58,576 nt of DNA, from contig JAUSIT010000038.1 of assembly GCA_030647965.1 (NCBI GenBank), positions 1 through 58,576 on the forward strand, given 5' to 3'. Below the pieces are notes generated by a model, which ran no database searches, was not told the DNA's origin, and saw only the letters and a list, made by a program, of their open reading frames with translations. Positions 1 through 58,576 of the stretch are shown here, piece after piece (positions within the stretch are counted from its first letter, which is position 1; every line of letters begins with the position of its first letter). This DNA is from Nanobdellota archaeon. Its GTDB lineage: Archaea; Nanobdellota; Nanobdellia; Pacearchaeales; GW2011-AR1. A program made the position numbers and the translations under genes.

Positions 1-273
1 TTCTTAGTAAACAGAAGAAAAGATTATGAATCAGGCGAGAACAAACATCTTTACGGAGCTGATTTAGACTTACAAAAAGAATTTGACATTAAAAAATTAA
101 AGAAAATGAGAGCTTACAAAGGAATAAGGCATCAATTAGGCCAGCCAGTAAGAGGTCAAAGAACAAAGTCACATTTCAGAAAAGAAAAGAAAAGAAAAGG
201 CGCAGTAGGAGTTAAAAAAGCTAAATCACCTGTTGCTCCAAAAGCTAAAACAGAAACTAAACAAAAAAAATGA
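1..273 (+). CDS. rps13: 30S ribosomal protein S13 (uS13), C-terminal part; 5' end lies outside the window
   Basis: Frame 1 is open from base 1 to TGA 271-273. Translation ...KMRAYKGIRHQLGQPVRGQRTKSHFRKEKK resembles the uS13 C-terminus. It precedes S4-S11-RpoD as in archaeal operons. Confidence 0.8.
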   Translation, partial: FLVNRRKDYESGENKHLYGADLDLQKEFDIKKLKKMRAYKGIRHQLGQPVRGQRTKSHFRKEKKRKGAVGVKKAKSPVAPKAKTETKQKK

Positions 274-282
274 TAAACTAAC

Positions 283-828
283 ATGGGCGATATAAAAAGA
301 AAAAGAAAATTATACAGAAGACCGAAAAAGGCATTTGATAGTGCAAGAATCGAAGAAGAAAATGTAATTATGGATAAATATGGACTTAAAAATAAAAGAG
401 AAATTTGGAAAGCAGAATCATGTGTTTCAAAATTAAGAAAAAGGGCTAAATCTTTAATTTCAAAATCTCAAGACGAAAAAGATAAATTTTTTGAAAAATT
501 AAATAATATGGGATTTGTTATAAATGATATTTCAGATGTTTTAAGTTTAACAAAAGAAAATTGGCTTGATAGAAGATTACAAACTTTTGTTTTTAAAAAA
601 AATTTAGCAAATACTCCTTCACAAGCAAGACAATTAATTGTTCATAAACATATTTCAGTTAATGGAAATATTGTTAATATTCCTTCTTTTATGGTTACTA
701 AAGATTTGGAAAATAAACTTGCTTTAAAAAATATAAATGTAAAACAAAAACCTAAAAAAGAAGAAAAAGTTGAAGAAGAAAATACAGAAGAAGCTGAAGA
801 AGAAAATAGTGAGGAACAAACAGAATGA
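283..828 (+). CDS. rps4: 30S ribosomal protein S4 (uS4, S9e type)
   Basis: N-terminus RKRKLYRRPKKAFD...YGLKNKREIWK and an S4 RNA-binding domain (QLIVHKHISVNG). ATGA overlap with the next gene. Confidence 0.9.
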   Translation: MGDIKRKRKLYRRPKKAFDSARIEEENVIMDKYGLKNKREIWKAESCVSKLRKRAKSLISKSQDEKDKFFEKLNNMGFVINDISDVLSLTKENWLDRRLQTFVFKKNLANTPSQARQLIVHKHISVNGNIVNIPSFMVTKDLENKLALKNINVKQKPKKEEKVEEENTEEAEEENSEEQTE

Positions 829-1211
829 CTAAAGATAGTGAGTTAACTGGAATTGTATATATTTATGCTAGTTTTAATAATACTATTGCTCAATTAACAG
901 ATTTAGCAGGAAATACTATTGGAAGAATTTCTGGCGGACAGATTACAAAACATAGTAGATTAAAAGCAAATCCTACAATTGCTATGTTTATTGCGAAAAA
1001 ACTTGCAGAATATGCAAAAGATTATGGTATTAATTCATTATATGTAAGAATCAAAGGTCAAACAAATTCTACAGGGGCAGGGCCGGGAGCAAACTCTATT
1101 GTAAAAACACTTTCAAAAGAAGGATTTAAAGTTATAAGTATATCTGAAATAACCAAAGTTCCAAGGGGCGGACCAAAGAAAAAAGGAGGCAGAAGAGGAA
1201 GAAGGGTCTAA
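825..1211 (+). CDS. rps11: 30S ribosomal protein S11 (uS11)
   Basis: GIVYIYASFNNTIAQLTDLAGN...GPGANSIVKTL is typical of uS11. Operon position after S4. Confidence 0.9.
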   Translation: MTKDSELTGIVYIYASFNNTIAQLTDLAGNTIGRISGGQITKHSRLKANPTIAMFIAKKLAEYAKDYGINSLYVRIKGQTNSTGAGPGANSIVKTLSKEGFKVISISEITKVPRGGPKKKGGRRGRRV

Positions 1212-1253
1212 AAACCTTTAAAAATAGAGAATAAATAAAAATAATATTAAACA

Positions 1254-1955
1254 ATGATAAAACAAATCGAAAAAACAGATGAAAAATTAATTTTCAGCAC
1301 AGATATGAATTATAGCTTAGCTAATGCCATAAGAAGAACAGTTAATGAAATACCAGTATTGGCTATTGAAGAAGTTGATATTTACAAAAATGATTCTGCA
1401 CTATATGATCAAATTATTTCACATAGAATAGGATTAATACCTTTAAAAAATCAAAAATTAAAAGACGGGCAAATTATTGAATTAAAATTAAGAGTAACTG
1501 GCGGAGATGTTTTAGCAAAAGAATTAAAAGGTCATGCAGAAGTTGTTTATGGAGATATTCCAATTGTTTTACTTGAAAAAGAACAAGAAATTGAATTAGT
1601 TGCAAGAGCAAGATTAGGAAAAGGAAAAGAGCATGCAAAATTTATTCCTGGTTTAGTTTATTATAGAAATTTACATAAAATAGAAATCTCTAAAGACGGA
1701 GAAAAACATAAAGAACTTGTAGAATTATATCCTAAACTTTTTGAATTCGATGGAAAATTAAAAGTTAAAAATGCATGGGAATGTGATTTAGAACAAGATG
1801 ATTTAAAAGATTTCAAAGGAATTACAATAGATCCAACAAATGAACTTGTTTTTTATATTGAATCATGGGGTCAGTTAAACCCAAAAGATATTTTCATAGA
1901 GTCTATTAAAGAACTTAATGACCAGCTATCAGAAGTATCTAAAGCTCTTAAATAA
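1254..1955 (+). CDS. rpoD: DNA-directed RNA polymerase subunit D (Rpo3)
   Basis: LANAIRRTVNEIPVLAIEEVDIYKNDSALYDQIISHRIGLIPL is the RpoD/alpha-like dimerisation motif. Conserved position after S11. Confidence 0.85.
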   Translation: MIKQIEKTDEKLIFSTDMNYSLANAIRRTVNEIPVLAIEEVDIYKNDSALYDQIISHRIGLIPLKNQKLKDGQIIELKLRVTGGDVLAKELKGHAEVVYGDIPIVLLEKEQEIELVARARLGKGKEHAKFIPGLVYYRNLHKIEISKDGEKHKELVELYPKLFEFDGKLKVKNAWECDLEQDDLKDFKGITIDPTNELVFYIESWGQLNPKDIFIESIKELNDQLSEVSKALK

Positions 1956-1961
1956 TGACAC

Positions 1962-2045
1962 GAGGAAGTGCCGGAGCGGTCAAACGGAACACGTTAAGGC
2001 CGTGTTGGCTTAGTGCCTGCAGGGGTTCGATTCCTCTCTTCCTCA
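1962..2045 (+). tRNA. tRNA-Leu, type II with long variable arm; the anticodon reads AAG by position
   Basis: Hand-folded cloverleaf: acceptor GAGGAAG/CTTCCTC, anticodon stem ACACG/CGTGT, loop TTAAGGC, 15-nt variable arm, T arm AGGGG-TTCGATT-CCTCT, discriminator A. No encoded CCA. Confidence 0.8.
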
Positions 2046-2048
2046 TAG

Positions 2049-2216
2049 ATTGAGGAATCGAAGAGTTCGAATGCTTCAATTCGTAAGAATTGGAGCCACC
2101 AAGAATCCAAGGGATTGTTGTGTGCACTGCAACTCGTAAGAGTTGGAGGATCCAAAAATTTCGTAAGAAATTTTTGTGAGCTCTCTTCCTCATAGGTAAG
2201 GAAACTACGTTTCCTT
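2049..2216 (+). ncRNA. Structured spacer: three paralogous GTAA-capped hairpins plus a fourth hairpin; function unknown
   Basis: CAATTCGTAAGAATTG (2077-2092), CAACTCGTAAGAGTTG (2130-2145), AAATTTCGTAAGAAATTT (2156-2173) and AAGGAAAC-TAC-GTTTCCTT (2198-2216). No credible ORF; the overlapping minus-strand ORFs are low-complexity. Confidence 0.35.
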
Positions 2217-2237
2217 GACCATCAACCTTCCTTAAAA

Positions 2238-2630
2238 ATGGAAAAAGAAAAAATGGAAAACAAAATAAGCAAAACAAAAATTGAGAAAAGATTAAGAACA
2301 AAAACAAATTCAGAATTAGTTGGAACAATAATAAAACTTAAAAAAACAAATCCTGAAATTGCAAAAATTCTTGCAATGCCAAAAAAGAAATGGATTGCAA
2401 TAAACTTAGATTTAATTGATAAAAAATCAAAAGAAGGAGATAAAGTATTAGTGCCTGGAAAAGTTTTAAGCTCTGGAAATTTAACAAAAAAAATAAAAAT
2501 TGTTGCATGGTCTATTTCAAAAAATGCAGCTGAAAAAATAAAACAGGCAAAAAGTGAATTTGTCTTAATGCAAGAAGAAATGAAAAAAAATCCTGAACTA
2601 AAAAATTTAAACATGATAAAAAATGACTAA
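2238..2630 (+). CDS. rpl18e: 50S ribosomal protein L18e
   Basis: Basic, roughly 130-aa protein (KTNPEIAKILAMPKK...VLVPGKVLSSG) in the canonical L18e-L13-S9 position. Confidence 0.85.
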   Translation: MEKEKMENKISKTKIEKRLRTKTNSELVGTIIKLKKTNPEIAKILAMPKKKWIAINLDLIDKKSKEGDKVLVPGKVLSSGNLTKKIKIVAWSISKNAAEKIKQAKSEFVLMQEEMKKNPELKNLNMIKND

Positions 2631-3015
2631 AATAATTATTGATGCAGAAAACGAAGTTGTTGGAAGAATGGGAAGTTATGTTGCAAAAGAATTACTTAAA
2701 GGAAATGAAGTTATGATAGTAAATTCTGAAAAAGCAATAATTTCAGGAAACAAGGATGATATTGCTGGAAAATTAAGAAAAACAAGAAAAAAGGGTGGAT
2801 ATTCTATGAAAGGTCCTTTAATTTCAAAAATGCCTGATAGATTATTAAAAAGAATGATAAGAGGAATGTTGCCTTGGGAAACTCAAAGAGGAAGAACTGT
2901 TTATAGAAATTTAAAGTGTTATGTTGGAAATAAAACAAATGAAAAAGCAAAAAAATTAAACATTCAATTACCAAGAAAATATATTACAATTAAACAGATG
3001 ATAGATTTACTATGA
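2623..3015 (+). CDS. rpl13: 50S ribosomal protein L13 (uL13)
   Basis: IIDAENEVVGRMGSYVAKELLKG...MLPWETQRGR is typical of uL13. Overlaps its neighbours. Confidence 0.9.
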   Translation: MTKIIIDAENEVVGRMGSYVAKELLKGNEVMIVNSEKAIISGNKDDIAGKLRKTRKKGGYSMKGPLISKMPDRLLKRMIRGMLPWETQRGRTVYRNLKCYVGNKTNEKAKKLNIQLPRKYITIKQMIDLL

Positions 3016-3413
3016 ACTTCATGATAACTTCTGGAAAAAGAAAGACTGCAATAGCAAAAGCTACAATAAAATCTGGAAGTGGGATTATAACAATAAATAA
3101 AAAACCTGTTGAATTTTTTCCAATGCTTGCTCAATTAGAATTAAAAGAACCTTTAATGATCGCAGAAGAAACTCTTGGAAAATTAGAATTTGATATTAAT
3201 GTTAATGTTCATGGTGGCGGAACTGCATCAAGAATTGAAGCTTCAAGATTAGCAATTGCAAGAGCAATATTAAAATTTACAAAAAATGAAAAAATAAAAG
3301 CAGATTATTTAGTTTATGATAGAAATATGCTTGTTGCAGATACAAGAAGAAAAGAAGCATACAAACCAGGAGATTCAAAAGCAAGAGCAAAGAGACAGAC
3401 TTCTTATAGATGA
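3012..3413 (+). CDS. rps9: 30S ribosomal protein S9 (uS9)
   Basis: GKRKTAIAKATIKSGSG...GGGTASRIEASRLAIARA...PGDSKARAKRQTSYR is the uS9 signature, including the C-terminal YR. Confidence 0.9.
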   Translation: MNFMITSGKRKTAIAKATIKSGSGIITINKKPVEFFPMLAQLELKEPLMIAEETLGKLEFDINVNVHGGGTASRIEASRLAIARAILKFTKNEKIKADYLVYDRNMLVADTRRKEAYKPGDSKARAKRQTSYR

Positions 3414-3561
3414 TTATTTTTTAATATATATAATCTTAAAAACCTATTTCAAAAGTTATTCTAATCAGAAAAATCTTCTTATTATTTGTGAGATTTTTGG
3501 GATGATCCAAAATTTAGAATCATAATTATATTTAAATACCTCAAAATAAGATTTTAAATTT

Positions 3562-4194
3562 ATGGACATGATAAAAGCATTATTATTTGATCTTGATGGA
3601 ACATTAATCCATACTTCAGAAGAATATAGGTATAGTATTTTGGAAAAAACTTTAGGAGAATTAGGAACTTCTGCATCTAAAAAAGATATGGATAAATTTT
3701 GGTTTAAATCAGGAAGAGATAGATTAATTACAAATAATTTTCAGGTAGATTCTGATGAATTTTGGGAAATTTTTCAAAAATATGATTATATAGACGCTAA
3801 AAAAAATTTTATTAAACCTTATGAGGATGTTAATTTTATAAAAGAAATGAAAAAAGCTGGATTTAAGATCGGAGTAGTTACTGGAGCTAAAGAAAGTATT
3901 GCTTTTCTTGAATTAGGATTAATAGGAATCGAAAATTTTGATTCAGTTATAGCTGCAGGATATTCTGATATTAAACATAAACCAGATCCAGAAGGAATAA
4001 ATCTTTGTTTAAGTCAACTTAAGATTAATAATAAAGAAGCAGTTTATGTTGGAAATTCTGAAGAAGATATTTTTGCTGCAAGAAATGCAGAAGTTCTTGA
4101 TTTTTTAATAGATAGAAAAGAATGCAAATTTCCAAATTTACATCCTTCTTTTAAAATAAACTCGTTATATGAATTAAAAAATTATATTTTCTAA
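3562..4194 (+). CDS. HAD-superfamily hydrolase (phosphatase-like)
   Basis: HAD motif I, LFDLDGTL, near the N-terminus; later VTGA... and GNSEED motifs. Confidence 0.75.
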   Translation: MDMIKALLFDLDGTLIHTSEEYRYSILEKTLGELGTSASKKDMDKFWFKSGRDRLITNNFQVDSDEFWEIFQKYDYIDAKKNFIKPYEDVNFIKEMKKAGFKIGVVTGAKESIAFLELGLIGIENFDSVIAAGYSDIKHKPDPEGINLCLSQLKINNKEAVYVGNSEEDIFAARNAEVLDFLIDRKECKFPNLHPSFKINSLYELKNYIF

Positions 4195-4197
4195 TTA

Positions 4198-4530
4198 TTA
4201 ATTCCCAGTACCATCTGCCTGTCTTTCAGTATAACCACATTTTTTACATTTGAATAAATAAACATCTGATTCATCGCTATAAGATGCTCCTAAATCAGTA
4301 ACTTCTGATTGGCCATAGCCACATTTAGAGCATTTATGAGGAAATCCTTTTAGATTTTTTTTCTCAACAGCAACACCTTTTCCTAATTTAACTTTTGTTT
4401 CTTTTTCTGAAAAAACTAAATCAGAATGAGTTTCTTTTTTATATCCGCAGCTGCAAACAAGAAATTTTTCTCCATAAATAGTTTCTAATTCCAAAACTTT
4501 CTTACATAATGGGCAAAATTTTAAATGCAT
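4198..4530 (-). CDS. tfs: Transcription factor S / RNA polymerase subunit M-like zinc-ribbon protein
   Basis: N-terminal CPLC...CSCG and C-terminal CSKCG...CKKCG zinc ribbons, with an acidic SDESD loop between the last cysteine pairs. Confidence 0.65.
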   Translation of the reverse strand: MHLKFCPLCKKVLELETIYGEKFLVCSCGYKKETHSDLVFSEKETKVKLGKGVAVEKKNLKGFPHKCSKCGYGQSEVTDLGASYSDESDVYLFKCKKCGYTERQADGTGN

Positions 4531-4531
4531 T

Positions 4532-5059
4532 TTAATCTTTTTTTAGTTTTTCTTTTAATTTTCTCTGAACAGCATAAAATAATTCTTGAGAAATTAAAGA
4601 TTTATGATTACCTTTATTTAGTTTACCTGCAAATTTTATTTCCCCTAAATATGTTCTGTTAGTTAGTATTTTTTTAAGGCCATTAATAGAAAGCCCGTAA
4701 TTTTTTGAAAGAGTATTTAGAGAATATTCTTTTTCTAAAAAAGTTTTGAATAGTGAATGAACTTTTGCTGCATCTTCATTCATTTCTAATTCCCCATTAA
4801 CTACATTATAACCTAAAGGAGCACGAGTCATAAGTTTGCCTTGTTTTGCTTTTTCATCCATTCCTTCTTTTAATCTATCTCCTGTGCTTTGATTATATTT
4901 CCTAAAAGTATCTATTAATTTCCAATCTAATTTTTCAGTTAAATATTTATCAAAATCATCTTGATTGTCCGGAGCAAAATGAGAGCAAACTCTACATAAA
5001 TTTTTCTCAAATTTTTTACACTCTTTTTGATCTTTATAGCTGCATTTTTCACAAACCAT
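4532..5059 (-). CDS. Recombinase-domain protein (serine-recombinase 'Recombinase' domain without a resolvase catalytic domain) with an N-terminal Cys-rich segment
   Basis: RAPLGYNVVNGELEMNEDAAKVHSLFKTFLEKEYSLNTLSKNYGLSINGLKKILTNRTYLGEIKF resembles the recombinase domain of large serine recombinases. No catalytic Ser-domain motifs are visible. Confidence 0.5.
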   Translation of the reverse strand: MVCEKCSYKDQKECKKFEKNLCRVCSHFAPDNQDDFDKYLTEKLDWKLIDTFRKYNQSTGDRLKEGMDEKAKQGKLMTRAPLGYNVVNGELEMNEDAAKVHSLFKTFLEKEYSLNTLSKNYGLSINGLKKILTNRTYLGEIKFAGKLNKGNHKSLISQELFYAVQRKLKEKLKKD

Positions 5060-5127
5060 ATTTATATAAGAAAAAATATAGATTTAAAGTTATCTGATAT
5101 GAAGAAATTTTTTAATAAGAAAATTAA

Positions 5128-5676
5128 TTATCTTGTTTTAAAATAAAAAAAAGCTACAGCAATTCCTGCAATAAATAAAGCTGCTCCAAGAACATTTGAA
5201 GAAGTTTGAGTTAAATCAGAGATAACATTTCCAGTAATATTAGCAGATAAAAAAAATATCCCAGCTACTATTCCTAAAATAGAAGTTATTCCAACCAGAC
5301 CAGTATTATCACTTTTTTGATGCATCCCTAATTTCTTTCTTTCAAAATCATAAACTTCTTTTGCATCTTTACCAAGTTTAGTAAATAAAGTATTATATTG
5401 CTTATCGAGTTTTATAGCTTCTTTTTGTCCTTGTTCGTATAATTTGTCTAATCTCTCTTTAGCATCATAATAATTACCTCGAGCATCCTCATAATCAATC
5501 ATTGTGGTTATTACTCCACGTCCAAAATTACCATAATCATAACGATCATCAGGATTATGCGAACATACACGGTCTAATACACTGTCTACTGCATCAGCTT
5601 TGCGTTCTTTTTTCCTCAAAGCAGATTCATATTTTGCCCTGTGTTCTCTTTTTTTAAATAAATCTAATAAACCCAT
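5128..5676 (-). CDS. Hypothetical membrane-anchored protein
   Basis: Long ORF with two C-terminal hydrophobic segments (GLVGITSILGIVAGIFFL, LGAALFIAGIAVAFFYF). No family recognised. Confidence 0.45.
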   Translation of the reverse strand: MGLLDLFKKREHRAKYESALRKKERKADAVDSVLDRVCSHNPDDRYDYGNFGRGVITTMIDYEDARGNYYDAKERLDKLYEQGQKEAIKLDKQYNTLFTKLGKDAKEVYDFERKKLGMHQKSDNTGLVGITSILGIVAGIFFLSANITGNVISDLTQTSSNVLGAALFIAGIAVAFFYFKTR

Positions 5677-5749
5677 AAGATAATTTAAGTTTGGATATTT
5701 AAATACTTTTCTTAGTAAATCAGAAATGAAGTGCCGTCTACAAAATTAT

Positions 5750-6307
5750 CTAATGAATATCAATTCGTTTAGAACTTATTTTCCCCTTTAATAAAGTTGT
5801 ATAATCATAATCTCTAAATAAATGATGGGCAAATCCATCTGCTAGTGCTCCAAGATATGTTTTTTCTCTTTTTGGCTTAAATCCTTTTTCTTTTGGCAAA
5901 TCTAAGATATTAATATCCCTAGGTTCTAATAAATTATAATAAGCAATATTTTTTCTAAATAAATCTATTTGAGAATCTTTTAAATAACCATCAACTAAAA
6001 CATTTAATTTTTTTGGATACATGCAATTTTTTATCAAACCAGTAATTAATTCTAAACCAACTTCTATAATTAGATTTTCACCATATTTTTCATAATTTTT
6101 TTTAGAAATAATTGAATACCTCATATCTCTTCCATTTTCTAAAGACTTGAATAAAAGAGAATTATCTTTTCTAAGTTTTTTAGTAGGTGTGATTATTATA
6201 TCTTTTTCAAAAGGGGAGGCAATTGCTGTAAAAATTTCAGGAAATCGGCCGTGGTTAGATTCGTCTATTGCAACATTTAACGAGTTTTCAATACCCTTTA
6301 AGGCCAT
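5750..6307 (-). CDS. Hypothetical protein
   Basis: 185-aa ORF with an AT-rich promoter-like region upstream. N-terminal VAIDESNHG is weakly DUF3800-like; this is not a supported assignment. Confidence 0.4.
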   Translation of the reverse strand: MALKGIENSLNVAIDESNHGRFPEIFTAIASPFEKDIIITPTKKLRKDNSLLFKSLENGRDMRYSIISKKNYEKYGENLIIEVGLELITGLIKNCMYPKKLNVLVDGYLKDSQIDLFRKNIAYYNLLEPRDINILDLPKEKGFKPKREKTYLGALADGFAHHLFRDYDYTTLLKGKISSKRIDIH

Positions 6308-6429
6308 AAATTCTAAAGAAAATTTTAATATAAAAGGATTTAGGTGTTAAAACATTAAAATCTCTATAAAACAATATATATATATTTGTATAAAGCAATT
6401 CTTTTAAAGTAAGAAGTTTATAAATTATT

Positions 6430-6774
6430 ATGGAAAGAAGAAATTTTTTAGAGAAAATGGCTTTAATTCCAATAATAGCTTATACAGGATGTTCTCAAGA
6501 TAAAACCCAAATACAAGAATATAGGGTTGCTATGAAAAAGGATGCTTTTTCAACTTTTAATTCTATATGTAATGATCAAGATAATAATAGCTATTTCCCA
6601 GGATCTAAATTAGGTTTAGGTGAAAAAATAGTTATACAGCTTGGACCTCGGGATGAAAAAAAATATGCAGAAGGAGATAGTTTAATTCTTGCTCCAAGAA
6701 AAAGAGTAAATTTTGAATGGAATAATATAAAAAGAGATGTTTATTTTGTTAAAAAATCAATAAACTTGAAATAA
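6430..6774 (+). CDS. Hypothetical lipoprotein-like protein
   Basis: N-terminal hydrophobic segment followed by AYTGCS (lipobox-like Cys). Confidence 0.4.
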   Translation: MERRNFLEKMALIPIIAYTGCSQDKTQIQEYRVAMKKDAFSTFNSICNDQDNNSYFPGSKLGLGEKIVIQLGPRDEKKYAEGDSLILAPRKRVNFEWNNIKRDVYFVKKSINLK

Positions 6775-6788
6775 AATTTTCTTAGAAA

Positions 6789-7685
6789 TTAAGCCTTTAA
6801 TTCTTTAAAAAAATAGGTTTTATGTAATTTTGATTTTAAATTTCTGGGAACAAAATTTTTAGGATAGGGTTTTGCAAGGGTATTTAAAATTTCTTCATGA
6901 GTCTGCTTAAAAACTTGCTTATCCTCTTCAATATAATCTTCTAATTTTGAATAATTAAAAAAACTATCAGAAAAATTAGTTAGTTGTGCTAATTGTTTAA
7001 ATTTTTCAATATAATCTTGCGGTTTATTATAAATGTCTGCATGAAGTTTGAAAAAATTATATCTAAATTCCACTAAGTCATATAAAATATTTAATGGTAT
7101 AGGATTTTTTAAATTTCCTGTTTTTAATTCAGGATTTATTAAATCATAAAGTTTTACCATATCATTCATTCCAACCCTTATGCAACCACTTGAGCAAGGA
7201 GTTCCTAAAGTAAATTCATCTGTTGTTGAATGAATAACACAACTAGTAATCTCTTTATTTGTTTTTTGATCTTTTATTTTCATTCCTAACCCTCTAATTT
7301 CATTATAAGGCATTTTATATGCTTGAGGTTTTCCATTTTCATCAAAAGTATTTGTCCATCTTATTATATCTCCTTTTTTTAAATTTAATAAAGGATAATC
7401 TGCTCCATATCTAAAGATTACTTTTTCTCTTTTATCTGAAATAAATCCATTCCCTAGGGGGGTTGGTGCTCTTCCATTACTTCCTTTTCCAATACCGACT
7501 TCAAAGGAGTATTGCTCTCTAAATTTTCCATTTTCAAAATTAATTAAATCTAGGGAATAGGAAGGTAAATTTATTATTATTTTTTGCTCTAAATCTTGAG
7601 TTTCACTGCCAAAAGAACTTTGTGAAATTGGCAATGCTAAAATAGAACTTGTTTTTATAAAATCCCTTCTAGTTAGTTGTTTCAT
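6789..7685 (-). CDS. L,D-transpeptidase (YkuD) domain protein with a twin-arginine signal
   Basis: N-terminal TRRDFIKTSSILALP (Tat-like). Catalytic motif HSTTDEFTLGTPCSSGCIRVGMNDM fits the YkuD pattern H-x-T...G...S-x-GC-I/V-R. Confidence 0.75.
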   Translation of the reverse strand: MKQLTRRDFIKTSSILALPISQSSFGSETQDLEQKIIINLPSYSLDLINFENGKFREQYSFEVGIGKGSNGRAPTPLGNGFISDKREKVIFRYGADYPLLNLKKGDIIRWTNTFDENGKPQAYKMPYNEIRGLGMKIKDQKTNKEITSCVIHSTTDEFTLGTPCSSGCIRVGMNDMVKLYDLINPELKTGNLKNPIPLNILYDLVEFRYNFFKLHADIYNKPQDYIEKFKQLAQLTNFSDSFFNYSKLEDYIEEDKQVFKQTHEEILNTLAKPYPKNFVPRNLKSKLHKTYFFKELKA

Positions 7686-7766
7686 AGAAAGATGATAAAA
7701 AGAGGGTTATTAAAATTTTCTTAATAAACTATATAAGGTCTGATTTCCTTTAATAGATAGATTAAA

Positions 7767-8075
7767 ATGATTGATAATAATACTTTTGAAACATTAGAAC
7801 AAATGATTTATTCTAATCAGCCGGTTGTTTATACAAATTTTTCTGAAGAATATGGGGATCATTTAATAGAACCTTTAATTCCTTTAATTTGTGCAGGTAT
7901 TCTTAAAACCACTAAATATCAATCAAATAATAATGAATGCCGTTTATTTGAGTTAAATCCAAGGATTATAAAAATAATTAAGGAAAATCCTGAACATAAA
8001 AGAGAGTTTTATGAAACTCTTGCAGACGAAGTAGTTGATGAAGATTTATTTTTAGAATGTTCAAGAGGAAATTAA
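7767..8075 (+). CDS. Hypothetical protein
   Basis: 102-aa ORF; no recognisable motif. Confidence 0.35.
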   Translation: MIDNNTFETLEQMIYSNQPVVYTNFSEEYGDHLIEPLIPLICAGILKTTKYQSNNNECRLFELNPRIIKIIKENPEHKREFYETLADEVVDEDLFLECSRGN

Positions 8076-8076
8076 T

Positions 8077-8236
8077 AAAAAATCCCCCTAAAAACTACTT
8101 TGGATTTTTTAAATGTCAAGAATTTACGAATTCTTGAGCACAATTCAAAACAAAATTCTCCTTGGAGAATTTTTCAAAGTTTTGGATGCCTCAAACTGGG
8201 AACGACAAATCTATAAGTTACATCCGGTTTGAGCAG
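8077..8236 (+). ncRNA. RNA-C copy 1: candidate structured RNA or repeat made of four consecutive hairpins
   Basis: Collinear with 26336-26510. It contains an HP-A hairpin at 8113-8141 and a terminal helix CAAACTGG/CCGGTTTG that covaries with copy 2. Confidence 0.4.
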
Positions 8237-8270
8237 GAAGATATTTAAACTAAAGATCATTTAGTTTAAT

Positions 8271-8504
8271 ATGGCCTTATTAAAAGAGGAATTAGCTAAT
8301 TTTAAACAGTATTATTTCAATTACTTTTCAGAATTTGTTGCAAAACCTTTGAAAAACGTAAGAGATAATTTTTTCAATGGTTTATATGAACCTTATATAA
8401 CAGAAGAAAGAGAAAAATTAGGTCTTGATCGTTTTTTTAGTAAGGGATTACATTTACCTAGATTAGAATTAGATAATAATTTTAGACCAATAAGGCTTCT
8501 TTAA
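8271..8504 (+). CDS. Hypothetical protein
   Basis: 77-aa ORF; no motif. Confidence 0.3.
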   Translation: MALLKEELANFKQYYFNYFSEFVAKPLKNVRDNFFNGLYEPYITEEREKLGLDRFFSKGLHLPRLELDNNFRPIRLL

Positions 8505-8516
8505 ATAAAAATAAAT

Positions 8517-8750
8517 TTAGGTCCTTAAAGGGATTTTATCTTTATTAAAATAAAGTATTAGTGCTAAAAGAGATTCTAAATTAGAGTCTTTTACTATTAT
8601 ATCTGCTTCTCTTGAGGAAATAGAACGATAAAGAATTGTTTTTACTCCTGGACCTTCAATATCTATTTGAGTTTTATAACTTTTAATAAAATAATTGTTA
8701 CCATTAATACTTATAGAATAGGGCTTTGAAGAATTTTCCTCTTTTTCCAT
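8517..8750 (-). CDS. Hypothetical protein
   Basis: 77-aa ORF with a TTTAAA-type box upstream; no motif. Confidence 0.3.
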   Translation of the reverse strand: MEKEENSSKPYSISINGNNYFIKSYKTQIDIEGPGVKTILYRSISSREADIIVKDSNLESLLALILYFNKDKIPLRT

Positions 8751-8832
8751 GTTTTTAATAGAATAACTAAGTATTTAAAAATTTGGTTGATTAAAAATAT
8801 TAATGAATAGAAGAATTTCAGAGGAGATTTAA

Positions 8833-9609
8833 ATGAAGTTTAGGCCTTGTATTGATTTGCATGAAGGAAAAGTTAAACAAATAGTGGGAAAAACACTAAA
8901 TAATAATGCAGAAAATTTAGTTGAAAATTTTATTTCTGATTATGATGCAGATTATTTTGCTGAAATATATAAAAAAGATAAATTAAATGATGGCCATGTT
9001 ATTATGCTTGGCTCAAGTAATGAAAAGCAGGCTTTGAAAGCACTACATTCTTATCCAAAAGGATTTCAAATTGGAGGAGGTATTAATCCGCAGAATGCAT
9101 TATATTTTATTAAAGAAGGAGCAAGCCATGTTATTGCAAGCTCTTATATTTTTGAAAATAATCAACTTTGCTTAAGAAAACTAGAAGAAATAGTTAATAG
9201 TGTTGGAAAATCTAATTTAGTTTTAGATTTAAGTTGTAAATTGAAAGATGAAAAGTATTTTGTGATGATAAATTCTTGGCAAAAACTCACTAATTTTGAA
9301 ATATCTTTAGAAAATCTTTCTTTATTATCTAAATATTGTGATGAATTTTTAATTCATGCAGTAGATGTTGAAGGACAATCCAAGGGCATTGAAATAAATC
9401 TGGTGAAAAAACTATCTGAATGGGTTAATCTACCTAATGTAAAAACTCCGGTAACTTATGCAGGAAGTATAAATTCTCTAGAAGATATTAAATTATTATA
9501 TAAATTAAGCAATGGGAAGCTAGATTTTAGTGTTGGAAGTAGTTTGGATATTTTTGGTGGAGATCTTCCTTATAAAAAATTAATTAATTTAAGAGATTTA
9601 ACTGTTTAA
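8833..9609 (+). CDS. hisA: ProFAR isomerase of the eukaryote/His6 type (HisA family)
   Basis: FRPCIDLHEGKVKQIVG, GGGIN, LVLDLSCK, NSWQKLT, EFLIHAVDVEG and VGSSLDIFGG are collinear with the yeast HIS6 sequence as I recall it. Confidence 0.75.
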   Translation: MKFRPCIDLHEGKVKQIVGKTLNNNAENLVENFISDYDADYFAEIYKKDKLNDGHVIMLGSSNEKQALKALHSYPKGFQIGGGINPQNALYFIKEGASHVIASSYIFENNQLCLRKLEEIVNSVGKSNLVLDLSCKLKDEKYFVMINSWQKLTNFEISLENLSLLSKYCDEFLIHAVDVEGQSKGIEINLVKKLSEWVNLPNVKTPVTYAGSINSLEDIKLLYKLSNGKLDFSVGSSLDIFGGDLPYKKLINLRDLTV

Positions 9610-9657
9610 ACAGCTGTTTAAAATAATTATAATAATTCTTATATAAAAAGTCAAGTA

Positions 9658-9846
9658 TTATTGCTTATCGAGAATAGCCTGTTTTTCTTGTTTAGTTTTC
9701 TCTTTAGCTTCAATTTCCTTTTCATAATATCTTACAAGATCTTCATTATTTTCTTCTTCTGCCTGTTTTTTCTTTTCTTCATGCAATTCGACTTGCTTTT
9801 GCAGTGAACTTATACCTTTTTTCAATCTCTTTTTTCTGTCCGTCAT
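9658..9846 (-). CDS. Small charged coiled-coil protein
   Basis: 62-aa K/E-rich ORF ending 3 nt after the upstream NTase gene; likely co-transcribed. Confidence 0.4.
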   Translation of the reverse strand: MTDRKKRLKKGISSLQKQVELHEEKKKQAEEENNEDLVRYYEKEIEAKEKTKQEKQAILDKQ

Positions 9847-9848
9847 TT

Positions 9849-10625
9849 TTATTCTTTAGATAACTTATCTATTTCTTTTTTTAAAAAATTTATGAGTTTC
9901 TCTCCAGTTTCTATAGGAATTTCATTTTTAATATTTTTATTATCTCTTACATACCTATAAACTTCATAAACTTTTTCATAATCTATTTCTATATTCTTTT
10001 TAATCCATGTTCTAAAAGAAGAATTTGAATATAATTTATTTTTTAAGAGACAGTTGATTATAAAAACTCCTCTTAATCTTAATATTGCAGAATAAAGAAC
10101 ACTAGTTGAAACTGTTTTTCCTGTTTTTCTGTCTAATTCCAGTAGATCTTCGCTGGATTTTACAGATATTTTTTTTGTAGATTCTATAAAAGAAGAAAAA
10201 TCTTTTAGAGCTATCTTTTTATTTTTATATTTGTCTAAATAATCTTCATTTATTATAGCTTTAGCTTCTTTAAATATAGAATACATTAGAATTGGGTTGG
10301 TTTTTATTGCAGATTCTATAGAATGCTCTGGAATAACTAAAAATTCAAAATTTCTCTTTTTTTCTATCTTAAATTTTTCTTTGGAGATAATTAAAACATC
10401 GATATCAGAGGTTTCAGAAGCTTCTGCTCTTGCATGTGAACCATAAATAAAAACTGCAATTATCTTATTAAGATGGGGGTAAAGAATTTCCATTATCTCT
10501 TCCTTTATGCTTTTCTTTTCTATTCTTATAATTAAGACTTTTTCATTCATCCATTCTTTTGGTGCAAAAATATGCGCCCCATTTCCTATTTCAGTAACCT
10601 TTCTTATTATCTGTTCTTGTTCCAT
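9849..10625 (-). CDS. Nucleotidyltransferase-domain protein
   Basis: Minimal NTase motif IYGSHARAEASETSDIDVLII (G-S...D-x-D). The N-terminus GNGAHIFAPKEW looks like an AbrB/SpoVT swapped hairpin. Confidence 0.65.
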   Translation of the reverse strand: MEQEQIIRKVTEIGNGAHIFAPKEWMNEKVLIIRIEKKSIKEEIMEILYPHLNKIIAVFIYGSHARAEASETSDIDVLIISKEKFKIEKKRNFEFLVIPEHSIESAIKTNPILMYSIFKEAKAIINEDYLDKYKNKKIALKDFSSFIESTKKISVKSSEDLLELDRKTGKTVSTSVLYSAILRLRGVFIINCLLKNKLYSNSSFRTWIKKNIEIDYEKVYEVYRYVRDNKNIKNEIPIETGEKLINFLKKEIDKLSKE

Positions 10626-10844
10626 GTATATACTAGGTATATACCACTATTTAAAGGTTTTTATTAAGATTTAAAGTGGCTTTATGCTCTTGAGAAAAAG
10701 AAATTTAATGGATAAAAAAAGAAAATACTAAATATTTTGACGAGATTTAGCTGTTTAAACAGCTGTTTAAGTGTTAAACATGGGCTGTTTAATAGGATAA
10801 TATATAACACTAATTCTTAAAAAGAGTTTTACCAATTAAATAAA

Positions 10845-11705
10845 ATGTATTTTCCATGGAATGATTATGAAGAAATAGCAAGTAATAGGAAAAATACTCT
10901 TCAAGTTTTTATAACAACAAGATGTAATTTGAAGTGTAATGGGTGTTTTGCAAAAAATGTAATGGGTGAAAAAGCAAAAGATATTTCTCTTAAAGAATAT
11001 TCTTTAGTAATTGATGATTTTCTTGAAAAAGATGGAAAACAAATAAATATTCTTGGTGGAGAGCCTTTACTTCATCCAAAAATAAGGGAAATTGTTCAAA
11101 TTAACCGAGATAAAAACATTAAAACAACTATTTATACAAATGGCTCTTATTTAAACAGGTTTAATGAAAAAGATTTTGAAAATGCAAAACTTCGGCTTTC
11201 CTTATATTGTAAATCAGGAAAAAATAAGAGTTTAGATTCAATGATTAAAACAGATTTTCCAATAGATGTCTGCTTTATGGTTTCAAGCAAAACTACAAAA
11301 AAAGAGCTTGTTGAAACAGCAGATGAACTTGAAAAAAATTACAATACTAATGTATTTTTTATTTCAAGTATAAGAGAATTAGACAATCCAAGAAAAGAAT
11401 TTTTTGATGATACTGAATTAAGTATGAATGTTTTAGCATATAAAGAGCTTGTTCATGAATTTTTGCAAGAATATAAAGGAAATATGGAAATACATATATC
11501 AAAAAGAGGAGTTTTTGAAAGCACAAAAACTATTGCAGGAAATAAATGTAAGTTTGCAAATTATTTTATTGGTGGCAAGATAATCCAATGCCCTTATGAT
11601 ACTATAAATCTGAAATTCCAGAAAGATTATTTGTTTGATACAAGAAACTGCCAGCAAAACAACAGCTGTTTAATGAGTAAGATTGTTGTTAAGAGAAAAA
11701 GTTAG
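10845..11705 (+). CDS. Radical SAM protein with a C-terminal Cys cluster
   Basis: CNLKCNGC (CxxxCxxC) near the N-terminus. C-terminal CKFANY...CPYD...CQQNNSC suggests an auxiliary-cluster domain. Confidence 0.7.
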   Translation: MYFPWNDYEEIASNRKNTLQVFITTRCNLKCNGCFAKNVMGEKAKDISLKEYSLVIDDFLEKDGKQINILGGEPLLHPKIREIVQINRDKNIKTTIYTNGSYLNRFNEKDFENAKLRLSLYCKSGKNKSLDSMIKTDFPIDVCFMVSSKTTKKELVETADELEKNYNTNVFFISSIRELDNPRKEFFDDTELSMNVLAYKELVHEFLQEYKGNMEIHISKRGVFESTKTIAGNKCKFANYFIGGKIIQCPYDTINLKFQKDYLFDTRNCQQNNSCLMSKIVVKRKS

Positions 11706-11712
11706 TGATTGT

Positions 11713-12021
11713 TTAAACAATAAACCGCTCGGGATTCTCTTCTCTAACTTTTTTTAAACATTTAATAAAAGTAGTCATTGTTCCATTACATTCTTCTTTT
11801 AAATATTCTTCAAATTCTTCTTTATTATTTGGAGCAAAATGATGGCAATCTAAACATAAAGTAATTAAATTTTCAAGTTCATCTTTTCCTTGAAAAGTTA
11901 AAGGAATAATGTGGTGGGCTTCTAAAAATTTTTCAGATTTATCTTGAATTTTACATTTTTGACAGGTAAAATCATCTCTTTCAAATGCTTTTTTTCTTAA
12001 GACACTATTTCTTTTCTTCAT
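11713..12021 (-). CDS. HNH endonuclease
   Basis: CQKC...AHHIIP...NLITLCLDCHH is an HNH motif with zinc-binding cysteine pairs. Overlaps the 3' end of the recombinase gene by 17 nt. Confidence 0.75.
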   Translation of the reverse strand: MKKRNSVLRKKAFERDDFTCQKCKIQDKSEKFLEAHHIIPLTFQGKDELENLITLCLDCHHFAPNNKEEFEEYLKEECNGTMTTFIKCLKKVREENPERFIV

Positions 12022-12853
12022 TTTTCATTAAATTATCTAAGGGGGATGAAACTTTTTTCATTTCTTCTGATGAAATATGGGTATAAATTTGAGTTGTTGA
12101 AAGGTCTGCATGGCCTAATAATTCCTGAATCATTCTTATATCTGTTCCTGATTCTAATAAGTGAGTTGCAAAGGAATGTCTTAGTGTATGAGGATGAACA
12201 GATTTTTTTATTCCTGCTTTTTGCGCTACGTTTTGAATAATCTTTTGCATGTTTCTTGAAGATAATTTTCCATTTGGGCCTGTGAAAAGATATTCTTGAT
12301 TGTTTTGTTTTTGTAATTCTGCTTGTTCTTTTAAATTATCTGCCAAGAAATTAGGAATATTAAAATTCCTATCTTTTTTTCCTTTAGCCTGCCTTACATG
12401 ACCTATTTTTTCATCAAAATCCATATCCCTCATTTTTAAATTAATTAATTCTGAAACTCTAAAACCACATGCATAAATTAAAGAGAGCATTAACTTGCTT
12501 TTTTTATTTACGGCCGACTCAAGCAGTTTTCTGACTTCGTCTTTAGATAAAACAACAGGTATTTTTTTCTCTCGTTTTGGTCTTTTTATTCCTGCAGTTA
12601 TATCTTTGTTTAAGAGGTTAGAATAGGCATATTTTACAGCAGCAAGAAACAAGATAGAAGACATAGAAGATTTTTCTGCTAATTTTTCTGCCATGAAAAG
12701 CTTAATATCGTCTTGAGTTATCTCTTCAGGATTTTTCTTGGAAAAATCAATAAGTTTAGAGTTAGAAGAAAGATAGTTTCTAATAGTATGGGGGGAGTTT
12801 TTAGAGATTTTTAGTTCTGTTTCGATTTTTTTTAAGAAAACCTCTTTTTCCAT
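12005..12853 (-). CDS. Tyrosine recombinase, XerA/XerC/XerD-like
   Basis: GFRVSEL...HPHTLRHSFATHLLESGTDIRMIQELLGHADLSTTQIYTH carries the R-H-R-Y catalytic signature. 282 aa, Xer-sized. Confidence 0.85.
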   Translation of the reverse strand: MEKEVFLKKIETELKISKNSPHTIRNYLSSNSKLIDFSKKNPEEITQDDIKLFMAEKLAEKSSMSSILFLAAVKYAYSNLLNKDITAGIKRPKREKKIPVVLSKDEVRKLLESAVNKKSKLMLSLIYACGFRVSELINLKMRDMDFDEKIGHVRQAKGKKDRNFNIPNFLADNLKEQAELQKQNNQEYLFTGPNGKLSSRNMQKIIQNVAQKAGIKKSVHPHTLRHSFATHLLESGTDIRMIQELLGHADLSTTQIYTHISSEEMKKVSSPLDNLMKNEEKK

Positions 12854-12907
12854 GATTTTGATTGTGCGAACTTGTTTAAAAATCTAATGTAATAATTGTA
12901 AAACCAG

Positions 12908-13399
12908 TTAATAGCTTCCTTTAATATCTGTCCTTAATTTCTTTTCTTGTGGGTTAAATCCTTTTTCTCTAAGAAGATTAAACATCTCTTCTTTAAATTG
13001 AAGATTATGAAGCATTTGATGATGATTTGGACATAAGCCTATCAAATTATCTTGAGAATTATTTTTTCTATTTTGATCAAGATGATGTAAATCGACTACT
13101 TTATCAAATCCACAAATAACACATTTTTCTGTGATTTTTTTATAGATTTCATAATCTAAACCATAAAGTTGCATTTGATTTCTAGCTTTTTGATAGTCTA
13201 AAAAATAAGTAGTATTATAACATCCCCCACATAACCCTTTACTTTTTAAAAACATTAATCTTTGACATCTTTTACAAACTTTCTTTTTTCTAGGCCATTT
13301 AAATTTTCTATAACAATTATGACAAATTTCTCCAGTAAATCGATTGTTTTCTTTTCCGCATTTTGGACAAACTTTCCCCTGTAATAATTTTATGGACAT
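12908..13399 (-). CDS. Zinc-finger / HNH nuclease-like protein
   Basis: Several CxxC pairs, then CVICG...DLHHLDQNRKNNSQDNLIGLCPNHHQMLH (HNH pattern). Confidence 0.6.
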   Translation of the reverse strand: MSIKLLQGKVCPKCGKENNRFTGEICHNCYRKFKWPRKKKVCKRCQRLMFLKSKGLCGGCYNTTYFLDYQKARNQMQLYGLDYEIYKKITEKCVICGFDKVVDLHHLDQNRKNNSQDNLIGLCPNHHQMLHNLQFKEEMFNLLREKGFNPQEKKLRTDIKGSY

Positions 13400-13503
13400 A
13401 ACATAATCAGGTACCTGAAGTATATAAATCTTTTGATGACAAAAATGTAACTTTTAAGTAGGTACCCGATAAATTTAAATAGTTAAAAGTTTTTAATCTA
13501 ATT

Positions 13504-13671
13504 ATGAAACTACAAAAACAAAAATCAGATTATAAAAGAGGCTACTCCAAATATGTAGTCGTAATTCCAGAAGATTTGATTAAGAAGGCTGAATTAAAAG
13601 AATCTGATGAATTAGTTGGAGAAGTTGAAAAACATAGAATAATACTTAAGAAAGTTGAAAAAATGGTCTAA
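13504..13671 (+). CDS. AbrB/SpoVT-like small DNA-binding protein (55 aa; not in the supplied ORF track)
   Basis: My translation is MKLQKQKSDYKRGYSKYVVVIPEDLIKKAELKESDELVGEVEKHRIILKKVEKMV. The YVVVIPEDLIKKAELKESD...V pattern resembles the AbrB/MazE looped-hinge-helix fold. Confidence 0.45.
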   Translation: MKLQKQKSDYKRGYSKYVVVIPEDLIKKAELKESDELVGEVEKHRIILKKVEKMV

Positions 13672-13762
13672 ATTGACTAAAACCCTGATTTCTAAACGTT
13701 CTGATAATATAGGTTATCAGAACCTTTTGGGTTATTGAGGGATTTTTGAGAGAAAAATAATA

Positions 13763-14080
13763 TTAATGTCTCCAAAATTGACTATCCCTACCTTTGTCAC
13801 ATTCGTCTTCTGTTTCTGTGCTCTTAGGTAAGCTTTGTGAAAGAACTTCTAAATCCTTAAGATGTTTTTCTAGAGGAATAGGAGTATAATCTAATGTTAA
13901 AAAATATGCTTTAAAATAAACAGTAGGAGGATTTCCTGTGATAATTATGCTCTCTTTTCCGTCAGGTTGATTATTTAAAGGAGTATATTTATTACCTCTT
14001 GAATCTACAAAAGTTCTTCCTTTAATTCCGCCATTTAAAAGATAATATGCTAAATCTTTAGTTAAAGAAGTTTCTGACAT
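13763..14080 (-). CDS. QSxPKST-family small protein, paralog 1 (tail type RDSxF-W/Y-RH)
   Basis: Shares SQSLPKST and the C-terminal tail TEDE..GRDSQFWRH with paralog 3. The N-terminal part is unrelated to the other paralogs. Confidence 0.55.
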   Translation of the reverse strand: MSETSLTKDLAYYLLNGGIKGRTFVDSRGNKYTPLNNQPDGKESIIITGNPPTVYFKAYFLTLDYTPIPLEKHLKDLEVLSQSLPKSTETEDECDKGRDSQFWRH

Positions 14081-14123
14081 ATTTTAAATTAATAAATAGT
14101 ATTTTTAAAGATTATTGTGATTT

Positions 14124-14468
14124 TTAGGCAAAAGGTTTATTTGGATTGCTTGGACCATAAGGATCATTAAAAACAGTTAGTGGTTCAATTGTGCTCTTAG
14201 GTAAGCTTTGTGCAGAAACCTCTAACCCTGATTGTGTTTTTTCAATTTCTTGAATCTCTAAATCAGTAAGACGCTCATAACCAGCTAATTTATCATATCC
14301 TAAGATAATTGTTTCTCTATTATATTTATTATCTTTATTATCTTCTAAAACAAGTACATTAAAACCATGATCATGAATCTCTAAAACTTTTATAATCTTG
14401 AAAGAATGTTTCTTTTGATAATAATTTCCTTTAACTGCATTCGATATATCTTCATATATATTTGTCAT
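14124..14468 (-). CDS. QSxPKST-family small protein, paralog 2 (tail type DPYG)
   Basis: AQSLPKST, then ..FNDPYGPSNP, similar to the paralog 4 tail. Confidence 0.55.
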   Translation of the reverse strand: MTNIYEDISNAVKGNYYQKKHSFKIIKVLEIHDHGFNVLVLEDNKDNKYNRETIILGYDKLAGYERLTDLEIQEIEKTQSGLEVSAQSLPKSTIEPLTVFNDPYGPSNPNKPFA

Positions 14469-14519
14469 GTTATTTTTTAATTAACTTGATTTTTAAATAT
14501 TATTGTGATTTAACATTAA

Positions 14520-14747
14520 TTAATGTCTATAAAATATACTATCTCTTCCTTCTCCACCATACACTTCATCTTCTGTATCTGTGCTCTTAGGTGAGCTTTG
14601 TGCAAGAGGTATATCTTCATAGTGATCTTTGATTAAAACTTCTTGAGGGGTTTTTTCTCCTGAATATCTTATTAACATTTTAATTTCTTCAGGATTGTCA
14701 TTTTTAAAATCAGAAAAACAATGTGCCACCCACACTTTGATTGGCAC
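14520..14747 (-). CDS. QSxPKST-family small protein, paralog 3; probably the 3' part of a gene interrupted by a repeat insertion
   Basis: AQSSPKSTDTEDEVYGGEGRDSIFYRH. The first 11 codons (MPIKVWVAHCF) are encoded by repeat sequence 14714-14747. Confidence 0.45.
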   Translation of the reverse strand: MPIKVWVAHCFSDFKNDNPEEIKMLIRYSGEKTPQEVLIKDHYEDIPLAQSSPKSTDTEDEVYGGEGRDSIFYRH

Positions 14748-14825
14748 TTGTTTTTGGGATGCTCCGAAATTAAAACCAGTAAATTACAACCCAATTCTAA
14801 AGAATTAAGTTTTAATTTCAGACAT
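14714..14825 (-). repeat. HP-A composite repeat: foot hairpin plus second hairpin with a T-run
   Basis: Minus strand reads ATGTCTGAAATTAAAAC...GGTTTTAATTTCGGAGCATCCCAAAAACAAGTGCC...GGCACATTGTTTTT. Homologous to 48989-49114 and 53292-53456. Confidence 0.7.
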
Positions 14826-14934
14826 AACCAATAACCTGATATTGAGCACCATCAAAAATACTATCTATAAACTTTTGATGAATAATAGAATTAATTCCTT
14901 GGTTTTTTATAATATCTTGTAAATTGTCTGTCAT
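14818..14934 (-). pseudogene. 38-codon ORF, probably the 5' part of interrupted paralog 3
   Basis: My translation is MTDNLQDIIKNQGINSIIHQKFIDSIFDGAQYQVIGYV, stopping inside the repeat foot. Conceptual removal of 14714-14825 joins it in frame to 14520-14713. Confidence 0.4.
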
Positions 14935-14942
14935 TTTGATTT

Positions 14943-15458
14943 TTAGTATTTTTTCTCTATTCTTGGGCCATAATCCCTATCTTTTGAATGAGAAGGAACT
15001 TTAGGTCCTATAAATGTTTGATTAGATTCTTCAGATATTTCTAAGTTTAAAGTGGGATTAGAATTTTCAAGGGCTTTTAATAATGATTCAGGATTATATT
15101 CATTAGGGATTCCTAAGTTTAATGTTGACCCATGATTAATAGCATAAGGATCGTCTGCAACAGTAAATGATTTATATGATTTTTCTGTGCTCTTAGGTGA
15201 GCTTTGTTCAGGCCCCAATACTAATTCTGTTAAACCTTGTTCCATCCAGTTAGCTAATTTATGAAGTTCAGAGATCTTTTCTTCTGGATTTTTAATTGAA
15301 ATAAACCTCTTATCATAAAATCCATTCTTGACTATTGGATAAGTTGTTCCATTAGGTTTATGAAGTATAAAATTATTATCTTGTGTTTCCCCTTTATAAA
15401 TTACTATTTCCTCCTGTGGAGTATCAAATTTATAAAAACCTGGTTTGTCTATGGCCAT
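14943..15458 (-). CDS. QSxPKST-family small protein, paralog 4 (long tail, DPYA)
   Basis: EQSSPKST, then ..ADDPYAINHG. The promoter-like ATCACAATAATCTTTAAA box upstream is shared with paralogs 1-3. Confidence 0.55.
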   Translation of the reverse strand: MAIDKPGFYKFDTPQEEIVIYKGETQDNNFILHKPNGTTYPIVKNGFYDKRFISIKNPEEKISELHKLANWMEQGLTELVLGPEQSSPKSTEKSYKSFTVADDPYAINHGSTLNLGIPNEYNPESLLKALENSNPTLNLEISEESNQTFIGPKVPSHSKDRDYGPRIEKKY

Positions 15459-15684
15459 AAATAATTTATTAATTTTGATTATTTAAAGATTATTGTGATT
15501 TAGGAGTGATTTAGGGAAATTTTTGAGTAATTTTTGCCTAGCGGCCTACTTTTTTTAGCAGTGTCTGGGGTTTTGTTCACTTTGGTTAGCAAAGTGCAAT
15601 GATAATAAAAATAAATATGAATAAAATATGAAAAGAAAAATAAAGAAAAGAAAAAAAGAAGTAGAAAAATAATTGCAATTATTT

Positions 15685-15882
15685 TTATCTATTAAATAAA
15701 GCCATTATTAAGCTTACAATTGCGCCTATAACTACAATCCAACCTGCAATTTGAGTTACAATTGTAGGAAGTATTGGGATAGTTAGTGTATTGTATATCA
15801 TTCCAAAGCCAACTGCAAGTGAAACTAAAATACCTGTTAGCCATACAACAATATTCAAAACTCCTGAATCTGCTTTTGCCAT
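15685..15882 (-). CDS. Small integral membrane protein (two TM helices)
   Basis: 65 aa, almost entirely hydrophobic. Strong GGAGGT Shine-Dalgarno-like sequence 7 nt upstream of the ATG. Confidence 0.55.
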   Translation of the reverse strand: MAKADSGVLNIVVWLTGILVSLAVGFGMIYNTLTIPILPTIVTQIAGWIVVIGAIVSLIMALFNR

Positions 15883-15917
15883 ATTTTACCTCCTTTTTTA
15901 ATTTATTTTTTATTAAT

Positions 15918-16208
15918 TTATTCTTTTTTAGTTCCTGGTGCAAAACTTAAAAGAGCAAGTGAAATAAAAAAAGAAAGCCCAAACACAGTAATATATGTTT
16001 TCAAAAGGCTTGGACTATAGCCCAAATATACTCTTTCAACATTTAGATCTAAAATTGAATCAGGATTTAGCGTACAAAAAGTCCATGCATAGTCTGGATT
16101 TGGAACAGAAGGTGCTGTTTGACATGGGATAAAACTTGAAAATAAAGATATTGAAAACACAGCTAGTGCAAAAAATAATGAAGCAATCACTCTATTTTTT
16201 AATTTCAT
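15918..16208 (-). CDS. Membrane/secreted protein with N- and C-terminal hydrophobic segments
   Basis: N-terminal signal-like VIASLFFALAVFSISLF and C-terminal FGLSFFISLALLSF. Confidence 0.45.
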   Translation of the reverse strand: MKLKNRVIASLFFALAVFSISLFSSFIPCQTAPSVPNPDYAWTFCTLNPDSILDLNVERVYLGYSPSLLKTYITVFGLSFFISLALLSFAPGTKKE

Positions 16209-16280
16209 ATTAACTCTTTTTAATAGACTTATTAAGATAGTGTAGTTTATAAATTTTTTGAGTTTTTCTCTGTTAAATCA

Positions 16281-16408
16281 AAAAAACAAAAGGGCACTAC
16301 CTCTTGAAAGGTATGGTTTGTAAAGCCCCTTTGTTTTTAGGATGATCAGAAATTAACGCAGTAAAGTTATATCTACATGATAAATAATGCAGTTTAATTT
16401 CTGACATC
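16281..16408 (-). repeat. HP-A composite repeat
   Basis: Reverse complement reads GATGTCAGAAATTAAACTGCAT...GCGTTAATTTCTGATCATCCTAAAAACAAAGGGGC...GCCCTTTTGTTTTTT. The foot hairpin is near-identical to 48989-49070. Confidence 0.65.
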
Positions 16409-16492
16409 AACTAAAAAATATAAAAAAAATCAAATAGATTATTCTTCGACATCAAGAACATTTAGCTTATTTTTTCTAATTTTCCTCACAAA

Positions 16493-16727
16493 CTTAAACA
16501 GGCTTAAACAGCCAGTGTGATTTTTTAAACAGGTGTGGCTTATTTTAGCTGTTTAAACAGCTGTTTAAACAAATTATCTTTTTTATTTATTAAAACTTAA
16601 ACAGCCAAAGTTTTATCGACTATAAATGTGCTGTTTAAACAGCAAACAGCTGTTTTAAACAACCTTAAAAAAGATAAAAAATAGGCCTTTTTTGAGGTTT
16701 AAAAAACTAGGGCTGTTTAAACAGCCG
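16493..16727. promoter_or_regulatory. Cluster of GCTGTTTAAACAGC palindromes and TTAAACAG half-sites upstream of a wHTH gene
   Basis: Perfect 14-bp palindromes at 16548-16561, 16630-16643 and 16712-16725, plus at least five half-sites. The same motif occurs at 9602-9621 and 10750-10770. Confidence 0.55.
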
Positions 16728-16764
16728 AAACATTTATAAATGAGAAAGATTGTAAATTATTAAG

Positions 16765-17376
16765 ATGTTTGGATTTTTCAAAAAAAACAAAGATGTAAGC
16801 AAATTAAAAGAAGAGGTATATCATTCTTTCAATTCTGTTAAAAAAGATATAAATAAAGTAGGTGAATGGGTTGCGCATTTCGACGCAAAACATAAAAATT
16901 TTGATAAAGAACTAGTTGAATTAAAAGACCAGCTTTATTACATTAGGGAAGATCTAAATGAGATAAAAGACTTTGTTTCTTTCTTTGGACCACAGTTAAC
17001 TAAACAGCCGTTTAAACAGGCACAAACAGGTAGGGATAAACAAACAGCTGTTCAAGCTGTTCAAACACCTGTCCAAACGGCTGTTCAAACAGGCATTTTA
17101 TCTGGTTTAACTGTTATGGAAAGGGCAATTGTGTTTGCTTTGTTAAACTCTGATGTAAAGCTAAGCTATGAAGATTTAGCAGCTGTTTTAGGGAAAGATA
17201 AGAGTACTATCAGGGGCCAGATAAATGGGATAAGACAAAAGAGTGAAGGCTTAATTGAAGAGTCAATTGAACCAAATGGTAAGAAAAGGATCTATATTCC
17301 AGAGAAAATGAAGGAATTTGTGCTCAAAAGTGTAAAAGTGAGAGTTAGACCTGATAAAAGGGCTAAAAAATACTAA
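16765..17376 (+). CDS. Coiled-coil / winged-helix DNA-binding protein
   Basis: N-terminal coiled coil, a QTAVQAVQTPVQTAVQT repeat linker, then C-terminal LTVMERAIVFALLNSDVKLSYEDLAAVLGKDKSTIRGQINGIRQK (wHTH-like). Confidence 0.55.
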   Translation: MFGFFKKNKDVSKLKEEVYHSFNSVKKDINKVGEWVAHFDAKHKNFDKELVELKDQLYYIREDLNEIKDFVSFFGPQLTKQPFKQAQTGRDKQTAVQAVQTPVQTAVQTGILSGLTVMERAIVFALLNSDVKLSYEDLAAVLGKDKSTIRGQINGIRQKSEGLIEESIEPNGKKRIYIPEKMKEFVLKSVKVRVRPDKRAKKY

Positions 17377-17597
17377 AAAACCAGTGTTTTTATTGGTTTT
17401 TAGGTCAAAAAGTGTAAAAGTGAGAGTTAAATAAAACAAACAGGTTATAAAAAATGAGAAAAATAAAAATTTTCAACAAAAAAGTGAGTGAAAAAATAAG
17501 AAATTATCTCTTAGCAAAAAAGAGAGAGATCAAAATAAAGAGATTTTAGCAAATTTTCAGCAAGAAAGTGAGGAATCAAAAAATCCAAAGGATTTTA

Positions 17598-17636
17598 GGA
17601 TGCTCAGAAATGTAATAAGAGAACATTTCTGACATC
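17598..17636 (-). repeat. HP-A hairpin (short form)
   Basis: Reverse complement GATGTCAGAAATGTTCTCTTATTACATTTCTGAGCATCC shows the conserved foot with a bulged G. Confidence 0.6.
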
Positions 17637-17832
17637 AAAATAAGGGAATTTTGATTCTTAAAAAAGCTGGAAAAAGGCTAAAAATCAAAAAAGAGAAAAA
17701 TAGTAAAATAGCGACGAGAAAGTTAAATAAAGTTAGATAGTGAAATAATGATAATCGGTGTGCCGGAAATCCTTAGTTTAGCTAAAATGTATTATAAATT
17801 TTTGAAAAATCAGAAATTTAAAGTAAAAATTA

Positions 17833-18636
17833 TTATAACTCTCTAAGCCTCATTATCGTCGATAAACTAGCAATTTTCTTAAGATCCGGGGAAATTTTTA
17901 AAGTAATAGTCTTATTGTTCTGTTTTAGCTTTAAAATAGGGATTCCTTTTTTCTCTAGCTTATTAACATAATCTCTTATTGAAGATTCGCTTAAATTAAG
18001 ATTATTTGCTATGATCTTATATGTTACTTCGCCTATATTTTGCTCTTCTAGGCCATAAAGCGTTGAAAATATAAGCATTTCCTGAGGAGTTAGCTTTTTG
18101 AACTTGATTCTTATGCCTTTTTTAATATGATCAAGAGAATCTAGTATTTCTCTTGCTTTTTCAAAGTCATTTATATCTTTTGACGAGGAAGAATGTGAAC
18201 TAGATGTAGAAATAGGGGGTGAGATAATGGAATTACTTAAACTGATTAAAGAGGCCATATTTATAGGATTTTCTTGTATTTTTGAAGTAATTTGTGTCTG
18301 TTGGTTTGTCTGTTGGTTTGTCTGTTGGTTTGTTGGTTTGTCTGTTGGAACCCCCCTATTTCCTGTGGAAAGGAGCATATTTTGCTCTTCTAGGCTATTT
18401 AGGGAGTGTTGATGTGTTGGAATATGTGTTGGAGTGGAAATAGGGGGGTTGTTTTGAGGTATGGTTTGGGTTGGATGTGTTGGAGTCTGAATTATTGGTT
18501 GAACTAACTGTTTTTCTTTGATTTGTCTTAGATCTAATCTAATTTCAGATAAGTCTGTTTTTAAAAATTCTAACTCTTTTTTAAGATCAAATATATCTTC
18601 TTTTATTTTATCAAAAGCTTGTTTTATAGGATCCAT
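17833..18636 (-). CDS. Coiled-coil / winged-helix DNA-binding protein (same architecture as 16765-17376)
   Basis: N-terminal coiled coil, low-complexity TNQQTNQQTNQQ repeats, then C-terminal LTPQEMLIFSTLYGLEEQNIGEVTYKIIANNLNLSESSIRDYVNKLEKKG (wHTH-like). Confidence 0.55.
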   Translation of the reverse strand: MDPIKQAFDKIKEDIFDLKKELEFLKTDLSEIRLDLRQIKEKQLVQPIIQTPTHPTQTIPQNNPPISTPTHIPTHQHSLNSLEEQNMLLSTGNRGVPTDKPTNQQTNQQTNQQTQITSKIQENPINMASLISLSNSIISPPISTSSSHSSSSKDINDFEKAREILDSLDHIKKGIRIKFKKLTPQEMLIFSTLYGLEEQNIGEVTYKIIANNLNLSESSIRDYVNKLEKKGIPILKLKQNNKTITLKISPDLKKIASLSTIMRLREL

Positions 18637-18677
18637 AGAAAATTAAGAATCCCTTAATTTATAATCTTAATGATAGT

Positions 18678-18953
18678 TTATTGTATCTGTTGGTTTGAAT
18701 AAGCAGAGTGTACTTTATTTGAAAGTCTCCATCTTGTTCTTCTAGAATAAACTATTCCTTTTTCATTTTTATCTATTTTAATAACAAGATCTTTTTTTAA
18801 TAATTCTTCTAAAAGAGCTTTAATAAATTCTTCATCTCGTGCAAGTTCTTTTGCAATGTCTGATATAAAAATCTGTTTAGGAAATACTTGATATAAATAA
18901 AATAAAATTTGCTCTGAAATCTTATCTTTTTTTTCTTTACTTATAGTGGGCAT
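18678..18953 (-). CDS. Small winged-helix DNA-binding protein
   Basis: ISEQILFYLYQVFPKQIFISDIAKELARDEEFIKALLEELLKKDLV is a wHTH-like pattern. Confidence 0.5.
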   Translation of the reverse strand: MPTISKEKKDKISEQILFYLYQVFPKQIFISDIAKELARDEEFIKALLEELLKKDLVIKIDKNEKGIVYSRRTRWRLSNKVHSAYSNQQIQ

Positions 18954-18996
18954 ATAGAAGTTATTCGGTTTTTATTTATATATCTTTAGTAAGAAC

Positions 18997-19254
18997 TTAA
19001 TCATTAAGATTATCTAGAATTGTATCTGATTCAGAAGAAACATATTGAATTATTTCGTGGTCTGTTGCTTCTGGATGTTTTTGTTTGTATTTAAGAGCAT
19101 GAGAGGCTCCAGAGATTATCCCCATTTTTATTTTTTTTGTGTCGACCATTTTCTTTAATAAAAATGTATTTTTATAGTATTTAAATTTAATTGTGTTATA
19201 ATTATTATTATTTAAAGAAAAAGGTTTATTAATGCCTTTAAAATTGAGAGACAA
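18997..19254 (-). CDS. Hypothetical small protein (the true start may be the internal Met)
   Basis: 85-aa ORF. The N-terminal third is low-complexity, so MVDTKKIKMGIISGASHALKYK... is a more plausible start. Confidence 0.3.
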   Translation of the reverse strand: MSLNFKGINKPFSLNNNNYNTIKFKYYKNTFLLKKMVDTKKIKMGIISGASHALKYKQKHPEATDHEIIQYVSSESDTILDNLND

Positions 19255-19270
19255 CTTATTAGGTTAGAAA

Positions 19271-21871
19271 ATGAAAATAGAACAGAAATTTGAGTATATA
19301 GATAAGAGAAATGAAAAACAAGTGTTAGCTAGTTTAGACCCTCTTGTAAAAGAATGGTTTTTTTCAAAGTTTAAGGATTTTTCTTTAACTCAGCTTTATG
19401 CAGTAATGCCTATTTTTGAAAGAAAAAATATATTAGTCTCTGCTCCAACAGGAGGAACTAAGACTTTAAGTGCATTTTTAAGTATTTTAAACTATTTAGT
19501 TATGCTTGCTAAAAAAGACGAATTAGAAGATAGAATCTATGCTGTTTATTGCTCTCCTTTAAAAGCACTAACTAATGATATTTATGTAAATTTAATTAGG
19601 CCTTTAAAAGAAATTGAAGAGCTTGCTGATACAAAAAATATTAAATTAAAGAAAATAAGAGTTGGTTTGAGAACAGGAGATAGTACTTCTTATGAAAAAG
19701 CAGTTATGTTAAAACACCCACCACATATTTTTGTTACAACTCCTGAAAGTTTAGCAATTACTATTAACTCCCCTAAGTTTTCTGAGAAATTAAGTTTAGT
19801 AGAATTTATGATTGTTGATGAAATACACTCTTTAGCTGAAAATAAAAGAGGGACTCATTTATCTTTAACACTAGAAAGGCTTCAAGATATATCAAAAATA
19901 GAAATAACAAGGATAGGGTTGTCTGCAACAGTTGCACCTTTGGAAAAGATAGCTGGTTTTTTAGTTGGAAGTAGTAGAAATTGTGAAATTGCAAGTGTTG
20001 AATTACTAAAAAAAGTTGAATTAGAGGTTTTAAGTCCTGTTGAAGATTTCTTAGATACTAATTCTATTGATTTAAACACTGGTTTGTATAAATTAATAGA
20101 TGAATTAATTGAAAAAAATAAAACGACTCTTATTTTTACTAATACTCGGGCTGCAACAGAGAGAATAGTTCATAATTTAAAAGAAAAATTTCCAAAATAC
20201 AATGAAAATATTGGTGCACATCACTCTTCTTTATCAAAAGAACATAGATTCGATATTGAAAAGAGATTAAGGGAGGGTAATTTAAGGGTTGTAGTATGTT
20301 CTACTTCATTAGAATTAGGTATTGATATTGGTTTTATTGATTTAGTTATTCTCCTTGGCTCTCCAAAGTCTGTTTCAAAGGCAATGCAAAGGATAGGAAG
20401 AGCAGGACATCAGTTACATGAAAAAGCAAAAGGCAAATTTATTGTTCATGATAGTGATGATTTAGTTGAGTGTTCTGTTATTTTAAAAAATATTATAGAG
20501 AAAAAAATAGATAGAGTTCATATTCCTATGAATTGTTTAGATGTTTTAAGTCAACATGTATATGGGATGGCTATTTCTAGAATTTGGAATGCAGATGAGA
20601 TGTATAATTTAATTAAAAAAAGTTATTGTTATAAAGATTTAACAAAAGAAGATTTTTTTTCTGTTATTTCTTATTTATCAGGAGCTTATGAACTAAATAC
20701 TAGAAATGTTTATCCAAAAATTTGGTTTGATGAAGAAAAAAGAGAGATAGGAAAGAGGGGAAAGCTTGCAAGAGTAATATATATGACTAATATTGGCACA
20801 ATACCTGATGAAAGTTTTATTAGTGTTATATGTAATAATGCAAAAATTGGCCAGATTGATGAAATCTTTTTAGAAAAAATGAAAAAAAATGATGTTTTTG
20901 TTTTAGGAGGCAATAAATATCAATTTTTATATACAAAAGGCATGAATATTTATGTAAAATCTGCTGAAGGAAAAAGACCAACAATTCCTTCTTGGTTTTC
21001 AGAGGTTTTGCCACTAACTTTTGATGCTGCAATTTCAATAAGCAAGTTTAGAAAATTATTAAATGAAAAATTTGAAAAAAATAAATCTCCATCTGAAATT
21101 AAGGAGTTTATTAAAGAATATGTTTATTCTAACAGCAAAACTAGTGAGTATATTTATAATTATTTTAGAGATCAGTTCAAATATTCGTTAATACCTCATG
21201 AAAATAGAATTTTAATTGAAGAATATAGGTCTGATAAAAATTATTTAGTATTTCATACTTTATTTGGAAGAAGAGTTAATGATACTTTGTCAAGAGCTAT
21301 TGGTTTTTTAGTTGCTTCTGCAAAAAAAAGAGATGTTGAAGTAGGAATAAGTGATAATGGATTTTATATTGCAGGAAAAGAGCTTGATTTAAGTAAAGTT
21401 GAATCAGCATTTAAGAAATTAACTAAAGAAAATATTAGAGAAACACTTGATGAAGCAATTGAAAAGACAGAAATATTAAAAAGAAGGTTTAGGCATTGTG
21501 CTGCAAGGGGTTTAATGATACTAAGAAACTATAAAGGCAATATAAAAAGTGTAGGAAGGCAACAAATGTCTTCTCATTTTATTTTAGCTGCTATAAATCA
21601 AAAGACAAAAGAGTTTCCTTTGCTTAAAGAAGCAAGAAGAGAGGTTTTGGAAGACCTAATGGATATTGAAAATGCAATAGAAGTATTAAAACTAATTGAA
21701 AATAAGACAATTAAGATAGAAAAAAAGAATACTAAAGTTATTTCTCCTTTTGCAATTAATATGATGCTTCAGGCACATACAGACGTTATAAGAATTGAAG
21801 ATAAAATAGAGTTTATTAAAAGAGTTTATGCTGAATTAAAAAGACAGGAAGATAAAAAAGAGGAATTATGA
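19271..21871 (+). CDS. lhr: Lhr-type ATP-dependent DExH helicase
   Basis: SAPTGGTKTL (motif I), VDEIHS (DExH), SAT, HHSSLSKEHR and QRIGRAGH, with a long C-terminal Lhr/DEAD-associated region. Confidence 0.85.
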   Translation: MKIEQKFEYIDKRNEKQVLASLDPLVKEWFFSKFKDFSLTQLYAVMPIFERKNILVSAPTGGTKTLSAFLSILNYLVMLAKKDELEDRIYAVYCSPLKALTNDIYVNLIRPLKEIEELADTKNIKLKKIRVGLRTGDSTSYEKAVMLKHPPHIFVTTPESLAITINSPKFSEKLSLVEFMIVDEIHSLAENKRGTHLSLTLERLQDISKIEITRIGLSATVAPLEKIAGFLVGSSRNCEIASVELLKKVELEVLSPVEDFLDTNSIDLNTGLYKLIDELIEKNKTTLIFTNTRAATERIVHNLKEKFPKYNENIGAHHSSLSKEHRFDIEKRLREGNLRVVVCSTSLELGIDIGFIDLVILLGSPKSVSKAMQRIGRAGHQLHEKAKGKFIVHDSDDLVECSVILKNIIEKKIDRVHIPMNCLDVLSQHVYGMAISRIWNADEMYNLIKKSYCYKDLTKEDFFSVISYLSGAYELNTRNVYPKIWFDEEKREIGKRGKLARVIYMTNIGTIPDESFISVICNNAKIGQIDEIFLEKMKKNDVFVLGGNKYQFLYTKGMNIYVKSAEGKRPTIPSWFSEVLPLTFDAAISISKFRKLLNEKFEKNKSPSEIKEFIKEYVYSNSKTSEYIYNYFRDQFKYSLIPHENRILIEEYRSDKNYLVFHTLFGRRVNDTLSRAIGFLVASAKKRDVEVGISDNGFYIAGKELDLSKVESAFKKLTKENIRETLDEAIEKTEILKRRFRHCAARGLMILRNYKGNIKSVGRQQMSSHFILAAINQKTKEFPLLKEARREVLEDLMDIENAIEVLKLIENKTIKIEKKNTKVISPFAINMMLQAHTDVIRIEDKIEFIKRVYAELKRQEDKKEEL

Positions 21872-22620
21872 ACATAGAAAGGTTTGAAGCTGTTGAAAGA
21901 GCATTGTTTTGGAAGGAAAAGAGAGTTTTAGTAATTGGAGATTTGCATTTTGGCTATGAAAACTATCTTCATGAAAGGGGATGGTCTTTTCCAAAGACAC
22001 AAATTAGTGAAAGTATAGAAATTTTGGGAAAAATATTTCAAAAAACGGGCAAATTAGCTCAGGTAATTATATTAGGTGATGTTAAACACTATTTTGGAGG
22101 TATTTTAAATGAAGAATTTTCAGATGTTTTGCAATTTTTTAATTTAATTAAAGAAAATTTGGATAAAAATGGAGAGATTATTATAATTAAAGGCAATCAT
22201 GACAACATCTTAGAACCTATTTTGAAAAAACAGGGGTTAAAGGAGTTTGTAAAACTAAAACAAGAGTATATTTTGGAAGATATTTTGTTTTTTCATGGTC
22301 ATAAAAGAGATTTTGAAAGAGTTAAACCTTTGTTAAAAGGTAAAAATATAAAAATAAGTATAATTGGGCACTTTCATCCTGCAATTAATCTAGAAGAAGA
22401 TGCTAAAAAAGAAAAATATAAGTGTTATTTGTATGGTAAGTCAAAGATTTTGAAAAAAGAGTTGATTATTGTACCTAGTTTTTTCCCTTTACTAGAAGGA
22501 ACTAATATTTTAGCAAAGGATTTTATGCTTGAAGGATGGTTAGATGTTTCAAATTTTGAGGTTTTTATTATAAGTGATAAAGTTTATGATTTTGGAAAGG
22601 TGAGTAAGATAAATAAATAG
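21868..22620 (+). CDS. Metallophosphoesterase, Lhr-associated (MPE/PdeM-like)
   Basis: GDLHFG, GDVKH, GNHD, HGH and GHFHP motifs. ATGA overlap with lhr. Confidence 0.8.
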   Translation: MNIERFEAVERALFWKEKRVLVIGDLHFGYENYLHERGWSFPKTQISESIEILGKIFQKTGKLAQVIILGDVKHYFGGILNEEFSDVLQFFNLIKENLDKNGEIIIIKGNHDNILEPILKKQGLKEFVKLKQEYILEDILFFHGHKRDFERVKPLLKGKNIKISIIGHFHPAINLEEDAKKEKYKCYLYGKSKILKKELIIVPSFFPLLEGTNILAKDFMLEGWLDVSNFEVFIISDKVYDFGKVSKINK

Positions 22621-22643
22621 ATGTTAAAGAAAAGTGAAGGAGT

Positions 22644-22760
22644 ATTTACTAATTATTGCACTTCGTGGGAATATTAAGTCGACTAAAAAGTTTTGCTCTT
22701 ATCTTTTTCGTTTCTATTTTAAGAGTAAAACTTTTTGCGTCTCCTAAAGATTTATTAATT
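22644..22760 (+). repeat. EL-B copy 1 (H52 module at 22685-22736)
   Basis: ATTTACTAATTATTGCACTTCGTGGGAATATTAAGTCGAC-T-[AAAAAGTTTTGCTCTT..AAGAGTAAAACTTTTT]-GCGTCTCCT...TTATTAATTATT. Confidence 0.7.
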
Positions 22761-22812
22761 ATTATTCTCTTTACTTATTAGATCATATTAATATATTTAT
22801 ATGTTTAAAATT

Positions 22813-22839
22813 AACAGATAATTTATAAATTCTAAAAAA
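22813..22839 (+). promoter_or_regulatory. Duplicated promoter-like box AACAGATAATTTATAAATTCTAAAAAA, ending 12 nt before the ATG
   Basis: TTTATAAA TATA-like core. A near-identical box sits at 23238-23264 with the same spacing to its ATG. Confidence 0.5.
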
Positions 22840-22850
22840 TTCAACATATT

Positions 22851-23072
22851 ATGAATGAAAAAAAAGTAAGCAATCTTGTTAAAGCATTAGAAGATGTAGG
22901 TATAGAACTTGGCGAGCCTATTGAATGTCAAATAAACCCTGAACACACTAAAGCTGTTACAGAATTTTTAAGAAAAATAGAAGACGCACATAAAAGAACA
23001 AGAAATTCTACAATAAAATTTGATAATTATTCAAATAATTCTTCCTATTATTGCACTTCGTCATTATACTAA
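22851..23072 (+). CDS. Hypothetical small protein; C-terminus encoded by EL-B copy 2
   Basis: 73-aa ORF. The last roughly 10 codons (..SSYYCTSSLY) read through the EL-B backbone TTATTGCACTTCGTCATTATACTAA. Confidence 0.4.
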   Translation: MNEKKVSNLVKALEDVGIELGEPIECQINPEHTKAVTEFLRKIEDAHKRTRNSTIKFDNYSNNSSYYCTSSLY

Positions 23073-23228
23073 GTCGCCTATAGGCTCCTAACTATTTATT
23101 AATTAAAATCCATTGAAAAAGTTTTGCTCTTATCTTTTTCGTTTCTATTTTAAGAGTAAAACTTTTTATCGCTAGACTATTATAAGATTCTTGCTTGTTA
23201 AAGCAAACTAATTCAATGCAGTTGTAAG
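23045..23228 (+). repeat. EL-B copy 2 (H52 module at 23116-23167, downstream position)
   Basis: The backbone stem closes directly as AAGTCGCC-TAT-AGGCTCCT. H52 interrupts the ATTG/TCGCTAGAC hairpin. 3' part: TTGCTTGTTAAAGCAAACTAATTCAATGCAGTTGTA. Confidence 0.7.
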
Positions 23229-23237
23229 TTTAATATT

Positions 23238-23264
23238 AACAAATAATTTATAAATTCTAAAAAA
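23238..23264 (+). promoter_or_regulatory. Duplicated promoter-like box AACAAATAATTTATAAATTCTAAAAAA
   Basis: One mismatch to 22813-22839. Ends 12 nt before ATG 23276. Confidence 0.5.
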
Positions 23265-23275
23265 GTTAGTATTTT

Positions 23276-23584
23276 ATGGCTGATCCAAATCAATTAGATT
23301 TATTTAGAGCAAGTGAAGAACTAAAAAGAGAGCAAAAAGAAGGAAGAAATCTTGCTAAATATACTTCTATAAAATATAAACTTCCTGGAAGAACTATATC
23401 TCCTGCAAAAATGAGTAAAGAAGGTTTACAAAATTGGATTGTAGAGTTTGCTAAACTAAATAATATTGACTTACCCAAGGGATTTTATGGAAGAAATAGA
23501 ACCCAAATATTAGGAATGTATAAAGGAATGCAAGAAACTTATAATTTTAGTGATAGAGATATATTACCTAAAAAGAATTATTAA
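23276..23584 (+). CDS. Hypothetical small basic protein
   Basis: 102-aa ORF behind the duplicated promoter box; no motif recognised. Confidence 0.45.
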   Translation: MADPNQLDLFRASEELKREQKEGRNLAKYTSIKYKLPGRTISPAKMSKEGLQNWIVEFAKLNNIDLPKGFYGRNRTQILGMYKGMQETYNFSDRDILPKKNY

Positions 23585-23817
23585 TTTTGTTGTTTTATAG
23601 AAGGTATTAAAACATATATATTTGGTTCAGAAAAAGTATAATTAATTAAATTATATTTTGGAAAAGGATTTGTTGTTTTATTATATATTTGTTCATTTCT
23701 TTGCCCAAAATCAGCCCCTCCTGTATCATCTGGCTCTACAGTAATAGGTTTTATTAAACCACATGAAAAAACTAGTATAGAACTTGCTAGAATTGCTGAT
23801 AAAACCATCTTTTTCAT
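23581..23817 (-). CDS. Small lipoprotein-like secreted protein
   Basis: N-terminal MKKMVLSAILASSILVFSCG (signal plus lipobox-like Cys). Confidence 0.45.
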   Translation of the reverse strand: MKKMVLSAILASSILVFSCGLIKPITVEPDDTGGADFGQRNEQIYNKTTNPFPKYNLINYTFSEPNIYVLIPSIKQQN

Positions 23818-23947
23818 ATAAACTAGAAGAATATTAAGTATTTAAGATTTGTTGTGATGGGTTGTATAAAGATAATCTTTTTAAAGAGGATATAACCTTT
23901 ATTTTAGAGGAGATAGTATCTCAGAAACTTAATTCTGAATAAAAAAT

Positions 23948-24523
23948 ATGGAAGAAAAATATAAAAAACAAGATGAATTGCCAGATTTTCAATTCCCTTT
24001 ATTTGTAGAAGATAGTAACGTAAGAGATATAGATTTAGAGAATAAACTTCCTTTAGAACTATTTTTAAAACATGAAGGATATGAAATAGCTATTAATCAA
24101 AAACAATATGTTTTGTCTATAGATAATTATGAAGATTTTCCAAGAGATTCTTTAAAATTAGAAATTTCAACATTCAGAGGAATGTGTCATGATGCTATTC
24201 ATTTTTATGGATTTCTTGAACTTCCTTTATTAAATTTTAAAGAATTAGAAACTAACTATTTTTGTGGAGGATATGGAATACCTTCTGTGCTTAGGCGCAT
24301 TCAATTACACAGAAGTTTAACTACACAAGAATTAAATTTAAAGAAATATAATGGTTATGAACTTGGAGAAATGATTAATGGATTTAATAGTATTGAAGAT
24401 ATTATTGTTCGTGCAAAAGTTGTTGCAGAAAAATATTTTCAAGGTTTTAAATTAATAACTTCTACTAAAAATATTACAGAAATTAATAAAACAAGCCCTT
24501 TTTTAGATTATTTTAAAGAGTAA
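23948..24523 (+). CDS. Hypothetical protein
   Basis: 191-aa ORF; no motif recognised. Confidence 0.4.
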   Translation: MEEKYKKQDELPDFQFPLFVEDSNVRDIDLENKLPLELFLKHEGYEIAINQKQYVLSIDNYEDFPRDSLKLEISTFRGMCHDAIHFYGFLELPLLNFKELETNYFCGGYGIPSVLRRIQLHRSLTTQELNLKKYNGYELGEMINGFNSIEDIIVRAKVVAEKYFQGFKLITSTKNITEINKTSPFLDYFKE

Positions 24524-24547
24524 AAGATTATATTTAAAAAAGGATTA

Positions 24548-24628
24548 CGCCCAGACTCGGAATTGAACCGAGAAATCCTTGCGGACATGGTGTTCGAGAC
24601 CATTGCAGTACCATTGTGCCATCTGGGC
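24548..24628 (-). tRNA. tRNA-Ser (anticodon CGA), type II
   Basis: Reverse complement folds with acceptor GCCCAGA/TCTGGGC, D loop AATGGTA, anticodon stem ATGGT/ACCAT, loop CTCGAAC, a 14-nt variable arm (TCC-GCAA-GGA), T arm CTCGG-TTCAATT-CCGAG and discriminator G. Confidence 0.85.
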
Positions 24629-24662
24629 TTGAATTGTATTTAATTGATTTTGTTTTTAAAAG

Positions 24663-25160
24663 TTATTTAAACCACTTATAATATTCAAATTGTTCTTGCC
24701 CTTTATGAATAATTAATATTGGAAGTTGAGCTTTTAATCTTTGGTAATTCATTACAATTCTTCCTGTTCTTCCATTTCCATCTTCAAAAGGGTGAATTTT
24801 CAAAAGTTTTATATGGGCTTGTTTTATATTTTCTTCTTCTTTAGGGTTTGAGTATTCTTCAGCCCATTTTGAAAGTTCTTTTTGAATTAATTCAGGCTTT
24901 AGACATTCTTCATACCCTATTTGACTATTTCCAACATAAATTGGACACCTTCTAATTTTTCCTGCAATTAAAGGGTTTATTCTTTTCATTAAATTTTGAT
25001 GAATTTCTTTAATAAAAGGAATGTTTATAGGTTCTTTGTATTCTTTTGCAAAACACCATGTAGAAACAGCATCTTCTAATGCGCTGTTAGAATCTTCTTT
25101 TTCAATCCAGTTAGAATGTTGTAAAAATTCAAATTCTTGTTGAGATATATTAATTTTCAT
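24663..25160 (-). CDS. Fic/DOC family protein (short form)
   Basis: Canonical Fic motif HPFEDGNGRTGR. Confidence 0.8.
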   Translation of the reverse strand: MKINISQQEFEFLQHSNWIEKEDSNSALEDAVSTWCFAKEYKEPINIPFIKEIHQNLMKRINPLIAGKIRRCPIYVGNSQIGYEECLKPELIQKELSKWAEEYSNPKEEENIKQAHIKLLKIHPFEDGNGRTGRIVMNYQRLKAQLPILIIHKGQEQFEYYKWFK

Positions 25161-25210
25161 AAGTTAATGAATAATAAGAACTTTTTAAAATGTTTTAAGA
25201 TTGGTTTAAG

Positions 25211-25642
25211 TTACTTCGACTCTGGTTTTTCAGAATTTGCTTGAAATCTTGGAAAGCTAATATGATAGGGAAGCCCAAAATCATCCTCTAATTGTAGTGC
25301 TTTTAATGAACATTTTTGTAAGATAGTATTTAGAATAATTATTCTTAATTTATCTGGAACTTGTTTAAGATCTTTCCATTGAGTTAGTGTTTCTTTTGAA
25401 AGTTGATCATCTACTAAAAATATTAAAAAACCTTCAAAATAAATATTAGCAAAATTAGTATAGTCAAGAGTAAATTTAAAATCAAATTTTAAAGCTTCTT
25501 TATCAGTAAAATCTAATTTATTTTTTTCAACAGAAGTTATATTTATATCTGATTTTGCTTCTAATTTTCCTTTAAAATCAGGAAATTTTTTTACATTTAG
25601 ACTAGTATATCCAAAACCTAAAAATTTTATTTCTTGTTCCAT
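25211..25642 (-). CDS. Hypothetical protein upstream of Fic (weak SecB-like pattern)
   Basis: 143-aa ORF. The C-terminal ILNTILQKCSLKALQLEDDFGLPYHISFPRF loosely recalls the SecB C-terminal region; this is not a supported assignment. Confidence 0.35.
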   Translation of the reverse strand: MEQEIKFLGFGYTSLNVKKFPDFKGKLEAKSDINITSVEKNKLDFTDKEALKFDFKFTLDYTNFANIYFEGFLIFLVDDQLSKETLTQWKDLKQVPDKLRIIILNTILQKCSLKALQLEDDFGLPYHISFPRFQANSEKPESK

Positions 25643-25682
25643 TTTTAATTGAATAATTGAGGTTTTTTAAAGTTTGTTGTGA

Positions 25683-25778
25683 TTGAAATTAAAATCAGCA
25701 AAATTATATTCAATTTTAAATAATAGAATTTTAATTTCAGAGCATCCCAAAAACAAAGAGTAGTTTTCATTGTTTTTC
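25683..25778 (+). repeat. HP-A composite repeat
   Basis: TTGAAATTAAAAT...ATTTTAATTTCAGAGCATCCCAAAAACAAAGAGTAGTTTTCATTGTTTTT. Confidence 0.55.
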
Positions 25779-25850
25779 TGATGTTTGAAAAGAAAATAAT
25801 CTAATAGAATTACTTTTAATTAAAACAAAAATAATTTTAAAAAATTTTAT

Positions 25851-26111
25851 TTATACTAAATCTTCTTCAGAAATAACTACAAAATCACCTATTGCTACTA
25901 AAGCATGATAAGGTATTAAAGCTTCTTTTTCAGCTGTTCTTTCTAAACTTAGATTAGTTGTATAAGGTGTTAGGTCTTTTATAACCATATGAATCAATTC
26001 GCCACTTTTTGTTTCAAAAGTGATATCTTTGATAAAACCTAGTTTTTTACCTTCTTTGGTAACAACTTGTTTTCCCACCATAGCCCTAAAGGGCTTCTTT
26101 TCTATAACCAT
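25851..26111 (-). CDS. PRC-barrel domain protein
   Basis: MVGKQVVTKEGKKLGFIKDITFETKSGELIHMVI...ALIPYHALVAIGDFVVI is a typical PRC-barrel pattern. Confidence 0.6.
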   Translation of the reverse strand: MVIEKKPFRAMVGKQVVTKEGKKLGFIKDITFETKSGELIHMVIKDLTPYTTNLSLERTAEKEALIPYHALVAIGDFVVISEEDLV

Positions 26112-26223
26112 ATAAAATTTAAATGGAAACTGTTTATAAATGTTTCTGTAATAAATTCACTATATTAAAAAAACAATGTGTTATTCACATTTTTAAGTGT
26201 GAATTTAATAGATATTTGTTTTT

Positions 26224-26305
26224 AGGACCTCAATAATTATTAATTCTTGATGGCTTCAATAAGGTAAATTCTTGATAGTGCTCAAGATTTTATAATCTTA
26301 ATATA
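26224..26305 (-). repeat. Cluster of three degenerate HP-A hairpins
   Basis: GGACCTCAA..., GCTTCAA... and GTGCTCAAGATTTTATAATCTTAAT are reverse-orientation feet (GTGCTC/GGACCTC = reverse complement of GAGCAC/GAGGTCC). Confidence 0.45.
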
Positions 26306-26335
26306 CTCTGAAATTTAAACTAGTAAGCTCACAAT

Positions 26336-26510
26336 AAAAAATCCCAATCACAGCAAGTTGTGGGGTATTTTTTAAATGTCAAAAATTTACGAATTTTTGA
26401 GCACACTCCAAAACAAAATTCTTCAAGGAGAATTTTTCAAAGTTTTGGATGCCTCCAAATGGGAACGACGAAAATTGTAGCAAGCTAAGAAGTATAAGAC
26501 CCATTTGCAG
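26336..26510 (+). ncRNA. RNA-C copy 2
   Basis: Collinear with 8077-8236. The HP-A hairpin at 26376-26404 carries a compensatory G:C to A:T change. The terminal helix is CAAATGGG/CCCATTTG. Confidence 0.4.
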
Positions 26511-26665
26511 TAATCAAATTTTAGAGTAAACATAATTTCGGACATTAAAAAAAGATATTAATTTTTAAAAAATGTTCTTTTTAATTTATTTTTAAAGGTT
26601 ATTTTTCAAATTATTGATTTTTTTAGGTAAAATAGGTTAATATTTAATTAATTATCTTTAATTCT

Positions 26666-26735
26666 TGTCAAGAACCCTCGGAATAAATTCCGGGGCGTGT
26701 CTCGGGTTCTTGAGCACCCTAAAAATTGTTTTTTC
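26666..26735 (+). repeat. HP-A hairpin with a GC-rich arm
   Basis: TGTCAAGAACCC-TCGGAATAAATTCCGGGGCGTGTCTC-GGGTTCTTGAGCACCCTAAAAATTGTTTTTT. Confidence 0.55.
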
Positions 26736-26874
26736 TTACTGTTGAAAATCTTCCAATTAGATTTTTAATCACTATCAGAAACTCCTGTTTCTGAAGTCGC
26801 GAACTAAAGTAGGGAGTTTGCGAAAAACAATTTTTTTGGTATCAAAAAGAGGTAATAATCTCTATAAAATAGCC

Positions 26875-27220
26875 TAACCCCTCACCCTATGGTTTCTTAT
26901 GGAAAAGATTTATAAAGGAATTTCAAAATTGAAAATGTTGAATTTTTATTTATAAATATATATATTATATATTATATATATTAATATATAATATAATATA
27001 ATAATATATAATTAAGTATCTATATTTTAATTTTTTAAATTTTTGTTAATTTTTTACGTCAGTATATTTAGTAAATTACTAATAATACTACTTTAATACA
27101 CTTATTTTTTAAAATAATATTCTAGATATGAAATAAGGGGGTGAGGGGTTGCTAAATATTTTTATTAGTTAAAATAAGTAAAAAAGAGCTATTTTAAGTT
27201 CCATATGAAATAAAGGTTAG
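26875..27220. other. Candidate replication origin (oriC): inverted ORB-like boxes flanking an AT-rich unwinding region
   Basis: 26875-26907 TAACCCCTCACCCTATGGTTTCTTATGG is an inverted match to 27125-27152 GATATGAAATAAGGGGGTGAGGGGTTGC. A mini-box CCATATGAAATAAAGG sits at 27201-27216. (TA)n-rich tract at 26941-27120. Directly upstream of orc1/cdc6. Confidence 0.6.
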
Positions 27221-27299
27221 TTAAGTATATTTTCTTATATAACAATATTTAAATATAAATCAATTATTTAATAGATTAGTTAATAAAAGGGATAAAAAA

Positions 27300-28517
27300 A
27301 TGGTGATAGGACTAGATAAAATATTCAATTCTGCAATAAATAACACTTTATTTAAAAATAAAGAGGTTTTACAGACAAATTATACTCCTGAGTCAATACC
27401 TCATAGGGATAAACAAATAGAACAGATTGCAGGGATATTAGCTCCTTTATTAAGAGGTGAAAGATGTAGTAATTTATTTTTATATGGTAAAACTGGCACA
27501 GGAAAGACTCTTTCAATGCAATATGTTCAAAATGAATTATTAAGAAAAGCAAAAGAAATGGGATTAGAATTAAGAATAATTTATTTAAATTGTAAATTAA
27601 AAAAAGTTTCAGACACAGAATATCGGATTTTAGCTGCTTTAATAGGTAAATTAGGTAAAGAGGTTGCTGCAACAGGATTACCTACTGATCAAGTTTATTC
27701 TAAGTTTATTGAGATAATCGATGAAAAAAAACAATTGGTTGTTATTATTTTTGATGAAATTGATCAGGCTATTAAAAAAATTTCAGATAGTTTTTTATAT
27801 AATTTAACTAGGTTAAATTCAGAACTATCTAAATCTCAAATAAGTATTATAGGTATTTCTAATGATATTACTTTTTTAGAAGATATAGATCCTAGAGTAA
27901 GAAGTTCTTTAGGTGAAGAAGAACTTGTATTTCCTCCTTATAATGCATTACAATTACAAGATATATTAAATGAAAGATGTGCTATTTCTTTTAAAGAAAA
28001 TGCTGTTGATGCAGGAGTTATTGCAAAATGTGCTGCTTATGCTGCAAGAGAGCATGGGGATGCAAGAAGAGCTTTAGATTTATTAAGAATTGCAGGAGAA
28101 CTTTCTGAAAGAGAGGGAAATTCTAATGTTGGATTGAAATATATTGATTTAGCTAATGATAAAATGGAAAAAGACAAAATTTTAGATATTGTTGAAACTC
28201 AACCTAAACAATTTCAACTTGTTTTATATGCTATTTCAGAATTAACAAAATCTCAAAAAAATAATAAAGAATTAAATAAATTTTTTACAGGAGATGTTTA
28301 TGATGTTTATAGGGATATTTGCATTAAAACAAAAAATGAGTATTTAACTCAAAGAAGAATTTCTGATATTATTGCTGAAATGGATATGTTGGGTTTGATA
28401 AATGCTAAGGTTATTTCAAAAGGGAGACATGGTAGAACTAGAGAAATAAAATTTGCAATACCTATAGGTTTATTTGATAAAATTGATGCTATTTTAAAAG
28501 AATCTTTAGGTTTGTAA
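27300..28517 (+). CDS. cdc6: Orc1/Cdc6 replication initiator
   Basis: Walker A GKTGTGKT, Walker B IIFDEID, sensor region GDARRALDLL and a C-terminal winged helix. Confidence 0.9.
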   Translation: MVIGLDKIFNSAINNTLFKNKEVLQTNYTPESIPHRDKQIEQIAGILAPLLRGERCSNLFLYGKTGTGKTLSMQYVQNELLRKAKEMGLELRIIYLNCKLKKVSDTEYRILAALIGKLGKEVAATGLPTDQVYSKFIEIIDEKKQLVVIIFDEIDQAIKKISDSFLYNLTRLNSELSKSQISIIGISNDITFLEDIDPRVRSSLGEEELVFPPYNALQLQDILNERCAISFKENAVDAGVIAKCAAYAAREHGDARRALDLLRIAGELSEREGNSNVGLKYIDLANDKMEKDKILDIVETQPKQFQLVLYAISELTKSQKNNKELNKFFTGDVYDVYRDICIKTKNEYLTQRRISDIIAEMDMLGLINAKVISKGRHGRTREIKFAIPIGLFDKIDAILKESLGL

Positions 28518-28539
28518 TTAAATTATTATACTTTTAACA

Positions 28540-30117
28540 ATGGAAAAAACAATCTTAAAAATTTGTATGGAGAAAGGTTTTTTATTAGATAAAGAGATGT
28601 TAAACTTACTTTCTGGATTAGATGAAGAGAGTGCTAAAAAATTAATTGAAAGCATTGTCAGCTTAAAATTTGAAGAAAAGGTTATAACAAAGACTTTTTT
28701 TTCAAAAAATCTTCAAAAAATTCAAGAAGTTTTAATTGATGGAAAAAATAAGACAGTTATTGAAAATCTGTTTTTTAATTTAGGTTATTCTAGAACAGAA
28801 ATTGAACAAAAAGAAGTAAGAAAAGAAGAAAAAGTAGAATTGATTGAAGAAAAACAAGGAAAAGTTAAATTATTATCTGTTTCGTTTGTTCCTCCTAAAA
28901 AAGTATGTGTTGCTGATTTTGTAAAACATTATAGAACAAGGTATGAACAAATTAAAAAAATACTTTTAGAAAGAAATTTAGATAATTTAACTTCTTTAAG
29001 GAAAATAGGGGATAAAAAAGAAAATTATACTATTATTGCTTCTGTTTTTGATAAAAGAATAACTAAAAATAAAAATCTTTTACTTAATGTTGAAGATTCT
29101 AGTGGAAGGGCAAGAATTTTAATAAATGCTAATAAAAAAGAGGTTTTTGATAAGGCTAAAGATCTTTTATTAGATGATATTGTTGCATTTCAAGTTTCTG
29201 GAAATAAAGAATGGCTTTATGCTAATGATGTTATTTTTCCTGATTGTGTATTGCATGAAAAGAAAAAATATGAAAAAGATGAATGGGTTGCTTTTAGTTC
29301 TGATGCTCATATAGGTTCTACTATGTTTTTAGAGGAAAATTTTAAAAAATTTTTAGAATGGCTTAATGGTGAAAGAGGGGATGAAAAACAAAAAGAAATT
29401 GCTAAAAAAGTAAAATATTTATTTTTAGTTGGAGATTGCATTGATGGTGTGGGAGTTTATCCTGATCAAGAGAGATTTTTAAATATTAAAAATATTAAAG
29501 ATCAATATAATAAACTTTCAGAATTTTTAAGATATTTAAGAAAAGATATTAAAATTATTTTATCTCCTGGGCAGCATGATGGTGTGAGAGTTGCAGAGCC
29601 TCAACCAATTGTAGAAGAGTCTTGGGCTCCTGAATTACATAAAATAGAAAATTTGACTTTGGTTCCAAATCCTGCTTTAGTTGAAATAGATGGGGGATTT
29701 AAAATTTTAATGTATCATGGAGCAAGTATGCATAGTATTATTGATGAAATTGAAGATATAAGATTAAATTATAAATCAAATTCACCTACAAGGGTTGTAA
29801 AAGAAATGTTAAAAAGAAGACATTTAGCTCCGACTCATAGTTCTGTTACATATATTCCTAATGAAAAAGAAGATCCTTTGTTAATTACACAAATTCCTGA
29901 TATTGTTGCAACAGGGGATTTGCACAGGCCTGAAATTTCTATTTATAATAATATTTTATTAATTGCATCTTCTTGTTGGCAGTCAATTACTCCTTTTGAA
30001 GAAAAAGTAGGCAATCATCCTGACCCTTGCAAAGTTCCTTTATTTAATTTAAAGACAAGAGAAATTAAAATAATAGATTTTGGAGACACTAAAGAAGATA
30101 AAGGAGAGGAAAAATGA
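28540..30117 (+). CDS. DNA polymerase II (PolD) small subunit DP1
   Basis: OB-fold region followed by calcineurin-like phosphoesterase motifs (SDAHIGS, VGDCIDG, PGQHD, YHG, TGDLH). Confidence 0.85.
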   Translation: MEKTILKICMEKGFLLDKEMLNLLSGLDEESAKKLIESIVSLKFEEKVITKTFFSKNLQKIQEVLIDGKNKTVIENLFFNLGYSRTEIEQKEVRKEEKVELIEEKQGKVKLLSVSFVPPKKVCVADFVKHYRTRYEQIKKILLERNLDNLTSLRKIGDKKENYTIIASVFDKRITKNKNLLLNVEDSSGRARILINANKKEVFDKAKDLLLDDIVAFQVSGNKEWLYANDVIFPDCVLHEKKKYEKDEWVAFSSDAHIGSTMFLEENFKKFLEWLNGERGDEKQKEIAKKVKYLFLVGDCIDGVGVYPDQERFLNIKNIKDQYNKLSEFLRYLRKDIKIILSPGQHDGVRVAEPQPIVEESWAPELHKIENLTLVPNPALVEIDGGFKILMYHGASMHSIIDEIEDIRLNYKSNSPTRVVKEMLKRRHLAPTHSSVTYIPNEKEDPLLITQIPDIVATGDLHRPEISIYNNILLIASSCWQSITPFEEKVGNHPDPCKVPLFNLKTREIKIIDFGDTKEDKGEEK

Positions 30118-31103
30118 GAATAAAAGATGAAATTTATGGTGAAGAAGAAATTAATGAATCTTATTTAGTAGAATTAATTAATTCTCCAAGTATTCAAAGA
30201 CTTAAAGGGATTTCAATGGGAATGCCTCAAGAATATTATCACAAACCAATTTATTCAAGATACGAACATTCTGTAGGAGTTTTAGTTTTATTAAGAAAAT
30301 TAAAAGCTGATTCTAAAGAGCAAATTGCTGGTTTGTTACATGATATTTCTCATACTGCATTTTCTCATGTTATTGATTGGGTTATAGGAGACCCAACAAA
30401 AGAAGATTATCAGGATAATATGTTCTTAGATTTTATTAAAAATTCAGAAATTCCTTCTATTTTAAACAAATATAATTTTAATTATAAGAAATTTTCTAAC
30501 CTTAGTAAATTTTCTTTATTGGAAAAAGATGCCCCCAGTTTATGTGCTGATAGATTTGATTATTCTATTAGGGAGATTAATTGGAATGAGGGAAAGGATA
30601 TTACAGAAATGATTGTAAAGGATTTAATAAATCATAATAATAATATGGCTTTTAATTCTAAAAAAATTGCAGGAATATTTGCTAAAGGATACTCTCATTG
30701 TAATAGTGAACACTGGGCAGGTGATGAGGCAAAAGCTAGATATTATCTTCTTGCAAAAATTTTAAAGAGGGCATTATTAAAAAAGATTATATCTATAAAT
30801 GATTTAAGAACATTACAAGATTATTCTATTATTAATTTGTTGGTTGAAAATAAGGATAAAGAGATTTTATATCATCTTCATTTATTAAAAGATAATTTTA
30901 TTATTAAAAAGGTAGAATCTTATGAAGAAGGAATAATTCTGAAAAAAAAATTTAGATATGTTGACCCAGAAGTCTTATTAGACAATACTATTGTTAGATT
31001 ATCTGATATTTCTCAAACATATAAAACTTTATTAAATAAATTAAAAGAAGAATCAGAATTAGATAATAAAATTATTATAGGAGGGGTTAAAGTAGAATTA
31101 TAA
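30114..31103 (+). CDS. HD-domain phosphohydrolase
   Basis: YEHSVGV...GLLHDISHTAFSH (H..HD). ATGA overlap with DP1, and ends 2 nt before DP2. Confidence 0.7.
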   Translation: MRIKDEIYGEEEINESYLVELINSPSIQRLKGISMGMPQEYYHKPIYSRYEHSVGVLVLLRKLKADSKEQIAGLLHDISHTAFSHVIDWVIGDPTKEDYQDNMFLDFIKNSEIPSILNKYNFNYKKFSNLSKFSLLEKDAPSLCADRFDYSIREINWNEGKDITEMIVKDLINHNNNMAFNSKKIAGIFAKGYSHCNSEHWAGDEAKARYYLLAKILKRALLKKIISINDLRTLQDYSIINLLVENKDKEILYHLHLLKDNFIIKKVESYEEGIILKKKFRYVDPEVLLDNTIVRLSDISQTYKTLLNKLKEESELDNKIIIGGVKVEL

Positions 31104-31105
31104 AA

Positions 31106-34100
31106 ATGGAACAGTATTTCAATGAACTTGTAAAAGATGTAAGAAAAGAGTATGCTATTGCAGAATTAGCAAAGCAAAAAGGGCTTGACCCTGTTGATAA
31201 AGTCGAAATTCCTTTAGCAATGTCTCTTGCTGAAAAAGTAGTTGGTTTAATTTCTACTATTTATCCTCAGTTGGAAAATAGCGGGGTTGCAAAAAGAATA
31301 ATTGAATTAGAAAATGAATATGGGCAATTAGATACTGCTGTTTCATTTAAAATTGCAGAAGAAGTTGCAAAAGAAAAATTTTGTAAATTTAAAAGTTTAC
31401 TAGAAGCAATTGATGCAGGAATAAGGGTAGGATTTTCATATACTACTTTAGGTGTTGTTTCATCTCCTATTGAAGGATTTACAGGAATAAAATTAGGCAA
31501 AACAAAAAATGGAGAAGAGTATTTTATTGCTTCTTTTTCAGGACCTATAAGAAGTGCAGGAACCACTGCTTCTTGTGTTGTTTTAATGTTAATTGATTAT
31601 TTAAGAGAACTTTTTGGATATGCAAAATATGACCCTGATGAAAATGAAATAAAAAGATATGTTATTGAAAATTTTGATTATCATGAAAGAGTTAATAATT
31701 TACAGTATTTACCTACTGAAGAAGAAATTATTTTTTTAGCTAAGAATTTACCTATTCAAGTTTCAGGAGAGCCAACTGAAAAAAAAGAGGTTTCAAATTA
31801 TAAAGACTTGCCTAGAGTTGAAACTAATTGTATTAGGGGAGGAATGTGTTTATGTTTTTCAGAAGGTCTTGCACAAAAAGCGCAAAAAGGATTAAGATTA
31901 TGGAAAGCAACACAGGCAAAAGGTTTTCAGATGACTGGTTGGGAATTTTTAAGTGAATATTTAATTATGCATAAAAAAAGAGAAAAAGGAAGTACTGATG
32001 CATCTCCAACTTATATTAAAGATTTAGTTGCAGGAAGGCCGGTATTTGGGCATCCTTCTCGTTCAGGAGCATTTAGATTTAGATATGGGAGAAGTAGAGT
32101 ATGTGGATTTTCTGCAGTATCTATACATCCTGCAACAATGGCAATTTCAAATAATTTTTTATCAACAGGAACTCAATTAAAAATTGAAAAACCTACTAAA
32201 GGGTGTGTTGTTACTTCTTGTGATTCAATTGATGGACCTATTGTAAAATTAAAAAATGGAAGTGTAAAAAGGCTGTATGATTTTGAAGAGGCAAAAAAAT
32301 TATATAAAGAAACAGAAGAAATAATTTATTTTGGAGATATTTTATTTCCTTTAGGAGATGTAATTAATAGAAATTATGAATTAATAAAATCTGCTTATGT
32401 TGAAGAGTGGTGGGGATTGGAATTAAAGAAAAAATTTGAAGAAAAAGGAGAAATTTTTAATTTAGATGTTTTTAAAGTTAGTTTAAATGAAGCAATAGTA
32501 TTTTCTGAAAATTATAAAATTCCTTTATATCCTAAATATATTTATTATTGGAGCCAGATAAAAACAGAAGATTTTTTTTGGCTAATGGAATGGCTTCAAA
32601 ATGCAGAATGGAGAGAAAAATTAATATTACCTTATGAGAAATCTTCAAGAGATAAGTTTAAACAGGCAAAAAGAGCTTTGGAATTATTAGGAGTTGAGCA
32701 TGAAGTTATTTTTGATAATGTTATTATTAATGATGGGAAGGCATTTTTAATTAATTTAGGGATTGATTTTTTTGGTGAGAATTTTAAAGAAAGTGTGAAG
32801 AAAATTATTGAAGAAAATAAAGATAAAACCAGTGTTTTGGAGATTATTAATAATATTTCTAAATTTAAAATAAAAGATAAGGCAGGAGTTTTTATTGGAA
32901 CAAGAATGGGTAGGCCTGAAAAAGCTAAATTAAGAAAATTAATAGGAAGTCCTAATGTTTTATTTCCTATTGGGGAACAAGGGGGGAGATTTAGAAGTTT
33001 AAATGAAGCTGCTGAAATTGGTTTTATTAAAGGAAATTTTCCAATAAATTATTGTGAAACTTGTAAAAAAAATACTATCTATAGAACTTGTGAAAGTTGT
33101 GGAAATAAAACAAATAAGTTAAGAATATGTCCTGAATGCAGAAAAACTTTTGAAGGATTAGTTTGTCCTGAACATAATTTAGGAAAAGGTTTTGATAATC
33201 AGAGAATAGATAGCAAGTATTATCTTTCAAAAGCTTCTAAATTTTTAGAAGCAACAACTATTCCTGAATTAATAAAAGGAGTAAGAGAAACTTTTAGTGA
33301 AGATCATGATTTTGAGCATATTGAAAAAGGAATTTTAAGAGCAAAGTATAATTTATGTGTTAATAAAGATGGAACTATTAGATATGATGCAACAGAACTT
33401 CCTATAACTCATTTTAAACCTAAAGAAGTTGCAGTGGGTTTTGAAAAATTAAAAGAAATAGGTTATATTAAAGATATTTTTGATAAAGAATTAATTAGTG
33501 ATGAACAAATTTTAGAATTAAAACCTCATGATATTATTCTTCCTGCATGTCCTGAGACTAAGGATGAAAGGGGAGATAGTGTTTTTTTAAATATTGCTAA
33601 TTTTTTAGATGAATTACTTGAAAAATTTTACAAATTGCCAAAATATTATAATTTGAAAACAAAACAAGATTTAGTTGGGCAGTTAGTTGTTTGCATGGCT
33701 CCTCATAATTGTGCTGGGGTTATTGGGAGAATCATTGGATTTTCAAAAACCCAAGGATTATTGGCTTCTCCTTATATGCATGCTGCAATGAGAAGAGATT
33801 GCGTTTATCCTACTACAAATTTTGTTTATTCTGAAAACGGAGAAACAAAGATTTGTGAGATTGGTGATTATGTTGAAGAATTAATTAAGAATAATGCAAA
33901 AACAAAAATAATAGATTCTTATAATACTTTAAAAATTAATATTAATAAAGAAATTTATGCATTTGGAGTAAATCCTATAAGCAAAAAACTTACCAAGAAG
34001 AAAATAAAATATTTTATTAAAGGAATGCCTCCTGAAAAATGGGTTAAGATTAAAACGTGCAGTGGGAGGGAACAGATTATGACTCCCAGGCATAAATTTA

Positions 34101-36064
34101 TTTATTTAGATAAAAATATGAATTTTAAAGTAAAAACTGCAAGTGAAATAAAAAAAGGAGATAAAATTGCAGTTTTAAAAAAGTTTGATATAAAAAATAG
34201 ACAAAAAGAAATTTTTTTACCGAAAGTATTGTCCGAAAGTGTTCCTTTTAAATTTCAAAAGCAAATAAGAATATGCAATTCAGCTGGCTTTTTTAAGAAG
34301 ATTGTGGAAAAAATAGGAATTGTAAAATTAAGAAGCATAATTTCTGATTTGCCTAAAAATTTATTTGACTGGTATAATATTGTCCCCCTAAGTCATATTA
34401 AACTTTTAGAAGATCATGGATTTTTTTGCTGGAAAGATTTACCTAAAAATGCTTGTATGAGAGGAGCTTTTAATAATCATAAATGGGAACTTAAATTGAA
34501 AATAAGCCCTGAAATGGCAAGAGTTTTAGGGTATTATTCTGCTGAAGGATATTGCAGAAAAACAAAAACAGTATCTCAAGTTTGTTTTAGAATAATGGAC
34601 TCAAATCAGCAGAAAGATTTGATAAGATGCATTAAGTCTTGCTTTGGAATTAAACCTAGTTGTGGAGAAAATAATACTAAAATAAGTATTTGCAATCAGA
34701 TTATTTATTTTTTATTTAAATATTCTTTTAATGCAGGAGAAGGAGCTTATCAAAAAAAGGTGCCAAATATTCTTTTTAATCTTGAACCTAATATTGTTAA
34801 GGAATATATTTCTACTTATTTTAATGGAGATGGTACAATTATAAACGGGAGAAAAAAAGCTATTTGTTTTTACTCTGTTAGCAGAAAAATGCTAGATAGT
34901 TTGGCACTTTTAATTTCTAAATTTGGAATTTTTGGCAGGTTTTTAAAAACAAAAGAAAGATTGCCTGGAAAAAAAGTTCTGGAAAGATATAAAGAACTTA
35001 ATATTAAACCTAAAAAACATATTTTAAATCATCTTGTTTTTTCAGGAGCAGATTTTTATAATTTAAGCCAGCTAATCAAGAAAAAAGTTAATAAGAGAAA
35101 CAATCTTTTTGAAGTTGAAAAATCTAATCTTTCTAGAAAGATTTTGTTTGAGAATCATTTTTATAAATTAGATTCAATAGGAGATGTTTTTGTAGATATT
35201 ATTAAAGAAGTTGAATCTTTTAAAGATAATAATCACTCATATTGTTTTGAAGTTGATTGGAAGTCTGAAGAAGATAAAAATGTTTTATGGGGAGAACAAA
35301 TTATTAATGCTAGGTGCGATGGAGACGAGGCCGCAGTCATGATGTTATTAGATGTTTTAATAAATTTTTCAAGAAAATTTTTGCCTTCACATAGAGGGGG
35401 AACTCAGGATGCTCCTTTGGTTTTAAATTCAAAAATAAGTGCAGGAGAGGTTGATGATCAGATTTTAGATTTTGAATTATGTGCTCAATATCCTTTAGAG
35501 TTATATGAATTTTCAGAACAAGGAAAGCACTCTTCAACAGTTTCTATAGAAACTGTTAAAACTAGATTAAAGAAAAATGAAGATCCTTTTGTAAAAATAG
35601 GTTTTACACACAATACTGATGATTTTAATCTAGGAGTTATTAATTCTTCTTATAAGACATTACCTACTATGAAGGATAAGGTTTTTAATCAAATGGATTT
35701 ATGCAAAAAATTAAGAGCTGTTGATGCAGCAGATGTGGCAAGATTAATTATTGATAGGCATTTTATTAGAGATATTAGAGGTAATTTAAGAAAGTTTTCA
35801 CAACAAGAGTTTAGATGTGTAAAATGCAATGAAAAATTTAGACGACCCCCTATGTCTGGGTGTTGCTCTAAATGCGAAGGAAAAATTATATTTACTATTT
35901 CAGAAGGTTCTATTATAAAATATTTAGAACCTGCTTTAGATTTGGCAAATAATTTTGCTATTCCTGCTTATACTAAGCAAGGGCTTGAACTTGCTAAAAT
36001 TTATATTGAAAGTATTTTTGGAAAAGAACAAGACAAACAGATTGAATTAAAAAAATGGTTTTAA
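31106..36064 (+). CDS. DNA polymerase II (PolD) large subunit DP2, with an intein
   Basis: 1652 aa. The conserved catalytic-region sequence ..SPYMHAAMRRD / CDGDEAAVMMLLD is interrupted by about 505 aa. C-terminal Zn finger CVKCNEKFRRPPMSGCCSKCEG. Confidence 0.9.
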   Translation: MEQYFNELVKDVRKEYAIAELAKQKGLDPVDKVEIPLAMSLAEKVVGLISTIYPQLENSGVAKRIIELENEYGQLDTAVSFKIAEEVAKEKFCKFKSLLEAIDAGIRVGFSYTTLGVVSSPIEGFTGIKLGKTKNGEEYFIASFSGPIRSAGTTASCVVLMLIDYLRELFGYAKYDPDENEIKRYVIENFDYHERVNNLQYLPTEEEIIFLAKNLPIQVSGEPTEKKEVSNYKDLPRVETNCIRGGMCLCFSEGLAQKAQKGLRLWKATQAKGFQMTGWEFLSEYLIMHKKREKGSTDASPTYIKDLVAGRPVFGHPSRSGAFRFRYGRSRVCGFSAVSIHPATMAISNNFLSTGTQLKIEKPTKGCVVTSCDSIDGPIVKLKNGSVKRLYDFEEAKKLYKETEEIIYFGDILFPLGDVINRNYELIKSAYVEEWWGLELKKKFEEKGEIFNLDVFKVSLNEAIVFSENYKIPLYPKYIYYWSQIKTEDFFWLMEWLQNAEWREKLILPYEKSSRDKFKQAKRALELLGVEHEVIFDNVIINDGKAFLINLGIDFFGENFKESVKKIIEENKDKTSVLEIINNISKFKIKDKAGVFIGTRMGRPEKAKLRKLIGSPNVLFPIGEQGGRFRSLNEAAEIGFIKGNFPINYCETCKKNTIYRTCESCGNKTNKLRICPECRKTFEGLVCPEHNLGKGFDNQRIDSKYYLSKASKFLEATTIPELIKGVRETFSEDHDFEHIEKGILRAKYNLCVNKDGTIRYDATELPITHFKPKEVAVGFEKLKEIGYIKDIFDKELISDEQILELKPHDIILPACPETKDERGDSVFLNIANFLDELLEKFYKLPKYYNLKTKQDLVGQLVVCMAPHNCAGVIGRIIGFSKTQGLLASPYMHAAMRRDCVYPTTNFVYSENGETKICEIGDYVEELIKNNAKTKIIDSYNTLKININKEIYAFGVNPISKKLTKKKIKYFIKGMPPEKWVKIKTCSGREQIMTPRHKFIYLDKNMNFKVKTASEIKKGDKIAVLKKFDIKNRQKEIFLPKVLSESVPFKFQKQIRICNSAGFFKKIVEKIGIVKLRSIISDLPKNLFDWYNIVPLSHIKLLEDHGFFCWKDLPKNACMRGAFNNHKWELKLKISPEMARVLGYYSAEGYCRKTKTVSQVCFRIMDSNQQKDLIRCIKSCFGIKPSCGENNTKISICNQIIYFLFKYSFNAGEGAYQKKVPNILFNLEPNIVKEYISTYFNGDGTIINGRKKAICFYSVSRKMLDSLALLISKFGIFGRFLKTKERLPGKKVLERYKELNIKPKKHILNHLVFSGADFYNLSQLIKKKVNKRNNLFEVEKSNLSRKILFENHFYKLDSIGDVFVDIIKEVESFKDNNHSYCFEVDWKSEEDKNVLWGEQIINARCDGDEAAVMMLLDVLINFSRKFLPSHRGGTQDAPLVLNSKISAGEVDDQILDFELCAQYPLELYEFSEQGKHSSTVSIETVKTRLKKNEDPFVKIGFTHNTDDFNLGVINSSYKTLPTMKDKVFNQMDLCKKLRAVDAADVARLIIDRHFIRDIRGNLRKFSQQEFRCVKCNEKFRRPPMSGCCSKCEGKIIFTISEGSIIKYLEPALDLANNFAIPAYTKQGLELAKIYIESIFGKEQDKQIELKKWF
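33800..35314 (+). mobile_element. Intein with LAGLIDADG homing-endonuclease domain inside DP2
   Basis: Starts at Cys (CVYPTTNF..), block B-like TPRHKF, LAGLIDADG motifs LGYYSAEGY and YFNGDGT, and ends ..GEQIINAR immediately before CDGDE. Confidence 0.8.
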
Positions 36065-36555
36065 ATTTTTCTAGAAGCAATATCTACTTTTCTTTTTTCA
36101 TTTAGAAAAAATTGCATTTTTTCAATTATTTCATCATAAGAAATTTTTTCTTTTTTACCAGATTTTAATATACCTATATTTAGAAGCATTATGTATTTTT
36201 TTGTTTTTTCAATATCTTTTAAAATAGGGTGATTTCTTTTTTCAGCTTCTTTTACAAATTCTTCATATTTAATAGGTGGATAGGGATAATAATCTTCACA
36301 CTTATGATTTTCAAAATCAGAAGTACATGAAGCACATGCTTCTTTTGCTGTTTTAAAGTCAGTAATATATCTTATATGTTCTATGCAAATACCCTCTACA
36401 ATTTCTTTTATTTGCCTATCAGGACAATCATAATTATTTGGGTGTTTTTTAGGATTATAATCTACTGCACAGCTATTACATCTTGAAGAAATAAGATTTA
36501 TATGTCCTTGACAAATTTTTAAAGCCAAGTCAATTTTTTTCTCTAATTTTGCCAT
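36061..36555 (-). CDS. Hypothetical Cys-rich protein
   Basis: 164-aa ORF with multiple Cys/His (CQGH, CNSC, CPD, CIEH, CASC, HKCED). No family recognised. Confidence 0.45.
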   Translation of the reverse strand: MAKLEKKIDLALKICQGHINLISSRCNSCAVDYNPKKHPNNYDCPDRQIKEIVEGICIEHIRYITDFKTAKEACASCTSDFENHKCEDYYPYPPIKYEEFVKEAEKRNHPILKDIEKTKKYIMLLNIGILKSGKKEKISYDEIIEKMQFFLNEKRKVDIASRKI

Positions 36556-36577
36556 GTTTTTAAGATTAGAATTTATT

Positions 36578-36901
36578 TTAGATAAATTTTACTGCAGTTC
36601 CATAAGCTAGGATTTCTGAAGAATTTGCCATAATTGATGATGTACCAAATCTCATAGCAATTATTCCATCTGCTTTTATTTTTATTGCTTCATTAACCAT
36701 TCTATTATATGCTTCATCTCTTGATTGTGATATTAATTCTGTAAATGTTCTTATTTCTCCACCAATAATTCCTTTGAATGCTGCTGCAATATCTCTTCCT
36801 ATATTTCTGCTTCTTACTGTATTTCCTTTGACAATTCCAATTACTTTTAATTTTTTGCCAGGAATATCATTTCCTGTTGTAACAATTATTTCGTTTGTCA
36901 T
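36578..36901 (-). CDS. YbjQ/UPF0145 family protein
   Basis: IVTTGNDIPGKKLKVIGIVKG...RDIAAAFKGIIGGEI...SRDEAYNRMVNEA...GADGIIAMRF is typical of UPF0145. Confidence 0.75.
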   Translation of the reverse strand: MTNEIIVTTGNDIPGKKLKVIGIVKGNTVRSRNIGRDIAAAFKGIIGGEIRTFTELISQSRDEAYNRMVNEAIKIKADGIIAMRFGTSSIMANSSEILAYGTAVKFI

Positions 36902-37015
36902 AGTTATCCTTTGATTTCCTTATTTTTAATTGTTTTTATTTCTTCAAATGGGCATTATACTTCCTCTATCTTGTTATGATTTTTGTTGTTCCCATTTGAA
37001 TGTTTAAAAAATACC

Positions 37016-37219
37016 TCACCGCTTACTTACTGCGGGAGTATTTTTTATTTCTTCAATTTCATCTTCTTTATTTAAAAGAATTACAATTCCGATAATTAAT
37101 AGGATAATTGCATAAATCCATAGAAAAAAAAGAGTCTTTATTGAAAATAAGGGGATTATTAAAAAAATTAATCCTATAATGGTTATTATTATTCCTGTAA
37201 TTGATTGGCCTTTTCTCAT
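37016..37219 (-). CDS. Small membrane protein
   Basis: 67 aa with two hydrophobic helices. Confidence 0.4.
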   Translation of the reverse strand: MRKGQSITGIIITIIGLIFLIIPLFSIKTLFFLWIYAIILLIIGIVILLNKEDEIEEIKNTPAVSKR

Positions 37220-37222
37220 TTT

Positions 37223-37435
37223 TTATTTTTTTGGATTTAAAATATAGTGAACATCATACCAATAATCTAATGGTTTTAGTGACTCTGTATCTTTCAATAT
37301 ATTGCATAATCTTAAGCTAGGAATTATTTCTGCCTGGCCTGGTTTAATATAATCTCCTGTTACATTTGCTCTAATTTCTCTTAATTTTTCTAGTGCTGAT
37401 TCTTGAGTTGCACATCTAACATAGGGTGTATTCAT
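37223..37435 (-). CDS. Hypothetical small protein
   Basis: 70-aa ORF tightly packed between two small membrane-protein genes. Confidence 0.35.
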   Translation of the reverse strand: MNTPYVRCATQESALEKLREIRANVTGDYIKPGQAEIIPSLRLCNILKDTESLKPLDYWYDVHYILNPKK

Positions 37436-37623
37436 TTTTTTCTTTTTTTCTTTTTAGATTTAGTTATATTTGATTTTGATTTATATTCATTAAAAATAAT
37501 TAATCCAATTCCTGCGATAGTTATAATCATTGAAGCAAAGATATAAGAATTTGATGCTAAAATATAAAATATTGCACCTAAAATAACTAAAATTATTCCT
37601 AAACAAACAATTAATTTAGACAT
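37432..37623 (-). CDS. Small membrane protein with a poly-Lys tail
   Basis: 63 aa, two hydrophobic helices, C-terminal KSKKKKRKK. Confidence 0.4.
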   Translation of the reverse strand: MSKLIVCLGIILVILGAIFYILASNSYIFASMIITIAGIGLIIFNEYKSKSNITKSKKKKRKK

Positions 37624-37682
37624 TTATTTTTTAAGAGATTTAGGATTATAAATCTGTTGGTGTTGGGAATTTTCTAGATAAG

Positions 37683-37995
37683 ATATTTACTAATTATAGC
37701 ACTTCGTTCTGTTAGAAAGGTTTCATCAGCATTTCTGAGCACTGTCAGGAATTTACATTCCTGAAGCCATCGAGAATTCTTAATTCTTGAGGTCCTAAAA
37801 TTCCAATATTTATATACATGAATTTTTTGATTATAAGAAGTCACCTAGAAAAAGTTTTGCTCTTTTATCTTGCGTTACTTATGCAAGAGCAAAACTTTTT
37901 GCGGTTCCTGATTAGTTATTAATTAATTGTTAAAATTGTCGCGAGACAATCATAATATCTTTGCTTGTTAAAGCAACTATTTCCATGTAAATTGC
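37683..37995 (+). repeat. EL-B copy 3 (H52 at 37849-37900), carrying a nested roughly 125-nt insertion rich in HP-A hairpins
   Basis: The backbone ATTTACTAATTATAGCACTTCGT is interrupted at about 37710-37835 by ..CATTTCTGAGCAC, TGTCAGGAATTTACATTCCTGAAGC and GAGAATTCTTAATTCTTGAGGTCC. It resumes as AAGAAGTCACC-TAG-[H52]-GCGGTTCCT...ATTGTCGCGAGACAAT...TTGCTTGTTAAAGCAA. Confidence 0.7.
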
Positions 37996-38002
37996 TTTTT
38001 TC

Positions 38003-38182
38003 TTATACTACTGGTTTTCGTTTTCTTGGTTTATTCCAGTAAGGAGATTTGCATTTAGGGCATATAATTGGAAGAGTATTGATATTTTGCTTGTTTCTAG
38101 GAACCCATTCATGATTACATCTTTCACATCTAAATCCTTTTAGCTTTATTTCTATTTCTGCAATATTCTTACCTTTTCTATT
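38003..38182 (-). CDS. Possible zinc-ribbon mini-protein without a canonical start codon
   Basis: The open frame reads NRKGKNIAEIEIKLKGFRCERCNHEWVPRNKQNINTLPIICPKCKSPYWNKPRKRKPVV. It has two CxxC pairs but no in-frame ATG, GTG or TTG. Confidence 0.25.
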   Translation of the reverse strand, partial: NRKGKNIAEIEIKLKGFRCERCNHEWVPRNKQNINTLPIICPKCKSPYWNKPRKRKPVV

Positions 38183-38459
38183 TTATATAATATTAAATTA
38201 AGTTTCCCTTTATAAACTTACCTACTAAGTAATACCTTTAATAGATATGTTTATAAAGATATATTTACTAAACTATATATCTTATAAGTATAGTTTACTT
38301 GAGAGATTTATAAGTTTTTCTCAATACTTATATAGATGAAGATATTGATGATAAAATGAAAAAAACCTTGGGAATAAGGTTTTTAGTATGCAAGAAAATT
38401 CAAGGAATTTTCTGCCCCTGAAAATCTATCGATTTTCAGTGGTTCAAAATTAAAAATTT

Positions 38460-39218
38460 ATGAACATGAAAAAAATGCCAATAATCTCGATTGCACCGAT
38501 AAGATATTTTGATATTAGTACTACTGATAATCTTATTAAGATAAAAAAATACATTAGAATGGCTAAGAGGGCAGGATCTGATATTATTTGTTTTCCAGAA
38601 TCTTGCATAAAGAAAAATGGATGTATTCAATTAAAAGGCAAATTAATTAATGCAATACAAGAAGAATGCAAGAAAAATTCAATTTGGTGCATTGTAACAG
38701 AAGATTTGTTAATTAATAAAAAACCATTTAATGTTTCTATATTGATTAATAGAAAAGGCAAAATTACAGGCAAGTATAGAAAAATAAATCTTTACGGGGA
38801 TAAAGTAAATCCGGGAAATAAAGTTGAAGTATTTAAAACTGATTTTGGTAAAATAGGTGTTGTCATATGCTGGGATTTGGCTTCTCCTGATTTATTTCAA
38901 ACAATGAGGGAAAAAGGTGCTGAAATTATATTTTGCCCTTCACAATGGTGGTATGATTCAGAACCTCATAAAAATAAACATAAAAAAGAAAGAGAAATGG
39001 TCTTGTTAAAATCTTTAATACTTGCAAGAGCATTTGAAAATGTATGCTTTGTTGCATTGTGTAATCCTTTAGTTGATTCTAAATATCAGGTTTCATATTC
39101 TGCAATTGCATCTCCATTGAAAATTCTTAAAGAGTCTGTAAATGATGAGAAATTAATTAGTGTAGAAGTTGATAGAAAAGAGATAAAGAGATTAAGAAAG
39201 TTTTATGATAATAATTAA
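38460..39218 (+). CDS. Carbon-nitrogen hydrolase (nitrilase superfamily)
   Basis: Glu-Lys-Cys triad context: ICFPE, YRKINLY, GVVICWD. Confidence 0.75.
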   Translation: MNMKKMPIISIAPIRYFDISTTDNLIKIKKYIRMAKRAGSDIICFPESCIKKNGCIQLKGKLINAIQEECKKNSIWCIVTEDLLINKKPFNVSILINRKGKITGKYRKINLYGDKVNPGNKVEVFKTDFGKIGVVICWDLASPDLFQTMREKGAEIIFCPSQWWYDSEPHKNKHKKEREMVLLKSLILARAFENVCFVALCNPLVDSKYQVSYSAIASPLKILKESVNDEKLISVEVDRKEIKRLRKFYDNN

Positions 39219-39232
39219 ATAATAATCTTTTT

Positions 39233-39283
39233 ATGTCAGAAATGCTGTTAAAGTTGTGGCATTTCTGAGCATCCTAAAAACAA
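39233..39283 (+). repeat. HP-A hairpin between convergent genes
   Basis: ATGTCAGAAATGCTGTTAAAGTTGTGGCATTTCTGAGCATCCTAAAAACAA. Confidence 0.65.
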
Positions 39284-39290
39284 AAAGTAT

Positions 39291-40178
39291 TTATTTTTTA
39301 TAATGTGCCTTTTTGTTTTTCTGATTAATACAAGCTTGTTTTAAGAAATTTAAAGTTAAATCTACTAATTTTTCTCTTTCATTTTCAAAAAAGTCAAAAG
39401 CAGGTTCTGAATTAACTTCTAAAACAAGCCATTTTCCATCTTTTTTTAATAAATCAATGCCGCAAATGTTTATTTTTACTGCTTTGACAACTTTATCTAC
39501 TATTTTTTTTAAATCACTATCTATTTTAAATTTTTTAAATGTTTTTCCATGAACTCCTGTTGCTTTCCAGGTTTTACTTGTTTTAATTGCTGTTTGGACA
39601 ATTTTTTTATTTATTATAGTAATTCTATAAGATGGTGAAAGAACCATTTCTTGAGCAATTATTGGAATTTTTTCAGAGCCTTTTTTCCAGAATTTTTTTA
39701 TGACTCTGACTGCTTGCTCTGGATTTTCTGCTTTTTCAACATATTCTCCCATTGTTCCTACAACTCTTTTTAAAACAACAGGCCAGTGATTAAAATCTTC
39801 TAATTCTTTTTTAGCAATGTTTAGGTTTTCAGATAGTAAAATAGTATTTATTGTAGGGATATTATGCTCTTGACATTTAACATAAAACATCCATTTATCT
39901 TCTGTATAATAGTATAATCTTGAATTATCAATTACTTTTTTTCCAAATTCTTCAATTGTTTTTATATACTCTATAACAAAATCCTCTGCAGTGTTATTAT
40001 ATATTAAATCGCATTTTTTTATTTGTTCTCTAAATTCTTTTTCATCTATTCTTTTAAAAATATTAATTGGAATTAGTTCGATGTTTTTCTTTTTTGCAAG
40101 TTCAAGAAACATTTTTTCTTCTTTTCCAAGATTTTTTCCACTATAAAGAAAACCTATCACACTCTTTTTGCTAGTCAT
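39291..40178 (-). CDS. ATP-grasp ligase, RimK-like
   Basis: Size and pattern (WPVVLKRVVGTMGEYV..., IIAQEMV, VLEVNSEPAF) fit the RimK/ATP-grasp fold. Confidence 0.65.
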   Translation of the reverse strand: MTSKKSVIGFLYSGKNLGKEEKMFLELAKKKNIELIPINIFKRIDEKEFREQIKKCDLIYNNTAEDFVIEYIKTIEEFGKKVIDNSRLYYYTEDKWMFYVKCQEHNIPTINTILLSENLNIAKKELEDFNHWPVVLKRVVGTMGEYVEKAENPEQAVRVIKKFWKKGSEKIPIIAQEMVLSPSYRITIINKKIVQTAIKTSKTWKATGVHGKTFKKFKIDSDLKKIVDKVVKAVKINICGIDLLKKDGKWLVLEVNSEPAFDFFENEREKLVDLTLNFLKQACINQKNKKAHYKK

Positions 40179-40246
40179 ACTAATATTATCTAGTTAATTT
40201 TGTTTTTAAAGTTTGTTAGATTGTTAAGGAAACCTATTAAATTGAG

Positions 40247-40429
40247 ATTTACTATTATTATACTTCGTAGGAATATTAAGTTGCCTAGAAAAAGTTTTAC
40301 TCCCCTATCTTGCGTACTCATTGCAAGAGCAAAAGTTTTTGCGGCTCCTTTCGATTAATTAATATAAATTGTCGCTAGACAATTATAATATTCTTACTTG
40401 TTAAAGCAAACTATTTCAACGCAGTTGTA
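40247..40429 (+). repeat. EL-B copy 4 (H52 at 40289-40340)
   Basis: GATTTACTATTATTATACTTCGTAGGAATATTAAGTTGCC-TAG-[H52]-GCGGCTCCT...ATTGTCGCTAGACAAT...CTTGTTAAAGCAAACTATTTCAACGCAGTTGTA. Confidence 0.7.
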
Positions 40430-40445
40430 TGTCTCTATAGATTTT

Positions 40446-41651
40446 TTAACTTAAAAAAGGCAGATAAAAAATCATTGTTGGGACTAGCAGACAGCCCATT
40501 AAAAGACCTTTTCTTATATTTAGATAGTTACAAGTTAATCCTAGGCAAGTTGAAACTAGAAAGACTAAAAATCCTAAAAGTCCTGAAAAAATTAAGACAA
40601 TTATACTTAATAAAAATAAAACTGCTAATGATATTTTTGAATAGTTTATTTTATTTATGTTTTTTATAAAGATTTTGGAAATTTTTAATCCTAGAAAGAA
40701 AACTATCACTGAAGTAATTAGTATTATTAATAAGATGTAAAATATATTTTCTAAAGATAGGAGCATTATTTCATTTATTGCATAGGCAGAGCCTGTTCTT
40801 GATTTTTGAATTAAATATAAAACTACAAATGAAAGAGACATAACTAGTATGTTTACTGAGCCAAGAAGCATTAGAAATTGTTTTCTTGATAGTTTTCCTA
40901 TTATTCCTGAACCAATAATTGCTGCTTGTGATGAGCCTAGTCCTGGTAAAAACGAACATAAAGGTGAGGAAAATAAACTTGCAAGAGCTGGTTTTATTAG
41001 TTCTTTTTTATTTATTATTATTTTTTCTATTTTTTGTTCTGGTAGTTTTGTTTTTTGTGAAAGAGAATAAATTAAAGAAGATGAGCCAAATAAACCTGTT
41101 AATAAAGGAAGAAGAGGCTGTTTTATAGGAAGATTTAAAGTAGATAGTCCTAAAAATCCTGCTAAAATAAAAATAATTAGTGCTAGAACTTTGTTAGTAT
41201 TTTCTTTTAAAATTAGAAAAATGCAAGCCCAGATTAAAATCCAAAACATCATTTTTTGAAAAAAAGGATAAATATTTGGAAGTGTGTAAATAAATAAAGG
41301 AACTAAAAAAATGAGTAAAAATAGTCCTATTAAACATCCTATTAGTGTTAAAAAAACAGCTTCATGGCCTTTTCCTTGAAGAAGCATTTCTTGGCCAGGC
41401 ATTATACTTAAAACAGTGTCTTCATTTGGAGCTCCTAAAAAAATAGAAGGTATAAAATCAATAAATGTGTGTGTTATTGACATTGAAACAATAAAGATTA
41501 CTAGAATAAAGGGAGAGGCAAAAGAAAGAAAAAAAGAAATAGATGAAATTAATAAAACTCCTACCAGATTTATATGAATTCCTGGCATTAGGCCTGTGAA
41601 AGTTCCTGCTAAGATTCCTAGGAATAGTGCGAGAATGATTTCAAATAACAT
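40446..41651 (-). CDS. Polytopic membrane protein, TctA/DUF112-like
   Basis: About 10 or more hydrophobic helices. N-terminal GTFTGLMPGIHINL resembles the DUF112/TctA motif. Confidence 0.55.
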   Translation of the reverse strand: MLFEIILALFLGILAGTFTGLMPGIHINLVGVLLISSISFFLSFASPFILVIFIVSMSITHTFIDFIPSIFLGAPNEDTVLSIMPGQEMLLQGKGHEAVFLTLIGCLIGLFLLIFLVPLFIYTLPNIYPFFQKMMFWILIWACIFLILKENTNKVLALIIFILAGFLGLSTLNLPIKQPLLPLLTGLFGSSSLIYSLSQKTKLPEQKIEKIIINKKELIKPALASLFSSPLCSFLPGLGSSQAAIIGSGIIGKLSRKQFLMLLGSVNILVMSLSFVVLYLIQKSRTGSAYAINEIMLLSLENIFYILLIILITSVIVFFLGLKISKIFIKNINKINYSKISLAVLFLLSIIVLIFSGLLGFLVFLVSTCLGLTCNYLNIRKGLLMGCLLVPTMIFYLPFLS

Positions 41652-41718
41652 TGAAAAATATAGGAAATATTTATATATATGGATTGTTATAGTTTTTTAT
41701 TATTCAAGGAGTAGATAG

Positions 41719-44025
41719 ATGAAACATATTAAAAATTATTTTATATTTTTTACAGTGTTAGTGTTTTCTTTATTATTTGTTATTGCAGAAGATGTTTCTA
41801 CAACAACTACTGATTTAGGAAATAGTGTAACTTCTTCAGTTGATAATTCTCAGGTAGTTCAATCAGATGAAACTAATTTAGCAACTTCAACAACACAATC
41901 AGAAACAGATAGTGCAACTTCAACAACAGAGTTTAATGTTGATGCTGGATTAACTCCTGATAGTCCGTTTTATTTTATTGATAATCTTGCTGAACAAGTT
42001 ACAGTTGGTAATAATCCTGAGAAAGCATTAGATGCTCAAGAAGAGAAAATTGCAGAAGCACAGATTATGGTTGAAGAAGGTCGAACTGAAGAAGCTAAAC
42101 AAGTTTTAGACAAAGCATTACAATATGGAGATATTGTTGAAAAAGAAGCTTCTCCTGAAATGAAACAAAGAATTCAAGAAAGTTCTCAACAAGTTCAAGA
42201 TGTTTTAATTGAAATGAAAAAAGATACAACTGATGAAAAATGGAAAGATGTTAATGATGGATTTGATGAAAATATTGCAAAAGAAAAAACAATGCAAAAA
42301 GCTTCTGAAATTGCATCAAAAATAAAAGAGCTTTGTAATACTCTTGCTACACTTGACCCTATACAATATGCTGATTCATGCGGTTCAAAAACAAATTCTC
42401 CTAAATGGATGAAAGAACAAGATAAGATCTTGACTAAAGAACAAGAACAACAAGCAACAATTTTCTTTGATAAATTATCTCAGTGTTTTGAAACTCCTGA
42501 CAAATGTGATTGTAATGGGATGGGTGTTCAGAGTTTTCAAGATTTTTGCATTGAAAAAAGTTCTTTAGCAGTAAAATGTAAACAAGGTGACAAAGATTCT
42601 TGTACTAATTTTAAGTCAGGGTCAGATCCTACAGAATTACTTCCTGATTATTTAATTCCTATATTTAAAAAAGTTGAATCTAAATATATGAAGGCCGAAT
42701 TTGATACGTATATGCCAGAAGAGTGTTTAAAAGCAGGAGCAAAAACTGCTGAAGAATGTAATAAAGTTATGTTTCAACTTAATGCACCTAAAGAATGTTT
42801 AGAAGCAGGTTATACTGGGAAATCAAAAGAAGATAAAATTAATTGTAATCAATTAATGTTTAAACAAAATGCTCCTAAAGAATGTCTTGATGCTGGAATA
42901 ACTTCTGAAGATCCAGATGCTCCTAGAAAATGTGCAAAATTAATGTTTACAACAAATGCTCCTCAAAAATGCCTTGATGCTGGTTTGACAGGAGAAAATA
43001 GTAAAGATGATAAAAAATGCAGAGAATTAATGCAGGGACAAGAACAGCAAGGGCAACAAGGACAACAATCTTTAATGCCTAAATTTAATAGAGATTGCAA
43101 AGCTATATCTGATACAACTGAAAAAATGAAATGTTATGAAGAATTTTATAATAACGCTCAGGTTCAGGTAAAAGATGAATTTAGGCAAGTAATAGACCAG
43201 AATACTGGGGAGACAATATCTCCTGAAGAAGAAAAATCAAGACAAGAGTGCAAATCCAAAGGAATGGGAACTATTTTAGAATATAAATATGGGAAAAGAA
43301 TAATAATTTGTGTTAATGGAAATGAAGCTGGTTCAAATGGGCAAAGATGTCAATCACAACAAGAAACAGAAAACTTAAAACAAGATTGTAAATCAAGAGG
43401 GCAAGATGCAAAAGTTGAAATTCGTGGTGGATGCCCTTGGGTAATTTGTGTTAGTGGACAGCAAATGCAACAAGCTCAACAAATGCAACAAGCCCAACAA
43501 AATTCACAAGAGCAATTTAATCCTTATGGAAGTTATAATCCTTATATAAAAGAAGATAGATATGGACAAAAATGTCCTGATGGAATTTGCGATGCTGCTG
43601 AAAAAGCAGATGCTTATTTATGCCCTATTGATTGCGGTGGGGCAGGAATGCAACAGCCTCAACAAAATCAACAGCCTCAACAAAATATTCAACAACCTTC
43701 ACAAACACAAAATTGTCAGGAACCTCATCCTGATTGTCCTGGAGCATTTCCTTATTGCCAGAATGGAAATTGGATATGCCCCTCTTCACAGACTCAACAA
43801 AATCAACAACCAATACAACAACCTCAAATTGTAACACCTCCACAAACAGATACAACAACTCAACCAGCAACAAATTCTCCTGCAACAACAGAGCAAACTC
43901 AACAACAACCAGCAACTCAAGAGCCTGCACCCACAACTAGTTCAACAACATCTGGGGGAAGTGGTGGAGGAGAAGTAGCACCTATTACTGGTGCAGTTAT
44001 TTTTTGGAATTATTATTATAATTAA
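41719..44025 (+). CDS. Large secreted Cys-rich / Gln-rich surface protein with tandem repeats
   Basis: Signal peptide; DUF5667-like LTPDSPFYFIDNLAEQV; four roughly 31-aa repeats NAP(K/Q)(E/K)CL(E/D)AG..C..LMF; a poly-Q/T/P stalk; short C-terminal hydrophobic tail. Confidence 0.6.
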   Translation: MKHIKNYFIFFTVLVFSLLFVIAEDVSTTTTDLGNSVTSSVDNSQVVQSDETNLATSTTQSETDSATSTTEFNVDAGLTPDSPFYFIDNLAEQVTVGNNPEKALDAQEEKIAEAQIMVEEGRTEEAKQVLDKALQYGDIVEKEASPEMKQRIQESSQQVQDVLIEMKKDTTDEKWKDVNDGFDENIAKEKTMQKASEIASKIKELCNTLATLDPIQYADSCGSKTNSPKWMKEQDKILTKEQEQQATIFFDKLSQCFETPDKCDCNGMGVQSFQDFCIEKSSLAVKCKQGDKDSCTNFKSGSDPTELLPDYLIPIFKKVESKYMKAEFDTYMPEECLKAGAKTAEECNKVMFQLNAPKECLEAGYTGKSKEDKINCNQLMFKQNAPKECLDAGITSEDPDAPRKCAKLMFTTNAPQKCLDAGLTGENSKDDKKCRELMQGQEQQGQQGQQSLMPKFNRDCKAISDTTEKMKCYEEFYNNAQVQVKDEFRQVIDQNTGETISPEEEKSRQECKSKGMGTILEYKYGKRIIICVNGNEAGSNGQRCQSQQETENLKQDCKSRGQDAKVEIRGGCPWVICVSGQQMQQAQQMQQAQQNSQEQFNPYGSYNPYIKEDRYGQKCPDGICDAAEKADAYLCPIDCGGAGMQQPQQNQQPQQNIQQPSQTQNCQEPHPDCPGAFPYCQNGNWICPSSQTQQNQQPIQQPQIVTPPQTDTTTQPATNSPATTEQTQQQPATQEPAPTTSSTTSGGSGGGEVAPITGAVIFWNYYYN

Positions 44026-44114
44026 GAATTAATTGGGAATTATTTTATATATTTTAATTAGCATTTTAAATGAATATTAAATATATTTATAAATTAAGAT
44101 TGTCTTTTTATATA

Positions 44115-44774
44115 ATGGAATTAGTATCTGTAAATAATATTTCTAAAACATTATCTCATAAAAAAATTTTAGAAAATACTTCTTTTTTACTAAATTCTGG
44201 GGAGATAGTTGGAATTATTGGGTCTTCTGGTTCTGGAAAATCTGTTTTTTTAAAAATTTTAATAGGTTTTTTCAAAGCAGATTCTGGAAAGGTTTTTATT
44301 GATTCTTCCTTGAAAAATTCAATTGGTTTTTCTTTTCAGGAAAATTCTATTTATGAAAATTTAACTATTAGGCAAAATTTAAATTATTTTTCAAAGATAT
44401 ATAACTTAACTTCTAAAGAAATGAAAGAACAAATCCCTTTTTTGATTGAAAGTCTTGATTTGTCTGAATGGCAAAATGTTCTTGTTAAAAAGCTTTCTGG
44501 GGGAACTAAAAAGAGAGTGGATATAGCTTGTGCATTGCTGAAAAATCCAAAATTAGTGATATTTGATGAACCTTTATTGGGGCTTGATCCTGAGAGAATT
44601 TCTAAATTTTTAAAATTAATTATAGATATAAATAAAAAATATAATACTAGCATAATAATAACTTCCCATATGGTCAAAGAAATTTTTCCTATTTGCTCAA
44701 AATTTTTTTTAGTAAAAGATAAAAAAATTTACTTATTAGATAAATCTAAATTAATTGCAAAACCTCCAAAATGA
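44115..44774 (+). CDS. ABC transporter ATP-binding protein
   Basis: Walker A GSSGSGKS, signature LSGGTKKR, Walker B VIFDEP. The ORF track offers an earlier ATG at 44070, but MELVSVNNISK is the more typical start. Confidence 0.85.
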   Translation: MELVSVNNISKTLSHKKILENTSFLLNSGEIVGIIGSSGSGKSVFLKILIGFFKADSGKVFIDSSLKNSIGFSFQENSIYENLTIRQNLNYFSKIYNLTSKEMKEQIPFLIESLDLSEWQNVLVKKLSGGTKKRVDIACALLKNPKLVIFDEPLLGLDPERISKFLKLIIDINKKYNTSIIITSHMVKEIFPICSKFFLVKDKKIYLLDKSKLIAKPPK

Positions 44775-46372
44775 ATTTTAAAATATTTACTATAATCCAA
44801 AAAAATTTTCTTATAATTTTCAATTCTAAACTATCTTCAATTATGCTTATTTTAGGCCCTATTTTACTGATACTTTTATCATATCCTCTTTTACAAAATA
44901 CTTCTATTAAAAATGTAAATGCAGGAATTTATTCTAGCGTAGATGAAGATTTTACAAAAAATTTTATTGATAAACTTCATCAAAATTCTTTTATAGTAGA
45001 ACGAAAGTATTCGTTAGAATCCTGTAAGCAGGATGTTATAGATTCTGATAAAGATGTTTGTATAGAACTTCAAAGAGAGGCAGGAGGCAATAATCTTAAT
45101 AAGGTTTTTAATAATAATCTTGGATATAGGATAATTCTTTATGTTGATTATTCAAATCAGAGAGTAGTATGGCAAATTATAGCAAGTATACAATCTATTG
45201 TAACTAAAGAATCTGATAATATTAAAAATGATATTATTGTAAATATTCATGATAATCTTAATGAGGTTATTCAATTTTCTGATAGTAATAGTAAATATGT
45301 AGATAATTCGATTATTATTATAGATAACATAAATACTGACTTAAATGATTTAGATAGTGATTTGGGTTCTATAAAAGATGATGCTCATAAGGCTAAATAT
45401 TCTATTATAGAATTAAATAATGACTTGGCAGTGCTATTGCCTTATGCGGCTTCTATAAATAATTCTTTTATGTATGATAAACTTAAAAAAATAAATGATA
45501 GTGCTTCACAAGCAGCTAATTATTCAAATAAAGTTGAAGAAAAAGTAAATTTAATAAATTCTAAAAGTAATATTCCTAATTCAATTAATGGCTTAAATAA
45601 TTTAAAGACTGCTCTTCTAGCTGTAAGAAGTTCTTATGATACTAAACAAAGAGAATTAGAGGATTTAAATAAAATTGATTTAAATAAACTTACAGAACCA
45701 TTGCCATTATCTTATCAATCGGTAATTGATGGAGGAAATTATGCTACACACACTAATCTTAATTTTTTAGATTATTTTTTCCCTACTTTTTTAATAATTT
45801 ATCTGCTTTTTGTATCAATTATATTTTCATCGGTTTTAACTATTAGAGAAAGAATTTCTGGGGCATATTTAAGAAATATAACAAGTGAAGTTTCAAATAT
45901 TAAGTTTATAGTTGGAAATTTTATTACTTTTTTCTTATTTGTCTTATTTCAAATCTTTTTAGTGATTTATATTAGTCATTTCTTTTTGAATATAAATATT
46001 CTTTCAAATCTTTTTCCTTTGTTGATCATGGTTTCTTTTTCAATAACTATTTTTGTTTTAATAGGTATGATTATAGGTTATTATTTTAATTCTCAAGAAT
46101 CTGTTACATTTTCTTCAATTTTTATTTCTATTTTATTATTAATATTTTCTTCTTTAATTACCCCTAAAGAATTTCTTCCCCAATTTTTTTCAAATTTAGT
46201 GTCTTTTATTCCAACAACCTTTTTTGAAACTAAATTTATTTCTTTAATAGTATTTGGCTCTTCATTAAAAATTGGAATTTATGATATTTTATTTTTAGTA
46301 GGTAGTATTTTTGTATTATCCGTATTACTTTTCTTTGCTTATAAAAAATCTAAGTATTTTGAGATGAAGTAG
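44771..46372 (+). CDS. ABC-2 type permease with a large extracytoplasmic domain
   Basis: ATGA overlap with the ATPase gene. One N-terminal TM segment, a roughly 300-aa loop, then five to six C-terminal TM helices. Confidence 0.6.
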   Translation: MNFKIFTIIQKNFLIIFNSKLSSIMLILGPILLILLSYPLLQNTSIKNVNAGIYSSVDEDFTKNFIDKLHQNSFIVERKYSLESCKQDVIDSDKDVCIELQREAGGNNLNKVFNNNLGYRIILYVDYSNQRVVWQIIASIQSIVTKESDNIKNDIIVNIHDNLNEVIQFSDSNSKYVDNSIIIIDNINTDLNDLDSDLGSIKDDAHKAKYSIIELNNDLAVLLPYAASINNSFMYDKLKKINDSASQAANYSNKVEEKVNLINSKSNIPNSINGLNNLKTALLAVRSSYDTKQRELEDLNKIDLNKLTEPLPLSYQSVIDGGNYATHTNLNFLDYFFPTFLIIYLLFVSIIFSSVLTIRERISGAYLRNITSEVSNIKFIVGNFITFFLFVLFQIFLVIYISHFFLNINILSNLFPLLIMVSFSITIFVLIGMIIGYYFNSQESVTFSSIFISILLLIFSSLITPKEFLPQFFSNLVSFIPTTFFETKFISLIVFGSSLKIGIYDILFLVGSIFVLSVLLFFAYKKSKYFEMK

Positions 46373-46694
46373 TTATTTTATCAGCAATTATTTGTAAATC
46401 TCCTTTGTATGTTTCTATCTTTCCATTAATTCGAATAGTTTGATTTTCTTTTAGGTTTAGTATTTTGTTTGTGAAAATAATTATTGAAATATTGGAATTT
46501 TGAGGAGTTATAATTATTGAACTTGATTTGTATTCTATTTTTTGAATTGTTATGTCTGTTGAAATTCTTTCTTCAATATTCTCTTTGGTTATTTTATTAA
46601 TATCTATTTGTTTTGGCTCTAAATTTTGAGCAAGAAATAAAAGGAAGATTATTCCTATTATTGAGATTAAAAAAAGAATTTTGCTTTGTTCCAT
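46350..46694 (-). CDS. Membrane-anchored OB-fold-like protein
   Basis: N-terminal TM segment. C-terminal ..NQTIRINGKIETYKGDLQIIADKI resembles the OB-fold (tRNA_anti-like) pattern. Confidence 0.45.
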   Translation of the reverse strand: MEQSKILFLISIIGIIFLLFLAQNLEPKQIDINKITKENIEERISTDITIQKIEYKSSSIIITPQNSNISIIIFTNKILNLKENQTIRINGKIETYKGDLQIIADKITTSSQNT

Positions 46695-46707
46695 GTTGAA
46701 TAATAAT

Positions 46708-46840
46708 TATTTACTATCTTCTCTAAGAAGATATAATGCACTTCAAAAAGTTTTGCTCTTCTATCCCTCGTTACTTATTGTAAGAGCAAAACTTTTTCGT
46801 GGGAATACTAAGTCGCCTGTCGGCTCCTAACTTTTATTAT
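46708..46840 (+). repeat. EL-B copy 5 (H52 at 46745-46797, upstream position)
   Basis: ..ATAATGCACTTC-[H52]-CGTGGGAATACTAAGTCGCC-TGT-CGGCTCCTAAC. H52 lies between GCACTTC and GTGGGAATA, and the backbone stem closes directly. Confidence 0.7.
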
Positions 46841-46957
46841 CTTGGATTGATATTGCAGTGATAAAACTTTTAACATTATTAATGGATAGTTAATCTTCGC
46901 CAGAAGATTCCATTAATCTTATGATAATATAATAATTTTCCATTTATCTAACCAATC

Positions 46958-47899
46958 TTATTTTGTCTGAAACTCAATTATATCTTTGTCTTTTAATACA
47001 TGACTTAGGCCTACTTCCTGTCCGCCAAACTTAGATGATGGGCCCCAGATTCTAGCTCTTTTGATTTTTTTTGAAAATCCTTTTAGTATTTTTTCTGCAA
47101 CATCTTTTATTGTTGAGTTTTCTTTCATAATCATTGGTTCTTTACTTACTTCTTTTTTTGGCTCTTTTGTGTAAATTCTTATTATTGTAAATGTTTTGAA
47201 TATTTTTTCTTTTAATTCAGCAAGATTTTCATGGTTTATTGAGGAAAATAAGATAAAACTATGTTTTTTTGATTTAAGGGTTTCTGTGATTTTTCTTTTT
47301 TCATTTTCATTAAATAAATCTGTTTTATTAAATAAAATAATTATTTTTGCTCTTGTTTTTTGCAAAAATTGTTCTGATTGTTTTATTTGGTCAAAATTAT
47401 TAATAATTAAAAGAATTGTATCTGTTGTGTTGATTATTCCTCTATCTGTGTTTGGAAAAGGAGGCATATCTACTAATTGAATTTTTAAATCTTCATAATT
47501 CATCATACCTATTTTAGGGATAGTTGTTGAATAAGGATGTTCTGTAACTTGTAATTTTAATCCTGTTAGTAAATTAAAAACAGAAGTTTTTCCTGTATTT
47601 GGGAAACCTAAAATTAGTGCTTGCATTTCTGATTTTTTTATTCCTACTTTTGTTGATTTTGAAGATTTTGAAGTTTTTTCAATTTTTTCAACAAGTTTTT
47701 TATACCTTAGTCTTAAAGCAGCTCTTAGATTCTCACCGCCTTTATGAGCTGGGGCATAAGAAATCATTTTTTCAAGTGCTAAAAGTTTTTCATCTAGTGT
47801 TTTTGTTTGCAGGTATTCTTTTTCAGCATGACCATATTCAGGGCTTGCATTAGTTGTCATATGTTTTTTAAAGGAATTTAACTTAAAAAATCTATGCAC
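46958..47899 (-). CDS. DRG/Obg-family GTPase with a TGS domain
   Basis: G1 GFPNTGKTS, G4 NKTD, C-terminal TGS-like region ..IWGPSSKFGGQEVGLSHVLKDKDIIEF. An alternative start is Met14 at 47860. Confidence 0.75.
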   Translation of the reverse strand: MHRFFKLNSFKKHMTTNASPEYGHAEKEYLQTKTLDEKLLALEKMISYAPAHKGGENLRAALRLRYKKLVEKIEKTSKSSKSTKVGIKKSEMQALILGFPNTGKTSVFNLLTGLKLQVTEHPYSTTIPKIGMMNYEDLKIQLVDMPPFPNTDRGIINTTDTILLIINNFDQIKQSEQFLQKTRAKIIILFNKTDLFNENEKRKITETLKSKKHSFILFSSINHENLAELKEKIFKTFTIIRIYTKEPKKEVSKEPMIMKENSTIKDVAEKILKGFSKKIKRARIWGPSSKFGGQEVGLSHVLKDKDIIEFQTK

Positions 47900-47936
47900 T
47901 TAGGAGTTTTATTTTATAACTTAAATTTTTTAGAAT

Positions 47937-48137
47937 TTAATAAACATCTGAAGAAGTTTGATCTGTATTAGGTTTTTTATCTGTATTGGGTTTTTCGTTT
48001 GGAGAATCATATTTATTATACTTTGCAGTCATTTGTTCTAATACTCCTTTTGTTCTAAAATCTATATCAGACATTTCAGATAATGCATAACGTTCTGCCA
48101 TTCTTGCATGATATAAATAGTTACCTAAATTTGTCAT
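47937..48137 (-). CDS. Hypothetical small protein
   Basis: 66-aa ORF; no motif. Confidence 0.3.
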   Translation of the reverse strand: MTNLGNYLYHARMAERYALSEMSDIDFRTKGVLEQMTAKYNKYDSPNEKPNTDKKPNTDQTSSDVY

Positions 48138-48296
48138 TCTTTTTTTTAGAAATCTTTATTTATAATGTTTTAGATAAACTAATATAGTATTTTACACTCC
48201 TCAAATTATTAATTCAATTAAATCTTAGAATTTTTTATTAAATGTTCTTGTTCTCTTTAACAAATACCTTAAAAACTTGTTATTTCTATTTTTTTT

Positions 48297-48965
48297 ATGA
48301 AACTAGGAGTTTTATTTTCAGGTGGAAAAGATAGTATGTATGCTGCTTATTTGGAAAAGAAAAAAGGCAATGAATTAACTTGCTTAATTTCAATATATTC
48401 TGAAAATAAAGAGAGTTTTATGTTTCATACTCCTTCTATTGAAAAAGTTGAAAAACAAGCAGAGGTTATGGAGATTCCTTTAGTTATTTGGAAAACAAAA
48501 GGAGAAAAAGAAAAAGAGCTTAAAGATTTAGAAGAAGCTATAAAACATGCTAAAGAGAAGTATAAAATAGAAGGGATTGTAACTGGGGCTTTACGAAGTG
48601 TGTATCAAACAGAAAGAATTCAGAAAATCTGTGATAAATTAAAATTAAAATGTATTAATCCTTTATGGCAGAAAGATGAGTTTGAATATTTAGATGAGCT
48701 TTTGAAAAATAAGTTTAAGGTAGTTATTGTTGGAGTTTTTGCTTATCCTCTAAATGAAAAATGGCTTGGAAGAGAGATTGATAAAAAGTTTATTGGAGAT
48801 GTTAGAAAGCTATATGAAAAATATAAAATTCATCCAGCCGGGGAGGGGGGAGAATTCGAGTCATTTGTTTTAGATTGTCCTTTATTTAAAAGGGCTTTGA
48901 AAATAACTGATAAAAAAATATCTGGGGCTGGAAATAGCTGGAAAATTGAGATAGAGGTTGAATAA
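48297..48965 (+). CDS. PP-loop ATPase of the MJ0570 / diphthine-ammonia ligase (Dph6-like) family
   Basis: PP-loop LFSGGKDS and the EGGEFES motif. Confidence 0.75.
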   Translation: MKLGVLFSGGKDSMYAAYLEKKKGNELTCLISIYSENKESFMFHTPSIEKVEKQAEVMEIPLVIWKTKGEKEKELKDLEEAIKHAKEKYKIEGIVTGALRSVYQTERIQKICDKLKLKCINPLWQKDEFEYLDELLKNKFKVVIVGVFAYPLNEKWLGREIDKKFIGDVRKLYEKYKIHPAGEGGEFESFVLDCPLFKRALKITDKKISGAGNSWKIEIEVE

Positions 48966-48988
48966 TCTCTTAATAATTATGTTTTTTA

Positions 48989-49114
48989 ATGTCAGAAATT
49001 AAACTGCATCATTTATGATGTAGACGTAACCTTAGTGCGTTAATTTCTGAGCATCCTAAAAACAAGTGCCAATCAAACCCACACTTTTAAGTGTGGGTGG
49101 CACATTGTTTTTTT
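48989..49114 (+). repeat. HP-A composite repeat (long foot hairpin, second hairpin, T7 run)
   Basis: ATGTCAGAAATTAAACTGCATC...GCGTTAATTTCTGAGCATCCTAAAAACAAGTGCCAATCAAACCCACACTTTTAAGTGTGGGTGGCACATTGTTTTTTT. Confidence 0.7.
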
Positions 49115-49372
49115 GATACAATTAGCTTTTATATTGCTGATTTCATTTGCAGTAGCTTTGGCAAAATTCTTTAAGTCTTTTACATCTTCAGCAGTACTAT
49201 CAAGTTTATGCATTGCCCACCCCGCTAAATATACTACACCAAAAAGAGGGGCATATTCTAATAATAATGGTGTATTAATAACTCCTAGGGTTTTTAATAT
49301 AATCCAGATTAAAATTCCTCCTAAAACAACCCATGCCAATATATCCCAGGCATTTATTCCTCTTTTATTCAT
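49073..49372 (-). CDS. Small membrane protein; C-terminus encoded by repeat sequence
   Basis: Two TM helices. The last roughly 14 codons (KKTMCHPHLKVWV) lie in the second hairpin of the repeat at 49073-49114. Confidence 0.45.
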   Translation of the reverse strand: MNKRGINAWDILAWVVLGGILIWIILKTLGVINTPLLLEYAPLFGVVYLAGWAMHKLDSTAEDVKDLKNFAKATANEISNIKANCIKKTMCHPHLKVWV

Positions 49373-49441
49373 AAAAATATATGTCTTTGAGATTTATATA
49401 TTTTATACTTTCTCTATCTGTTAAATAAATTGACGAACTTT

Positions 49442-49636
49442 ATTTTTACTGATTATTGCACTTCGTTAAAATACTAAGTCGACTTGAAAAAGTTTTACTC
49501 TTCTATCTTGCGTACTCATTGCAAGAGCAAAACTTTTTGCGTCTCCTAATTAGTTATTAATTAATTACTTCTTGATTGTCGCTAGACAATCTTAATATCC
49601 TTTGCTTATTAAAACAAACTATTTCAACATAGTTTT
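49442..49636 (+). repeat. EL-B copy 6 (H52 at 49487-49538)
   Basis: ATTTTTACTGATTATTGCACTTCGTTAAAATACTAAGTCGAC-TTG-[H52]-GCGTCTCCT..TTATTAATTAATT..ATTGTCGCTAGACAAT..TTGCTTATTAAAACAAACTATTTCAACATAGTT. Confidence 0.7.
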
Positions 49637-49709
49637 ATATTGAATTTGATAGTTTACTTAACATTTTTGATGGCTAAATCTTTTTAAATTGCTTTTATCA
49701 TCATATTCT

Positions 49710-50906
49710 ATGAAATTTAACAAAGTTGTATTAAAGAATGGCTTGACAGTATTGCATGAAAAAAGAGATGTGCCTGTTACAACAGTTATGCTTGCAACTA
49801 GATTTGGTTCTGTTTATGAATCTGAAAAAGAAAAAGGAATTGCGCATTTTATTGAGCATTTATGTTTTAAAGGAACTAAGAAAAGAACTACTAATCAAAT
49901 TGCATCAGAACTTGAAAAAGTTGGGGGAAATTTAAATGCATTTACTTCTGAGGAAGAAACTGCCTATCATGTAAAACTTCCTTCAAGATATTTAGAATTA
50001 GCAATGGATGTAATTTCTGATATATTTTTTAATCCTGTTTTTCCTGAAGAAGAAATAAAAAAAGAAGCAAATGTTATTTGTGAGGAAATTAAAATGTATA
50101 AAGATAATCCTCGAGGTCATGTTATGACTGAGATTAAAGCGTGTTTGTATAAAGATGCTTTTGGAATGTCTATTGCAGGAATAGAAAAAAATGTTTTAAG
50201 CATGAATAGAGAGCAATTATTAAATAAACATCAAGAGTTTTATTGTCCTGCAAATTCTATTTTATGTGTTGTTGGAAATAATTATTTTGAAGATGTTGTA
50301 AAATTAGCTGAAAAATACTGTGTTTCTCAAAATATAAATACAAAAAAACATGTGCTAGAAAAAATTGAGTTTCAAAATATTAAAAAAACAGAAAAAAGAG
50401 AGAGTTTGCAACAAGCAAGTATTATTATTGGAATGCATTTTCCAAAAATGAATGATGGGGATAGATATGCTTCTGAAGTTTTTGCAGCAATTTTAGGAGA
50501 GGGTATGTCTTCTAAGCTTTTTACAGAAGTAAGAGAAAAAAGAGGATTAGCTTATGCTGTAAAAACAGAATTAGACATGGGAAAAGAGTATAGTTATATT
50601 ATTATTTATATTGGAACAGATAAAGAAAAAACAAAACCAGTTATTGATTTATGTATTCAAGAGTTTAAAAAAATGAGTGAAATTAGTGAAAAAGAATTAA
50701 TGCAGGGAAAAGAACAAATTATTGGGAATTCAGACGTTGAATCTGAAAGTTCTGATAGTACAACTTTGAATTTAATATTAGAAGAAATTGCAGACAAAGC
50801 TGAAAATCATTATAAATATGAAGAAAATATTAATAAAGTAAACCTAGATGATATTAAAAGATTGGCAAAAGTTTCAGATTTTTCATATTTTATTTTAACT
50901 CCTTAA
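49710..50906 (+). CDS. M16-family (insulinase/pitrilysin-like) zinc peptidase
   Basis: Inverted zinc motif HFIEH (HxxEH) plus a downstream Glu. The ORF track begins at TTG 49689; ATG 49710 (MKFNKV) is more plausible. Confidence 0.8.
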   Translation: MKFNKVVLKNGLTVLHEKRDVPVTTVMLATRFGSVYESEKEKGIAHFIEHLCFKGTKKRTTNQIASELEKVGGNLNAFTSEEETAYHVKLPSRYLELAMDVISDIFFNPVFPEEEIKKEANVICEEIKMYKDNPRGHVMTEIKACLYKDAFGMSIAGIEKNVLSMNREQLLNKHQEFYCPANSILCVVGNNYFEDVVKLAEKYCVSQNINTKKHVLEKIEFQNIKKTEKRESLQQASIIIGMHFPKMNDGDRYASEVFAAILGEGMSSKLFTEVREKRGLAYAVKTELDMGKEYSYIIIYIGTDKEKTKPVIDLCIQEFKKMSEISEKELMQGKEQIIGNSDVESESSDSTTLNLILEEIADKAENHYKYEENINKVNLDDIKRLAKVSDFSYFILTP

Positions 50907-50924
50907 ATTTTTCACACATTAAAA

Positions 50925-51707
50925 ATGCAAATTGTTAAAATCCCAAGAATAAATGCGCTTGGAAAAAAAGGAAGTGAAAAAGCACCTAATTTAATTTTAG
51001 ATGAATTAAAGAAAAACTACAAAAATTTTTCTATGCTTGATTTTGAAGAAATACATGTTGATAATTCAAATATACAAGAATCTGAAAAGTTAATTTATCA
51101 AAATTGTCTTGAAGAGTTTGAAAGGCAGGATAAAATGGTATTTATTGGAGGAGACCATTCTATAACCTATCCTATTATGAAAGCATTTGATGAAAGTTTT
51201 CAAAATTCATTTTTAATTGTTTTTGATGCACATGCTGATTGTATGAAACCTATGATGGAACCAAGTCATGAAGAATGGCTTAGAGCAATTGTTGAAGAAG
51301 GATTTAATCCTAAAAATATTATTATAGTTGGATTAAGAAAAATAGAAGATGTTGAAAAAGAATTTTTAGATAAAAAAGGAATAAAATATTTTTCTGATTT
51401 TAATGATATTGAAATATTTGCAGATGTAATAACTGAAAAAGCAAATGGAAAAAATTTGTATGTTTCAATAGATATTGATGTTGTTGATCCTGCTTTTGCT
51501 CCTGGTGTTAATTATCCTGAATCAATTGGTTTAACTGCCAAAGAATTTTTTTATCTGTTAAAGAGGATTTTTCATATTTCTAGTTTAAAGGCATTTGATA
51601 TTGTTGAAGTTGTTCCTGAAATTGATGAAAAATATGATTTTAGAACAGTAAAGCTGGCAAGCAAGGTTATACAGACATATCTTGAGATAAAAGATGGTAA
51701 AAAATAG
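50925..51707 (+). CDS. Ureohydrolase (agmatinase/arginase family)
   Basis: GGDHSITYP, DAHAD and SIDIDVVDPAFAPG manganese-binding motifs. Confidence 0.8.
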   Translation: MQIVKIPRINALGKKGSEKAPNLILDELKKNYKNFSMLDFEEIHVDNSNIQESEKLIYQNCLEEFERQDKMVFIGGDHSITYPIMKAFDESFQNSFLIVFDAHADCMKPMMEPSHEEWLRAIVEEGFNPKNIIIVGLRKIEDVEKEFLDKKGIKYFSDFNDIEIFADVITEKANGKNLYVSIDIDVVDPAFAPGVNYPESIGLTAKEFFYLLKRIFHISSLKAFDIVEVVPEIDEKYDFRTVKLASKVIQTYLEIKDGKK

Positions 51708-51777
51708 ATTTACTTGATTAAAAGTGAATTTAATTGAGAAGAGCTAAATATAATATTTTGAAAGAGTTTGATTTAGG

Positions 51778-52848
51778 TTAATTAAATGAAATTATTTTCT
51801 CATAAGCCTTATTGAGATAAACTGCATTTTGAAATTCAATGGATGCTTCTTTTTTCATTCCAATTGAATCATATGTAAGGCCTAGATTAAAATGAAAATC
51901 TGCATTTTGGGGATTTAGCTTAATTGCTTTTTGAAAATAATTAATTGCTTTTTCTGTTTCTCCTAACTGGCCATATAAAATGCCCAAATGGTCATAGGTC
52001 ATTGGATGCTCTTCTAGGGATTCTGCTTTATGCAATGATTGTTTTGCATCTTGTAATTTATTTTGTTTTATTTGTATCATCCCTAATTCAAGCCAGGATA
52101 AAGCAAATAATGAATTTTTTTCAATTGATTTATTTAGAAATTCTAGTGATTCATCTAATTCATTGATTGCATGTAATTGAGAGGCAATTTGATAATCCTG
52201 GAAAAAATCATCTCTTAAGTTCTTTTTTTCAATTTCAATGTAAAATTTTGTTCTTTCAGGACTTCTGTTTAAAAGACCATAGTGATGAAAAGGAATATTT
52301 GTTTCTTTTATTTTTCCTAAATTTAATATAGATTTTTCAACACTGTCATGAATTACTCCTTCAAATTTTATTTCTGGAATATTTTTAAAAAATCTAATCA
52401 TTCTTCTTGGAACATAACCATTTGCAATCTTGCTTTCTTCATAAGAATCATTTTTGCATGAAATCCAGTTAAAGGATCCTATTTTATTGTCATAGTTTCT
52501 TTGAATAAGTGCAAATCCAAGATAATCTGTTTGTTTTGTTAATTCTAGTATTTTTGGAAAATCTTGCTTTGAAAGAGTTTCATCTGCATCTAGTGCTAAA
52601 ATCCATTCTTTTGTTGCTTTACTTATTGCAAAATTTTTTGCAGCACTGAAATTGTTTATCCATTCTTCAGTATTTTCAGGAATATAATCAAAAATTTTGT
52701 CAGTATATTTTAGTGCGATTTCTTTTGTTTTATCTGTTGAACCTGTATCTACTATAATTATTTCATCAACTAGTTCTTTTACACTATTAAGACATCTTTC
52801 TAGTGTGCTTTCATTATTTTTTACAATTATGCATAAACTGATTGTCAT
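51778..52848 (-). CDS. Family 2 glycosyltransferase fused to TPR repeats
   Basis: SLCIIVKNNESTLERCL..IIIVDTGSTDKT..LDADE (GT-A fold). The C-terminal half carries TPR-like repeats. Confidence 0.8.
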   Translation of the reverse strand: MTISLCIIVKNNESTLERCLNSVKELVDEIIIVDTGSTDKTKEIALKYTDKIFDYIPENTEEWINNFSAAKNFAISKATKEWILALDADETLSKQDFPKILELTKQTDYLGFALIQRNYDNKIGSFNWISCKNDSYEESKIANGYVPRRMIRFFKNIPEIKFEGVIHDSVEKSILNLGKIKETNIPFHHYGLLNRSPERTKFYIEIEKKNLRDDFFQDYQIASQLHAINELDESLEFLNKSIEKNSLFALSWLELGMIQIKQNKLQDAKQSLHKAESLEEHPMTYDHLGILYGQLGETEKAINYFQKAIKLNPQNADFHFNLGLTYDSIGMKKEASIEFQNAVYLNKAYEKIISFN

Positions 52849-52951
52849 TTTATCCTGAGAAAAAATATAATATAAAAGGAAAATCTGGCTTTATATGTTT
52901 ATTGTTTTTTAATTTATTATATTCTATACTCTATTTGTTTTTAAATCAATT

Positions 52952-53383
52952 TTGGAATATAATATTTTAATGAATGAAGACATTAAAGAAATTGATGAAA
53001 AGGGGTTTGATTATTTAGTAGATGATATTTTTAAAGGTCTTGGCTTAGTAAAAAAGCATGAGCGTTTTGTTGATGGAATAAATATAATTTTAAAAAATGG
53101 AAATCCTGAATTAGGGAGATATGTAATGGATAAATTAAATTTAAGAATGAAAAGTGAAATGCTTTTTGATTCGTTTGATATCTCTCTTTCTGACAAGATT
53201 TTAAAAGAACAGGACAAAACAAATTTTTATACAATTGATTTAGATTATTTTTTTATGAAATATTTAAGTGACGAGCCTATTAAAAATTATTATGTCCGAA
53301 ATTTGGTTAAAACCGCACCCTTTAGGGTGCTGAATTTCGGAGCATGTCAAGATTTTACAATCTTGAGCACCATCAAGAATTAA
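52952..53383 (+). CDS. Hypothetical protein (TTG start in the track; C-terminus runs into repeats)
   Basis: The last roughly 30 codons (..YVRNLVKTAPFRVLNFGACQDFTILSTIKN) are encoded by the HP-A triple hairpin from 53292 onward. Confidence 0.3.
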   Translation: MEYNILMNEDIKEIDEKGFDYLVDDIFKGLGLVKKHERFVDGINIILKNGNPELGRYVMDKLNLRMKSEMLFDSFDISLSDKILKEQDKTNFYTIDLDYFFMKYLSDEPIKNYYVRNLVKTAPFRVLNFGACQDFTILSTIKN

Positions 53384-53456
53384 TAATTCTTGAGGTCCGA
53401 AAAACAAGTGCCAATCAAACCCACACTTTTAAGGGTGGGTGGCACATTGTTTTTTT
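53292..53456 (+). repeat. HP-A composite: three consecutive foot hairpins, second hairpin, T7 run
   Basis: ATGTCCGAAATT..AATTTCGGAGCAT, then GTCAAGATTTTACAATCTTGAGCAC, then ATCAAGAATTAATAATTCTTGAGGTCC, then GAAAAACAAGTGCCAATCAAACCCACACTTTTAAGGGTGGGTGGCACATTGTTTTTTT. Confidence 0.7.
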
Positions 53457-53534
53457 GATAATAGACATTAAATTGATTATATACTTTTAAGTACATATAG
53501 GTTTATAAAATAAAAGAGTTTATTTTGATAGAAG

Positions 53535-55289
53535 ATGGTGGATACAATATATCTTAAGGCTGATGAATTAAAATTGTTTAAATTTCTTAAGTCTCGTTCT
53601 TCTGATAGTTCTTTATGGCCTAGTTTAGAAGAAATACAAAAAAATCTTGAATTATCAAAACCTAATGCAAGAAAATTAGTAAAATCATTAAGGGAAAAAG
53701 AGGGTATTGAAATTTGTTCTAGTGTTGGAGGTTTTGGAAAAAATAAAAAAGTAAGTTATGGACTTTCTCCTGAAGATTTAGATATTTTAGTTACAATAGA
53801 TAATGCTCAGCAAAATAATGAAAAACAAAAGCCTAATGAGGTTTATTCTGCATTATATTTAGCAGAACCTGCTTTTGGAACAAAAGCTTTTGATGATAAA
53901 TATACTATGAAAGGGCTTGCTTTATTTTTAGAAACAAATAAGTTTTCTCCTGATTTACAAGAAGTTATTATTCAGGGAGGGGTTATTCCCCATATACCCC
54001 CTTATTATTCAAAAGGTTATGCAAATGACTTGAAGTTTTTAGGCAAAATAAAAAGAAATGGAGAAAGAACTTCACTATCTGAAACTTTACTTGAAGATAG
54101 AATTGAAAATGAATTTGAAAGAAATTTTTATGTAAAACATATAAATGATCCTGAAAGAAAAAAAATAACTAATTTAACAGATGCTTTTTCAGCTGCAGAA
54201 GAGCAGATTTCTATACTAATGAATACCCTGCCTGAAGATAGTGTTTTAAGAATCCAGTTTGGAGAAGAAGATAGAAAAAACATAGAACATTTGGAAGTTG
54301 CTCAAATTAAAAATTGGGCAAAAGAAAAAGCAGAGCAAATAGAAGGTATGTCTAAAGAATTAAAAGAAGAAGTTGAGGAGTTATATAATAATTCTTTTTC
54401 TACAATTGTTCAAAAGCATTATTTAGCTAGTTATTTACAAAATCCTAAATTAGTTAAAAAATCTAATGAAAAAAGAGCTGATTATTATAAAAGAGCTGGT
54501 GAATTTTTTAAAGAAGATAAATTAATGAGCGAAATATCTAATTTTTGGAAAGATTTTGGTAAATTTGTTTCTAATGATAAAGAAGAACAGGAAGGACTGA
54601 TTGAAGAAGATTCTAATGATTTATTAAAAGATGCAGTTGAAGATGCTGTAAAATATGTTTTTTGGGCAGGAAAAAATCCTGAAAAAATAAAGCAAAAATT
54701 TGAAAAAGTAAATAATGATTTTAGTAATCTTGAAATTGAAAAAAGAAATTTAAAATCAAAATTAGATGATTTGTCAAATTCTTTTACTTGGACAGATAGT
54801 TTATTGAATTCGGGTAGTGTTGATGTAACTTGGTTTACTAAGCAATATCCTGTTTTTGCAGATGAACTTGAATTTGGATTTAAAAAAGTAAAAGATAAGT
54901 ATTCTGGTCATTTTTTTAAATGGAAGATTGGGCAGCCAGTAGTTGTTCATGTTTCTCCTAGAAAAAATGTAAAAATTGATACAGGAATTATTGAAAATCT
55001 TTCAAATGGAGAAAAATCAATAGCAGAAATTGATTATGAAATTGTTTCAAATGGAAAAAAGAATATATTGCTTGTTCATAATTTAAATCATATTTTTTCA
55101 GATAATGTTTCTCCAAGCACTATTAAAGATGCAAAACTAGAAATGAATTATGAAAATATTGTTTTAAATAAATTATTTGAAGAAGAGTTTAAGGGAAAGA
55201 CCCCTGATATTGTTTTATTGGGCGGGCATCATTCAGGCGGTTTTAGGGTTATGCCTTGGTTTAAAAAATCAGAACAATTAATTGAATGA
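53535..55289 (+). CDS. wHTH plus coiled-coil protein with degenerate metallophosphoesterase-like motifs; ends at a TGA in frame with the next ORF
   Basis: N-terminal LFKFLKSRS..LEEIQKNLELSKPNARKLVKSLREKEG (wHTH-like). LYLAEPAFG, IIQGGV and VLLGGHHSGG align in order with the MPE motifs of 55320-56522 but lack the catalytic D/H/N residues. Confidence 0.55.
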   Translation: MVDTIYLKADELKLFKFLKSRSSDSSLWPSLEEIQKNLELSKPNARKLVKSLREKEGIEICSSVGGFGKNKKVSYGLSPEDLDILVTIDNAQQNNEKQKPNEVYSALYLAEPAFGTKAFDDKYTMKGLALFLETNKFSPDLQEVIIQGGVIPHIPPYYSKGYANDLKFLGKIKRNGERTSLSETLLEDRIENEFERNFYVKHINDPERKKITNLTDAFSAAEEQISILMNTLPEDSVLRIQFGEEDRKNIEHLEVAQIKNWAKEKAEQIEGMSKELKEEVEELYNNSFSTIVQKHYLASYLQNPKLVKKSNEKRADYYKRAGEFFKEDKLMSEISNFWKDFGKFVSNDKEEQEGLIEEDSNDLLKDAVEDAVKYVFWAGKNPEKIKQKFEKVNNDFSNLEIEKRNLKSKLDDLSNSFTWTDSLLNSGSVDVTWFTKQYPVFADELEFGFKKVKDKYSGHFFKWKIGQPVVVHVSPRKNVKIDTGIIENLSNGEKSIAEIDYEIVSNGKKNILLVHNLNHIFSDNVSPSTIKDAKLEMNYENIVLNKLFEEEFKGKTPDIVLLGGHHSGGFRVMPWFKKSEQLIE

Positions 55290-55319
55290 GAGTTTGTAAA
55301 AAATCAGGATATTTCTTAT

Positions 55320-56522
55320 TTGATTAATTTGCCTACTTTGCAAGATATAAGAAAATTAGAATGGCTTGTTGAAAAAGGATTTAGAAACTGGCATACTAAA
55401 AATTATCAAAAAGGACCTTATGCTTCTGGTGCTGTTTTACATAGTGAAACTAAAGATGGTGTAAATAGATTTACTATGATTGATACAAGTTTGTTAATGA
55501 AATTTGGGAAAATAGCAGAAGAAATTGAAGTTTATAGGGAACAATTAAAGCAAGATTTAAGTGAAGAAAATAGAAATAAGATTTTAGAACTAATTAAAGA
55601 AAGAAAAGAAAGTGTTAAATTAAATTTAAGTAAAATTGAAGCTGCAGGTGATTTTCATTTAGGTGCTCCTGATAACTTAGATAGATATTCAAAAGATCAG
55701 TTTATCAAAGCTTCACAAATTTATCAATTAGAACATGGACTTCCTAATATTGTTTCTTGGGATGAAATTGCTCATGGGACAATGGAAAGAACTTTTAATA
55801 GTGCTTCTAGATATGAAGGCTTGATTCCTGAAAAATTTAAACAAGTAGTTATTGATAAAATTTTAGCAAGTGATTTAACAGGAGAACAAAAGGCTTATGA
55901 AATTGCAAAAGAATCTATGAGAAATTTAAGAGCAATAACAATCCATAATAATTCAGAGCAAAAACATTTGTTTAAACTATTATTAAAGCCATATGCTGAT
56001 AAAATTTTAGAAAACAATGGGAAATTGATTTTAACTAGTGGAAATCATTTTAATAAATCAAATCCAACTTCTGACGAAGCTTTGGAATTTGCAAATCAGT
56101 TTTCAGAAGAGTATATTGATAATGGGCAAATAGCTGTTTTTTCTGGAAAAGGCAATGATGTTGGTGTTGGTGCTTTAAGACTTGATAATAATCAGAAAAT
56201 CTTTGTTATGCATAAATTTCCTGAAAGAAATGATGAAATCTATGGTATAATGACTCATTTAAGAAAAATGAATAATGATGCAGATATTGTAATTGCAGGA
56301 GATAGGCATCATCCTGGTGCTGGTTATGCTGATGGGCATTTTATTGCATTACATCCTGGTTATGAACCAATTAATAAATTTGTTCCTTTAATTGGAAAGC
56401 CTGCAGGAGTAAGGGGTTTTAATAATGTATTTTATGATTCTGATAAAAAAGGGGTTTATGCTGTTGAATTTGTATTAAATCCTACTTTAGAAAAGATAAT
56501 TGAGAAAGAAAAGATTATTTGA
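55320..56522 (+). CDS. Metallophosphoesterase (calcineurin-like), same frame as 53535-55289
   Basis: AAGDFHLGAP, WDEIAHG, SGNHF, VMHKF and AGDRHHPG. The track start is TTG. The frame is continuous with the upstream ORF apart from TGA 55287-55289. Confidence 0.6.
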   Translation: MINLPTLQDIRKLEWLVEKGFRNWHTKNYQKGPYASGAVLHSETKDGVNRFTMIDTSLLMKFGKIAEEIEVYREQLKQDLSEENRNKILELIKERKESVKLNLSKIEAAGDFHLGAPDNLDRYSKDQFIKASQIYQLEHGLPNIVSWDEIAHGTMERTFNSASRYEGLIPEKFKQVVIDKILASDLTGEQKAYEIAKESMRNLRAITIHNNSEQKHLFKLLLKPYADKILENNGKLILTSGNHFNKSNPTSDEALEFANQFSEEYIDNGQIAVFSGKGNDVGVGALRLDNNQKIFVMHKFPERNDEIYGIMTHLRKMNNDADIVIAGDRHHPGAGYADGHFIALHPGYEPINKFVPLIGKPAGVRGFNNVFYDSDKKGVYAVEFVLNPTLEKIIEKEKII

Positions 56523-56554
56523 GAAAATATAACTAATCTAAGTTAGTATTTCTG

Positions 56555-56665
56555 TAAAACCTTACTATTTTGGCAGTAAAAAAATGACCTTTCTCCTTAG
56601 GCATATTCATAAACCTTACTATTTTGGCAGTAAAAACGTTGAGTTTATGCACTATTTTGGCAGTA
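56555..56665 (+). promoter_or_regulatory. Three direct ACTATTTTGGCAGTA boxes (dyad TACT-N8-AGTA)
   Basis: TAAAACCTTACTATTTTGGCAGTAAAAA at 56555-56583, repeated at 56610-56636, with a shorter CACTATTTTGGCAGTA at 56650-56665. Confidence 0.45.
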
Positions 56666-56735
56666 TATATTTAGAGTACAATTGAAAATATTTGTCTACA
56701 AAATAGGATATGTCTACATTTTTGTCTACAAATGA

Positions 56736-57692
56736 CTATTTTATCTTTTTTTTGGTTTCTTTATATTCTTTTAGAATAAATTCAATTGTTGGACGGAGAT
56801 TATTATTTTTTTCGTATTCTTGTAGTGTTTTATAATATTCAAATCTATGATTTAATTTAATATTAACTGGGGGGAGACCTTTCTTTAGAAGAATATTATT
56901 CAATAGTATTCTTCCAACTCGACCATTACCATCTGCAAATGGGTGAATATTCTCAAACTGATTATGAACAACTGCTGCAAGAATTAGTGCAGGATATTTA
57001 TCTTTATGATTTTCATACCACTTTATCAATTCATTTAATAAAGAGATGACTCTAGATTGAGGTGCACCTTCGTGAACTATTCCTTCTTGACCCATTACTA
57101 CTACTTCTTCTCCAAACTTTCTAAATTCTCCTGCAAAATTTTTAGAATTTTTAAAAACAATTTTATGAATCTCTTTGATTAAATTTAGAGAAATATGTTC
57201 TTTTGTCTGTCGTATATAACTTATTGCTTCACTTACTCCATAAGTTTCAGCAACATCTTCTTTGCTTTTATCTTTAGGCCAGTTTCCCCTTTCCAAAATT
57301 TCTTTTACTTCAATATTTGTTAATCTACTTCCTTCAATTGCATTAGTGTTATATGTAAACAATTCTGAAAAAATAGCCCATTTATCTTCTGAAAGATGAA
57401 TTATTTTGAGATTTGCTTCTTTTTCAAGATGCATTACAAATTTGATTTCTTCTGTTGATAATTCTGTTTCAATAGGATCTTTTAGTACTTTATATTTCTC
57501 AATTTCTTCTAAAATCAATTTTTCAGCTTTATTTTTTCTTTCTTCTAGCACTTCTTTTGTTAAATCTGTTCCAAGTAGTTTTCTTATTTTGTGCACTTTT
57601 CCATCTTCTCTAAAAGAATGAGCTAGATAATATTTTATCTTTCCACGAACATTTCTTTTCTCAAGATACATAACATTATAGTGGGTGACCAC
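56736..57692 (-). CDS. Fic family protein (long form)
   Basis: Fic motif HPFADGNGRVGR. The track start is GTG 57692; ATG at 57671 (MYLEKRN) is an alternative. Confidence 0.8.
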   Translation of the reverse strand: MVTHYNVMYLEKRNVRGKIKYYLAHSFREDGKVHKIRKLLGTDLTKEVLEERKNKAEKLILEEIEKYKVLKDPIETELSTEEIKFVMHLEKEANLKIIHLSEDKWAIFSELFTYNTNAIEGSRLTNIEVKEILERGNWPKDKSKEDVAETYGVSEAISYIRQTKEHISLNLIKEIHKIVFKNSKNFAGEFRKFGEEVVVMGQEGIVHEGAPQSRVISLLNELIKWYENHKDKYPALILAAVVHNQFENIHPFADGNGRVGRILLNNILLKKGLPPVNIKLNHRFEYYKTLQEYEKNNNLRPTIEFILKEYKETKKKIK

Positions 57693-57739
57693 ATATTTAA
57701 ACTTTTCTACATTTTTGTCTACAATCTACCCTTAAATCT

Positions 57740-57782
57740 AAATTCCCTTTTTAAATGTGGGTGGCACATTGTTTTTTTGATA
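57740..57782 (+). repeat. Partial HP-A composite (3' half of the second hairpin plus T7 run)
   Basis: ..TTTTTAAATGTGGGTGGCACATTGTTTTTTTGATA. The 26-nt stretch 57757-57782 is identical to 49093-49118 and 53435-53460. Confidence 0.6.
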
Positions 57783-57976
57783 AAAAGATATGATCTTAAG
57801 TTAACTTGCGGGGCAACTAGTTTTTAGCTAGCTTTTAATTGTTTTTGCTACTGGTTTTGACAGGCATTTTTTGATTTTTTTAAGAAAAAAACATAAGCTT
57901 TATATATCATATTTTTCTAATAATTATGTAGATGTTTTATAGTTAACCCGCACTAAAATTATTTACTAAAAAAGAG

Positions 57977-58576
57977 ATGGTTCATAAGAAATATATTAAA
58001 AGAGGCAATAAGGTTTTTGGTCCGTATTTTTATGAAAATTACAGGGAAAACGGAATTACTAAAACAAGATATTTAGGCACTGCTCTAGAAAATTCTGCTG
58101 ATTCTAAACAAAAAAAATTTAGTTTTAATTTTTTTAAAAAAATCAAAAAAATCATGAATCCTCATTCTTCAAAAAGTTCGTTTGATTTTTTGGATGCTCC
58201 GAAATTAAAACCCTCTCCTAAAGGGGGCAGGATAATTTCGGACATCAGAAAAATAAAGTTGCCGCAATTTCCAGAGTTGCGGGGTAATTTTAGTTTTTTG
58301 TTATTGGCTGTTGTTGTTATGTTAGGACTTTTTTCATACTCCTTTTTTAGTGGTGGGTTAACTGGAAGAGCTATATTTGATTTCTCTTCTAGTTCAAATT
58401 TAAATTTAGAAACTCCTGCAAGTTATAATCTTGGAGATTTAGTTTATGGAAATGTTTCTTTAAAACTGAAAAATGGTGAGTTAATTCCTGCTGATAGTGT
58501 TGTTAGGTTTTCTTTAAACAAGCAACAAAAAGATGTTTTGATTTCTGATTTGATTTCTGCACAAAGTGCAAATGGT
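57977..58576 (+). CDS. Hypothetical membrane/surface protein, 3' end outside the window (not in the ORF track)
   Basis: ATG 57977, open for 200 codons to the window edge: MVHKKYIKRGNKVFGPYFYENYRENGITKTRYLG..., then a TM segment FSFLLLAVVVMLGLFSY. It contains an in-frame HP-A hairpin. Confidence 0.5.
   Translation, partial: MVHKKYIKRGNKVFGPYFYENYRENGITKTRYLGTALENSADSKQKKFSFNFFKKIKKIMNPHSSKSSFDFLDAPKLKPSPKGGRIISDIRKIKLPQFPELRGNFSFLLLAVVVMLGLFSYSFFSGGLTGRAIFDFSSSSNLNLETPASYNLGDLVYGNVSLKLKNGELIPADSVVRFSLNKQQKDVLISDLISAQSANG
58191..58245 (-). repeat. HP-A hairpin lying in frame inside a coding region
   Basis: GGATGCTCCGAAATTAAAACC..GGATAATTTCGGACATC is the reverse orientation of ATGTCCGAAATT...AATTTCGGAGCATCC. 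It is translated as ..LDAPKLKPSPKGGRIISDI... Confidence 0.6.

Follow-up and report, generated by a model that had tools for sequence, protein, structure and literature searches.

Background

IS200/IS605-derived PATEs and REP/RAYT carry hairpins near both ends, have neither terminal inverted repeats nor target-site duplications, and are preceded by a conserved short T-rich 5′ flank; elements of the IS200/IS605 type insert 3′ of a specific tetra- or pentanucleotide. Bypass inserts, such as those of phage T4 gene 60 and the 'byp' elements of Magnusiomyces mitochondria, are about 27–55 nt long. Archaeal mRNA introns of the bulge-helix-bulge (BHB) type, as in cbf5, have their junctions in 3-nt bulges with a 4-bp helix between them. 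Archaeal transcription termination requires oligo-T but does not depend on a hairpin.

Rickettsia palindromic elements (RPEs) are multicopy palindromes of ~100–150 nt that reside inside protein genes, at which their open frame adds ~30–50 aa to the product (Ogata et al. 2000 in PMC10969869). Prokaryotic MITEs, including archaeal ones in Sulfolobus, Halobacterium and Haloquadratum, have been reviewed (PMC10969869). Terminator-like repeats include the SPRITE of S. pneumoniae and the Correia elements of Neisseria. Here we examined a 58.6-kb stretch of DNA from a DPANN archaeon, referred to as the window, in which a two-hairpin ('HP-A') repeat lies between two small ORFs. Very probably, a non-autonomous palindromic mobile element was inserted into an intact ~98-codon accessory gene and inactivated it. 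In its behaviour, the element recalls MITEs or the palindromic elements of Rickettsia.

A repeat unit between two open halves of a gene

The N-side ORF (14818–14934, − strand) encodes 38 aa, MTDNLQ...QYQVIGYV, and terminates in the repeat foot ATGTCTGA, as was described in the initial annotation and is evident from the ORF list and the sequence. Its TGA (14818–14820) lies inside the element, and its native part, the N-terminal remnant (14827–14934, −), consists of 36 codons, MTDNLQ...QYQVIG. The C-side ORF (14520–14747, −) encodes 75 aa and does start within the repeat, with a GTG, but its first 13 codons, and not 11 as previously counted, are element sequence; the C-terminal remnant (14520–14708, −) comprises 62 codons, FKNDNPEE...IFYRH, and the stop. 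Both remnants were delimited from the ORF list and the match to the homolog P0004 (see below). No stop codon or frameshift was detected in either half, and both are still open; in random sequence of the same composition, any one frame would be open over 36 codons with a chance of 0.056 and over 62 codons with a chance of 0.007. The open halves fit a recent insertion, but equally the continued use of one or both halves.

Between the remnants lies the inserted unit (14709–14826, −; 118 nt), whose boundaries were derived from 77 full copies of other genomes. Its ends had been set at 14825 and 14714 (112 nt); we corrected them to 14826 and 14709 (T+ATGTC...CTGAT), since conservation extends as far as ...CTGAT at one end and, at the other, the single W that precedes ATGTC varies with the subfamily. 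The unit is laid out as T+ATGTCTGAAATTAAAA..hairpin..TTAATTTCGGAGCATCC-CAAAAACAAG..hairpin (truncated)..CATTGTTTTTCTGAT, with the core TTTCGGAGCATCCCAAAAACAAG at 14747–14769 (4 matches in the window vs 0.00 expected). Excision of the 112-nt segment joined both ORFs in frame when we repeated it, and the frame result is unaffected by the correction, as either length (112 or 118 nt) equals 1 mod 3. The rebuilt ORF, estimated earlier at about 100 aa, is a single ORF of 98 aa after the 118-nt excision, at which the junction (marked here by a slash) reads ..QYQVIG/FKNDNPEE.. (junction peptide ..QYQVIGFKNDNPEE..) and not ..VIG-S-DFKND.. as had been proposed. The element, in sense orientation, sits between codon 36 (GGT) and the next TTT, adjoining a T. 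The predicted element-free junction is GGT/TTTAAAAATGAC, corresponding to an empty allele ...CAGGTTATTGGT/TTTAAAAATGACAAT...; we infer this exact pre-insertion sequence, and a clean excision at this locus, from other members of the family.

The inserted copy aligns end to end with members from other genomes, except for a private ~13-nt deletion in its second hairpin. Judged by this deletion and by its substitutions the copy is already decayed, which suggests that the insertion is not brand new. Could a repeat copy have been misjoined into the gene during assembly? The family does break assemblies elsewhere, with many copies at contig ends and one contig of the Logan assembly ending inside the 16.3-kb copy of the window. 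However, the Logan assembly (SRR13727527), which is independent, contains the same 3,636 nt across the site (12725–16360) at 100% identity, and the copy has private changes, with a longest exact match of 24 nt to anywhere else in the window, which is below typical assembler k-mers. An assembly artefact is therefore extremely improbable.

An uninterrupted homolog in a syntenic locus

Frame agreement alone was acknowledged in the initial annotation to be weak evidence, and we agree, as 5 of the 76 other copies are also flanked by long open frames on both sides. This case exceeds chance by homology, since P0004, a protein of 78 aa, spans the fused query across the junction (residues 5–73 of the query, E 3.8e-5, 1.84 billion proteins searched). 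The P0004 gene is uninterrupted and is complete on three independent contigs. The two halves also hit P0004 separately and in the same order, the N-half at P0004 residues 3–34 (41% identity, pairwise E 3e-8) and the C-half, IRYSGEKTPQEVLIKDHYEDIPL, at residues 56–78 (61% identity, pairwise E 1e-7). Moreover, the P0004 locus is syntenic, with an adjoining ~200-aa HTH gene that is 49% identical (E 7e-65). An uninterrupted protein that matches both halves in order from a syntenic locus shows that the two ORFs are colinear and descend from a single ancestral protein; the earlier proposal of one gene split by an inserted repeat, with excision restoring the ORF, is supported by it, and the suggested look for an uninterrupted counterpart thus yielded a homolog.

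P0004 was the sole homolog found in billions of public proteins. It is only 37–43% identical, is 6–8 aa longer around the junction, and is without the QSxPKST tail, its C-terminus falling one residue short of the QSxPKST position. Word-indexed protein searches with the fused protein and with a P3+P0004 profile returned only the window's own fragment and P0004, with no tailed homolog among them. The initial annotation had held that the lack of any homolog fused to a QSxPKST tail would speak against a split gene; this lack is literally what we found, yet the missing tail does not undermine the split reading because P0004 crosses the junction. A search of 5.8e9 protein clusters revealed no close intact ortholog, and the search for an empty site, also suggested earlier, came back negative, with 0 matches to the predicted junction in JGI metagenome contigs when a gap of 0–14 nt was allowed. 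Another hit, P0003, a coiled-coil repeat protein of 1,215 aa, was discarded as a low-complexity match to residues 45–76.

That the two ORFs were never one gene, and are independent small genes flanking an intergenic repeat, is highly unlikely. It would agree with the other copies in the window, every one of which is intergenic or touches gene ends only, and with the five copies mentioned above that have long open frames on both sides. Against it, P0004 covers both ORFs as one chain and in order, and the QSxPKST motif is reached 72 aa after the start in the fused protein vs 82–86 aa in the paralogs of the array, but would be reached after only ~26–49 aa in unfused ORFs.

The gene array and its shared motif

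The split gene is located within an array of small genes on the same strand, with the ~200-aa HTH gene and an XerC/D-type integrase as neighbours. Upstream, P4 (14943–15458, −) encodes 171 aa with QSSPKST, and 8 nt separate its stop from the split gene's ATG. P2 (14124–14468, −; 114 aa, QSLPKST) has the motif alone in common with the split gene, and P1 (13763–14080, −; 105 aa, QSLPKST) has the motif and the tail (TEDE..GRDS.F.RH), with an E of 1e-9 over the last 40 aa only. The similarity previously noted to P1 and P2 thus holds for P1 in motif and tail; for P2 it is confined to the motif, and the N-terminal domains are without significant similarity. As P2 and P4 share the motif only, and P1 the motif and tail, the comparison with these paralogs was uninformative as a test of homology across the junction.

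The motif itself coincides with a conserved DNA block, AAAGCTCACCTAAGAGCACA (14580–14599, −), which is translated as QSSPKST in the split gene and has 4 exact or near-exact copies in the window vs 0.01 expected. Two related loci, L121 and L123, also have the block in frame; in L002, again in L123 and at ~15574–15599 of the window, related versions of it lie between genes. Of the 'QSxPKST family' named in the initial annotation, the common motif stands, but its members are united mainly by a DNA block that is intergenic in related loci, and 'QSxPKST' (the ACAAAGCTYACCTAAGWGMACA motif) is, for the larger part, a conserved DNA motif.

A repeat family of DPANN genomes

The 77 full copies compared come from ~25 MAGs (species-level) of Nanoarchaeota, Woesearchaeota and Pacearchaeota. 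In GTDB species genomes, more than 114 stretches were detected, all in DPANN archaea except one chance match; the latter, in a Bacteroidales genome, was rejected as a chance 23-mer match to the core, without feet and in sequence of 46% GC. One MAG, C20_maxbin.123, has dozens of near-identical copies, many of them at contig ends. The element consists of two hairpins, conserved at their feet and variable at their tops, and is about 65–230 nt long, with full copies measuring 63–227 nt. Its make-up is modular; the tops vary freely or are nested, some copies are mosaic, and the two feet are unlike each other.

Copies follow the boundary rule W+ATGTC...TGAT, in which the W is base −1. At base −2, a T is found in 72 of the 76 copies (95%), with T-rich surroundings, and the 3′ flank is weakly T-biased at +2. 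No target-site duplication was found, as the 3′ flank has no conserved base matching the left flank and at most one T is ambiguous. That the inserted length equals the conserved block plus 1 nt follows from the in-frame and frame-restoring cases described below. The ends, ATGTCAGAAA... and ...TTTCTGAT, have only AT(GT)CAGAAA in common, with a 2-nt offset, which makes a weak terminal inverted repeat; the main inverted repeats, those of the hairpin feet, are internal and not terminal. There is no strand bias, since in 38 of 74 copies the better fold is that of the sense strand and the counts of G.U pairs are 102 vs 92, and this absence of bias in folding energy and G.U pairs indicates a DNA-level element rather than a strand-specific RNA.

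Searching Rfam 15 gave nothing at gathering score in the window except one tRNA, and in a permissive search the best sub-threshold match (26.6 bits vs a threshold of 55) was to unrelated leader RNAs. Inspection of the conserved boxes and folds excluded a box C/D or K-turn RNA (ATGTCAGA.../...CTGA), an H/ACA RNA, a hammerhead ribozyme and an attC site; the foot forms 10 Watson-Crick base pairs without a mismatch, and there is neither a CUGANGA core nor RYYYAAC/GTTRRRY sites. The element core had 0 matches in viral contigs. Neither a transposase nor an autonomous copy (HP foot, ORF, A foot) was found in 782 kb of loci, a weak negative, as these are 8-kb pieces per genome. No Y1 HUH transposase (TnpA/RAYT) was noticed among window ORFs of at least 180 aa, some of which were run against Pfam. 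A literature search on MITEs or palindromic elements of DPANN, Woesearchaeota or Nanoarchaeota returned nothing relevant, and the family appears to be undescribed.

The element resembles MITEs in being small (<~500 bp), multicopy and without a transposase ORF, in the near-identical copies of C20_maxbin.123, in its filled vs empty homologous sites (P0004, glucokinase and diphthine synthase) and in the inactivation of genes by insertion. It differs from them in lacking a target-site duplication and in having terminal inverted repeats that are only weak and offset, and no cognate IS was found; its modular architecture, with conserved hairpin feet, varying or nested tops and mosaic copies, also sets it apart. 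With PATEs and REPs it shares subterminal hairpins, no target-site duplication and a T-rich 5′ flank, which is compatible with single-strand, hairpin-guided transposition. Unlike those, its two feet are dissimilar, and the target preference seen is only a single T in a T-rich context. Given the lack of target duplication, the weak terminal inverted repeat, the subterminal hairpins and the T-rich 5′ flank, the element would be most like those moved by single-strand (IS200/IS605-type) transposases.

Selfish DNA is considered scarce in DPANN archaea, whose genomes are tiny. Here, the element breaks assemblies, disrupts genes of both accessory and metabolic function, provides other ORFs with stops and C-terminal codons, and in at least two cases rides in frame in conserved proteins such as diphthine synthase. 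Gene callers will mistake the genes hit for fragments, or for proteins whose inserts have no explanation. With a model of the element, annotators could mask it, and such a model would also provide a population marker at the strain level and a handle on the mobilising enzyme.

Insertions into other genes

In C20_maxbin.123 (locus L043, JAUYDD010000211.1), excision of a 161-nt unit by the boundary rule gave one ORF, a complete glucokinase that matches Pfam Glucokinase over 1–312 of 314 (E 2.3e-45). In locus L114, a 132-nt unit within diphthine synthase (Dph5; PDB 3i4t, E 2.8e-34) is open in frame as 44 aa, and likewise a 132-nt unit in L068 is open in frame as 44 aa within a deoxyribosyltransferase-like protein. 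The units in glucokinase and in diphthine synthase occupy positions that are empty in the respective protein families. Two weaker cases, an NTase (L083) and an eL24-like gene with a 94-nt unit (L115, JAHJSH010000029.1), also conform to the boundary rule; in the latter the eL24-like fragment may be preceded by an internal ATG that the element supplies. Such independent insertions, by members of one family and in genes of other genomes, further support the earlier claim that the repeat is, or was, mobile.

The predicted in-frame gain of 44 aa in diphthine synthase and in the deoxyribosyltransferase-like protein recalls RPEs. In contrast to RPEs, the host is a DPANN archaeon, and the element is not known to be related to RPEs in sequence, as would be expected across domains. 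In-frame cases are also rare here (2 of 77 full copies), and the copy in the window is sense-oriented and yields a stop, thereby interrupting a gene instead of extending it. A search with the 44-aa element peptide recovered only 3 short ORFs, and few in-frame carriers. The copies in L114 and L068 are antisense and both in the same frame, which is the one antisense frame open in those copies; to judge from their sequence, this would show selection for translation through the element and not for its removal.

The initial annotation had also raised removal of the element at the RNA level. If the element were removed from the mRNA like an intron, or bypassed by the ribosome, a ~98-aa protein would still be made. 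The resemblance to bypass inserts and BHB introns lies in a structured insert in an ORF of an AT-rich genome, with a stop at its 5′ edge and a frame restored by removal; excision restores the frame here, in the L043 glucokinase and possibly in the L115 eL24-like gene, and the stop just inside a strong hairpin resembles known bypass elements. However, any recent clean insertion gives exact restoration, the flanking exons are different at each insertion site, the element is mostly intergenic, the antisense copies in Dph5 and L068 occupy the sole open antisense frame, and neither folding energy nor G.U pairs show a strand bias. For splicing, the ends lie in different helices, the 5′ end pairing with linker CAU and the 3′ end with AUC, and the predicted folds have internal loops of 1x2 and 2x2 nt and no bulge-helix-bulge motif. 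For bypassing, the take-off site reads GGU UAU GUC UGA, and no GGU, UAU or GUC codon is present at the landing side (..CAU UGU UUU UCU GAU UUU AAA..); the gap of 118 nt is also far above the ~50 nt of known bypasses. RNA-level removal or bypass is therefore unsupported and very unlikely for this gene. It is just as hard to believe that sense or out-of-frame copies in genes in general (this small gene, the glucokinase of C20_maxbin.123 and possibly the gene of the eL24-like ribosomal protein) are precisely removed or skipped and are not knockouts. If true, DPANN archaea would harbour a mobile element, intron-like or of the bypass kind, with the ability to colonise coding sequence at little cost.

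Probable inactivation of the split gene

Plain insertional inactivation is the most likely outcome. The element would have landed, in sense orientation, next to a T in a previously intact gene, bringing with it, in the frame of that gene, a stop that follows after only two codons (TAT GTC TGA). The element's other module, in which AAAAACAA and TTGTTTTT enclose a hairpin, would act as an oligo-T, terminator-like signal. As in SPRITE and Correia elements, this second module has a hairpin and oligo-T, here on both strands, and is a putative terminator; most copies of the element are, like those repeats, intergenic. The product would be a 38-aa stub only, with the C-terminal 62 codons left without a proper start, and the early stop together with the terminator-like module would thus inactivate the gene. 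Such a loss was presumably tolerated because the array is variable and contains several genes of this kind, all small and evolving fast.

Alternatively, the insertion is real and the gene is alive, either as two working pieces or with a C-terminal protein restarted at the GTG at 14747 or at the ATG of ..KMLIRY.., so that the element would have caused a gene fission. We consider this unlikely, even though both halves are still open and the element donates coding sequence elsewhere (C-terminal codons and stops of ORFs 39291–40178 and 52952–53383, and possibly the internal ATG in L115). The homolog P0004 is a single 78-aa chain, the oligo-T hairpin module sits between the halves, and the promoter-like box that precedes the other array genes has no copy before the C-half. 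In addition, the junction falls inside a predicted beta-strand of the sole structured part in a model of the rebuilt protein that is of low confidence (pLDDT 53) and too poor for a fold search.

Coming back to insertional inactivation, the knockout itself is ordinary, and its value is that it helps show that the repeat family is or was mobile. With it, the odd repeats of the window become a family of mobile elements for which the ends are defined and one event is dated, in that the gene would have been caught shortly after its disruption.

Other copies in the window

About 10 copies or fragments of the element were identified in the window. A full copy at 16277–16408 (−) is intergenic, and the best-preserved one (48988–49117, +), with two hairpins and a z of −6.6, is intergenic as well. 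A full but short copy between convergent genes (39232–39325, +) provides the last ~11 codons and the stop of a RimK-like ORF (39291–40178, −). Another copy (53291–53459, +) has extra hairpins inserted in its linker, and its left part provides the last ~30 codons of the ORF at 52952–53383. The remaining copies are intergenic or merely touch gene ends.

The split gene and its uninterrupted homolog

The window, with a GC content of 27%, is archaeal and encodes the small and large (1,652 aa) subunits of PolD, Orc1/Cdc6, RNA polymerase subunit D, ribosomal protein S4, a Lhr-type helicase and two tRNAs. The split gene (14520–14934, minus strand) is one of four small genes in a minus-strand array, together with P4 (14943–15458, −), P2 (14124–14468, −) and P1 (13763–14080, −). 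A XerC/D-type integrase (12005–12853), an HNH/zinc-ribbon gene (12908–13399) and a MazE/AbrB-like gene (13504–13671) flank the array on one side; on the other side lies the gene of a ~200-aa HTH protein (16765–17376, +) with a coiled coil, AVQT repeats and a C-terminal HTH.

The upstream ORF of the split gene has 38 codons (14934–14818, −) and a TGA stop within ATGTCTGA, and the downstream ORF has 75 codons (14747–14520, −), starts with GTG and takes its leading codons from the repeat sequence. Both ORFs, with their repeat-embedded ends, are exactly as the initial annotation had described them, and the excision that it proposed (14825–14714) does fuse them in frame. The array paralogs were uninformative on whether this was once one gene, since they showed no detectable similarity to the fused protein outside the QSxPKST motif and the tail. 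When the fused sequence was searched with phmmer against 1.84 billion cluster representatives, the matches were the window's own two fragments and P0004, a complete gene of 78 aa found on three independent contigs (ENA, JGI and Logan), which aligned to residues 5–73 of the query and thus spanned the junction (E 3.8e-5). Each ORF also matched P0004 on its own and in colinear order, the 38-aa ORF at residues 3–34 (41% identity, pairwise E 3e-8) and the downstream ORF at residues 56–78 (61% identity, pairwise E 1e-7). Moreover, the P0004 locus (L002) is syntenic, as it adjoins a divergent ~200-aa HTH gene whose product is 49% identical to that of window 16765–17376. The two window ORFs are therefore halves of a single ancestral gene, as had been proposed, and the reading of two unrelated genes flanking a repeat is contradicted by P0004. 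An assembly artefact is unlikely, as an independent assembly is identical and no stretch longer than 24 nt of the copy in the split gene recurs exactly elsewhere in the window.

Around the junction, P0004 exceeds the fused query by 6–8 residues. The initial annotation had suggested looking for an uninterrupted ortholog; P0004 is intact across the junction but lacks the QSxPKST tail, ending one residue short of that position, and no homolog bearing the tail was found in the protein collections searched. P0004 and an 84-aa gene (L002 5112–5366, +) with a PD-(D/E)xK-like motif (PDIV...DIYLIEYK) and no Pfam match share a 4-nt overlap, and the pair may be a cassette of the toxin/antitoxin or nuclease type. 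No equivalent of the 84-aa gene is present in the window array.

A palindromic element family in DPANN genomes

The 23-nt core of the inserted element occurs 4 times in the window against 0 expected, and the window holds about 10 copies, whole or fragmentary; apart from the one in the split gene, they are intergenic or merely touch gene ends. Full copies fold as a pair of neighbouring hairpins and do so much more stably than shuffled controls (z of −2.8 for the split-gene copy, −6.6 and −4.8 for two other window copies). Scanning GTDB species genomes with the core ATTTCNGAGCATCCNAAAAACAA gave at least 114 stretches, the matches listed coming, with one exception, from ~25 DPANN assemblies (MAGs of Nanoarchaeota, Woesearchaeota and Pacearchaeota); by this distribution the window itself belongs to a DPANN archaeon. 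The exception, in a Bacteroidales genome, was rejected as a chance 23-mer.

The consensus reads T-W-ATGTCAGAAATTAAA (hairpin) TTAATTTCTGAGCATCC-YAAAAACAAG (hairpin) ATTGTTTTTYTGAT. The hairpin feet are conserved between species, and the tops vary and covary (CCACATC/GATGTGG, CTGCATC/GATGCAG, CCTCATC/GATGAGG and others), with units ranging from 63 nt, where the tops are reduced to nothing, to 227 nt with nested extra hairpins. The MAG C20_maxbin.123 holds dozens of near-identical copies, many of them at contig ends, which is the signature of a recent burst. As the element has no Rfam match, both strands fold equally well (the sense strand better in 38 of 74 copies) and G.U counts are equal (102 versus 92), the evidence points to a DNA-level palindromic element and not to a strand-specific RNA gene.

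Boundaries of the element and the excised unit

Boundaries were examined on the 77 full copies among the matches listed. Across these copies, the conserved block ends in ...TGAT at its 3′ end. The base preceding ATGTC (A or T) follows the subfamily and is therefore part of the element; the next base out is T in 72 of 76 copies regardless of subfamily, and the 3′ flank shows a weak T bias at +2. No target duplication was seen across the full copies, save a one-T ambiguity. The unit length was calibrated on insertions into recognisable genes, namely the 132-nt in-frame units of L114 and L068 described below and a glucokinase gene of C20_maxbin.123 split by a sense-oriented 161-nt copy (L043, JAUYDD010000211.1, 534–694, minus-strand orientation). 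Removal of exactly W+ATGTC...TGAT restores one ORF whose match to Pfam Glucokinase runs unbroken over 1–312 of 314 (E 2.3e-45). Two weaker cases, a DUF6036 nucleotidyltransferase gene (L083) and an eL24-like gene (L115), agree with this rule.

When the rule is applied to the window, the unit is 14826–14709 (118 nt), and its removal gives a 98-aa ORF, MTDNL...QYQVIG|FKNDNPEE...IFYRH. The 112-nt excision of the initial annotation falls in the same frame class and rejoins the ORFs, but it retains the element-encoded S and D. An element of a proliferating family, with family-typical ends, sits within a former single gene; with its boundaries corrected, and with gene insertions in other genomes following the same rule, the claim that the repeat is mobile is supported.

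Elements within coding sequences

Two conserved genes carry the element as coding sequence. In a Pacearchaeota contig (L114, JACOYM010000026.1, 116–1000, +), the ORF of diphthine synthase (Dph5; PDB 3i4t, E 2.8e-34) continues through a 132-nt antisense unit, which adds a 44-aa insert, and a nucleoside-deoxyribosyltransferase-like ORF of Woesearchaeota (L068, CAYMCA010000023.1, 1204–1887, +) contains a 132-nt antisense unit in the same 44-aa frame. The peptide in both is NQKNNVPPHL.RCGLQGHLFLGCSEIKSSKLRP.SKECG.NFGH. Within the window, a RimK-like ORF (39291–40178, −) ends in element sequence (39291–39325), which encodes its final ~11 codons and stop and is read in the antisense NQKN.. frame seen in the Dph5 insert. 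Another copy (53291–53383) provides the final ~30 codons of the ORF 52952–53383 (+). A degenerate copy at 3.5 kb (3562–3570) overlaps the ATG of a HAD-like gene at 3562.

Removal of the element from the RNA, which had been raised as an alternative to mobility, or its bypass by the ribosome, is not supported and, for sense copies, is very improbable. The reading is kept alive by L115 (JAHJSH010000029.1), where a 93-nt mini copy (1334–1426, antisense orientation) seems to disrupt, out of frame, a small gene of eL24-like (FCS zinc-finger) type; similarity to archaeal L24e is marginal (E 0.01–0.05) but extends across the junction, and translation of the C-terminal part could resume at an ATG within the element. 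Against this reading, the two ends of the window copy pair into separate helices, no bulge-helix-bulge motif or take-off/landing codon pair is present, the gap measures 118 nt, and the family shows no strand bias. Furthermore, copies in conserved genes occupy the single antisense frame that stays open in them, so the element is apparently translated there rather than removed.

Among known systems, the element resembles MITEs in being multicopy, in its bursts, in knocking out genes and in having filled as well as empty sites, but of the classical MITE traits it has no TSD and at best a weak, offset TIR, and no parent IS was identified. It resembles the Rickettsia palindromic elements (PMC10969869) through the in-frame inserts in conserved proteins of two genomes, and the L114 and L068 inserts are an archaeal parallel to them. 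With hairpins near both ends, a T-rich 5′ flank, no TSD and no clear TIR, the element may by analogy be likened to those moved by IS200/IS605-type single-strand transposition; no autonomous copy was found in 782 kb of compared loci or in viral contigs. A 2024 review names archaeal MITEs only from Sulfolobus, Halobacterium, Haloquadratum, Desulfurococcus and "several other" genomes (PMC10969869). The literature covered, which is incomplete, yielded nothing tying MITEs or palindromic elements to DPANN lineages, and this widespread DPANN family is apparently undescribed so far.

Fate of the split gene

In this orientation and frame, the element would introduce a stop after two codons, and if the T were the consensus A, a TAA would still follow two codons later. 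Its A module would place an oligo-T hairpin between the gene halves, and no copy of the promoter-like box of the other array genes precedes the C-terminal half. Owing to this early stop, the hairpin and the missing box, the split gene is most likely inactive. Since its insertion, the window copy has lost ~13 nt of the second hairpin and gained substitutions, yet both gene halves are still open frames; the insertion is old enough for the element to have decayed somewhat, and either it is recent compared with the time that ORFs take to erode or one of the halves remains in use. What happened here is most likely a commonplace knockout of an accessory gene by insertion, and its value lies in the clean evidence that the DPANN element family is mobile.

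A conserved DNA block in the small-gene array

The four array genes share a 20–23-nt block, (AC)AAAGCTYACCTAAGAGCACA, identical even at synonymous sites. The DNA encoding QS[LS]PKST, ACAAAGCTYACCTAAGAGCACA, is conserved in four neighbouring, otherwise dissimilar genes (13817–13836, 14190–14209, 14580–14599 and 15186–15205, −), and a related, partly palindromic intergenic block lies upstream of P4 (~15574–15599, −). Two other low-GC metagenome contigs, L121 and L123 (28% and 34%), also carry the block in frame, as QS[SL]PKST, and L123 is syntenic with the window locus; closely related, partly palindromic versions are intergenic in L002 and L123, ~100–145 nt upstream of small genes (block sites at L002 4760–4785 and 5458–5482, L123 4768–4795 and 5280–5299, and L121 132–151). 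This conserved DNA, with its intergenic versions, is better described as a common cis element through which unrelated small ORFs of a cassette-like array read, and not as a protein family. The "QSxPKST family" of the initial annotation holds for the motif, present in all four genes, but what is conserved is mainly DNA, and the tail beyond the motif is common to P1 and the split gene only. The putative cis element may serve the variable array as operator or as recombination site. This changes what was split and leaves the conclusion on the split gene intact.

A second conserved box, ATCACAATAATNTTTAAA, precedes by 25–35 nt the ATG of P4, P2, P1 and genes in L121 and L002, and is probably an archaeal TATA/BRE promoter common to the array genes (ATCACAATAATNTTTAAAWA; window ~15490–15510, ~14495–14515 and ~14105–14125, −; L121; L002 ~4840–4860 and ~5500–5520). 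The split gene has no such box and starts 8 nt past the P4 stop. All three related loci abut the same HTH gene, which adjoins the variable array at 16765–17376 (+) in the window, 3832–4440 (−) in L002 and 3213–3884 (−) in L123; its product is a candidate regulator of the array.

Other repeats and features of the window

A second, unrelated interspersed repeat, consisting of a hairpin AAAAAGTTTTGCTCTT...AAGAGCAAAACTTTTT and flanking conserved blocks, has 5–6 copies, mostly intergenic (22645–22900, 23040–23320, 37814–38000, 40247–40432, 46745–46797 and 49445–49640). A pair of 106-nt stretches (8104–8209 and 26367–26472) is 91% identical. The ORF of the PolD large subunit (31106–36064, +) is several hundred residues longer than usual, and by eye it seems to include an inserted block that resembles an intein with a putative homing-endonuclease domain.

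Follow-up and report, generated by a model that had tools for sequence, protein, structure and literature searches.

Six copies of a modular repeat, EL-B, lie in the 58.6-kb stretch of DNA analysed here (58,576 nt; hereafter the window), all on the + strand and flanked by housekeeping genes. The host, a DPANN archaeon with low GC content, is of the Pacearchaeota/Woesearchaeota type. The unit is non-coding, measures approximately 180–245 bp and contains no ORF. An earlier sequence-only reading had placed six copies at or around these positions and described the same backbone consensus, both of which were borne out, and no seventh copy was found in the window by nhmmer or covariance-model searches. 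The boundaries given there were too narrow, as the unit reaches ~25 nt further on each side, and a 52–53-nt hairpin (HP), present in six of the six copies, had been overlooked. The features are listed below (H1–H5, backbone hairpins; ^, junction).

22623..22815, + strand: EL-B copy 1 (c1), 52 bits in cmsearch
22685..22736, no strand assigned: HP in c1, in the stem-2 loop (GAC-T[HP]GC-GTC)
~23040..23240, + strand: EL-B copy 2 (c2), 5' end missing
23116..23167, no strand assigned: HP in c2, inside hairpin H3 (ATTG^HP^A-TCGCTAGAC)
37662..~38000, + strand: EL-B copy 3 (c3), stem 2 = ACC/GGT
37708..37828, + strand: fragment (~120 nt) of a third repeat family, rich in hairpins, lying inside c3 directly after H1
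37849..37900, no strand assigned: HP in c3, in the stem-2 loop
40223..40450, + strand: EL-B copy 4 (c4), full length, 126.8 bits with the covariance model
40289..40340, no strand assigned: HP in c4, in the stem-2 loop, with three arm mismatches
46695..46874, + strand: EL-B copy 5 (c5), internally deleted
46745..46797, no strand assigned: HP in c5, between CACTTC and GTGGG, inside H1
49420..49662, + strand: EL-B copy 6 (c6), full length, 115 bits with the covariance model
49487..49538, no strand assigned: HP in c6, in the stem-2 loop (GAC-TTG[HP]GC-GTC)

Half of these copies are incomplete, two (c1 and c5) by internal deletion and one (c2) by 5' truncation. Copy c1, which starts 2 nt past the stop codon of a Metallophos gene, keeps H1, H2, the TTATTAA core and the 3' end and has lost H3–H5; it shares 24 nt with c2 past the element end. 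The 5' end of c3 has diverged (GTTGGGAA) and its 3' end is degenerate, and c5 carries an additional small hairpin, ATCTTCT-CTA-AGAAGAT. The copies had been called intergenic throughout, which is approximately right, except that a predicted 73-aa ORF (22851–23072) enters c2 by 33 nt, the stop codon of TctA (40446–41651, minus strand) falls within the last bases of c4, and c5 adjoins the ATG of a minus-strand gene (46350–46694). The ATG of an M16 peptidase gene lies 30 nt downstream of the end of c6.

HP is a 52-nt palindrome (A5GTTTTGCTCTT-loop-AAGAGCAAAACT5), 52–60 bp overall, with invariant 16-bp arms and a variable centre of 20–30 nt. It occupies three backbone sites: the stem-2 loop (c1, c3, c4 and c6), ATTG^TCGCTAGAC (c2) and the position after CACTTC (c5). 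The HP in c1 is 100% identical to that in c2 despite the different sites, a metagenome copy on contig L023 has a degenerate HP at the site used in c2, and HP-free full-length EL-B copies exist on contig L030, where the empty stem-2 site reads GAC-TG^GC-GTC. HP has inserted into EL-B on at least three independent occasions. Outside EL-B it was found with ~40 different sets of flanks, in DNA of Woesearchaeota, Pacearchaeota and Nanoarchaeia and in sediment and groundwater contigs; HP is a second element, independent of EL-B and spread across DPANN lineages. Over 40 contexts the junction bases were G..G in 16 and C..C in 13 and were never a complementary pair, and the insertions showed no clear target duplication and no TA. 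The HP loop is inverted inside identical flanks in L004 relative to L002, a variable stem position shows no strand bias (A:C 7 vs G:T 6), and HP is also nested within other repeats, in both orientations, in mosaics that do not look transcribed. In tRNA 3' fragments that have been duplicated, HP is repeatedly inserted at precisely the T-stem/acceptor junction. An archaeal bulge-helix-bulge intron has two 3-nt bulges on opposite strands with a 4-bp helix between them; on inspection, HP junctions form a symmetric internal loop (T, TAG or TTG opposite GC) or none, and this identity was rejected.

The third repeat family has relatives in the window at 26220–26284 (− strand) and 53370–53403. With HP and this family nested in it, EL-B has a mosaic make-up that includes two other kinds of repeat. 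Module order differs among copies in L037, L026, L027, L024 and L044, and this variation fits recombination-driven mosaics as well as transposition.

EL-B had been thought to lack terminal inverted repeats (TIRs). This is wrong: the unit is bounded by 11-bp TIRs, (T)GTTAAGTAAAC...GTTTACTTAAC(A), which match at 11/11 positions in the related copy L023, 9/11 in c6 (GTTAAATAAAT...GTTTACTTAAC), 8/11 in c4 (5' TIR, GTTAAGGAAAC) and 7/11 in c1. The most invariant motif is not the ends but an internal palindrome, TTAATTAA. Direct repeats of 5 bp flank L023 (ACTAA) and L030-E1 (AATAA) at the same offset, and the L030-E2 flank (TTTAT) fits as a 5-bp duplication but is low-complexity and ambiguous; evidence for target-site duplications (TSDs) is thus two clean copies and one ambiguous, from two contigs. 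No 5-bp duplication is visible at c1, c4, c5 or c6, and the c1 flank has only AGAT, at a different offset. An integron attC site or gene cassette was also considered and rejected. There, RYYYAAC precedes GTTRRRY and the cassettes form a unidirectional array beside intI/attI; the EL-B ends (GTTAAGT...ACTTAAC) fit the two words in reverse order, housekeeping genes of either orientation lie between the copies, and the only tyrosine recombinase is a XerA equivalog 10 kb away.

Further EL-B copies were found on contigs L015, L023, L030, L037 and L044. The loci are unrelated, with flanking genes that differ among the window, L023 and L030, and conservation of the backbone is good across contigs that come from different organisms. 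Neither EL-B nor HP is present in the 25 kb of syntenic DNA in L050, the closest relative compared, which is itself distant (DP2 63% and GTPase 54% identical). In the window, copy orientation does not change across a Cdc6-linked putative origin at ~26–27 kb. This same-strand arrangement is not significant, since five independent insertions would agree with a probability of ~1/16 and L037 carries two copies in opposite orientation within 1.9 kb. The earlier reading had called six copies within 27 kb very dense for an archaeal genome. Six copies in 58.6 kb correspond to ~102 per Mb, which is not exceptional against the 105–146 MITEs/Mb that a published census reports for DPANN genomes, the top values among archaea (PMC11602168).

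The backbone hairpins are CAC-TTC-GTG, NNN-TGGC-NNN (stem 2), ATTGTC-GCTA-GACAAT, TTGCTT-GTTA-AAGCAA and CAAC-GCA-GTTG. The halves of the 3-bp stem 2 do covary as had been proposed (GAC/GTC in c1 and c6, GCC/GGC in c2, c4 and c5, ACC/GGT in c3); across copies there are six Watson-Crick variants around a conserved TGGC-type loop, and in c2 and c5 the stem is closed by a tetraloop (GCC-TATA-GGC and GCC-TGTC-GGC). All five small hairpins show compensatory changes, with several each in four of the five (14 of 22 pairs overall) and at least three pairs each in H1–H3. In L015 another 6-bp stem, again with a GCTA loop, stands in place of H3. Fifteen pairs were changed on both sides, compared with 5.5 ± 1.6 in shuffled controls (0/500) and 2–5 in slid controls, and 92.4% of cells were paired in 13 HP-stripped copies, values that refer to related copies stripped of HP by hand and to a structure derived from the same sequences. 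Folding of the HP-free backbone (L030-E1) was barely better than shuffles (z = −1.83 on the + strand, −0.75 on the − strand), and mismatches in the stems were a mixture of G·U and A·C types that favoured neither strand. EL-B thus has compensatory base-pair support and lacks both stability above background and a favoured strand.

The proposal that the copies are a folded RNA or single-stranded DNA rather than a decaying duplication survives in part. Covariation across 13 copies, beyond shuffles and stronger than first described, indicates more than a simple decay of duplicated sequence. The further step, to an RNA family instead of a mobile element, is unsupported given the TIRs, the 5-bp duplications in relatives, the syntenic absence, the unrelated loci and the mosaicism, together with the weak HP-free folding and the lack of a strand signal from mismatches. 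The earlier reading had recognised no known RNA family, and no copy matched an Rfam family at gathering or E-value thresholds, where only tRNA matched; at an E limit of 10, two sub-threshold miRNA-model matches (E ~0.2) fell over the HP palindrome. That reading had also correctly seen no transposase nearby: there is none in the window or adjoining any copy. No transposase or autonomous element with EL-B TIRs was found in the window or in ~265 kb of retrieved loci, and no Y1_Tnp, RAYT or TnpB in the window or near any copy.

EL-B is TIR-bounded, dispersed at non-homologous sites, missing from a syntenic relative and subject to nested insertions. We favour, with a probability of roughly 0.6, a new non-autonomous, MITE-like family with nested insertions in an already MITE-rich lineage. 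Insertion would have relied on a DDE-type transposase provided in trans and encoded outside the window. The window copies are probably old, as suggested by their deletions, their truncation and TSDs that are no longer visible. The hairpins have most likely been kept paired either because the element needs them in folded single-stranded form, while it is being mobilised or in read-through transcripts, or because they are renewed by quasi-palindrome (template-switch) correction.

Compensatory evolution in several mini-hairpins is not expected of ordinary MITEs and fits structured RNA or single-stranded DNA better. EL-B could then comprise dispersed structured small-RNA genes or cis-acting UTR modules, with HP as a tolerated or functional stem extension, and the variants of stem 2 around its kept loop, the exchange of H3 in L015 and the backbone conservation between organisms all speak for this. 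We nevertheless regard it as unlikely: Rfam offers no match, the HP-free backbone folds poorly, 3-bp stems are too weak alone, the mismatches favour no strand, and a conserved upstream promoter is not visible. Nor does it sit well with TIRs and TSDs, absence from the syntenic relative, and the fact that half of the window copies are truncated or deleted while HP and other repeats interrupt them at different places. Stems would also covary if an enzyme read folded single-stranded DNA, so that EL-B, and especially HP, might be hairpin elements of a HUH/Y1 transposase (IS200/IS605-type PATE or REP/RAYT-like) or another structure-specific enzyme. HP agrees with this in being a pure hairpin with invariant arms, a preferred adjoining base and no target duplication, and the six window copies share one orientation. 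That orientation is, however, unchanged across the putative origin and reversed within L037, no Y1/RAYT or TnpB gene accompanies the copies, and IS200/IS605 elements lack the TIRs and 5-bp duplications of EL-B; we judge this origin distinctly improbable, and a PATE/REP identity for EL-B itself was ruled against on the same TIRs, TSDs and missing genes.

The copies might instead be intergenic promoter or terminator cassettes that recombine, spread by segmental duplication or gene conversion and are retained for the flanking genes. Oligo-T is the archaeal termination signal, and HP has the shape A5-hairpin-T5. The 3' ends of c1, c2, L030-E1 and L023 are each followed, 8–12 nt further downstream, by the TATA-like box of a gene on the same strand, c5 adjoins a start codon and c6 stops just short of one, the 24 nt shared by c1 and c2 are consistent with local duplication, and module order varies. 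We consider such cassettes very unlikely, because genes beside the copies run in every orientation, with two of the intergenic regions being divergent, the HP arm sequence is identical across distant lineages although termination needs no such identity, related copies have TSDs, and genes of the syntenic relative are expressed without EL-B.

Archaeal MITEs include the Sulfolobus SM1–SM4 elements. EL-B resembles prokaryotic MITEs, which measure under about 600 bp, in being small, non-coding, multi-copy, intergenic and TIR-bounded with no transposase of its own, and in the short TSDs of well-preserved copies. It differs in that no parent IS was found, TSDs are lost in window copies, five mini-hairpins evolve by compensatory change, and the best-conserved motif is internal. 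Its ~100 copies per Mb match the density reported for one Woesearchaea genome (PMC11602168). Among bacterial mosaic repeats, EL-B resembles the BIMEs/REP of enterobacteria and the BOX elements of Streptococcus pneumoniae. These too are intergenic, rich in hairpins and built of modules that vary in number and order, and they are considered to fold once transcribed. EL-B differs from them by its TIRs, TSDs and archaeal host and has no sequence relation to them. RAYT transposases, to which REP/BIME are linked, were not seen in the window. IS200/IS605-derived PATEs are hairpin-dependent and have neither target duplication nor TIRs. HP is like them in inserting free of target duplication; EL-B, with TIRs and TSDs and no TnpA(Y1)/TnpB found, is not, and there is no conserved 4–5-nt target 5' of the element. 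The Correia elements of Neisseria and the Rickettsia palindromic elements are small, palindromic or TIR-bounded, insert within genes or close to them, and can provide a promoter or a terminator. HP is likewise found inside other repeats and tRNA-derived fragments, but it is much shorter (52–60 bp), lacks TA or any other clear duplication, and has arms conserved across order-level DPANN lineages.

More speculatively, HP and the EL-B mini-hairpins could be ultra-small hairpin transposons of a class found throughout DPANN archaea, mobilised in folded single-stranded form by a structure-specific enzyme. We regard this as unlikely; if true, it would account for arms that do not vary, insertion that leaves the target unduplicated, junctions of G^G or C^C, stems that evolve by compensation and the recurrence of HP in tRNA 3' fragments. 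Such elements may double as bidirectional terminators in these compact genomes. Side effects of the MITE-like insertions on neighbouring genes are plausible. The A5-hairpin-T5 form of HP would terminate archaeal transcription arriving from either side, and the AT-rich TATA-like boxes next to gene starts point to another plausible effect of this kind.

EL-B, a family of ~180-245-bp repeats, was found six times in the window (c1 to c6), always on the + strand. The sequence of each copy was re-examined, and mismatch-tolerant motif searches, nhmmer with a profile of the backbone stripped of its nested palindrome (HP, 52 nt) and a covariance model all gave these six as the complete set in the window, a density of ~102 per Mb. 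The sequence-only reading had the copies, their strand and the backbone consensus right, but had set the ends too narrowly. Flank alignment extended the homology by ~25 nt more on both sides and gave an 11-bp terminal inverted repeat (TIR) at the EL-B ends, contradicting the claim that there was none. The element starts with GT(T/A)AAG/ATAAAC and ends with GTTTACTTAAC, which together form this TIR. The pair, TGTTAAGTAAAC...GTTTACTTAACA, matches perfectly in the related contig L023, at 9/11 positions in c6 and at 8/11 in c4. We consider it probable (roughly 0.6) that EL-B is a new MITE-like family of non-autonomous transposons, with nested HP and a third repeat.

A search with the backbone profile identified two HP-free full-length copies on contig L030 (E1 and E2, at 330-509 and 1048-1231), and L023 carries a copy (2216-2449) with a degenerate HP at a site identical to that in c2. 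With the element taken as T-GTTAA...TTAAC-A (TG...CA ends), 5-bp direct repeats lie at the same offset around the L023 copy (ACTAA/ACTAA) and L030-E1 (AATAA/AATAA). The L030-E2 flank, TTTAT, also fits a 5-bp duplication, but is of low complexity. A 5-nt match by chance has a probability of ~0.002-0.004 per copy at this base composition, and two clean duplications sharing an offset are unlikely to have arisen by chance, even with the 25 offsets tried taken into account. Flank comparison showed no 5-bp duplication at any window copy. Of the backbone's five small hairpins (stem 1 or H1, stem 2 or H2, and H3 to H5), c1 and c5 lack H3-H5; c2 has lost its 5' end and the 3' end of c3 is degenerate. 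The window copies look old.

DPANN genomes are tiny and compact, yet a published census puts their MITE density above that of all other archaea, at 105-146 per Mb (PMC11602168), and the window would be a concrete example. Here a ~200-bp TIR element with a 52-bp palindrome (and, in one copy, a third repeat) sits tight against core genes around the Cdc6/PolD locus, at their start and stop codons. The c1 copy begins 2 nt past a stop codon, c4 includes the TctA stop codon at its end, c5 adjoins an ATG, and c6 ends 30 nt upstream of one. The shared strand is not significant, as five independent insertions would give it at ~1/16 and contig L037 is a counter-example, with two EL-B left halves in opposite orientation <1.9 kb apart. 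In four cases a same-strand gene has its TATA-like box (TTTATAAA, TTTAAATA, CTTTAAAAAA) 8-12 nt downstream of the EL-B 3' end, and EL-B may prefer insertion just upstream of promoters. The 24 nt past the element end are common to c1 and c2, though the following ORFs are unrelated.

EL-B 3' ends next to TATA-like boxes
Window 22816-22850
Window 23241-23275
L030:510-550
L023:2450-2499, where the gene is a tRNA

Every window copy also holds HP, a perfect hairpin of 52-53 nt that had been overlooked. It consists of AAAAAGTTTT[G/A]CTCTT, a 20-21-nt loop and AAGAG[C/T]AAAACTTTTT. HP occupies the loop of the 3-bp stem (stem 2) in c1, c3, c4 and c6, for which the HP-free copies give the empty site GAC-TG|GC-GTC. 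In c2 it interrupts the ATTG|TCGCTAGAC hairpin, and in c5 it lies between CACTTC and GTGGG; in these two copies a tetraloop closes the 3-bp stem (GCC-TATA-GGC and GCC-TGTC-GGC, respectively). The HP pattern recurred at five loci in three MAGs among species-representative genomes (two labelled Woesearchaeota, one Nanoarchaeia) and in 38 contigs from sediment and groundwater among JGI metagenomes. Once duplicates were removed, HP stood in ~40 unrelated flanking contexts, its arms invariant and its centre differing in sequence and length (20-30 nt). HP was flanked by G..G in 16 contexts and by C..C in 13; complementary bases never flanked it. With identical arms in Woesearchaeota, Pacearchaeota-like and Nanoarchaeia DNA, HP may mark horizontal exchange between these lineages, or a mobilising enzyme that they share.

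With copies oriented, the variable stem position of HP was A:C in 7 and G:T in 6, favouring neither strand. Two Woesearchaeota contigs have common HP flanks (GCAAGCTGCGGG...TATTAAACCC) around loops that are reverse complements of each other (L002:2909-2965 and 6585-6641 versus L004:7065-7121), which indicates inversion by arm-to-arm recombination or a second insertion at one site. Although they occupy different backbone sites, c1 and c2 have 100% identical HPs, and their backbones are only ~71-75% alike. By the strand-neutral stem position, the loop inversion and the c1/c2 identity, HP is an independent DNA-level element, either still moving or being homogenised. It leaves a junction of the G|G type and does not duplicate its target.

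At five loci a duplicated tRNA 3' fragment is split by HP precisely where the T-stem meets the acceptor strand. Four contigs have an intact tRNA followed, 50-110 nt on, by a partial copy of the T-arm and acceptor 3' strand with a 9-12-nt trailer; L018 has the same tRNA-Ser 3' half and HP without an intact tRNA upstream. Before the partial T-arm comes a copy of it in reverse complement. These junctions could be att-site remnants of tiny integrative elements, or reflect a structural target preference of HP.

HP within duplicated tRNA 3' fragments
L011:6894-7150
L040:2304-2500
L046:480-700, - strand
L047:1480-1700, - strand
L018:200-345

A ~120-nt stretch from a third repeat, rich in hairpins, interrupts c3 past H1. 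This repeat recurs at 26220-26284 (-) and 53370-53403 and has links to others at 8104-8209, 26367-26472, 49054-49118, 53396-53460 and 57718-57782. Its family shares the motifs TCAAGAATT...AATTCTTGA, GAGGTCCTAAAAACAA, CCACAC-TTTTAAG-GTGTGG and CACATTGTTTTTTTGATA. Two members lie within the 1.2-kb spacer upstream of cdc6, the putative origin region.

Third mosaic repeat family in the window
8104-8209
26150-26472, - strand
37708-37828 (nested in c3)
49054-49118
53340-53460
57718-57782

Mosaicism extends to the relatives. The EL-B left half is fused to differing right halves in L026, L027 and L037, HP is reversed relative to the TTATTAATTAA/H3 modules in L024 and L044, and the covariance model found a distant left half in the Woesearchaeota MAG contig L002 (stem 2, GCT-TGGC-AGC).

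The sequence-only reading suggested that EL-B is a selected folded RNA or ssDNA. The feature and its covariation are real, the latter stronger than had been claimed, but a new structured RNA family is a less likely explanation than a MITE, and in our view an improbable one. We aligned 13 HP-stripped copies and imposed the five small hairpins and the TIR pairing; 92.4% of cells formed standard pairs. Fifteen pairs had changed on both sides, compared with 5.5 +/- 1.6 in shuffles (0/500 reached 15) and 2-5 in slid controls, in an analysis where the structure was derived from the same sequences, HP was removed by hand and the rows are related. These changes involved 3/3 pairs in stem 1, 3/3 in stem 2, 5/6 in H3, 2/6 in H4 and 1/4 in H5. 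Stem 2 has six Watson-Crick versions, L002 included (GAC/GTC, GCC/GGC, ACC/GGT, GAT/ATC, ACT/AGT and GCT/AGC), and two A·C intermediates. Against a stable RNA weigh the weak folding of the HP-free L030-E1 (z = -1.83 on the + and -0.75 on the - strand), the mixture of G·U-type and A·C-type departures in the alignment, and the most invariant block being an internal palindrome, TTAATTAA. The lower values for c6 (z -2.75 and -4.49) are due to HP and the TIRs. A tRNA was the sole Rfam match in the window. Nothing significant fell on any copy at gathering or permissive E-value thresholds, where HP drew just two miRNA-model hits (E ~0.2), and the HP-free relatives had no match at either threshold. 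In genome scans, elements like EL-B and HP can pass for RNA families not yet described.

Such short stems may be kept paired by a need for a folded single strand in mobilisation, by the function or stability of read-through RNA, or by template-switch correction of quasi-palindromes. Compensatory change in a selfish repeat is a test case for selection on folded nucleic acid versus mutational palindrome repair. The first of these explanations would suit mobilisation of EL-B and HP as single-stranded DNA hairpins, which we rate slightly below an RNA family. Protein-domain searches upheld the claim that no transposase is nearby, and the window had no integrase beyond a XerA equivalog and no reverse transcriptase, Y1/HUH or TnpB gene; none of these classes adjoined HP in any locus examined. 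Recombining regulatory cassettes would agree with the fused half-elements, but, given the direct repeats around related copies, we hold this the least probable of the readings.

Recombination-related genes in the window
12005-12853, - strand, XerA-equivalog tyrosine recombinase (243.7 bits, cut-off 220)
11713-12021, - strand, HNH endonuclease adjoining the XerA equivalog
4532-5059, - strand, protein of 175 aa with an N-terminal zinc ribbon and, from the large serine recombinases, the 'Recombinase' domain alone, without the catalytic domain

A weak TnpB zinc-ribbon match in the window was a generic zinc ribbon and no transposase. The EL-B ends GTTAAGT/ACTTAAC (22623-22633 / 49652-49662, and relatives) match the integron core-site words GTTRRRY/RYYYAAC, and joined head to tail would give a perfect 14-bp palindrome, ACTTAACGTTAAGT; an attC reading was rejected, with the words in the wrong order and no cassette array. 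A BHB intron misfits the junction geometry of HP. No solo HP arms paired over longer distance, as ends of a larger IS, in ~330 kb. A phage or plasmid origin found no megablast match in phages, and viral contigs had neither HP nor EL-B. A search for a recurrent protein neighbour of HP gave only same-genome contig overlaps and unrelated genes (AbiEii, Lrp/AsnC, transporters). With a monotonic GC skew along the window, the shared orientation of EL-B to either side of the putative origin beside Cdc6 speaks neither for nor against a replication-linked strand bias.

The window is archaeal DNA of very high AT content (25-29% GC), with an Lhr-type helicase, ribosomal proteins and further housekeeping genes besides those listed. 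The top DP2 relatives are annotated Pacearchaeota or Nanoarchaeota archaeon and reach 63% identity at most, so the window comes from a DPANN genome without a close sequenced relative in the collections.

Replication genes and tRNA in the window
27300-28517, Cdc6/Orc1
28540-30117, PolD DP1
31106-36064, PolD DP2, with an intein bearing a LAGLIDADG domain
24548-24628, - strand, tRNA-Ser(CGA)

L050, the closest relative whose DNA was available (DP2 63%, GTPase 54% identical), preserves the gene order Lhr-Metallophos...PRC-Cdc6-DP1-DP2...TctA...GTPase-diphthamide synthase. Its 25 kb contain neither EL-B nor HP, and its intergenic spaces matching those of the window are short or absent. Because L050 is distant, the comparison establishes no more than that these loci do not have EL-B and HP as conserved features. 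Segment 22621-25200, between the Metallophos and 143-aa/PRC-barrel genes, also has no counterpart in L050. It holds c1, c2, four small ORFs without Pfam matches, tRNA-Ser(CGA) and a Fic/DOC gene (24663-25160, -), and looks like a small accessory islet adjoining a tRNA; a second Fic gene lies at 56736-57692. At 1962-2045 ARAGORN predicts a tRNA-Leu(AAG) with a perfect GGTTCGATTCC T-loop, unreported by the Rfam tRNA model at gathering score; the call overlaps predicted ORFs, and one annotation is wrong. In L050 (15032-18160), the gene directly after DP2 encodes a DNA polymerase III alpha of bacterial type (PHP, DNA_pol3_alpha), which is unusual for an archaeon.

Follow-up and report, generated by a model that had tools for sequence, protein, structure and literature searches.

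Results

EL-B repeats and their H52 inserts in the window

The window, meaning the whole stretch of DNA analysed, comprises the 58.6 kb through which the source genome was viewed, and covers the oriC–cdc6–PolD region of a Pacearchaeota/Nanoarchaeota-like archaeon with 27% GC. It contains six copies of EL-B, a dispersed intergenic repeat of five short hairpins, all on the plus strand:

22645-22790, plus strand: EL-B copy 1, only the 5' half, carrying H52 copy 1 (nhmmer E = 1e-10)
23040-23235, plus strand: EL-B copy 2, full length (E = 4e-36), hairpin 2 unoccupied (GCC-TATA-GGC)
37805-38010, plus strand: EL-B copy 3, full length, most divergent backbone
40247-40440, plus strand: EL-B copy 4, full length
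46725-46860, plus strand: EL-B copy 5, 5' half, hairpin 2 unoccupied (GCC-TGTC-GGC)
49445-49645, plus strand: EL-B copy 6, full length

Each of them harbours one H52, a 52-nt palindromic module at one of three internal sites (junctions are written with slashes):

22685-22736, plus strand: H52 copy 1, in EL-B copy 1 (hairpin-2 loop), junction GAC-T/H52/GC-GTC, 63.3 bits
23116-23167, plus strand: H52 copy 2, at site C on the 5' strand of EL-B hairpin 3, junction ATTG/H52/A-TCGCTAGAC
37849-37900, plus strand: H52 copy 3, at site B (hairpin-2 loop), junction ACC-TAG/H52/GC-GGT, 65.8 bits, z = -4.9
40289-40340, plus strand: H52 copy 4, at site B, decayed (four mismatches in the stem), 50.5 bits
46745-46797, plus strand: H52 copy 5, at site A in the EL-B hairpin-1 loop, junction GCACTTC/H52/C-GTGGG, 67.5 bits
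49487-49538, plus strand: H52 copy 6, at site B, junction GAC-TTG/H52/GC-GTC, 65 bits

H52 is built of 16-bp inverted arms (AAAAAGTTTTGCTCTT) around a variable loop of about 20 nt, usually with one additional G. The A5 and T5 runs, originally described as flanking the stem, are in fact its outer pairs. The arms are strongly conserved, and each contains the internal near-palindrome AAAAGTTTT. Divergence among H52 copies is 6.5% in the arms and 31% in the loops, as is usual where propagation is restricted to copies whose terminal repeats are intact. Copy 1 folds as a 17-bp hairpin (z = -4.5), while the minimum-energy fold of the decayed copy 4 is no longer the long hairpin (z = -1.9 on the plus strand and -0.8 on the minus strand).

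A two-arm pattern (AAAAGTTTTRCTC-N16-30-GAGYAAAASTTTT) run over the window matched exactly these six sites and gave no matches in shuffled sequence, and a fuzzy search allowing up to three mismatches per arm again returned only the six. A covariance model trained on 31 H52 sequences and run on the window without filters scored them at 50-67 bits, always higher on the plus strand, and found no seventh copy, the next-best match reaching 19.5 bits (E = 0.28). The observation that H52 does not occur outside EL-B therefore holds for the window, where all six lie within the six EL-B copies.

The three positions are real and not alignment artefacts, as alignment to H52-free EL-B copies in a related contig established. 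In copy 2, the backbone segment GGCTCC...ATTAATTAA...ATTG precedes H52, in copies 1, 3, 4 and 6 it follows H52, and in copy 5 even CGTGGGAATA comes after H52. The EL-B hairpins covary, and at two of its three sites H52 occupies a hairpin loop. As originally described, copies 2 and 5 close the covarying 3-bp stem without H52, with TATA and TGTC. The claim that H52 caps this stem in copies 1, 3, 4 and 6 stands as to the site in the loop, but the left junction of copy 1 (GAC-T/H52) differs from that of copies 3, 4 and 6 (GAC-TTG/H52).

The similarities among H52 copies do not follow those of their hosts. Copies 1 and 2 are identical at 52 of 52 positions despite occupying different EL-B sites in backbones that are 78% identical, and each H52 pair is closer than its host pair (0.74-1.00 versus 0.62-0.84). 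H52 copies 3 and 6 share an identity of 0.91 despite the most divergent backbone of copy 3; copy 1 has its closest backbone in copy 6, and their H52 identity is only 0.79. H52 is thus a discrete unit, younger than its EL-B hosts and incongruent with them. In principle, short-tract gene conversion between two pre-existing H52s, with the arms as homology, might instead have made copies 1 and 2 identical. By our count, about four independent insertions occurred in the window, all into EL-B. The repeat holds about 9% of the window's non-coding DNA and 11 of its 53 non-coding GC-rich islands; since only these 11 islands lie in EL-B, GC-rich islands alone do not explain why all events fell there.

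Filled and empty EL-B sites in related contigs

Alignment of EL-B homologues, proposed earlier for mapping occupied and empty sites, recovered both kinds in related metagenome contigs. Contig L030 carries two full EL-B copies without H52 (361-490 and 1079-1210), whose unoccupied loops read GAC-TGGC-GTC and GAT-TAGC-ATC, and EL-B 5' halves without H52 are present in L036 (about 1504-1567, minus strand) and L019 (about 600-640). In the EL-B of L024, site B is empty and site C is filled by an H52 (2315-2367) with a loop different from that of window copy 2. Site A is also filled in L036, and in L041 an H52 lies two to three bases 3' of site A in the opposite orientation. Compared with unoccupied paralogues, the insert is a precise block of 52-53 nt, that is H52 plus one base. 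These results show that H52 is dispensable for EL-B and that the same insertion sites are reused in other genomes.

The H52 family and its junctions

Two DPANN MAGs (Woesearchaeota, Nanoarchaeia), the window and 30 metagenome contigs together yielded 37 distinct H52, with unrelated flanks and contig GC contents of 27 to 37%. The adjoining genes are housekeeping genes, and no H52 lies in convincing coding sequence, the only two overlapping ORFs being of low complexity and spurious-looking. Public copies were retrieved with a fixed-arm pattern, so the search itself accounts for part of the arm conservation seen between lineages. Overall, 98% of the H52 stem cells are paired, and one diverged copy has kept its stem by compensatory changes (GCTCTT/AAGAGC to CATCTT/AGGATG). 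The preference for EL-B is real in this window but not exclusive across the family, which apparently has not been described before and has members across tiny DPANN archaea.

In 24 of 39 junction pairs the same base, G or C, flanked H52 on both sides (G..G or C..C), against an expected 4.7% (p = 1e-22), and in 18 of 26 after collapsing to contexts that we judged independent. When junctions were oriented to the G-reading flank, G occupied position -1 in 27 of 31 and position +1 in 24 of 31, and positions -5 and -4 were C-rich. The 16 flanking bases have a GC content of about 55%. Loop-oriented copies showed 14 G..G and 4 C..C junctions, and in L038 and L043 the junction duplication is possibly 2 nt. 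We know of no transposase family that matches a 1-nt G duplication.

Discussion

Origin of H52

The incongruence of H52 with its hosts, its absence from complete EL-B copies and its non-EL-B contexts elsewhere support the original suggestion that H52 is a tiny mobile palindrome that strongly prefers EL-B. We consider it likely that H52 is a non-autonomous miniature palindromic mobile DNA element of MITE or REP type, mobilised in trans, for which EL-B is the favoured landing pad in this genome.

Another possibility is that H52 is retained as a bidirectional transcription terminator or insulator and has spread by selection for that function and not by selfish mobility. Archaeal RNA polymerase terminates at oligo-T, and the A5-stem-loop-stem-T5 form would suit such a role. 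In several contigs a stop codon lies 10-30 nt from H52, and the window holds another palindrome family whose ends are also A and T runs (49054-49118 and 53396-53460). However, H52 is not biased to gene 3' ends, the gene ends facing it being 28 3' and 29 5', and divergent genes border 3 of the 20 copies that are fully flanked. A scan for bacterial-type terminators did not flag H52, and T5 is not distinctive for it, since one strand of the window carries 487 runs of T5 or longer. In addition, a terminator function leaves unexplained the sequence-identical arms across lineages, the G/G junctions and the nesting in EL-B. This explanation is unlikely.

H52 might also be a conserved binding palindrome of a cellular DNA-binding protein (a regulator, recombinase or nucleoid protein), spread by recombination and not by transposition, although we regard this as quite improbable. 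The strongly conserved arms with their internal near-palindrome would be consistent with it, and a Xer-like tyrosine recombinase (12005-12853) and a serine recombinase remnant (4198-5059) are among the products encoded in the window. However, the positions of H52 relative to genes are unrelated. At the syntenic loci of relatives (66-76% amino-acid identity), the spacers measure about 8-45 nt and contain neither EL-B nor H52; the OB-fold/GTPase spacer at the copy 5 locus is just 16 nt, and that upstream of the M16 peptidase gene at the copy 6 locus is 8-45 nt. The precise 52-53-nt block, the variable 20-nt spacer and the decay of copy 4 also argue against a binding palindrome.

It is very unlikely that H52 is an archaeal protein-spliced intron or other element excised at the RNA level, transposed among positions of EL-B RNA and tRNA genes and cut by a broad-specificity DPANN endonuclease. 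Endonucleases of DPANN archaea that cut non-canonical introns exist (PMC3239211, PMC5829648), the EL-B hairpins with loop sites would suit such a substrate, and in four contigs (L014, L020, L038, L043) H52 lies at or a few bases from a tRNA-like T-stem/acceptor junction. These tRNA-like hosts, however, are 3' fragments without a nearby 5' acceptor strand, three of them directly 3' of an intact tRNA. The bulge-helix-bulge motif is absent: the junctions face each other at the base of an unbroken 16-bp stem, the expected 3-nt bulges 4 bp apart are not there, and 5' exon ends such as CCTAG and CGTGG are unable to pair with the terminal A/T runs. Pairing between H52 flanks averages 2.8 pairs, against 3.0 at random positions. 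Stem mismatches show no strand bias (the variable pair is A·C 7 times and G·U 4 times), and the hairpin of copy 4 has decayed.

That each EL-B needs one H52 as a peripheral arm of its RNA, for example a protein-binding hairpin with a flexible attachment point, is hardly credible: all six window copies carry one H52 in constant orientation and arm conservation far exceeds loop conservation, but the EL-B copies that lack H52 already contradict it. Also speaking against it are the many non-EL-B hosts, the lost hairpin of copy 4, the H52 still carried by truncated EL-B copies 1 and 5, and a T5 within the module that would be a likely stop for archaeal RNA polymerase.

For the miniature mobile element that we favour, the following route may be envisaged. 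H52 encodes no enzyme of its own, so it would have to be copied in trans. Against this explanation, searches of the window and of 56 H52-adjacent ORFs in other contigs detected neither a transposase nor an autonomous element with matching ends, and no orthologous filled-versus-empty H52 site could be demonstrated, because the closest database relative is only 76% identical in protein. A trans-acting protein probably recognises the conserved arms or their hairpin and would join H52 beside a G in locally GC-rich sequence, roughly CC-T-K-G/G-N-G. Transposition would take place at the DNA level, perhaps through single-strand HUH-type cutting 3' of G or through a nuclease with a 1-nt stagger. EL-B offers such sites in an AT-rich, gene-dense genome, and H52 has therefore nested in it on at least three to four separate occasions, in the loops of hairpins 1 and 2 and in the stem of hairpin 3. 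Any influence on transcription, for instance early termination at the T5 run, would be a by-product.

Comparison with known systems

Like MITEs, for example the Sulfolobus SM and Neisseria Correia elements, H52 is short, non-coding, multi-copy and intergenic, has terminal inverted repeats, nests in other repeats, is present or absent among homologous sites, and combines conserved ends with a variable interior. It is, however, far smaller than typical MITEs at 52-57 nt, and the entire element is one hairpin. Its junction is a single G (perhaps GG) and not a fixed target duplication of 2-10 bp, and no parent insertion sequence sharing its ends was found.

REP/REPIN palindromes of bacteria are mobilised by RAYT proteins, which are IS200/IS605-like Y1 HUH transposases (PMC3733652). 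These palindromes and H52 alike are extragenic hairpins of tens of bases, in which a short variable spacer separates two conserved arms in inverted orientation; both lack a long target duplication, and mobilisation in trans would be common to them. The orientation-biased junction G of H52 (14 versus 4) would fit a strand-specific cut beside a defined base. On the other hand, the GTAG or CGTC head is absent from H52, and no RAYT or TnpA gene was seen. To our knowledge, RAYT systems have been described in bacteria and not in DPANN archaea. The six EL-B/H52 units also share one orientation on either side of the presumed origin, which a lagging-strand bias would not predict.

Mobile non-canonical bulge-helix-bulge introns occur in archaeal tRNA genes of Thermoproteales (PMC4090602). 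Like H52, they are short hairpin-forming inserts that occupy more than one position in small structured RNA genes, the T-arm region among them, and related copies are found at different sites. H52, in contrast, has no bulge-helix-bulge motif and no RNA-strand-specific stem mismatches, and it resides in EL-B repeats and 3' fragments of tRNAs rather than in intact tRNAs.

Fungal mitochondrial genomes contain mobile palindromic clusters and double-hairpin elements (PMC4478555). These elements and the Rickettsia palindromic elements are, like H52, very small palindromic inserts of AT-rich compact genomes, which enter intergenic DNA and structural RNA genes and have no known enzyme. The sequences and organisms are unrelated to those of H52, and whereas the mitochondrial clusters are GC-rich, H52 is itself AT-rich and lands in GC-rich spots.

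Occurrence and position of H52 in the window

A two-arm search pattern for H52, a palindromic insert of 52 bases with two 16-bp arms and a variable loop of ~20 nt, matched exactly the six sites listed for the window, where no match was expected by chance. In a covariance model of 31 family members, these sites scored 50-67 bits, each better on the plus strand, and the next match reached 19.5 bits (E = 0.28). Neither this model nor a fuzzy search added a copy outside EL-B, the intergenic repeat that hosts H52, which agrees with the original observation in the window. Each H52 lies within one EL-B copy, and the six EL-B copies are all intergenic and on the plus strand. Alignment including H52-free EL-B copies showed that the three positions of H52 are genuine and not alignment artefacts.

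Insertion sites of H52 in EL-B (EL-B copies are numbered as their H52)
Copy 5, site A (hairpin 1 loop)
Copies 1, 3, 4 and 6, site B (loop of hairpin 2, which covaries and has 3 bp)
Copy 2, site C (hairpin 3, 5' strand)

H52 measures 51-59 nt. The window holds six of the 37 distinct copies recovered in total, and in 31 copies 98% of the cells of the 16-bp arms are paired. The A5 and T5 runs, which had been described as flanking the stem, are present, but they belong to the 16-bp stem itself, as its outer pairs. Stem position 11/47 (e.g., window 22695/22726 and 49497/49528) is hypervariable throughout the family (GC 16, GU 4, AU 3, CG 1, and A·C 7), and every change there is equivalent to C-to-T within GAGCAAAA on either strand. 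A hot spot of deamination or methylation is possible at this pair.

The EL-B repeat

EL-B spans ~130-170 nt and contains five short hairpins with AT-rich linkers between them, including the invariant ATTAATTAA. Compensatory changes are clear in hairpin 2 (GAC/GTC, GCC/GGC, ACC/GGT, and GAT/ATC), and they also occur in hairpin 4 (TTGCTT/AAGCAA versus TTGTTC/GAACAA). Neither EL-B nor H52 matched a curated covariance model of Rfam 15; at the gathering score only one tRNA was detected in the window, and contig L030, which has two clean EL-B copies, gave no match below E = 3. On our reading of the sequence, the repeat is often located 50-70 nt upstream of a same-strand gene, in one case a tRNA, and is preceded by a TATA-like box. 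Where relatives share the gene order, their spacers at these places are ~8-45 nt long and contain neither EL-B nor H52, so EL-B is itself a lineage-specific insertion. The nearest relative (76% protein identity) is also without EL-B.

The 105 nt following EL-B copies 1 and 2 (22790-22894 and 23215-23319) are 70% identical, and this shared stretch spans a TATA-like TTTATAAATTCTAAAAAA box and start codons. The small ORFs after these two copies (73 and 102 aa) were considered as paralogues and rejected, as they have no detectable protein similarity. A seventh EL-B candidate at 15533-15552 (GCCTAGCGGC) proved to be an unrelated small hairpin.

H52 as a probable mobile unit

Two readings of H52 had been proposed, namely a tiny mobile palindrome with a preference for EL-B, and an arm that each EL-B needs. 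Our results argue against the second. Contig L030 carries two complete EL-B copies with unoccupied loops, and its H52 sits elsewhere in the contig; the EL-B of L024 has site C filled and site B empty; and L036 and L019 contain EL-B 5' halves without H52. Filled and empty homologous sites therefore exist among paralogous EL-B copies. In window copy 4, H52 has four stem mismatches and its long-hairpin fold is lost. As H52 is not found in all family members and its structure is not maintained in copy 4, it was rejected as an integral domain of EL-B.

Copies 1 and 2 have the same H52 sequence over all 52 positions, at different sites and in backbones with 78% identity. H52 pairs are always more similar than their EL-B host pairs, and the two similarity patterns disagree. 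Divergence within H52 is 6.5% in the arms and 31% in the loops. The left junction of copy 1 differs from those of copies 3, 4 and 6, which indicates about four separate insertion events in the window, and every one of those counted was in EL-B. A mere preference for GC-rich islands explains this bias only partly: EL-B makes up ~9% of the non-coding DNA of the window and holds 11 of its 53 non-coding GC-rich islands. With identical H52s at different sites and EL-B copies free of H52, the tiny mobile palindrome preferring EL-B is the better of the two readings for this genome. The best explanation for H52 is a tiny palindromic mobile element of DPANN archaea, non-autonomous and, in this genome, nesting by preference in EL-B; we infer an enzyme and a chemistry of mobility for it. 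No autonomous insertion sequence sharing the H52 terminal repeats was found in the 58.6-kb window or among 56 H52-adjoining ORFs.

The H52 family outside the window

Public H52 copies were retrieved by their arms. The arm-pattern search returned two DPANN MAGs (Woesearchaeota and Nanoarchaeia) and 30 metagenome contigs of 27-37% GC, which together with the window gave the 37 distinct copies. The Oscillospiraceae matches of a first, looser pattern were ordinary AAAAGTTTTACTCGA..TCGAGTAAAACTTTT hairpins unrelated to H52. No viral sequence matched in a pattern scan of IMG/VR or in a megablast of window 22000-42000 against a phage collection.

The same three EL-B sites are reused elsewhere, with H52 at site B in L026 and L027, at or next to site A in L036 and L041, and at site C in L024. 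Across the family, the restriction to EL-B does not hold, since H52 also occurs in several further repeated contexts and in 3' fragments of tRNA genes. Housekeeping genes adjoin H52, and no transposase family was seen beside it. H52 was not found in any convincing coding sequence; just two ORFs overlap it, both of low complexity and apparently spurious.

tRNA 3' fragments containing H52
Contig L014, 6974-7150
Contig L038, 2380-2490
Contig L043, 480-600, minus strand
Contig L020, 215-345

In these fragments, H52 lies directly at the T-stem/acceptor junction or no more than a few bases from it. Three of the fragments lie just downstream of an intact tRNA, and the 1.3-kb contig L020 has no intact tRNA; a 5' acceptor strand was found near none of the four. 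In three contigs, a reverse-complement copy of the T-arm precedes the tRNA fragment (e.g., GGAATTGAACCC-AA-GGGTTCAATCCCC), giving a palindromised T-arm. In L025 (1-130), L026 (2200-2320) and L027 (1150-1260), H52 lies between an EL-B 5' part and an apparent inverted EL-B 5' start (GCNGYAGCWCAATATT). Recombination between two H52 copies from different sites would produce such two-sided flanks.

Genomic context

The window has a GC content of 25-29% and encodes ribosomal proteins and other housekeeping genes in addition to archaeal replication proteins.

Archaeal replication proteins in the window
27300-28517, Orc1/Cdc6
28540-30117, PolD small subunit
31106-36064, PolD large subunit with LAGLIDADG intein

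For the M16 peptidase, the nearest homologues carry the names Pacearchaeota, Nanoarchaeota or "archaeon", and the best of them is only 76% identical, so the host is a DPANN archaeon without a close relative in the databases. The one match to the exact Cdc6 sequence was a read assembly of 1.7 kb. An intein bearing a LAGLIDADG homing-endonuclease domain interrupts the PolD large subunit, which has 1652 aa, compared with 1158 aa in the orthologues of L047 and L048, for which no intein domains are listed. Directly upstream of cdc6 (27300), the segment 26870-27155 looks like a replication origin, with inverted boxes AACCCCTCACCC (26876) and GGGTGAGGGGTT (27139) around ~120 nt that are extremely AT-rich (26940-27060).

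The region 11713-19254, which may be an integrated element, holds a minus-strand cluster of genes resembling those of mobile elements, with helix-turn-helix proteins among their products. The region also contains four tandem small ORFs (13763-15458) with a common 43-nt repeat.

Genes of the cluster at 11713-19254
11713-12021, minus strand, HNH endonuclease
12005-12853, minus strand, tyrosine recombinase
12908-13399, minus strand, zinc-ribbon/HNH-like protein

Two neighbouring ORFs at 4198-5059 (minus strand) code for a "Recombinase" domain fragment and a zinc ribbon, neither with a reported resolvase catalytic domain, and resemble the remains of a large serine recombinase.

Three further repeats were observed in the window. 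A second palindrome family, whose sequence is unrelated to H52, is bounded by an A run at one end and a T run at the other (AAAAACAAGTGCCA..CCCACAC-TTTTAA-GTGTGGG..TGGCACATTGTTTTTTT); it is found at 49054-49118, 53396-53460 and 57718-57782, with a fragment at 14719-14737, and two of its copies are 97% identical. Four copies of a 27-nt direct repeat, TTTTTGGGATGCTCCGAAATTAAAACC, show 78-100% identity (3494-3520, 14751-14777, 16334-16360, and 58186-58212). A 106-nt repeat at ~8.1 kb (8104-8209) is 91% identical to a copy in the origin region (26367-26472). When this repeat was aligned with the H52-bearing "GCAAGCTGCGGG" contigs, the left flank alone looked similar, which is no more than suggestive. 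The sequence AATCCCAATCACAGCAAGTTGTGGGG|TATT (26341-26375), immediately before the 26367 copy, is similar to the left H52 flank in L023, L029 and L039 and may be an unoccupied H52 site.

Junctions and possible mechanism

At 24 of 39 junction pairs (4.7% expected), the same base stands on both sides of H52, as G..G or C..C; this holds for 18 of the 26 contexts judged independent by eye. When copies were oriented by their loop, G..G outnumbered C..C by 14 to 4. Compared with unoccupied EL-B paralogues, the insert consists of H52 plus 1 nt. The 16 bases around H52 have ~55% GC in genomes of ~30% GC, with the loose consensus CC-T-K-G|G-N-G. A strand-specific cut 3' of G, in the style of HUH enzymes, would fit these junctions, but it fits poorly with the orientation of H52, since all copies point the same way on both sides of the presumed origin (~26.9-27.15 kb). 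No gene found here supports such a cut, and the Y1 transposase family was absent from the Pfam matches reported for the scanned window ORFs.

It is improbable, in our estimate, that H52 is the first sequence-directed "hairpin hopper" of DPANN archaea or, through transcript removal independent of the bulge-helix-bulge (BHB) motif, a new kind of archaeal intron. Such a hopper could insert 52 nt at G|G in GC-rich RNA-gene-like motifs, such as the loops of EL-B hairpins and the place where T-stem and acceptor meet in tRNA sequences, and its enzyme would be of a type so far unlinked to such repeats. The palindromised T-arm copies beside H52 may be footprints of the mechanism.

Terminator and BHB intron readings

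H52 had also been remarked to resemble a bidirectional oligo-T terminator. The T5 run is indeed present, but the placement of H52 is not biased toward gene 3' ends, as 28 3' ends and 29 5' ends face it. T5 runs are ubiquitous, with 487 on one strand of the window, and a scan for bacterial-type terminators did not flag H52.

A BHB intron was rejected on junction geometry, flank pairing and wobble statistics. Splice sites in two 3-nt bulges 4 bp apart (hBHBh' or relaxed) are absent; the H52 junctions lie opposite one another at the foot of a continuous stem, which makes an exon-intron helix impossible, and the exon ends are unable to pair with the A or T runs. Stem mismatches are not strand-specific, with seven A·C against four G·U at pair 11/47, whereas avoidance of A·C would be expected of an intron, and the tRNA-like hosts are 3' fragments, not intact tRNAs. 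Flank pairing averaged 2.8 pairs, compared with 3.0 at random positions. By the same comparison, the idea that H52 always caps a host stem was rejected; it is correct for EL-B hairpins 1 and 2, though not as a general rule.

Significance and comparison with known elements

DPANN genomes are among the smallest and most gene-dense of cellular genomes, and little is known of their mobile DNA. Woesearchaeota-, Nanoarchaeia- and Pacearchaeota-like genomes share the arms of H52, by which the copies were retrieved, and the element nests repeatedly at the same few bases of EL-B. With a mobility enzyme that we infer, H52 suggests that even small DPANN genomes carry active miniature parasites, and it offers a compact, easily searched marker toward the enzyme that moves such elements. 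How small RNA genes become disrupted in archaea can be approached concretely through the G|G junctions and the repeated association of H52 with 3' fragments of tRNAs. For annotation, H52 and EL-B account for most of the unusually long intergenic spacers in the origin-proximal region.

Full-text literature on DPANN repeats and introns, queried together with the H52 arm sequences, gave only unrelated primer matches and no description of H52. Similar to MITEs, H52 is short, non-coding and multi-copy, and has terminal inverted repeats (the 16-bp arms). MITEs also have a target-site duplication whose fixed length is characteristic of the transposase; in H52 one flanking G is repeated, with two extra G possible in L038 and L043. 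In REP/REPIN-RAYT systems, a single-copy Y1 HUH (RAYT) gene is flanked by the repeats, and a GTAG or CGTC tetranucleotide stands at the head of the palindrome; the flanks of H52 have neither tetranucleotide, only G at -1 and +1. The class of H52 is a known one (MITE/REP-like), and its size, single-G junction, targets and hosts match no described family.

Follow-up and report, generated by a model that had tools for sequence, protein, structure and literature searches.

The reading frame at positions 53535 to 56522 of the window, the whole 58.6-kb stretch of DNA that was analysed, appears to be one gene for a protein of about 995 amino acids, belonging to a family of DPANN archaea whose members are normally produced as a single chain. 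A single G>T substitution would have converted the Gly codon GGA at codon 585 to TGA, in an event that is probably very recent and probably unfixed. With the sequence as written, translation would end inside the N-terminal domain, and the resulting fragment of 584 aa would lack the catalytic domain. We consider this explanation as a whole highly probable, including the view that neither programmed readthrough nor recoding nor a two-gene design is at work here. Within it, the stop has a slightly better than even chance of being a nonsense allele that segregates among the sampled cells; a possible, clearly less probable source is an artefact of the consensus or the assembly at a site of mixed sequence. 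The full-length protein is predicted to have four parts: a wHTH, an alpha/beta domain from which the metal-binding residues appear to have been lost and which bears a coiled-coil arm of about 215 residues, a helical linker and a divergent metallophosphoesterase (MPE) of the DP1/Mre11 type with conserved catalytic residues.

Frame analysis reveals 584 open codons from ATG 53535 to the in-frame TGA, beyond which the frame stays open through the ten codons EFVKNQDISY and TTG 55320 up to the terminal TGA; these features had been described in the initial annotation and were confirmed. Another 410 stop-free codons in a sequence of 27% GC are far beyond chance, and the TGA is unique in the window in having at least 80 open codons on each side in the same frame. 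The coordinates of all features are listed in Table 1.

Table 1. Features of the interrupted gene and of TGA-terminated genes elsewhere in the window.
Feature	Position	Strand	Basis or remark
Whole gene	53535..56522	+	995 codons plus terminal TGA; interrupted by one in-frame TGA
wHTH, residues 1-90	53535..53804	+	Weak HTH_36/DnaD_N; AdcR/LexA (PDB profile search)
N-terminal alpha/beta domain, part 1, residues 102-243	53838..54263	+	AF2 model, conservation
Antiparallel coiled-coil helical insertion, residues 244-461	54264..54917	+	AF2 secondary structure, coiled-coil matches (PDB profile search)
N-terminal alpha/beta domain, part 2, residues 462-650	54918..55484	+	Invariant H472, GGHH 563-566
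In-frame TGA	55287..55289	+	Codon 585; stands where the ancestral Gly codon GGA was
21 bases absent from Logan contigs	55287..55307	.	Run X1, the only run containing the genome
TTG, ORF-finder start of the downstream piece	55320..55322	+	Aligns to L/M/I, ISYLINLPT block of homologs
Helical linker, residues 651-692	55485..55610	+	AF2 model
Metallophosphoesterase-fold domain, residues 693-995	55611..56519	+	Invariant motif columns, AF2, Foldseek
Motif D706-x-H708	55650-55658	+	
Motif D743-E744	55761-55766	+	Variant form
Motif G836-N-H838	56040-56048	+	
Motif H893	56211-56213	+	
Motif G922-D-R-H925	56298-56309	+	G922-[D/H]-x-H925 across relatives; variant form
Natural terminator	56520..56522	+	TGA; homologs stop at the same column (..KII / NII)
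S4	283-828		Ends in TGA
L13	2623-3015		Ends in TGA
S9	3012-3413		Ends in TGA; Pfam profile finishes on the last residue

The relatives of the protein speak for one gene. All 17 non-redundant full-length relatives, collected from MAGs of Nanoarchaeota, Woesearchaeota and Pacearchaeota and from metagenome contigs after removal of duplicates, are encoded by one uninterrupted ORF of approximately 990-1013 aa; this set comprises eight loci from GTDB genomes, locus L004 and the full-length metagenome loci, all free of stops and frameshifts. A representative search yielded at least ten full-length single-chain proteins of 979-1017 aa, which could be aligned end to end, among 116 proteins at E<=1e-3 in clusters of 50% identity, a number that combines full-length members, fragments from contig ends and a few matches to the coiled coil only. 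Codon 585 encodes Gly in 15 of 21 non-redundant relatives (ten GGA, three GGT, two GGG) and Ala, His, Asp or Glu in the remaining ones; a stop is found there in none of the 21, although these loci were gathered regardless of ORF integrity. In L004, the flanks of the codon are identical and the codon itself is GGA (TTA ATT GAA GGA GAG TTT GT). Because Gly and GGA prevail in the relatives and the flanks are identical in L004, the stop is best explained by a GGA>TGA change. The initial annotation had proposed one gene cut by one TGA, and this view is sustained, since the homologs consistently show a fused gene with a sense codon at this position.

The 410 codons past the TGA are as conserved as those of any relative and retain all catalytic residues, and the ratio of C- to N-terminal identity is 1.34, with 1.26 ± 0.11 in other pairs. 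As the region behind the stop shows no decay, the change must be very recent, unfixed or an artefact of the consensus. An independent assembly of run X1, a groundwater metagenome, bears on this point. Its Logan contigs match the 1-kb stretch 54800-55800 in 94% of its words with 0 mismatches; however, they stop at 55286 and restart at 55308, and none of them spans 55287-55307, even at 85% likeness. With about seven contig breaks per 18.6 kb, the chance of a break exactly at this base is approximately 4e-4. The break suggests that the reads are heterogeneous at this base, but it may have arisen in some other way, and the second base presumed at 55287 is inferred.

It could also be envisaged that the gene has been truly split into two genes or subunits, with the N-terminal piece ending at the TGA, the C-terminal piece re-initiating at TTG 55320 and the two parts reassembling. 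Only 30 nt separate the stop from the TTG, a short AGGA, the only such element upstream, lies 10 nt from it, and gene callers report two genes in the window as well as in loci L001 and L003, in the latter of which the loss of 1 nt gave rise to a TGATG stop/start overlap. However, judged from the alignment, TTG 55320 encodes a conserved Leu within the protein and is not a start signal; the model places this Leu in a beta strand (residues 593-598). Moreover, 34 of the 37 genes of the window begin with ATG, while an SD-like motif precedes just five of the 37, each split copy is broken at a different place by a different lesion, and the full-length relatives are fused without exception. A true split is thus very improbable.

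The copies of the gene that are disrupted elsewhere require a separate comment. In five family members, namely those of the window, L001, L003, L013 and L014, all breaks fall between residues ~433 and 585, a clustering that looks non-random. These loci had been chosen because they yield half-size fragments, so that ascertainment accounts for at least part of the clustering. Recurrent selected splitting in this region was rejected, as pattern scans independent of ORF calls found all 17 full-length loci intact; the only other lesion in these scans is a TAG at residue ~271 of L028, which lies near a contig end. In L003, one A of ATAATG is missing, and in L001, which has no slippery site, one T has been lost from a run of T. 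Programmed -1 frameshifting was considered for L003, where A_AAA_AAG precedes the frame break, but was rejected because this heptamer also occurs in frame in the intact loci L009, L011 and L004. Three N-terminal fragments, P0032, P0033 and P0034, were dismissed as further lesions; they reflect a contig end (L015), a contig end made up of an Illumina adapter (L017, GATCGGAAGAGC) and a junk scaffold end (L016).

Programmed or tolerated readthrough of the UGA was another of the options raised in the initial annotation. Most ribosomes would then produce a 584-aa wHTH/coiled-coil protein and a fraction would continue to the full enzyme, giving two isoforms. The perfectly open and conserved downstream frame agrees with such a mechanism, and in the model of the full-length protein (AF2, pLDDT 83, pTM 0.74) the TGA falls in a loop between strands 570-576 and 593-598, which tolerates Gly, Ala, His, Asp or Glu in the relatives; a readthrough product would therefore probably work, and leaky decoding is compatible with the data. 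A programmed signal would be conserved, however, and the 21 relatives have no stop at or near codon 585. In addition, approximately 65 residues of the N-terminal alpha/beta domain follow the TGA, which is consequently not located at a domain boundary, so that the short product would break off within a folded domain. The true terminator of the same gene is also a TGA, and the contig break in the independent assembly coincides with the first base of the in-frame TGA. Readthrough is accordingly regarded as improbable, and from the options initially listed, a recent nonsense change or a sequence or assembly variant is favoured instead.

A reading of TGA as Gly in this organism, either through a reassignment resembling genetic code 25 or through a dedicated suppressor tRNA, would fit the ancestral residue, which is Gly, and the ancestral codon GGA, which is one base away from TGA. 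It is contradicted by six conserved genes that end in TGA, several of them with an ATGA overlap to the next gene: besides S4, L13 and S9, these are DP1, Lhr and an ABC ATPase, and for this group the ends are mostly such stop/start overlaps. The interrupted gene itself likewise terminates in TGA behind a conserved C-terminus. Furthermore, only one such in-frame TGA exists in 58.6 kb, and no tRNA(UCA) is encoded within the window, whose only tRNAs are tRNA-Leu(AAG) and tRNA-Ser(CGA). Reassignment of TGA to Gly is hence extremely unlikely. That TGA is a real stop elsewhere in the window, arguing against genome-wide recoding, had been recognized beforehand, but the gene at 283-828 is S4 and not S13 as labelled. 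As a speculative and very unlikely variant, a near-cognate tRNA or a suppressor resembling tRNA-Gly(UCA) that escaped detection might allow some decoding of UGA in Pacearchaeota-type archaea, with GGA>TGA alleles being tolerated or maintained as expression dimmers in accessory nuclease genes. If true, such low-level decoding could be the beginning of a code-25-like ambiguity in archaea.

Apart from the recent loss of a Gly codon, which we consider the most plausible origin of the stop, the protein is of interest for its architecture. The wHTH matches MepR/MarR in Foldseek searches (prob 1.0), and the coiled-coil insertion of ~215 aa splits the N-terminal alpha/beta domain. This domain could possibly be a dead MPE, in which LYLAEPAFG, QGG and GEED would mark the strand ends of the model. 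The initial annotation regarded the two halves of the protein as paralogous. The remnants at the strand ends, EP, GG, GEED, H472 and GGHH, indeed follow the order of the MPE motifs; however, the co-linear alignment of the N- and C-terminal domains over 114 columns is not significant (hhalign E=0.16), and the N-terminal half folded alone gives a low-confidence model (pLDDT 66) with no significant fold match, its best MPE match being Mre11 at E=0.22 and its top fold match an SMC head plus coiled coil.

Members of the MPE superfamily carry the motifs DxH, GDxxD, GNH[DE], H and GHxH in this order at strand ends. In the C-terminal domain, five motifs occur in order, invariant or nearly so, each at the C-terminal end of a beta strand. 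In close relatives, motif II reads D/S-E and motif V G-D-x-H. The sequences AAGDFHLGAP, SGNHF, MHKF, AGDRHH, LYLAEPAFG and LLGGHHSGGF are all present as initially reported, and the proposed combination of wHTH, coiled coil and a C-terminal MPE fold with conserved catalytic residues is essentially right (Foldseek; HTH_36 weak). The description of all five canonical motifs as intact has to be modified: the catalytic residues are conserved, but motifs II and V are variant and none of 19 members matches Pfam Metallophos or Metallophos_2 at E<=1, whereas the same library detects the DP1 and the Lhr-linked MPE of the window. The full-length model matches DP1, Rv0805, Mre11, purple acid phosphatase, Vps29 and GpdQ (Foldseek, prob 0.99-1.0); because these matches were to the full-length model, it is the motifs that place the MPE fold on the C-terminal domain. 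Pfam, NCBIfam, PHROGs and PADLOC contain no matching model, and a sequence search of the PDB yielded no family either. Since no curated model matches, the predicted function is based on the predicted fold and on motif conservation, which suggest that the protein may act on DNA as a metal-dependent nuclease or phosphodiesterase.

The neighbouring genes are convergent rather than operonic. A Fic gene lies beside the gene in the window, and the initial annotation considered a system including both; however, Fic is absent from all related loci, and its adjacency is incidental. In several lineages, the gene adjoins genes for XPF/ERCC4 or a LigD 3'-phosphoesterase, and Ada/MGMT is also nearby in several loci; these neighbours suggest a link to DNA repair.

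Taken together, the in-frame stop is unimportant by itself, as recent nonsense changes and strain variants usually look like this in MAGs, and annotation pipelines should merge both ORFs into one interrupted gene. The family is undescribed, restricted to DPANN archaea, about 1000 residues long and without a curated family; a literature search at the level of titles and abstracts found no paper on such a wHTH-coiled coil-MPE protein. It pairs a DNA-binding wHTH and a coiled-coil arm on an apparently catalytically dead alpha/beta domain with a DP1/Mre11-like phosphoesterase that is predicted to be live. DPANN archaea of this kind have minimal genomes; a large dedicated single-chain nuclease is therefore a testable candidate for an unrecognized DNA-repair or DNA-processing activity.

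Among known systems, the small subunit DP1 of PolD, the archaeal 3'-5' proofreading exonuclease, is closest in fold: DP1 structures (5ihe, 6hmf, 8ppt, 9f2a; E 1e-4, PDB) and phage proteins annotated as 'DNA polymerase II small subunit / metallophosphatase' (E 1e-6, BFVD) are the best matches of the full-length model. Both proteins have G-D-x-H as motif V, the block that follows it aligns to the DP1 of the window, in an alignment limited to the 44 columns of the motif V block, and both would be MPEs acting on DNA, as predicted for the 53535-56522 protein. However, the genome has a normal DP1 beside DP2 (28540-30117), and the family lacks a DNA_pol_E_B Pfam match and a recognized OB fold, is approximately twice as large and adds a wHTH, a coiled coil and a second alpha/beta domain that appears degenerate. 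With Mre11/SbcD it shares the MPE fold (4tug, prob 1.0), and with Mre11-Rad50/SbcC a globular head from which a long antiparallel coiled-coil arm extends, in line with the SMC head and the weak Mre11 matches of the N-terminal half. In contrast to Mre11-Rad50, it is a single chain without ABC ATPase, Walker motifs, zinc hook or a match to the Mre11 capping domain, and its coiled coil interrupts a domain that is not an ATPase. The in-frame UGA and the open, conserved frame downstream resemble programmed readthrough and selenocysteine insertion, but the stop is found in no relative, codon 585 of the relatives encodes residues such as Gly or Ala and not Cys, and the position is non-catalytic. The closest parallel is provided by ordinary nonsense-mutated MAG genes, with which it shares the single-base change from sense to stop, the intact relatives, the lack of downstream decay and the read heterogeneity, which is suggested here; the sole difference is that this gene belongs to an uncharacterized family.

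The interrupted frame of the window represents a single gene, a member of an undescribed DPANN family, and in the assembled copy the codon of a loop glycine shows a nonsense change of one base, which is very recent (or a variant or artefact). Re-reading of the window bore out the initial annotation, which had described one frame with one in-frame TGA, in both its coordinates and its reading. The G+C content of the window is 27%, so that stops are common in random frames, and the 410 open codons past the TGA are no chance outcome; in a scan of both strands, no other TGA of the 58.6 kb had 80 or more open codons both before and after it.

Features of the interrupted gene, domains of the modeled read-through protein and adjacent genes at related loci
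Feature	Position	Strand	Remark
Frame opening	ATG 53535	+	584 codons up to TGA 55287-55289
Internal stop	TGA 55287-55289	+	codon 585 of the read-through frame
Read-through stretch	EFVKNQDISY, TTG 55320, then 400 more codons	+	same frame, open to TGA 56520-56522
Winged helix	residues 1-90		AlphaFold2 model
First alpha/beta domain, in two parts	residues 102-243 and 462-650		AlphaFold2 model
Long helices inserted in first alpha/beta domain (coiled-coil arm)	residues 244-461		AlphaFold2 model
Helical linker	residues 651-692		AlphaFold2 model
Second alpha/beta domain	residues 693-995		AlphaFold2 model
Adjacent XPF or LigD 3'-phosphoesterase genes	L006:9043-9744, L008:3847-4485, L007:8979-9350		and equivalents

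With the downstream 400 amino acids as query, a word-indexed search retrieved partial relatives, which read straight across the TGA site as ..MPWFK.SE..I[EDN]-G-EF... When the translated read-through frame was searched exhaustively by phmmer, 116 proteins matched at E ≤ 1e-3; ten that are full-length (979-1017 amino acids) align end to end at 39-52% identity, and the named matches are 'hypothetical protein' entries of Pacearchaeota or Nanoarchaeia MAGs. Pattern-based scans, which are independent of gene calls, identified eight loci among the GTDB species genomes, from Nanoarchaeota, Woesearchaeota and Pacearchaeota, and a further 19 in metagenomes. The initial annotation had asked whether homologs are fused, split or carry a sense codon: after duplicate removal, all 17 full-length copies are fused in a single stop-free frame, and none of 21 non-redundant relatives has a stop at the position that corresponds to the TGA. 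Glycine is encoded there in 15 relatives (10 GGA, 3 GGT, 2 GGG), alanine in three, and histidine, aspartate and glutamate in one each. At the related locus L004, the flanks of this codon are identical to those of the window (TTA ATT GAA GGA GAG TTT GT), and the lesion is thus one G>T change, GGA>TGA. Programmed readthrough, by which translation would continue past the TGA into the open codons beyond it, is unlikely for a site at which the relatives carry sense codons.

TGA is a real terminator in the source organism. It closes the genes for S4 (283-828), L13, S9, the PolD small subunit DP1, the Lhr helicase and an ABC ATPase of the window, several TGA-ended genes show ATGA stop/start overlaps, and the Pfam profile of S9 reaches the last residue preceding the TGA. 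The terminator of the interrupted gene itself is likewise TGA and falls in the alignment column at which every relative terminates. Recoding, under which the internal TGA would be read as a sense codon, has a nearly negligible probability alongside these terminators. S13, S4, L13 and S9 had initially been listed as TGA-ended; this holds for S4, L13 and S9, but the supposed S13 at 283-828 is S4 by Pfam. S11 comes after this S4 gene with an ATGA overlap.

The read-through protein was modeled with AlphaFold2 from 19 aligned sequences (mean pLDDT 83, pTM 0.74). In this model, the TGA falls into a loop of the first alpha/beta domain that connects strands 570-576 and 593-598, and around 65 residues of the domain lie downstream of it. 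The TTG corresponds to Leu596 within a predicted strand, at a column of conserved Leu/Met/Ile; 34 of the 37 window genes start with ATG, and five of 37 have an SD-like upstream motif. With the stop in a mid-domain loop, the TTG as an internal leucine codon and few non-ATG starts, the TGA neither marks a domain boundary nor precedes a start signal. A two-gene design, in which the TTG would open a second gene, is therefore very unlikely.

The part downstream of the TGA is free of decay: it retains every invariant residue and, in proportion to the N part, is as close to relatives as in any other member (C/N identity ratio 1.34, compared to 1.26 +/- 0.11). The genome is present in only one public run, the groundwater metagenome X1, in which 94% of the words sampled from 54800-55800 (1 kb) are found, with contigs at 0 mismatches. 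Logan contigs, an independent assembly of X1, stop at 55286, directly ahead of the T of the TGA, and restart at 55308; the 21 bases 55287-55307 are covered by no X1 Logan contig, even at 85% likeness, and one of six sampled words of 55250-55345 is present in the run. Given around seven contig breaks across 18.6 kb of the window, the chance of a break at exactly 55286/55287 is about 4e-4. The break pattern at k=31 is as expected from heterogeneity at 55287 and 55307 (third base of CAG), the other allele being inferred from the contigs.

Other broken copies were found among the related loci. L001 lacks one base in a T run (L001:4760-4800) and L003 one base in ATAATG (L003:2600-2630), 2-3 codons apart at window codons ~512-515; L013 has two frameshifts at ~433 and ~535 (L013:500-820), and L014 an in-frame TAA six codons ahead of the glycine position (L014:30-40). 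All these lesions lie within residues ~433-585; the four loci, however, had been picked for half-size fragments, a biased selection, and the unbiased pattern scans found intact genes and no such lesions. The clustering is probably in large part an ascertainment effect, although this does not fully explain it. Programmed frameshifting at the slippery A_AAA_AAG of L003 was rejected since intact relatives carry the same heptamer in frame. The deletion in L003 (2616-2626) turns ATA ATG ATG into ATA TGA TG, in which stop and start overlap (TGATG) as in translationally coupled genes, so that both pieces could in principle be made. At a further locus, L017:5122-5134, the Logan contig terminates in Illumina adapter sequence, GATCGGAAGAGC, which gave rise to a spurious stop codon and, in the public protein collection, to a spurious 373-aa 'protein'.

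The gene neighbors vary by lineage. A convergent XPF/ERCC4 nuclease gene is located downstream of the family gene in L001, L006, L008 and L010, and a LigD 3'-phosphoesterase gene nearby in L003, L004, L007 and L011. In L008, L006 and L007, which represent two different sub-lineages, a short-form XPF (ERCC4+HhH) or LigD 3'-phosphoesterase gene is convergent and only 4-20 nt from the gene end, whereas the equivalent gene lies at least one gene, or 150-1200 nt, away in L001, L003, L004, L010 and L011. An Ada (Zn-binding) or MGMT gene follows in L001 and L002. These neighbors hint at a role in DNA repair, in an arrangement that is not operonic. Upstream genes for an M16 peptidase and diphthamide synthase are syntenic between the window and L001, L006 and L010; Fic adjoins the family gene in the window only, among the related loci compared.

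Several repeats surround the gene. A 65-nt direct repeat occurs at 49054-49118 and 53396-53460 (97% identical), the latter 75 nt upstream of the ATG, and partially at 57718-57782 (3' 27 nt only). It is predicted to fold into a strong hairpin (-25 kcal/mol, z -4.5) with an A run on one side and a T run on the other, and its word depth in X1 of ~164, versus ~12 in the flanks, indicates that the genome carries multiple copies of it or that it is common to the community; Logan contigs break at every copy. The spacer between the gene stop and the Fic gene (56557-56677) contains AAACCTTACTATTTTGGCAGTAAAAA twice, exact and 54 nt apart, followed by a third, shorter copy, ACTATTTTGGCAGTA, and TCTACA/GTCTACA units lie on both sides of Fic (56713-56746, 57706-57739).

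The protein matched no Pfam, NCBIfam, PHROG or PADLOC model apart from weak HTH matches, and PDB sequence profiles matched only the wHTH and coiled coils. A PDB fold search with the full model retrieved PolD DP1 (E 1e-4), Rv0805, Mre11, purple acid phosphatase, Vps29 and GpdQ with probabilities of 0.9-1.0, as well as MarR-type winged helices; in BFVD, ~400-aa phage 'metallophosphatase / DNA polymerase II small subunit' proteins were matched (E 1e-6). The C domain has (near-)invariant D706-x-H708, D743-E744, G836-N-H838, H893 and G922-[D/H]-x-H925, each motif at a beta-strand end as in the metallophosphoesterase (MPE) fold, and its G-D-x-H block aligns with DP1 of the window. That the protein is DP1 itself was rejected, since the genome already has its own DP1-DP2 pair. 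The N-terminal alpha/beta domain, initially described as a degenerate MPE, may plausibly be a 'dead MPE'. It has strand-end remnants in the same order as the C-domain motifs (EP, GG, GEED, H472, GGHH), but hhalign gave no significant match between the two domains (E 0.16), and the best matches of the N half folded alone (pLDDT 66) were an SMC head plus its coiled coil (E 6e-3) and Mre11 (E 0.2). Elsewhere in the window (19271-22620), an Lhr-type helicase gene (DEAD, WH_Lhr, DEAD_assoc) is followed by one for a Metallophos protein of 250 aa, whose start overlaps the Lhr stop in ATGA. This pair matches the bacterial Lhr-MPE operon, and the genome thus has conventional MPE genes that are detectable by Pfam.
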